Shown: positions 1 to 19,695, counted from the first letter of the stretch. The stretch: DNA of 19,695 bases from Deferribacterales bacterium (GCA_050253335.1 JBFWJG010000043.1:1-19695), one strand, 5' to 3'. Notes: generated by a model from the letters alone, not told the origin. A program made the numbers and translations.

Positions 1-217
1 ATTCCATGGATGGAATTGCGCCGTGCGAAATGAAGCCGAACCGAGTTCGGCGCGAATGTGTGAGCAGCAGGACAGGATGTACCTGCCTGCGGACTATCAT
101 CAAAACAGCATTACAATTCCATGGATGGAATTGCGCCGTGCGAAATGAAGCCGAACCGAGTTCGGCGCGAATGCGTGAGCAGCAGGACAGGATGTACCTG
201 TCTGCGAACTATCATCA
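1..217 (+). repeat. Tandem repeat, 115-bp period (copies 1-102 and 116-217; may extend left of the window); GGA-hairpin repeat family
   Basis: attccatggatggaattgcgccgtgcgaaatgaagccgaaccgagttcggcgcgaatg...actatcatca occurs at 1 and 116 with about 3 substitutions. Each unit has three hairpins. Confidence 0.95.
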
Positions 218-231
218 GATAAGGATTAGCA

Positions 232-1518
232 ATGAAAATACTTGTTGTAGGCGGCGGGGGCAGGGAACACGCCCTCGCATGGAAACTGGCTCAGAACCCG
301 AAAGTAGAGGAAATCTTCGTTGCTCCCGGCAACGGCGGAACCGCTCTGGAAAACAAAGTTACCAACATCCGCATAAAAGCCACAGACCTTAAAGAGCTTG
401 CGGATTTTGCACAGGCAAACGGCGTGGCGCTCACTGTTGTCGGCCCGGAAGATCCACTTGCCGCAGGCATAGTGGACTACTTTCAGGAACGGGGACTGCG
501 GGTCTTCGGCCCGTGCAGAGCGGCGGCGCAGATTGAGGCAAGCAAAGCATTCGCTAAGGAGATGATGGTCGCGGCGGGAATACCCACAGCTTTTTACAGG
601 GAGTTCACCGATTTTGAAGCGGCGAACGCCTATGTGCATGAGAAAGGCGCACCCATCGTTATCAAAGCGGACGGACTGGCGGCAGGCAAAGGCGTCACCG
701 TTGCCTTCACTGTGAAGGAAGCGGAAACCGCGCTGAAAGAGATCTTCATAGACAACATCTTCGGTGAGGCCGGAAGCAGGGTTGTGGTTGAGGAGTTCCT
801 CAACGGAGAGGAAGCCTCATACCTTGCCTTCTCAGACGGGGAAACCGTTCTGCCCATGGTTTCAAGTCAGGATCACAAGGCCGTTTACGACGGTGACAAA
901 GGCCCCAACACAGGCGGAATGGGTGCTTACTCCCCCGCCCCCGTGGTTACGGATGAAATATTCGATTTCGCAACGCAGAAAATAGCCTATCCCCTTATAA
1001 ATGAGTTTAAAAAGCGCGGCATAAAATATGTCGGCATAATTTACGCAGGGCTGATGATCACTGCTGACGGAGTAAAGGTGCTTGAGTTCAACGCCCGCTT
1101 CGGCGACCCTGAGACTCAGCCTGTGCTCACAAGGCTCAATTCCGATCTGCTTGAAATCTTCGAGGCGTGCATAGACGGCAGGCTTAATGAAATCAATGCG
1201 GACTGGAGCACGGAACCCGCCGTATGCGTTGTCATGGCCTCCGGCGGCTATCCCAAGGATTATGAAAAAGGCTATGAGATAAACGGCATAACGGAAGCAG
1301 ACAAAATCCCGGGCGTCAAGGTGTTCCATGCGGGAACCGCAACCGTGGATAAAACAACCGTAAACACCGGAGGACGCGTTCTCGGAGTTACCGCAAGGGG
1401 GAAAGACCTTGAGGAAACAATAGAGCGTGCCTACGAGGCGGTGAAGAAAATATACTGGACAAACGCCCACTTCCGTAAAGACATCGGAGCTAAGGCGCTC
1501 AGGAGGCTTAAAAAATGA
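232..1518 (+). CDS. purD: Phosphoribosylamine--glycine ligase
   Basis: 428 aa; GGGGREHAL, APGNGG, VVGPE, IKADGLAAGKGV, QDHK..GPNTGGMGAY, EFNARFGDPE, GGRVL motifs; AAGGA SD at 221-225. Confidence 0.98.
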   Translation: MKILVVGGGGREHALAWKLAQNPKVEEIFVAPGNGGTALENKVTNIRIKATDLKELADFAQANGVALTVVGPEDPLAAGIVDYFQERGLRVFGPCRAAAQIEASKAFAKEMMVAAGIPTAFYREFTDFEAANAYVHEKGAPIVIKADGLAAGKGVTVAFTVKEAETALKEIFIDNIFGEAGSRVVVEEFLNGEEASYLAFSDGETVLPMVSSQDHKAVYDGDKGPNTGGMGAYSPAPVVTDEIFDFATQKIAYPLINEFKKRGIKYVGIIYAGLMITADGVKVLEFNARFGDPETQPVLTRLNSDLLEIFEACIDGRLNEINADWSTEPAVCVVMASGGYPKDYEKGYEINGITEADKIPGVKVFHAGTATVDKTTVNTGGRVLGVTARGKDLEETIERAYEAVKKIYWTNAHFRKDIGAKALRRLKK

Positions 1519-2021
1519 GTAAAGTCGGCATCATTATGGGCAGCAAATCAGACCTCGGCATAGCCGAAGCTGCCATTAAGGTTCTGAAAGACTTCAATGT
1601 GCCCTGCGAAGTTATTGTTTCCAGCGCGCACAGAACCCCCGAACGCACAGGCGAATGGGCAAGAAGCGCCGAAAACAACGGCTTTTCGGTGATCATTGCT
1701 CTGGCGGGCGCTGCCGCTCACCTTGCGGGTGTTGTGGCCAGCGAGACAAACCTTCCCGTTGTGGCTGTTCCTGTTTCCGCCACAAGCTTAGGCGGGCTTG
1801 ACGCTCTGCTCTCCATGGTGCAGATGCCCGGCGGCATACCTGTCGCAACCATGGCAATCGGCAACGCCGGAGCAAAAAACGCCGCGCTTTTTGCCTGCCA
1901 GATAATAGCAAGGTCAGATGCCGCGCTTAACGCAAAGCTCAGAACCTACCGCGAAAACATGAAGCAGGAAGTCTACAAAGCTAACGAAGAAGTACAGGCG
2001 ATGCTGAACGGCGCACAGTAA
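1515..2021 (+). CDS. purE: N5-carboxyaminoimidazole ribonucleotide mutase
   Basis: 168 aa; IIMGSKSD, SAHRTP, AGAAAHLAG, GLDALLSMVQMPGGIPVAT; ATGA overlap with the purD stop. Confidence 0.97.
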   Translation: MSKVGIIMGSKSDLGIAEAAIKVLKDFNVPCEVIVSSAHRTPERTGEWARSAENNGFSVIIALAGAAAHLAGVVASETNLPVVAVPVSATSLGGLDALLSMVQMPGGIPVATMAIGNAGAKNAALFACQIIARSDAALNAKLRTYRENMKQEVYKANEEVQAMLNGAQ

Positions 2022-2022
2022 C

Positions 2023-2634
2023 ATGCTTATAATGAAGGCGGGTTCGTCCGCATTCGAAAAAATATTCTCTCTGGCGGGCTCAAGAAATGAGCCCGTCATC
2101 TTCCCCACAGACACAATCTACGGCATAGGAGCATCCGTCAGGGACATACCTGCTAATGAAAAGATCTATCAGATTAAAGGCAGGGAAGTGAACAAACCCT
2201 TTCCTGTGCTTGTCGGGTCAATAAAACAGGTTGAGGAAATAGCCGAACCATCGCAGGCGGCGCTTAATCTCCTCAGAAACTGCCCTTTTCCGTGCACACT
2301 GGTTCTTAAAGCAAAGGAAAACCTGCATCCCCTGATGACGCTGAACGGAAACGTTGCCGTCCGCCTGCCTAAGACTGAGCCTCTGGCGGGCTTTTTAAGG
2401 GAATACGGCGCTGTCACAGCCACAAGCGCAAATCTTGCAGGGGTTCCTTATGAAGGCGGGATAGAGAATATGGTCAAAACTTTTTGCACAAAGGTAAATT
2501 TCTATTTATACCAAAATAATACGGACACTTCACCCTCCGCCATTGTGGATTTTACCTTTTCTTTACCGCAAATTATACGTAAATCAGACATAATCAGCCT
2601 TGACATTATAATGTCATATGCTAATTTATGCTGA
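2023..2634 (+). CDS. tsaC: L-threonylcarbamoyladenylate synthase (TsaC/YrdC/Sua5 family)
   Basis: 203 aa; FPTDTIYG, KGR..NKP, VAVR.P, TSAN motifs. Confidence 0.88.
   Translation: MLIMKAGSSAFEKIFSLAGSRNEPVIFPTDTIYGIGASVRDIPANEKIYQIKGREVNKPFPVLVGSIKQVEEIAEPSQAALNLLRNCPFPCTLVLKAKENLHPLMTLNGNVAVRLPKTEPLAGFLREYGAVTATSANLAGVPYEGGIENMVKTFCTKVNFYLYQNNTDTSPSAIVDFTFSLPQIIRKSDIISLDIIMSYANLC
2600..2627 (+). promoter_or_regulatory. Candidate sigma70 promoter for the cytochrome gene, overlapped by a perfect 16-bp palindrome
   Basis: TTGACA at 2600-2605; weak TGnTAATTT at 2619-2627; palindrome TGACATTATAATGTCA at 2601-2616. Confidence 0.4.
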
Positions 2635-2657
2635 TAGATTTCATAAAGGAGAAGATT

Positions 2658-3008
2658 ATGAAAAAACTCATAGTTGCTATGATTGTCGTCTGTTTCGCAG
2701 TTGCTGCGGCAGTTGCGGCAGGTCCCGCAAAAATCGACCTCAAAACATGGGTAGCAGGCGAACCCTCCAAGCCCGCAGTTCAGTTCCCCCACGATGTGCA
2801 CCAGGCTAAAAACCAGTGTACAGACTGCCACGTTAAAGAAGACGGCGGCGCGCTGAAAAACCTTAAAGCAGGCGGAGAAGTTAACTTCAAAGGCGCTATC
2901 GGCGTTAAAAAGACCAAAAATGACGCTCATGACAACTTCTGCTGGGAATGCCACGTAGCGAAAAAAGTTCCTCAGGGCAAATCCTGCAACAAATGCCACG
3001 CGAAATAA
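2658..3008 (+). CDS. Periplasmic triheme class III cytochrome c (c7/PpcA-like)
   Basis: Start moved to ATG 2658 behind the AAGGAG SD. Signal peptide MKKLIVAM...AVAA; VQFPHDVH motif; three CxxCH motifs (CTDCH, CWECH, CNKCH); extra His in DAH. Confidence 0.9.
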   Translation: MKKLIVAMIVVCFAVAAAVAAGPAKIDLKTWVAGEPSKPAVQFPHDVHQAKNQCTDCHVKEDGGALKNLKAGGEVNFKGAIGVKKTKNDAHDNFCWECHVAKKVPQGKSCNKCHAK

Positions 3009-3035
3009 CAGCGGCATGACACTCTGAAAAACAAC

Positions 3036-3071
3036 AGCCCCGAAAGGCAATGCCTAGCGGGGCTTTTTTTT
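3036..3071 (+). terminator. Rho-independent terminator
   Basis: agccccg-aa-aggca-a-tgcct-ag-cggggct followed by a T tract, between convergent genes. Confidence 0.85.
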
Positions 3072-3089
3072 ATCTGAGCAAGCTGAAAC

Positions 3090-4391
3090 TTACTTCACCA
3101 GCGTTTCATTGCCCACAACAAGGTTCCTGCCTGCGTTTTTTGCCTGATACAGCCTTTCGTCAGCCAGATTAACCAGCTTTTCGCTGCATCTCGTTTCTGA
3201 AATGCAGGCAACGCCGAAACTGCTTGTTATGCGGGCGCTGATCCCTTTAAACACTGTTGATTCAATTGTTTTGCGCAGTTTTTCAGCCAGAGTGACGGCT
3301 CCCAGACAGTCGGTTTCAGGCAGAAGGATGATAAACTCCTCTCCGCCGTAGCGCGCCACACTGTCCGAATCTCTCGTGAGCGAGCAGGCAATAGAGGCTA
3401 TCTCTCTGATCACCTCGTCACCCAGAATGTGTCCGAACCTGTCATTCACTCTTTTAAAATGGTCTATGTCGAACAGGATCACCGAATAGGGATCTTTTGT
3501 CCTGCGGAATCTGCTGTCTTCCTTGCTGAGTGTTTCATAGAAGTAGCGCCTGTTGTATATTCCGGTGAGTCCGTCCGTAATTGCCTGAAGCTGAAGAAGC
3601 TTGTTTGTCTTCTCCATGTCGTCCAACAGGATTTTATTGAGAAGATGAGCCCTCAGACGCAGATAAAACTCCTCCACATCGAAAGGTTTATGAAAAAAGT
3701 CATTAACGCCGGAGTAAAAAAGGCTGTTGCGGACTTCCCTGTCATCGGAGACGGTCATGGCGATAATAGGTATATTTTTGAAGTTGTAGTCTTTTTTAAT
3801 AAACTTGACAAATTCGGCGCTGGTTTTGCCGGAGCCGAAGAAATAGTCAATAAGCACAATATCCGGCACATAGCTTCCGCTTTTAAGCAGATCCATTGCA
3901 CTGTCGATATTCTCCATGCATATTGGGGTTACTCCCGATTTTTTCAGAAGACCGCTGATAAAATTCCGCTGAAGTCTGCTGTCCTCCACAAGAAGAGCCT
4001 TCATCCCGCCGAAACAGCAGGTGTTCACAAAATCCTTAACATTCTGGAGGAAAATGCCCAGTCCTTCGCGGACGGAATTTTTGAGAAAATAACCGAATGC
4101 TCCGTTCTGAAAGCACTGTATACGCACGGAATCATCGATCAGGGAGGTAATTATCACCACAGTTGTCTGTTCAAACTTCTGTTCATATTTCATTTCCCTG
4201 CACAGATCCAGACCTTTGCCGTCCGGAAGAACCATGTCAAGGGTTACGACATCGTAATAGTTTTCAGCCAGTTTTTTTCTTGCCTCCGCCAGATCAGCCG
4301 CTTCTTCAACCTTATAATTGAATTTTTCCAGTTCGGTTCTGATGCTTTTGCGGATGAGCCTGCTGTCGTCAACAACTAATGCGTTTTCCAT
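3090..4391 (-). CDS. PleD-like response regulator diguanylate cyclase (REC-REC-GGDEF)
   Basis: 433 aa; two receiver domains (VVDD..LDMVLPDG; LVED..LIDY..KPF); TDGLTG.YNRR, DIDHFKRVND.FGH, RDSD I-site, RYGGEEF. Confidence 0.93.
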   Translation of the reverse strand: MENALVVDDSRLIRKSIRTELEKFNYKVEEAADLAEARKKLAENYYDVVTLDMVLPDGKGLDLCREMKYEQKFEQTTVVIITSLIDDSVRIQCFQNGAFGYFLKNSVREGLGIFLQNVKDFVNTCCFGGMKALLVEDSRLQRNFISGLLKKSGVTPICMENIDSAMDLLKSGSYVPDIVLIDYFFGSGKTSAEFVKFIKKDYNFKNIPIIAMTVSDDREVRNSLFYSGVNDFFHKPFDVEEFYLRLRAHLLNKILLDDMEKTNKLLQLQAITDGLTGIYNRRYFYETLSKEDSRFRRTKDPYSVILFDIDHFKRVNDRFGHILGDEVIREIASIACSLTRDSDSVARYGGEEFIILLPETDCLGAVTLAEKLRKTIESTVFKGISARITSSFGVACISETRCSEKLVNLADERLYQAKNAGRNLVVGNETLVK

Positions 4392-4556
4392 AGTTAGCCC
4401 GTGCTAATTCCTTTTAATAATAATGCAAATATAATCATTGCTAAAATTAATAATATCACCTGAATTAAAATTTTCACAGTGAAAAAAGACAGCACAAAAG
4501 CACAGAAACCGGCCGAATTCTTTAAATCTTTCGGAATGAACGGATAAAAAAATTGA

Positions 4557-5459
4557 TTATTTTGCTTTGGGGTGGGTTTTGTCGTAGACCCTGAGCAGAT
4601 CGCTGAGGTTCAGATGGGTGTATTTCTGCGTGGTTGAGAGCGCCTCATGCCCAAGAAGCTCCTGAATGGTGCGGAGATCTGCCCCGCCTTCAAGAAGATG
4701 CGTGGCGAAGGAATGCCTGAACGAATGTGGAGAGAAATCCAGCGGAAGACCCGCCTCTTTCAGATACTTCTCCACAATGCGCCCCACGGAGCGTTCGGTC
4801 AGGCGGGTGCCGTACTTGTTGAGAAAAACCGCGTCATCCTTCGGATAATGCCCCTCAGCGGGCACATCTGCTCGAACGCGCATATATTCCGCTATAAGTT
4901 CGCCCAGTATATCGCCAAGGGGGATTATGCGCTCCTTCTTCCCTTTCCCCCGCACGCGCATTCGCATTCCGCGCAGGTCAACATCGGAGAGATTCAGTCC
5001 GGTGAGCTCCGAAACACGCACACCCGTTCCGTACATAAGCTCCAGTATCAACGCATCGCGCATTCCGGCGGCTTCTGTTTTGTCAGGAAGTTCAAGAAGG
5101 CTCAGGAGGTCGTCTATATTAAAGACATTAAAGGCTTTTTTCTCTTTTTTCGGAAATTTAAGCATACGGGCGTGATTGTCATCGGTGATCCCTTTTTTAT
5201 GCAGAAACTTAAAGAATGATTTCAGGCAGGCTATCTTCCGTTCCGCTGTGGATTTTGAAATGTCCCTGTCAAAAAGCGAGGCGGCAAACCCGCGCAGAAT
5301 AAAGAAATCCGCAGATTCCACATCGCTTATTTTTTCAGTTTCCAGATATTCCGCCAACTCGGCCAGATCCCCTGAATACGCCTTGATTGTGTGCTCGGAG
5401 GCGTTTTTTTCGTTTTTCAGATACAAAATGAAATCGGCGATCGCGCGGTCTGTATTCAT
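4557..5459 (-). CDS. xerC: Tyrosine recombinase XerC
   Basis: 300 aa; TGVRVSEL, GKGKKER, HSFRHSFATHLL, QELLGH..TTQKYTH; downstream of topA-trmFO. Confidence 0.9.
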   Translation of the reverse strand: MNTDRAIADFILYLKNEKNASEHTIKAYSGDLAELAEYLETEKISDVESADFFILRGFAASLFDRDISKSTAERKIACLKSFFKFLHKKGITDDNHARMLKFPKKEKKAFNVFNIDDLLSLLELPDKTEAAGMRDALILELMYGTGVRVSELTGLNLSDVDLRGMRMRVRGKGKKERIIPLGDILGELIAEYMRVRADVPAEGHYPKDDAVFLNKYGTRLTERSVGRIVEKYLKEAGLPLDFSPHSFRHSFATHLLEGGADLRTIQELLGHEALSTTQKYTHLNLSDLLRVYDKTHPKAK

Positions 5460-5522
5460 AATTAATCCGCTCTTTATACCAAGAGTTCCTTTACTTTGTT
5501 CAGGATTTCACCATCCTGCGGT

Positions 5523-6833
5523 CTACATTTCAGTTTTATCCAGAAAAGCCTTCAAAGCGCCGACAGCCTTTTCCGCCATCATGCTTTTTTTCAGCTTCTT
5601 ATCCTTAATCCGCTCTTCCGGTGCGGGCAGCATACCGAAATGGAAGTTGCTGGGTACATACTTTTTGCGTGTCGCCTCGTATTTGTCGGTAACAAACAGA
5701 CCCAGCGAACCGAGGGCGGTTTCCCTCGGGAATGCTCTGCTTTCGCCTCCGGTGAGCCTCAGTGCGAGGTCATACCCTGCGATGAGTCCGGACGCTATGG
5801 ATTCCAGATAGCCTTCCACGCCTGTTATCTGTCCTGCGAAGTATAAGCCGTCCTCATATCTGAATCTGTCGTCCAGCTTTGAGGGGGAATTGATATATGT
5901 GTTGCGGTGAACAGAACCGTAGCGGAGAAATTCCGCATTTTCAAGCCCCGGAATCATCCGGAACACCCTTTTCTGCTCGCCTATCTTCATTTTGGTCTGG
6001 CAGCCCACAAGGTTGTAAGCAGTGCCCTCCTCATTCTCCTTGCGGAGCTGAAGAACGGCGTAGTATCTCTTATCTGTTTCGGGATGCTCAAGTCCCACAG
6101 GCTTCAGAGAGCCGAATGCGAGGGTTTTGCGCCCTCTGGCGGCCATTTCCTCTATGGGCATACACCCTTCAAACACGTTCATCTTCTCGAAGTCCTCAAA
6201 GGCAACCTTTTCAGAATCCATGAGCGCATCATAAAAAGCGTCGTATTCATCCTTTGTCATGGGACAGTTGAGATAATCGGGTTCGCCTTTTCCGTAGCGG
6301 CTTTTGAAGTAGCACTTGGTCATGTCCACTGAGTCGAAATCTATAATGGGCGATATGGCGTCAAAAAAATACAGTCCGCCGCCCATCAGGTTCTTTATTT
6401 TATCAGCGAGAGCATCGGAGGTAAGCGGCCCGCTTGCGATAATTAGCGGTCTGTCAGCGGGAATATCCCTGACCTCGCCGCGCACTATGCGCACGTTCTC
6501 CATTGCGGAAAGTGTTTCGGTGACTCTGGCGGAGAACATCTCCCTGTCCACTGCGAGCGAGCCACCCGCAGGAACCCTGCATTCTTTGGCAATGCGGATA
6601 AGCAGGCTGTCCATAAGCTCCAGCTCCGCCTTGAGAAGACCTGAGCCAGTATCCGCCGCCTCCGCCTTGAGGGAGTTGGAGCAGACAAGCTCAGCAAAAC
6701 CGCCGCCGGAATGGGCGGGGGTCATCACATCGGGGCGCATTTCATAAATAATCACAGGGATATTGCGTTTGGCAAGCTGATAAGCGGCCTCGCTCCCTGC
6801 GAGACCGCCACCTATTATATGAACGGGATTCAT
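5523..6833 (-). CDS. trmFO: Methylenetetrahydrofolate--tRNA-(uracil-5-)-methyltransferase TrmFO (Gid)
   Basis: 436 aa; IIGGGLAGSEAA, AELVCSNS, FEGCMPIE, RYGSVHRNTY, FAGQITGVEGY. Confidence 0.97.
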   Translation of the reverse strand: MNPVHIIGGGLAGSEAAYQLAKRNIPVIIYEMRPDVMTPAHSGGGFAELVCSNSLKAEAADTGSGLLKAELELMDSLLIRIAKECRVPAGGSLAVDREMFSARVTETLSAMENVRIVRGEVRDIPADRPLIIASGPLTSDALADKIKNLMGGGLYFFDAISPIIDFDSVDMTKCYFKSRYGKGEPDYLNCPMTKDEYDAFYDALMDSEKVAFEDFEKMNVFEGCMPIEEMAARGRKTLAFGSLKPVGLEHPETDKRYYAVLQLRKENEEGTAYNLVGCQTKMKIGEQKRVFRMIPGLENAEFLRYGSVHRNTYINSPSKLDDRFRYEDGLYFAGQITGVEGYLESIASGLIAGYDLALRLTGGESRAFPRETALGSLGLFVTDKYEATRKKYVPSNFHFGMLPAPEERIKDKKLKKSMMAEKAVGALKAFLDKTEM

Positions 6834-6840
6834 GAAAAGA

Positions 6841-9201
6841 CTATTCCTTAACGGTTATTGTACCGTCTTCCAGAGTCTGAATCGGTTTGGCGTTTTTGCA
6901 TTTGGGATATGCCGTGCAGGCAAAGAAACGGCCTCTGGGGCCTTTCTTGAGCGCCATCGGGCTGCCGCATTTCTCGCATTTGACATTTTCGTCAACCTTG
7001 AGAATCTCAGGGGCGATGTTCCCCTTGGCATCAGTGATGATGTTAGCGGTAAAGCTGCATTCAGGATAGCCTGAACAGGCGATGAAGTTGCCTCTCCTGC
7101 CTTTCTTAACGGCAAGCTTGCCGCCGCATTTCGGGCATGGGGTGCTGATCTCCGCCGTCATCTCCTCCACAAGCTTCACTCTGCCTTCCTCATCACGCAC
7201 ATACTGCTTGATGTTTTTGCATTCCGGATAGCCGGAGCAGGCAAGCATTTCGCCGAAGCGGGACTTTTTGATAACCATCTCGCTTCCGCATTTGTCGCAC
7301 TCTATGCCTGTGGATTCGTTTTTGGGCTTCTCTATGAGCTTTATGCTTCCGTCCTCCTGCCTTTCGTAGTCGGAGGAGAAATCACACTCGGGATATTTTG
7401 AGCAGGCGGCGAATGAGCCGTTGCGCCCATATTTTATGATGAGTCCGCCGCCGCATTTCGGGCATTCGGAATCAAGGGTCAGATTAACACTGAACTGTTT
7501 TTCCGCAACATCAAGAACAGGCTTGAAGCTTCTGAAAAACTCGTCCAGAACCTCATCCCACTTAACTGCGCCTTCTGCGACCTTATCCAGATCTGTCTCA
7601 AGACCTGCGGTGAATTTTATTTCAAAGATACTGGGAAAATTGCTGACAAGGAGCCTGTTCACAATGCGGCCGAGCTCTGTTGGGCGGAGTTTTTTCTCCG
7701 CTGTCTCGACATATTCCCTTTCCTGTATGGTTGAGATGATGGAAGCGTATGTACTCGGGCGGCCTATTCCTTCCTGTTCAAGGGTTTTGATTATGCTCGC
7801 CTCAGTGTACCTTGCGGGGGGCTGGGTAAAGTTCTGTTTGGGGTCAAAGCTTTCCGCTTTTGCGGGGGTGTTCTCTTTTATATCGAAGAGAATCGCCTCG
7901 GCATCCTTCTGCGCCTCTTCGTCCCCTTCTATGTAAAGCTTTCTGAAACCGGGAAATTTAAGGATTTTGCCCTGAGTCTTGAACTCATAGGCTCCGCCTG
8001 TGATTGTTATCGTGCTCTGGTCATATTCGGCATCGGCCATCTGGCTTGCCACAAAGCGTTCCCAGATCAGCTTGTACAGCTTATATTGCTCGGCTGAAAG
8101 AAACTTCTCAACAGATTCAGGTGTACGCTCAACGGATGTGGGGCGTATGGCCTCGTGAGCGTCCTGGGTTTTCACTTTTGTTTCTTTTGCCTTTCTTACG
8201 CCTTTTGTGAGGAAGTCGGAACCGAATTCCTTTTTGATGTAATCCGCCGCTTCCTTAGCCGCCTCATCGGATATTCTCACCGAGTCGGTACGCATATAGG
8301 TGATAAGACCCGCAGGCCCCTGAGACCCCAGATCCATACCCTCATAAAGCTTCTGGGCGTTGACCATAGTGCGTTTTGCGGAGTAACCCAGTTTGCGGCT
8401 TGCCTCCTGCTGAAGCATCGAGGTGGAGAAAGGCAGGGGCGCCTTCTGCATTACGGTTTTTCTCGCGACATCAGTCACGGAGAATGAGGCTTTTTTAAGG
8501 TCGGAGAGAACTTTGTCCGCCTCTTCCTTTTTGCCTACTTTTATCTTTTTGCCGTCCTTTTTTTCAAGTCTGGCTTTGAGTTTTCTGTTTTCGTCATTAT
8601 CCAGAAGGAACATGCCGTCTATTGTCCAGTATTCCTCCGGCTTGAACTTCTCTATCTCCTCCTCACGCTCACAGATGAGGCGGAGAGCCACGGACTGCAC
8701 CCTTCCTGCGGAAAGGCCGAACTTAAGCGGCTTCCACAGAAGCGGACTGACCAGATAGCCCACAAGCCTGTCCAGCACGCGGCGGGACTGCTGAGCCATT
8801 GCCATGTCCATGTTTATGTCAACAGGGTTGTCTATCCCCTCGTGAATACCTTTTTTGGTAATCTCGTTGAAATAGACCCTTTTGATTTTTTCCATGTTCT
8901 TTTTGCCGAGTTCGCCGGCGATATGCCAGGCGATGGCCTCCCCTTCACGGTCGGGGTCTGGGGCGAGGAAGATTTTTTCCGCTGTCTGAGCCTCTTTCTT
9001 GAGGTCGTCCAGCACCTTTTTCTTCCCTCTGATTGTGATGTACTCAGGCTCAAAGCCGTTTTCAATATCGACCCCCAGCTTGTTTGAGGGAAGATCCTTA
9101 ACATGCCCTACACTCGCAAGGACTTTATAACTTCTGCCAAGATATTTCTCTATGGTTTTGGCTTTCGCCGGAGACTCAACAATAACAAGGTTTTTAGCCA
9201 T
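6841..9201 (-). CDS. topA: DNA topoisomerase I (type IA) with four C4 zinc ribbons
   Basis: 786 aa; LVIVESPAKAKTI, DPDREGEAI, SAGRVQS, ITYMRTDS, QDAHEAIRPT, GIGRPSTYA; four CxxC...ACxxYPxC repeats. Confidence 0.98.
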   Translation of the reverse strand: MAKNLVIVESPAKAKTIEKYLGRSYKVLASVGHVKDLPSNKLGVDIENGFEPEYITIRGKKKVLDDLKKEAQTAEKIFLAPDPDREGEAIAWHIAGELGKKNMEKIKRVYFNEITKKGIHEGIDNPVDINMDMAMAQQSRRVLDRLVGYLVSPLLWKPLKFGLSAGRVQSVALRLICEREEEIEKFKPEEYWTIDGMFLLDNDENRKLKARLEKKDGKKIKVGKKEEADKVLSDLKKASFSVTDVARKTVMQKAPLPFSTSMLQQEASRKLGYSAKRTMVNAQKLYEGMDLGSQGPAGLITYMRTDSVRISDEAAKEAADYIKKEFGSDFLTKGVRKAKETKVKTQDAHEAIRPTSVERTPESVEKFLSAEQYKLYKLIWERFVASQMADAEYDQSTITITGGAYEFKTQGKILKFPGFRKLYIEGDEEAQKDAEAILFDIKENTPAKAESFDPKQNFTQPPARYTEASIIKTLEQEGIGRPSTYASIISTIQEREYVETAEKKLRPTELGRIVNRLLVSNFPSIFEIKFTAGLETDLDKVAEGAVKWDEVLDEFFRSFKPVLDVAEKQFSVNLTLDSECPKCGGGLIIKYGRNGSFAACSKYPECDFSSDYERQEDGSIKLIEKPKNESTGIECDKCGSEMVIKKSRFGEMLACSGYPECKNIKQYVRDEEGRVKLVEEMTAEISTPCPKCGGKLAVKKGRRGNFIACSGYPECSFTANIITDAKGNIAPEILKVDENVKCEKCGSPMALKKGPRGRFFACTAYPKCKNAKPIQTLEDGTITVKE

Positions 9202-9215
9202 ACACCCGCACCCGT

Positions 9216-9632
9216 TTAGTGATCGTATTCCTCATAATCCCCCGCGCTTTCGGCGAAAAGGGATTTTTTCTCCATAAGGCTGAAAAGAACATGGTTTTTC
9301 ACCTGCTCAACCCCTATGCGGTAGTTATCCGTATCAAGGAGCGATTCTATAACAGTTTCCAGCGACACCATGTCCATAACCCCTGTGATGTTGAGTTTCT
9401 GGAGATAGTTCATCGCCTCTTCGGTGAAAGTATTTTTCTCTTTTCTGGAGAAGTATCGGTAGCCCGCAAAAGGGGCGAAGCTGTTCATGTCAAGAACGGC
9501 AAGCACCTGTCTTATCTCGTTGTCCTCAAACCCTGTGGACTGGAGATAGTCGGCAAGATCCTTTTCGCTGACCTTGTCAGAGGAGTCGATGTAGTCGATT
9601 ACCAGGTTAAGTGCAATCACAAATTTTTCCAC
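9216..9632 (-). CDS. DUF494/Smg family protein
   Basis: 138 aa acidic protein, GTG start; L...GF...EI...L and R.FS..E patterns; sits between dprA and topA, where smg usually lies. Confidence 0.75.
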   Translation of the reverse strand: MEKFVIALNLVIDYIDSSDKVSEKDLADYLQSTGFEDNEIRQVLAVLDMNSFAPFAGYRYFSRKEKNTFTEEAMNYLQKLNITGVMDMVSLETVIESLLDTDNYRIGVEQVKNHVLFSLMEKKSLFAESAGDYEEYDH

Positions 9633-10734
9633 CTGCGCCTCCGTTTATTCTGTATTTGCCGTCAATGTCGCAAATTATAACCCCTTCAAGCTCCAGCTCG
9701 CTGAGGATAACCATCATATCGCCGACTTTCATTGCTGCTGTGATGCAAAGCTCGTCTCTGTTCAGGGGGCCTTTTGCAAGGAGGTTATAGATTTTGTGCT
9801 TTTCAGGACTGTCAAAGACTATATTACTCTCTTCTTGTTTGTCAATGAATTTTCCCCTCGGCAGAAGGCGGCTGAACTCCTCCACAACGTCGTAATAGCT
9901 CTCTATGAGCCTTGCCCCGTTCTTGATCAGGTCGTTGGTTGCCCGGTTTCTGCTGTCCGGCGAGGCGGGCACTGCGAACACTTCCCTGCCCTGTTCGTTT
10001 GCGTATCTGGCGGTGATGAGTGAGCCGCTTTTTGTGGAGGCTTCCACAACAACAACACCGTGGGAAACTCCGCTTATTATCCTGTTGCGTATGGGGAAGT
10101 TGCGCGCGTGAGGCGGCTCGTCCAACGGAAATTCGCTTAAAAAACAGCCGGATTCGCATACCCTGTCCGCATATCTGGCGTTTGATTCGGGATAAAGGTT
10201 CATAAGCCCGCAGCCGAGAACCGCCGTTGTATATCCTTTTTTAAGGGCACCCCTGTGGGCGTGTATATCTATTCCGGCGGCAAAGCCGCTTACCACATTG
10301 AACCCGACCTCAGCCAGATCCTCCGCTAGTTTTTCGGTGTAGGCCATTGATGTGCGGGAGGCGTTTCTGGAACCCACAACAGCTATGCAGGGCATACGCA
10401 GGGGCTCAAGCCTCCCCCTGCTGAAAAGCACGGCGGGCGGGGAGTGAATCTCCCTGAGCATGGGCGGATAGCCGCCCTCTTCTATTGTTGTGATGTCTAT
10501 ATTATGTTTCCGTGCGAGATTTATCTGGTCTTCAACAAATTTCCTGTCCACATTGCGGCTTATCACCGCCTGTGCCTGACGCTGATTGAATCCGGCTTCG
10601 GCAAGCTCCGTCACTCCGAGGTCAAACACGCCGTCCAGCGTGCCCAGCCTCCCCAGAACTTTCGAAACTGTCTCATCGCTTATCCCTTTTACGGATTTCA
10701 GCGCGAGGTAAGTATAAGCCAGACGGAAATTCAA
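9607..10734 (-). CDS. dprA: DNA-processing protein DprA (Smf)
   Basis: 375 aa, TTG start; YP.MLREI..PP.VLF, AVVGSR, VSGFAAGID..AH, FPIRNRIISG, VVEA..KSGSLITA, GREVFAVP. Confidence 0.95.
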   Translation of the reverse strand: MNFRLAYTYLALKSVKGISDETVSKVLGRLGTLDGVFDLGVTELAEAGFNQRQAQAVISRNVDRKFVEDQINLARKHNIDITTIEEGGYPPMLREIHSPPAVLFSRGRLEPLRMPCIAVVGSRNASRTSMAYTEKLAEDLAEVGFNVVSGFAAGIDIHAHRGALKKGYTTAVLGCGLMNLYPESNARYADRVCESGCFLSEFPLDEPPHARNFPIRNRIISGVSHGVVVVEASTKSGSLITARYANEQGREVFAVPASPDSRNRATNDLIKNGARLIESYYDVVEEFSRLLPRGKFIDKQEESNIVFDSPEKHKIYNLLAKGPLNRDELCITAAMKVGDMMVILSELELEGVIICDIDGKYRINGGAGGKICDCT

Positions 10735-10746
10735 TATGCCTTTCCT

Positions 10747-11883
10747 TTATTCAAAATACTTGTGTATGCCGTAGGCAAGCCTGATCCACATGTTCGCCGA
10801 AGCCGTAACAGTAGGGATCGGCACGTAAAAATCTCCGCTGTGCAGCGGCGGATGGCTCCCCTTCTCATTTGCCCCCGTCCAGAGAAAAACCCCTTTCACA
10901 AGCCTCACATACTCGGAAAAGTCCTCACCGCCGAGGGTGAGCTTGTCATAGGGAATGCGGGGAAGATTCTCGGCATCCGCAAGACCGCATATGAACGCCG
11001 CAAGGGAAGGGTCATTTATCACGGGATGCGTGCCGTCCTTTATATCAAGCTCAATCTTAACTCCGTAGAGTTCTTCAATGCTCAATGCGAGGGATTTCAG
11101 CCCCTTTTCGATAACCGCCTTAACTTCCGGATGGAAATAGCGGAAAGTGCCTTTCAGCTCGACTTTATCAGGGATAATGTTGTCCGCGCTTCCGCCGTGT
11201 ATGCTACCGAAGGATATAAGGCCGGGGAGTGTCGGGTCTTTCAGACGGCTGACAATCATCTGCGCCTTTGTCACATAGTCCGCGGCGGCGGTGATTGTGT
11301 CATTGCCGAGGTGGGGCATGGCGGCGTGGGTGGCTCTGCCTGTGAAGGTGAGCGCTATATGGTGGGAACCTGCCATGCAGGGGCCTGATTTAACAGCGGA
11401 TTTCCCCATGGGGATCTCGTTTTCGGCATGGGCGGCGAAGATGCAGTCCACACCGGCAAGACAGCCCTTTTCTATCATAAACTTAGCACCGCTGACTATC
11501 TCTTCCGCGGGCTGAAAAATGTAGCGGATATTTACTTTAGGTTTGGTTTCGCTCCTCTGCACAGCTTCCAGAAGAAGGAGAAGGGCGGCCATGTTGTGAT
11601 GATGCCCGCAGAGGTGCTTATATTCAGTTTTTTCGGGATTGGCAGGAAGAGCGTCGATATCCGCCCTGAAGGCGACTGTTTTTTCAGCGCCGAAATCCAG
11701 AGTGCCGTAGCAGCCTGTATCAAAAACATGGGAAGGGGTTATCCCGTTTTTCTCCAGAAAGGACACTATGTATTTTGTTGTCTGGTATTCCTTGAATGAC
11801 GGTTCCGCAAGAACAGCCAGATCGTCCATGAGCCTTACGGCGAGCCCCTGATCGGGCTGAATTCGGTCTGCCGGCATGAGCAT
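10747..11883 (-). CDS. M20 family amidohydrolase (peptidase M20D-like)
   Basis: 378 aa; RADIDALP, HLCGH, FQPAEE, GRATHAAMPH, GGEDFS, PLHS; strong GGAGGA SD. Confidence 0.9.
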   Translation of the reverse strand: MLMPADRIQPDQGLAVRLMDDLAVLAEPSFKEYQTTKYIVSFLEKNGITPSHVFDTGCYGTLDFGAEKTVAFRADIDALPANPEKTEYKHLCGHHHNMAALLLLLEAVQRSETKPKVNIRYIFQPAEEIVSGAKFMIEKGCLAGVDCIFAAHAENEIPMGKSAVKSGPCMAGSHHIALTFTGRATHAAMPHLGNDTITAAADYVTKAQMIVSRLKDPTLPGLISFGSIHGGSADNIIPDKVELKGTFRYFHPEVKAVIEKGLKSLALSIEELYGVKIELDIKDGTHPVINDPSLAAFICGLADAENLPRIPYDKLTLGGEDFSEYVRLVKGVFLWTGANEKGSHPPLHSGDFYVPIPTVTASANMWIRLAYGIHKYFE

Positions 11884-11941
11884 ATCCTCCTCACCTTTTG
11901 CTAATTTACTTACTGAAAAACATTAAGGTCAAGAAAAAAAA

Positions 11942-12019
11942 CGTCACTCTGAGCAAAGCGAAGAGTCTCCGGAAGTATATTTACAGCGGCTGAGATGCTT
12001 CACTCCGTTCAGCATGACG
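11942..12019. repeat. Inverted pair of REP-like GTCA...TCTC elements
   Basis: cgtcactctgagcaaagcgaagagtctc (11942-11969) and the inverted copy at 11992-12019 (reverse complement cgtcatgctgaacggagtgaagcatctc), 20/28 identical; third copy at 17475-17507. Confidence 0.8.
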
Positions 12020-12068
12020 ATTGATGCGATCTCAGCCACCCAAGATTTTCCATCCGTGGAAGTATACG

Positions 12069-12113
12069 TTAATTATATTCGAAGACCTCGGTTCCTGCGG
12101 GAGCTGTCGGTTC
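12069..12113 (-). repeat. Diverged duplicate of the last 45 nt of lolA
   Basis: 42/45 identical to 12507-12551; translates EPTAPAGTEVFEYN* versus EPTVPAGTEVFEYN*. Confidence 0.93.
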
Positions 12114-12123
12114 TGTTTTAACA

Positions 12124-12502
12124 ACATAAATCCGTGCGTCCTGCCGGATTTATGTACACGCTCGCGGTTTGCAAAGCAAACCTTCGCTGCGCACGGCGCA
12201 TTGTCTTCTCTTAATAATCCAAAATTTGCCGTCCATGGAAATTTTGGATACACGCTCGCGGCGGGATGAACCCGCCTTCGCTGCGCACGGCGCATTGTCT
12301 TCTCTTAATAATCCAAAATTTGCCGTCCATGGAAATTTTGGATACACGCTCGCGGCGGGATGAACCCGCCTTCGCTGCGCACGGCGCATTGTCTTCTCTT
12401 AATAATCCAAAATTTGCCGTCCATGGAAATTTTGGATACACGCTCGCGGCGGGATGAACCCGCCTTCGCTGCGCACGGCGCATTTCCATCCTTGGAAATG
12501 TG
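12124..12502 (-). repeat. 94-bp tandem array of the GGA-hairpin repeat family (four cores)
   Basis: tacacgctcgc starts at 12155, 12249, 12343 and 12437. The units are identical except for the central 17-nt hairpin of the first core. Confidence 0.97.
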
Positions 12503-12506
12503 CGGC

Positions 12507-13106
12507 TTAATTATATTCGAAGACCTCTGTGCCTGCGGGAACTGTCGGTTCAAATACTTTTTTATCTATGTCGGCGTTAAGCTGGATGTTGGTGAAGGTC
12601 ACCTCGGTTCTGTTGCCCGTGGGGTCTTCGCTGATAACTTTTGTTATCCTGCTGCCGTCTGTCTCAACTTTTATATATCTCACGCCTATGTCGCTCAGGG
12701 GCACAAGGTTCAGAACATTCTCCCCGCTCAGCGTCACATGGAAGTTTTTGCGGATGTTGCCTATGTCAAGCATAAGCCTTGTTATGGCATTCTGGTTGCC
12801 TTCGGCGTTTTTCTGGCGGACAAGCTGGCGTATTTCGCTGTCGTAGTAGTCCACTCTGTCGGATGTGAAAAGATAATACTGTCTGTAAGGATAGCTGTAG
12901 TCCCACAGGGCGCGGTATTTGTTGATAACGTAAATCCTGCCCACATATTCGTCCTTGCCGAAGTTTTCTATCTCGGTAATCTGTCTGAAATCAGCCCTGT
13001 AGCTTTGCAGGTTGCTGAATGAACCGAGTATTTCGTCTATTGTTGCGCCGAACGCGCTGACGCTTATGAATAAAGCCGTCATTATCATGATTATTTTTTT
13101 CTTCAT
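12507..13106 (-). CDS. lolA: Outer-membrane lipoprotein carrier protein LolA family
   Basis: 199 aa; signal peptide; ADFRQ, G.IYV, WDYSYP..Q, D..GNRT...F..I..N, F....P.G..V motifs; GGAGG SD. Confidence 0.8.
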   Translation of the reverse strand: MKKKIIMIMTALFISVSAFGATIDEILGSFSNLQSYRADFRQITEIENFGKDEYVGRIYVINKYRALWDYSYPYRQYYLFTSDRVDYYDSEIRQLVRQKNAEGNQNAITRLMLDIGNIRKNFHVTLSGENVLNLVPLSDIGVRYIKVETDGSRITKVISEDPTGNRTEVTFTNIQLNADIDKKVFEPTVPAGTEVFEYN

Positions 13107-13131
13107 TCAAACCTCCGCCTGAATCAGCCGT

Positions 13132-13159
13132 ATCATATTCCGACATTTATAAGTGTCAA
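13132..13159 (-). promoter_or_regulatory. Candidate sigma70 promoter of lolA
   Basis: Minus-strand TTGACA (13159-13154), 16-nt spacer, TATGAT (13137-13132). Confidence 0.55.
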
Positions 13160-13433
13160 AGGTTTTATTAAGTTTCAAAAAAACAGCCGGAACCGCATCA
13201 GGGTCAATATATGCATTCTTAATAGAAATATTCATTTATAATCAATATTTAACACCATGCCAAAAATATACCCCTGTTTAATTATCGATAAAACCTATCA
13301 TAACCACCCCCATTCCTTAAAAAATAATTCAAAACACCATTCTTCATCATTTTTTATTATCTATACCTATTTATACACTGTTTCAATATTATGGAGCCGG
13401 AAAAATAAGCCGTATACCCTTATATTTTAGGGC

Positions 13434-13462
13434 TTGACATCAATAATACATTATTTTATTAT
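13434..13462 (+). promoter_or_regulatory. Sigma70 promoter of pyc
   Basis: TTGACA, 17-nt spacer, TATTAT; 30 nt upstream of the ATG; GAGGA SD. Confidence 0.7.
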
Positions 13463-13492
13463 CGAATACTTTAACAATAACGAGGATAGCTT

Positions 13493-16400
13493 ATGCGCAT
13501 AAAGAAGCTTATGTCTGCCAACAGGGGCGAAATTGCCATCAGAACTTTCCGTGCCTGTACCGAGCTCGGAATCCGCACTGTCGCGGTTTATTCCACGGAA
13601 GACCGTTACTCCCTCCACAGATATAAAGCAGATGAAGCTTACCATATAGGACGCGGGCTTGACCCGGTGGCCGCATACCTCAATATTGACGAAATAGTTG
13701 AACTCGCCGTGCGCGAAAACATAGACGCCATACACCCCGGCTACGGCTTCCTTGCCGAAAACGCTGACTTCGCCGCAGCCTGCGAGGACAAGGGGATCAT
13801 TTTTGTCGGTCCCTCCCCCGAAACAATCAGAATCTTCGGAGACAAGAAAAGCGCCAAGGATCTCGCCCTCTCCTGCGGAGTGCCTGTAATCAGAGGCTCC
13901 AAAGGGGTGATAAAAGACCTTGCGGAGGCGAAGAAAACCGCCGCCGACATAGGTTTTCCTGTCCTGCTCAAAGCCATTGCAGGCGGAGGGGGAAGAGGAA
14001 TCCGCATAGCAAGGGACGACAAGGAACTTGCGGACAACTTTGACTCCGCCAAAAGCGAAGCCCTCAAGGCATTCGGCAACGGCGATATTATAATTGAGAA
14101 ATATATCGAAAAGCCCAAACATATAGAGGTTCAGCTTCTGGGTGACAGAGGCGGAAACGTAATCCACCTTTTCGAGCGTGACTGTTCGGTTCAGCGCAGG
14201 CATCAGAAGCTTATTGAGATAGCCCCCTCCATCAATGTTCCGCAGACAACCCTTGATAAAATGTACGAGGCATCCATAGCCATCGGCAAGGCATCCGGCC
14301 TCAAAAACGCCGCCACTGTCGAATTTCTTGTGGACAAAAACAACGACTTCTACTTTCTGGAGGTCAACCCCCGCATTCAGGTTGAGCACACGGTAACAGA
14401 GCTCATAACCGGAATAGATATAGTCCAGAGCCAGATTTTCATCAGCGCCGGCGAGCTTATGTCCGACCCGAATACAGACATTAAGTCTCAGGACGCAGTA
14501 ACAAAATCCGGCTACGCTATCCAGTGCCGTGTAACCACGGAAGACCCCGCAAACAATTTCATGCCTGACACAGGGGAAATAGAGGCCTACAGGATAGCCA
14601 CAGGCTTCGGTGTGCGTCTGGACGCGGGCAACGGCTTCGCCAACGCTAAAATAACGCCTCATTACGACTCGCTTCTGGTTAAGGTTTCAACCCATTCTCT
14701 TCAGTTTCACAGAGCAGTGAGCAAAATGAGCCGCTCCCTGAGCGAGTTCAGGATCAGAGGGGTGAAAACCAACATACCTTTCCTTGAAAAAGTAATAAAC
14801 CACAAGGATTTCCTTGAGGGCAACATATGCACCACCTTTGTGGACAATACGCCGGAGCTTTTCCAGTTTCCCGTACCCAAGGACAGGGCAACCAAGGCGC
14901 TTATGTTCCTTGCCAATAATATTGTGAACAACCCTTCCGGAGTGAAGCTCACCCCTGAACGCATACTGCCGAAGACCGATGCTCCTCTGATCCCTTACGG
15001 AGAAAAAATACCCTCCGGCACAAGGGACATACTCATGCGCAGCGGTTTGCAGGGAGTGATGGATCACATCCGCAATTCAAAAGAGATCCTCTTCACCGAC
15101 ACAACATTCAGAGACGCCCACCAGTCGCTCCTCGCCACCAGAGTGCGCACAAACGACATGCTGAAAATCTCCGATGCTTACGCGAGGCACCTCAGCCAGC
15201 TTTTCTCTCTGGAGATGTGGGGCGGCGCGACATTCGATGTGGCATACAGATTCCTCAAGGAATCGCCGTGGGACAGGCTCCGCCTTCTCCGTGAACGCAT
15301 TCCGAATGTCCTTTTCCAGATGCTTCTGCGCGCCTCAAACGCCGTGGGCTACACCAATTACCCCGATAACGTGGTAAAGGCGTTCATCAAGCAGGCCTCA
15401 GAATCGGGCATAGATGTTTTCAGGATTTTCGACTGCTTCAACTGGACGGAACAGATGATCCCCGCCATTGAGGAAGTGAAGAAAAACGGCCGCATAGCGG
15501 AGGCGGCAATCTGCTACACAGGGGACATAGAAAACCCCGCCAAAACAAAATACTCCCTCAAATACTATACAGGACTCGCAAAAGAGCTCGCTGACGCAGG
15601 AACCGACATAATAGGAATCAAAGACATGGCGGGGCTTCTCAAGCCTTACGCCGCTAAAACCCTTGTGAAAGCCATCAAGGAGGAGACAGGACTCCCTGTC
15701 CACTTCCACACCCACGACACAAGCGGAAACGGCGAGGCCGCAGTGCTCATGGCAATCGAAGGCGGAGCGGACATTGTTGACGCCGCCATAAGCTCCATGA
15801 GCGGGCTAACGAGCCAGCCGAACCTGAACTCAATACTCGCCGCCACTGCCTTCACCAAAAAAGCGTCCTCTGTTGATGCTGAATGGAGCCAGAAGGTTTC
15901 CGACTATTTTGAGCGTGTGCGCCGCTACTACTTCCCTTTTGAAAGCGGGCTCAAATCCGCTACAGCGGAGGTCTACAAGCATGAGATCCCCGGCGGGCAG
16001 TATTCCAACCTCATAGTTCAGGTTGAGGCGATGGGGCTTATCGACCGCTGGGAAGAGGTGCGCAACATGTACGCACAGGTGAACGCGGAACTGGGGGACA
16101 TAATAAAAGTTACCCCTTCATCCAAAGTTGTGGGCGATTTTGCACTATTTCTCGTTAGAAACAATCTTTCCGTTGACGATATATATGACAAGAGTGATAC
16201 ACTTTCATATCCGGATTCCGTTGTGTCCTTCTTTCAGGGGATGCTCGGACAGCCTTACGGAGGCTTTCCATACAGACTGCAGAAGGCTGTTCTGAAGGAT
16301 GAAAAGGCAATAACAGAGCGTCCGGGCGACGCACTGCCTCCCTTCGATTTCGAGGCTGCCCGCTCGGAGCTGAAAAAACTGTTCGGACGAGACTTCAGCA

Positions 16401-16927
16401 ATGAAGAAGTTCTGGCGTATGCCCTTTATCCGGCTGTGTTCAAGGATTTCGTAAAATTCACTGCCGAATACGGAGACCCTTCAGTTTTTGATACGAAATC
16501 TTTCTTCTACCCCTTACGCAAGGAAGAAGAGATAGAAGTGAAAATTGAACAGGGCAAAACGCTGATAATAAAGTACCTCGGCGAAAGTATGCCTGATGAG
16601 AAGGGTTACCGTAAGGTTTACTTTGAGCTGAACGGAACCCCCCGCACGGTTAAAATAAAAGATAACACATTGACAGATATTATAAAGTCAAATATTAAAG
16701 GTGAACTGGGCAACCCGCAGGACATATGCGCCACAATGCCCGGAACAATAACCAAAATAAACGTGAAAAAAGGCGACAAAATCAGCAAAGGAGATCTCCT
16801 TGCCGTGACAGAAGCCATGAAAATCGAGACCAAAATTTCCGCCGCATCCGGCGGTGAAGTTGCAGAAGTCCTCCTTAACCAAGGGGATAAGATTGAGGCG
16901 GGCGACCTCATAATAAAACTGAGCTGA
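13493..16927 (+). CDS. pyc: Pyruvate carboxylase (single chain)
   Basis: 1144 aa; biotin carboxylase domain (ANRGEIA, HPGYGFLAEN, RDCSVQRRHQK), carboxyltransferase domain (DTTFRDAHQSL, WGGATFD, HTHDT, KVTPSSK), C-terminal biotin carrier domain EAMKIE. Confidence 0.98.
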   Translation: MRIKKLMSANRGEIAIRTFRACTELGIRTVAVYSTEDRYSLHRYKADEAYHIGRGLDPVAAYLNIDEIVELAVRENIDAIHPGYGFLAENADFAAACEDKGIIFVGPSPETIRIFGDKKSAKDLALSCGVPVIRGSKGVIKDLAEAKKTAADIGFPVLLKAIAGGGGRGIRIARDDKELADNFDSAKSEALKAFGNGDIIIEKYIEKPKHIEVQLLGDRGGNVIHLFERDCSVQRRHQKLIEIAPSINVPQTTLDKMYEASIAIGKASGLKNAATVEFLVDKNNDFYFLEVNPRIQVEHTVTELITGIDIVQSQIFISAGELMSDPNTDIKSQDAVTKSGYAIQCRVTTEDPANNFMPDTGEIEAYRIATGFGVRLDAGNGFANAKITPHYDSLLVKVSTHSLQFHRAVSKMSRSLSEFRIRGVKTNIPFLEKVINHKDFLEGNICTTFVDNTPELFQFPVPKDRATKALMFLANNIVNNPSGVKLTPERILPKTDAPLIPYGEKIPSGTRDILMRSGLQGVMDHIRNSKEILFTDTTFRDAHQSLLATRVRTNDMLKISDAYARHLSQLFSLEMWGGATFDVAYRFLKESPWDRLRLLRERIPNVLFQMLLRASNAVGYTNYPDNVVKAFIKQASESGIDVFRIFDCFNWTEQMIPAIEEVKKNGRIAEAAICYTGDIENPAKTKYSLKYYTGLAKELADAGTDIIGIKDMAGLLKPYAAKTLVKAIKEETGLPVHFHTHDTSGNGEAAVLMAIEGGADIVDAAISSMSGLTSQPNLNSILAATAFTKKASSVDAEWSQKVSDYFERVRRYYFPFESGLKSATAEVYKHEIPGGQYSNLIVQVEAMGLIDRWEEVRNMYAQVNAELGDIIKVTPSSKVVGDFALFLVRNNLSVDDIYDKSDTLSYPDSVVSFFQGMLGQPYGGFPYRLQKAVLKDEKAITERPGDALPPFDFEAARSELKKLFGRDFSNEEVLAYALYPAVFKDFVKFTAEYGDPSVFDTKSFFYPLRKEEEIEVKIEQGKTLIIKYLGESMPDEKGYRKVYFELNGTPRTVKIKDNTLTDIIKSNIKGELGNPQDICATMPGTITKINVKKGDKISKGDLLAVTEAMKIETKISAASGGEVAEVLLNQGDKIEAGDLIIKLS

Positions 16928-17033
16928 CGAAGGCTTTTGACGGAAGTCCCCCTTCACTGACGAAAAGTCCGTCAGCTCTCGGCGTAGTCTGAATTGGGCG
17001 ATTCAGGCTAAGTTCCTTCCAGCTTGAGGGTTA

Positions 17034-17070
17034 AGGCGGTTCCGGTTTTCCGGGGCCGCCTCCCCTCTTT
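17034..17070 (+). terminator. GC-rich hairpin, possible terminator downstream of pyc
   Basis: aggcggttccgg-tttt-ccggggccgcct; only a weak T tract follows. Confidence 0.45.
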
Positions 17071-17077
17071 ACTATTA

Positions 17078-17292
17078 ATGCCAAATTCCCTTCCATGGGA
17101 ATTTGACATACACGCTCGCGGTCTGCAAAGCAGACCTTCGCTTCGCACGGCGCAGTTCCATCCTTGGAACTGTGACAATTAGCCGAACTCAGGTTCCGCT
17201 GAAATCTCCGCAATAAATTGCTCCGATTCGCTCCACGGACACGTCCATGTGTCTGTTGCTTCGCGCGGCGCAGTTCCGTCCCTAGAACTGTG
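17078..17292 (-). repeat. GGA-hairpin repeat family: full copy (17078-17174) plus a partial copy (17235-17292)
   Basis: Core tacacgctcgc-ggtctgcaaagcagacc-ttcgcttcgcacggcgca at 17109-17154, flanked by hairpins with TCC loops (GGA on the minus strand). Confidence 0.92.
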
Positions 17293-17334
17293 AGGCTATT
17301 TCAAATAAAGGTATTTAGTTTAAACGGCAATAAC

Positions 17335-17369
17335 TTCCCCCTTTGACAAAGGGGGAGAGAGGGGGATTT
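17335..17369. repeat. CCCCCTTT-N-AAAGGGGG..AGGGGGATTT type palindromic REP-like element
   Basis: tccccctttgacaaaggggga perfect inverted repeat followed by gagagggggatttt. Confidence 0.65.
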
Positions 17370-17474
17370 TCATAGTTCTGAACAGATATCCGCTGTGTTT
17401 TTATCAAACGAAAATAATACCTTCTTTACGCAAGGCTGTTTCACCGCCGCGTTCTCCTCATAGACACAGCAATC

Positions 17475-17507
17475 CGTCATGCTGAACCCGAAGGGTGAAG
17501 CATCTCA
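17475..17507 (+). repeat. GTCA...TCTC REP-like element, single copy
   Basis: cgtcatgctgaac-ccgaagg-gtgaagcatctca matches the reverse complement of 11991-12019 except in the central loop. Confidence 0.85.
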
Positions 17508-17520
17508 AACTTCCCGCTCC

Positions 17521-17591
17521 AAAAACTACATCCTGTGTTTTTTACGCACACGCTCGCGCCGTGGTAAACACGGCTTCGCTTCGCACGCGCA
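17521..17591 (-). repeat. GGA-hairpin repeat family copy immediately downstream of uvrC
   Basis: Hairpin aaaaactacatcctgtgttttt, then core cacacgctcgc-gccgtggtaaacacggc-ttcgcttcgcacgcgca (17547-17591). Confidence 0.9.
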
Positions 17592-17602
17592 CAGAGTGAA
17601 GT

Positions 17603-19402
17603 TCAGACAGTTCTGAGATATTCCGCCACACGCAGGCACACATCAAGAGGAATGCCCGTTTCGATATTGATCTCCTCAGCCGTGATCCCCTTGCGGGCGT
17701 GTATATCAGGCATGGTTTCAAGGAGTTTTCTCAGGCGCTTTTCTCCCAGCCCTTCAATCCCCAGCATCGGCGATTTGGTGAGGTTTTTCAGCGCAAGACT
17801 GCGGGAATAAGTGATTGCGAATCTGTGCGCCTCGTCCCGCATCCTCTGAACAGACATCAGAAGCGGATCATTCTTCTTGAGATTAACCGGATTCTTGCGC
17901 CCGTAAAGATGTATGGATTCTATGGATTCCGCCCCGTCATGCTTCATGAATTTTATGCTCCGCCCTTTGGAGATGGAAATGAACAGAGAATCCGAACCCG
18001 CCTCTTCCGCCGCCCGCACAGCGGAGTTAAGCTGCCCTATGCCTCCGTCTATTATATACAAATCCGCCGCGGTTTCAGAGCCTTCGGCTATGTTCTCCAT
18101 CTTTCTGGTGAATAGCTCGTAGATAGATGTAAAATCGTCATTTTCAGCGGATTTTATCTTATATTTCCTGTATTCGCCCTTGGCGAAGTGCCCGCCTATG
18201 CTTGTCACCGCAACGCCGACAGTATGGTTTCCGCCGAGGTGTGAAATATCTATGCACTCTATTCGGCGGATCTCCCTGTCTGTTTTCAGCAGGCTTTTCA
18301 GCCTCTCCCCGACATCCTTCCTCCTGCCGAGCTGGCGGATGTGCGTTTCCGTCTGGATGCGGGCGTTTTCCAGCGCTGTTTCATGCAGTTTTTTAAACCC
18401 TCTGGTGATGACGGTTTTCTTTTTCCCCGCCATTTTGCTCAGTGCATCAGCCAAACGCGAGTTGTCATCCAGACCGAAGGGAACCACAACATCGGGAAAC
18501 TGGCGCACCTGCCCGTAAAACTGCATGATGTATGATTCCAGAATGTTTTCAGCGTCTTCATCCTCAAAAAACACGGTCTCGCTCCCGATGAGCTTGCCGT
18601 TTCGGATAAACTGCATGGTGATTCCGGGAAGATTCTCAAATGTGTGGGGGATGAAAACATCCACCGCGCGATGTTCATCGGTGAAGACCACCGTCTGGCG
18701 GTAAAAGAGCTTTTCCATTGAGCGCAGCCTGTCCCTGATGAAAGCGGCCTTCTCATACTCCATCCGTTCGGAATAGGCCGCCATATCAGCTTTAAGGCGT
18801 TCCCTGACGCCGTCAGTATCGCCTTTGAAGAAGGTGCGGATCTGCTCCACCATCTTCATGTACTCTTCCTCTGTTATCGTTCCTTCGCAGGGGCCGAGGC
18901 ATTTCTTTATCTGAAATTTCAGGCAGTGCTTTTTTTCGGAAAATTTGCGGTCATTGCACGAGCGCAGTGGGAAAACCCGCAGAATCTCCGCCAGAATGCC
19001 GCGCAGTTCGCTCACGTTCACAAAAGGTCCGAAGTATGAGGAGTTTTCATCCGATGTGTTTCTGGTTACGGCCAGCTTGGGAAAACGCTCGCCAGTGATC
19101 TTTATGTACGGGTAGCTTTTGGAATCCTTGAGCCTGATGTTATATCTGGGCTGTTCGGTTTTGATAAAATTCGCTTCCAGAAGAAGGGCTTCCGCCTCAT
19201 TATCCGTAACCACAAACCGCAGGGAGACTGCCGCCTGAACCATGCGGAGCACCTTGACCGGTTTTTCCGTATCGGCAAAATATGACGACACACGGGAGCG
19301 GAGGTTTTTTGCCTTGCCCACGTAGAGTATTTCGCCTTTTTTGCCTGTAAAAAGGTAAACGCCGGGATATTCGGGTATTTCGTGAAGCGGGTATCTGTCC
19401 AT
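17603..19402 (-). CDS. uvrC: Excinuclease ABC subunit C
   Basis: 599 aa; PGVY..LYVGKAKNLR.RV.SYF GIY-YIG domain, Cys-rich region, UVR domain (YEKAA.IRD), DISH, IDGG.GQL, RDEAHRFAI, HhH GLGEKR. Confidence 0.97.
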   Translation of the reverse strand: MDRYPLHEIPEYPGVYLFTGKKGEILYVGKAKNLRSRVSSYFADTEKPVKVLRMVQAAVSLRFVVTDNEAEALLLEANFIKTEQPRYNIRLKDSKSYPYIKITGERFPKLAVTRNTSDENSSYFGPFVNVSELRGILAEILRVFPLRSCNDRKFSEKKHCLKFQIKKCLGPCEGTITEEEYMKMVEQIRTFFKGDTDGVRERLKADMAAYSERMEYEKAAFIRDRLRSMEKLFYRQTVVFTDEHRAVDVFIPHTFENLPGITMQFIRNGKLIGSETVFFEDEDAENILESYIMQFYGQVRQFPDVVVPFGLDDNSRLADALSKMAGKKKTVITRGFKKLHETALENARIQTETHIRQLGRRKDVGERLKSLLKTDREIRRIECIDISHLGGNHTVGVAVTSIGGHFAKGEYRKYKIKSAENDDFTSIYELFTRKMENIAEGSETAADLYIIDGGIGQLNSAVRAAEEAGSDSLFISISKGRSIKFMKHDGAESIESIHLYGRKNPVNLKKNDPLLMSVQRMRDEAHRFAITYSRSLALKNLTKSPMLGIEGLGEKRLRKLLETMPDIHARKGITAEEINIETGIPLDVCLRVAEYLRTV

Positions 19403-19523
19403 CGGGATTATTATAATAAATAAATCATTTTTGTGGAGAGGATAATTTAATCATGGCGTGAGCGTTAAAATAAAATGCGAAAGAGATTGAGTCACTGCGG
19501 GGAGCAAGGCGGTGCGGAAGTAG

Positions 19524-19540
19524 AGGGGGCATTGCCCCCT
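19524..19540. other. GC-rich hairpin downstream of the MCP gene (terminator or REP-like)
   Basis: agggggc-att-gccccct, extendable by gtag/ctgc; no U tract on the minus strand. Confidence 0.4.
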
Positions 19541-19566
19541 GCTGCTTTTCGCATATTCAAAAAGTT

Positions 19567-19695
19567 TTAAGTCCTGAACCTGCCCACAAGCTCCTCCAGA
19601 CCTTCGGCCTGTTTGCTGAGCTCAACAACTGTCGAGGCTATCTCGTCTATGGATATTGAGCTGCGCTCTATGTTGCCGGATATAACCTGTGTGTT
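19567..19695 (-). CDS. 3' end of a methyl-accepting chemotaxis protein (partial, runs off the window)
   Basis: Manual translation NTQVISGNIERSSISIDEIASTVVELSKQAEGLEELVGRFRT*, a typical MCP C-terminal helix ending LV.RF. Confidence 0.8.
   Translation of the reverse strand, partial: NTQVISGNIERSSISIDEIASTVVELSKQAEGLEELVGRFRT

What the first reader, a model, noticed from the sequence alone, without database searches (positions are those of the whole stretch)
4..17536. Dispersed repeat family displaying 15 CsrA/RsmA-consensus GGA hairpin loops, always on an adjacent gene's coding strand
Seen in sequence, + strand loops: CCATGGATGG (4-13, 119-128) and ACAGGATGT (72-80, 187-195). Minus strand loops: CCACGGATGG (12050-12059), GCAGGACGC (12136-12144), CCATGGACGG (12229, 12323, 12417), CCAAGGATGG (12486, 17158), CCATGGAAGG (17089), ACATGGACGT (17241), CTAGGGACGG (17276), ACAGGATGT (17528). 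The stems differ with compensatory changes (caattcca/tggaattg, catttcca/tggaaatg, cagttcca/tggaactg; long stems of unrelated sequence). A-GGA and the closing G are invariant, the 5' C is kept in all but one, and both N positions of CANGGANG vary. The GGA strand matches purD(+), lolA(-) and uvrC(-). Established knowledge: CsrA/RsmA bind CANGGANG or CAGGANG in hairpin loops, as in CsrB and RsmY/Z. Inference: this may be a genome-dispersed, expandable set of CsrA sites in UTRs, acting as a distributed sponge or stability module in place of a single CsrB-type sRNA. I do not know of a description in this lineage.
Basis: partly seen in the sequence, partly recalled or inferred. Interest (0 to 1): 0.85.

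Follow-up and report, generated by a model that had tools for sequence, protein, structure and literature searches.

The report
CsrA-loop repeat carrying gene ends
The hairpins are parts of a small folded repeat found about 160 times in this genome; its two loops look like docking sites for the RNA regulator CsrA, and it seems to spread by travelling with a spare copy of the end of the gene in front of it, but CsrA binding itself is untested.

Summary
All 15 loops are real but come from only three loci of one ~100-nt element: GGA hairpin H1, small hairpin, tandem-G·A stem, GGA hairpin H3. The genome has 162 copies at 102 loci, with strong covariation, csrA-fliW and relatives in 25 of 68 genomes of the phylum. 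'Always on a coding strand' fails: sense:antisense is 44:9 here and 52:19 in a congener, and antisense copies keep GGA equally well. No Y1, IS110 or reverse transcriptase gene was found in this genome. Best reading: a non-autonomous element that homes into gene ends by recombination and binds CsrA when transcribed; a host-selected sponge is unproven. Not Rfam TwoAYGGAY, but the sponge idea is in print for it. The scan noted this family, and gene-end duplication in other genomes, before.

The parts
1..99 (+). element copy, cut by the contig start; H1 loop 4-13, H3 loop 72-80
   Evidence: covariance model R1, 72.2 bits
112..214 (+). full element copy upstream of purD; H1 loop 119-128, H3 loop 187-195; 94% identical tandem partner of 1-113
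   Evidence: (80.7 bits)
232..1518 (+). purD (context, downstream sense neighbour)
   Evidence: Pfam GARS_N/A/C
12048..12061 (-). lone H1 remnant behind the duplicated lolA end (loop 12050-12059)
12069..12113 (-). stranded second copy of the last 45 nt of lolA including the stop codon; 2 synonymous and 1 non-synonymous difference; begins 23 nt after the last GGA loop
   Evidence: (D10, 93%)
12117..12205 (-). element copy without H1; H3 loop 12136-12144
   Evidence: 83.6 bits
12210..12299 (-). element copy without H1 (94-nt tandem unit); H3 loop at 12229
12304..12393 (-). element copy without H1 (94-nt tandem unit); H3 loop at 12323
12398..12502 (-). full element copy 5 nt behind the lolA stop; H1 loop 12486-12495, H3 loop 12417-12426
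   Evidence: 103.8 bits; z -4.6
12507..13106 (-). lolA; its last 45 nt (12507-12551) are the duplicated piece
   Evidence: Pfam LolA
13493..16927 (+). pyruvate carboxylase (context; the 17071-17600 copies are antisense to it)
17071..17174 (-). full element copy; H1 loop 17158-17167, H3 loop 17089-17098; H3 identical at the orthologous site in G027 and G029
   Evidence: (97 bits)
17216..17292 (-). degenerate chimera: H1 (loop 17276-17285) plus half core, then the first hairpin (loop 17241-17250) of a sister GGA family
   Evidence: (27.3 bits)
17509..17600 (-). element copy without H1 directly behind the uvrC stop; H3 loop 17528-17536
   Evidence: 70.7 bits
17603..19402 (-). uvrC (context, upstream sense neighbour)
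   Evidence: Pfam UvrC_RNaseH, GIY-YIG

Best explanation
A non-autonomous mobile element of about 100 nt that folds on its GGA strand into H1 (7-bp stem, ANGGAN loop), a 3-bp hairpin, a G-C/tandem-G·A stem capped by a variable hairpin, and H3 (about 13 bp with a bulge under an AGGAN or ANGGAN loop) [shown]. It sits mostly just behind stop codons or just before ribosome sites and turns over fast between species [shown]. Its repeating unit often includes the last 18-69 nt of the upstream gene, joined to a fixed element end 16-29 nt behind the H3 loop [shown]. This captured gene end is a homology handle: a tandem or circular [gene end + element] piece recombines into an empty allele, rebuilds the gene end and strands the old one behind the element [inferred from synonymous-only divergence and empty alleles; DNA uptake via ComEC/DprA is a guess]. 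This favours sense orientation behind conserved coding ends. When transcribed, the two loops bind the host's CsrA dimer, the motif that also controls its flagellin leaders [inferred]; the ~300 sites then titrate CsrA as a side effect or as a later host use. Component odds: gene-end-carrying mobility 0.85; CsrA binds the RNA 0.75; titration matters to the cell 0.3.
For: Structure. Copy number and turnover: 162 copies/102 loci; exact core 89, 81, 51, 214 copies in the four genomes of the genus; 37 of 65 orthologous gaps filled in both species, 27 without the core here; lolA gap holds 4, 1 and 0 cores in three species. Gene-end duplication: 19 of 54 sense gaps, 1 of 27 antisense, 1 of 453 gaps without any GGA element (Fisher p 2e-19 and 0.002); repeated in G029: 20 of 80 sense, 0 of 45 antisense, 0 of 26 without. 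Junction 16-29 nt behind the last loop in 26 of 29 measurable copies; differences 37 synonymous, 13 not, against 0.21 expected (30:10 with one copy per locus, p 3e-7 against 0.35); 9:2 in G029. Two G029 insertions face clean empty sites in this genome that continue like the downstream copy (L096/C41, L032/C1). CsrA side; consensus RUACARGGAUGU and AC/GU-closed loops (PMC7652899, passages). ComEC in 16 of 16 family genomes, dprA in the window.
Against: No mobilising enzyme and no intermediate seen; homing explains spread between alleles of one locus, not first arrival at ~100 loci. 35 of 54 sense gaps show no gene-end copy. Many stranded copies are followed by an H1 remnant, so some are simply eroded local tandem duplications. 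CsrA binding and transcription of the GGA strand are untested; the RNA runs were contigs without strand. H1 has 7-8 contiguous pairs whereas most selected CsrA ligands had four or fewer (PMC7652899), and CsrA homologues differ beyond GGA recognition (PMC13443453, abstract). 16 of 145 upstream-sense loci lie behind a terminator-like hairpin. Gene calls are from my own hexamer model.
Confidence: 0.5

Rival explanations
1. Host-selected distributed CsrA sponge or mRNA-stability module: copies are kept at each locus because their RNA titrates CsrA or protects the transcript, replacing a CsrB-type sRNA in a FliW lineage; duplications are by-products.
For: Sense bias 39:8 and 8:0 for two GGA families against 12:14 and 21:17 for a control repeat; all 25 genomes with model hits have csrA, 0 of 8 without csrA have hits; plan conserved across two families of the order; mRNA-borne CsrA titration is shown in Campylobacter (PMC4894983, passages).
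Against: Loops equally intact in antisense copies; 17-27% of co-directional loci antisense; copy number varies fourfold within the genus and is near zero for the same probe in sister genera; 35 of 60 csrA genomes lack hits; kin are not independent and only 3 of the 8 csrA-less genomes are over 90% complete.
Confidence: 0.25
2. Single-stranded-DNA element: the GGA strand folds as DNA (lagging-strand template, displaced strand, or incoming transforming DNA) and the loops are read by a DNA-processing protein of HUH or Ssn type acting in trans; the likeness to CsrA sites is incidental.
For: Fixed 3' junction; loop conservation independent of transcription; in G029 20 of 28 convergent-gap loci lie on the leading strand and where transcription and replication cues conflict the split is 9:7; G-U/A-C asymmetry fits DNA too; Ssn nucleases cut hairpin repeats in incoming DNA (PMC11893778, passages).
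Against: No Y1 transposase in any of the five high-copy genomes, no small GIY-YIG gene in this genome, G028, G029 or G030, and such genes in relatives are flanked mostly by CGTC-type repeats; replication bias not reproduced here (7:8); the loop pattern matches CsrA at every fixed position, with both loop lengths.
Confidence: 0.15
3. RNA-templated insertion: transcripts ending at the element's 3' end are reverse-transcribed, primed inside the target gene, and resolved by homology in the gene end; CsrA protects the RNA intermediate.
For: Sense bias, fixed 3' end, long variable duplications, loop selection at element level.
Against: No reverse transcriptase in 12 of 16 family genomes, including this one, G027, G029 and G030; synonymous divergence between the two gene ends needs a foreign allele, not the cell's own RNA.
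Confidence: 0.1

Closest known systems
TwoAYGGAY RNA motif (Rfam RF01731; PMC2864571; CsrA binding proposed in PMC4333381; extended in bioRxiv 10.64898/2026.09.22.753630)
   Same: Two GGA-loop hairpins, one short and one long with a bulge; tandem G·A pairs; up to ~200 copies per genome with large copy-number variation; proposed Csr/Rsm sponge and mobile-like expansion, untested.
   Different: No Rfam match (best 22.4 bits vs 43); the two hairpins flank a conserved core instead of sharing a basal stem; head-to-tail arrays, 0 of 102 loci with mixed orientation instead of divergent doublets; gene-end capture not mentioned in the passages I read; FliW-type host.
CsrB/CsrC and RsmX/Y/Z small RNAs; flaA mRNA as CsrA antagonist in Campylobacter jejuni (PMC7652899, PMC4894983)
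   Same: AC/GU- or C/G-closed ANGGAN and AGGAN loops; FliW-CsrA host in which an mRNA can titrate CsrA.
   Different: Not one gene with many sites but two sites per unit at ~100 loci; no own promoter or terminator seen on the GGA strand; mobile.
[quoted passage not shown]
   Same: Insert flanked by 18-69-bp direct repeats of variable length, single copy at the empty site, no transposase on the insert.
   Different: Insert is a 100-nt non-coding element, not restriction-modification genes; the repeat is a protein-coding 3' end whose two copies differ like alleles; one junction is fixed by the element.
REP/BIME/REPIN with RAYT, and CGTC-tagged REP/SRM with Ssn nucleases (PMC3733652, PMC11893778)
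   Same: High-copy intergenic hairpin repeats, enriched behind genes and rare between divergent genes (24 convergent vs 2 divergent loci); share intergenic mosaics with CGTC repeats here.
   Different: No GTAG/CGTC tag, polar multi-hairpin fold with free stem sequence, strand bias that the CGTC repeats of this genome lack, no RAYT or small GIY-YIG gene in this genome.

Membership tests
TwoAYGGAY (RF01731) | score at or above the Rfam gathering cut-off (43 bits) | tested here: not met
   best 22.4 bits in the genome, 70 candidates scored; no match in the window
TwoAYGGAY (RF01731) | two hairpins with AYGGAY-type terminal loops | tested here: met
   ANGGAN or AGGAN loops in 107 of 138 H1 and 169 of 184 H3; consensus wider than AYGGAY
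TwoAYGGAY (RF01731) | the two hairpins are sequential and emerge from a common basal stem | tested here: not met
   loops about 68 nt apart with two other helices between; flanks of 197 copies pair no better than mismatched flanks (-4.76 vs -4.91 kcal/mol)
TwoAYGGAY (RF01731) | tandem G·A pairs in a stem | tested here: inconclusive
   invariant GA/GA closed by a GC/GC pair of pairs with AT/AT and GT/AC (3) variants among 381 units; few independent events
TwoAYGGAY (RF01731) | divergent doublets (Pseudomonas form) | tested here: not met
   0 of 102 loci of mixed orientation; sister genus G030 does show opposed pairs
CsrB/RsmY-type sRNA | stand-alone transcript with promoter and intrinsic terminator | tested here: inconclusive
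   consensus scan finds no terminator on the GGA strand and no promoter in front of the lolA or uvrC arrays; no RNA ends available
CsrB/RsmY-type sRNA | GGA hairpin loops matching the CsrA consensus, CsrA in the host | tested here: met
CsrB/RsmY-type sRNA | binds and sequesters CsrA | not testable with these tools
   needs EMSA or CLIP
REP/REPIN-RAYT | Y1 (RAYT) transposase in the carrier genome, flanked by the repeat | tested here: not met
   0 of 5 high-copy genomes have PF01797 (draft assemblies can miss it, G029 is complete); no GGA element at 8 Y1 loci inspected in relatives
SRM/Ssn repeat system | small single-domain GIY-YIG gene flanked by the repeat | tested here: not met
   only UvrC matches PF01541 in this genome; of 17 small GIY-YIG loci in relatives one has a full GGA element nearby, most have CGTC-type flanks (by eye)
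Insertion with long, variable target duplication | long direct repeats of variable length flanking the insert, single copy at the empty site | tested here: met
   clean empty sites seen for two loci
Insertion with long, variable target duplication | cargo of restriction-modification genes | tested here: not met
   insert is non-coding

The most novel reading that the evidence does not exclude
An enzyme-free selfish RNA/DNA element, old within this order, that homes into the 3' ends of housekeeping genes by carrying a replacement gene end and whose copying cycle itself depends on CsrA bound to its two loops; its ~300 sites act together as the missing CsrB of a FliW-type bacterium and couple flagellin control to bulk transcription. 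This would also explain what TwoAYGGAY-like repeats are and how they spread.
Probability: 0.15. Interest if true: 0.9.

Novelty: new variant of a known kind. Interest (0 to 1): 0.55.

Why it matters
Twin-GGA repeats have been catalogued since 2010 with no shown function and no known way of spreading. This family gives both questions a handle: a host with one csrA, fliW and two flagellin leaders as internal control, ~160 natural variants, and a footprint of mobility (fixed 3' end, captured allelic gene end) that predicts a recombination route without a transposase. If CsrA binds, it extends RNA-based CsrA antagonism to a lineage where none is described in the searches I ran.

Tried and rejected
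GNA-triloop DNA minihairpin: the free N in GCGNAGC (A48 C42 G27 T24) first suggested a DNA-only fold; rejected because the flanking bases covary with other partners and sister genera break the minihairpin but keep the cross-pairing. First wobble count showed no asymmetry but included stem ends; the internal-pair count did. Replication-strand bias: 20 of 28 in G029, 11:6 then 7:8 in this genome depending on how skew was computed: inconclusive. Mobilising enzymes: Y1, RT, IS110 (1 weak hit in 16), Y2/IS91 (none, but the control rang nowhere, so uninformative), small GIY-YIG. 178 neighbouring proteins were judged by eye from their N-termini, not by Pfam: housekeeping, one integrase-like. No element in viral contigs, phages or plasmids; no viral csrA relative. 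Metagenome scan: 34 loci, 28 from one assembly of a close relative, 6 chance; unmatched neighbouring ORFs were not annotated. The all-genome pattern scan was too loose: 0 of 120 loci were real elements, so the range outside the phylum is untested. Single motif hits in csrA-less G019 and G021 lie inside a gene. RNA runs: four contig-only runs of one study, small shares; the repeats show high summed depth because all copies map, and strand and level cannot be read. An element beside csrA in G030 is not taken as evidence given ~100 motif hits there. Rfam RefA5 hit E 0.066 is chance.
Full report
1. Observation. All 15 loops are at the stated places. They belong to three intergenic loci: upstream of purD at the contig start, behind lolA, and between convergent pyc and uvrC (genes by Pfam; pyc is on the + strand). 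A covariance model built from 29 hand-picked copies of a congener finds nine units in the window: four with both hairpins (one cut by the contig start), four lacking H1, one degenerate chimera; the loop at 12050 is a lone remnant. Intergenic CA(N)GGANG hairpins number 314 in the 2.58-Mb genome against 4-33 for eight control triplets; 222 lie in this family, and part of the other 92 belong to sister families with other cores.

2. Anatomy. The unit is H1 (7 bp, GGA loop), a CGC-CGT-GCG hairpin, a free base, a two-pair stem closing an invariant GA/GA, a variable 15-nt hairpin, and H3 (about 13 bp; a one-base bulge under the apical two pairs in 118 of 133 distinct stems). Stem sequences are free but paired: 17 of 22 pairs show changes on both sides in 65 distinct rows and 22 of 31 in the 29-row subset. 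Those alignments were chosen to have both GGA loops, so loop conservation was counted apart, on hairpins found by stem only: 107 of 138 H1 and 169 of 184 H3 (pooled over this genome, the fetched G029 loci and ten other loci). Three window copies fold far better than shuffles on both strands (z -3.2 to -6.8), so energy does not pick the strand; internal G-U pairs outnumber A-C pairs 32:12 on the GGA strand.

3. Distribution. 162 copies at 102 loci, arrays of one to five, never of mixed orientation. The exact core is in 4 of 68 genomes of the phylum, all of this genus, with 51-214 copies. The model finds relatives in 25 of 68 (14 of 16 in this family, 11 of 21 in one other; at most 58 candidates scored per genome), with the same order of hairpins and other cores. 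csrA is in 60 of 68: all 25 carriers have it, the 8 genomes without it have no hit, but 35 csrA genomes have none either. Of 89 G029 arrays, 65 could be paired with a gap here: 37 filled in the same orientation, 27 without the core, 1 an artefact of two opposed elements.

4. Orientation. In co-directional gaps the GGA strand is sense at 44 and antisense at 9 loci here, 52 and 19 in complete G029 (106 loci). CGTC-type repeats of the same genome split 12:14 and 21:17; a sister GGA family 8:0. So the bias is real and specific but not absolute. Antisense copies keep intact loops in 27 of 28 cases, sense copies in 124 of 137, which argues against selection acting only through the local mRNA, unless the copies are young. 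A leading-strand bias appears in G029 and not clearly here. Gene calls come from my own hexamer model, which reproduced the window's 14 annotated genes.

5. Footprint of mobility. In 28 of 68 arrays with clean flanks the upstream flank recurs downstream, against 0.5% of mismatched pairs. Asked directly, the last 70 nt of a gene recur in the gap behind it in 19 of 54 gaps with a sense element, 1 of 27 with an antisense element, 6 of 36 with sister-family or lone GGA hairpins and 1 of 453 with none; G029 gives 20 of 80, 0 of 45 and 0 of 26 (some loci are orthologous, so not fully independent). The copy is 18-69 nt long, includes the stop codon and starts 16-29 nt behind the last GGA loop in 26 of 29 measurable cases. 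Differences between the working and the stranded end are 37 synonymous to 13 non-synonymous (stop-to-stop changes counted as synonymous; 30:10 with one copy per locus). Neutral decay of the stranded copy would give about 0.35 at most, so both ends have been coding alleles. In the window this is lolA 12507-12551 against 12069-12113. Two G029 insertions face empty sites here that continue like the stranded copy, old stop codon included. Other stranded copies are followed by an H1 remnant, that is, eroded tandem units; in front of xerC two congeners have an element between short direct repeats and this genome has the single copy. No Y1 transposase, IS110 or reverse transcriptase was found in this genome or in complete G029.

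6. CsrA. csrA follows fliW on contig C12; the protein aligns with solved CsrA/RsmE structures over the RNA-binding region (which residues bind RNA is recalled). Both flagellin-like genes (identified by their N- and C-terminal sequence, recalled, and mutual BLAST) have a CAAGGAAG hairpin and a second GGA in the ribosome site. The commonest H3 tip, AC-AGGAU-GU, fits the selected consensus (PMC7652899, passages). mRNA-borne titration exists in a FliW host (PMC4894983, passages). Binding and expression were not testable: the four RNA runs are contigs of one study with small shares.

7. How it most likely works. Shown: fold, dispersal, turnover, polar capture of gene ends, allelic divergence. Inferred: the [gene end + element] unit, made by a head-to-tail duplication with a fixed 3' end, moves between strains as a tandem or circular piece and recombines into the conserved gene end, which leaves the gene intact and favours sense copies behind stop codons; transcribed copies bind CsrA. 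What makes the fixed end, and how new loci are first reached, is unexplained. Rivals: host-selected sponge (0.25), single-stranded-DNA element read by a nuclease in trans (0.15), RNA-templated insertion (0.1).

8. Known relatives and novelty. TwoAYGGAY is the nearest kind. I saw: passages of PMC4333381 (CsrA motif match, untested); outline, passages and the whole results section of bioRxiv 10.64898/2026.09.22.753630 (up to 202 copies, sponge and mobile-like expansion proposed; its supplementary figures on other phyla were not seen and may bear on range); supplement hits of PMC2864571; passages of PMC3733652, PMC11893778 and PMC2853133; abstract of PMC13443453. The element fails TwoAYGGAY membership on score and basal stem but works like it in loop display. 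Ten literature searches showed no description of this family or of gene-end capture by a GGA repeat; the library lacks most subscription journals. The scan had noted this family on another contig (which names the genus Geovibrio; not checked), TwoAYGGAY-like repeats in at least 12 genomes and gene-end duplication at hairpin elements elsewhere, once for a GGA element (looked up after my own count). Verdict: real, a new variant of a known but unexplained kind; interest 0.55.

Noticed in passing
window 11942-12019 (-) and 17475-17506 (-): CGTC-tagged palindromic repeats interleaved with the GGA arrays; no strand bias genome-wide. One chimera on contig C11 joins a CGTC half to the right half of the GGA element at the shared CGNAGYGAAG word.
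   Followed up: partly
window 17335-17369 (-) and 16921-16985: Two further repeat types (CCCCCT...AGGGGG hairpin; CGTCAGCTC...GAGCTGACG hairpin) in the pyc-uvrC gap; the second is conserved in G027 and G029.
   Followed up: no
L359-L378, L128 (relatives in the phylum): Small single-domain GIY-YIG genes flanked by CGTC-type repeats, like the Ssn nucleases of PMC11893778; at L128 the gene's own 3' end recurs with the repeats upstream. Absent from this genome, which still has the repeats.
   Followed up: partly
L353 (G000:C96:1-700): Tandem 199-bp units with two GGA hairpins and a different core directly behind a 5S rRNA gene: would be very highly transcribed if read through.
   Followed up: partly
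G000 contigs C8, C9, C15, C21, C23, C32, C41, C45, C121: Sister family B with the same H1...H3 plan, a longer core, 8:0 sense bias, and gene-end copies in 3 of 10 gaps, one with 7 of 7 differences synonymous.
   Followed up: partly
window 5459-5523 versus L044, L153: Empty site in front of xerC; two congeners carry an element there between short direct repeats that include the xerC start codon.
   Followed up: yes
G000:C10:5203-8307 and 16599-19679: Two very long flagellin-like genes (about 1030 aa), each with a two-site CsrA-type leader.
   Followed up: partly
window 2628-3008 (+): 126-aa secreted protein with three CxxCH motifs (multiheme cytochrome c-like); no Pfam hit at E 1e-8.
   Followed up: no
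L366 (G016): A small GIY-YIG frame apparently inside a 23S rRNA gene, possibly an intron or intervening element (by eye).
   Followed up: no
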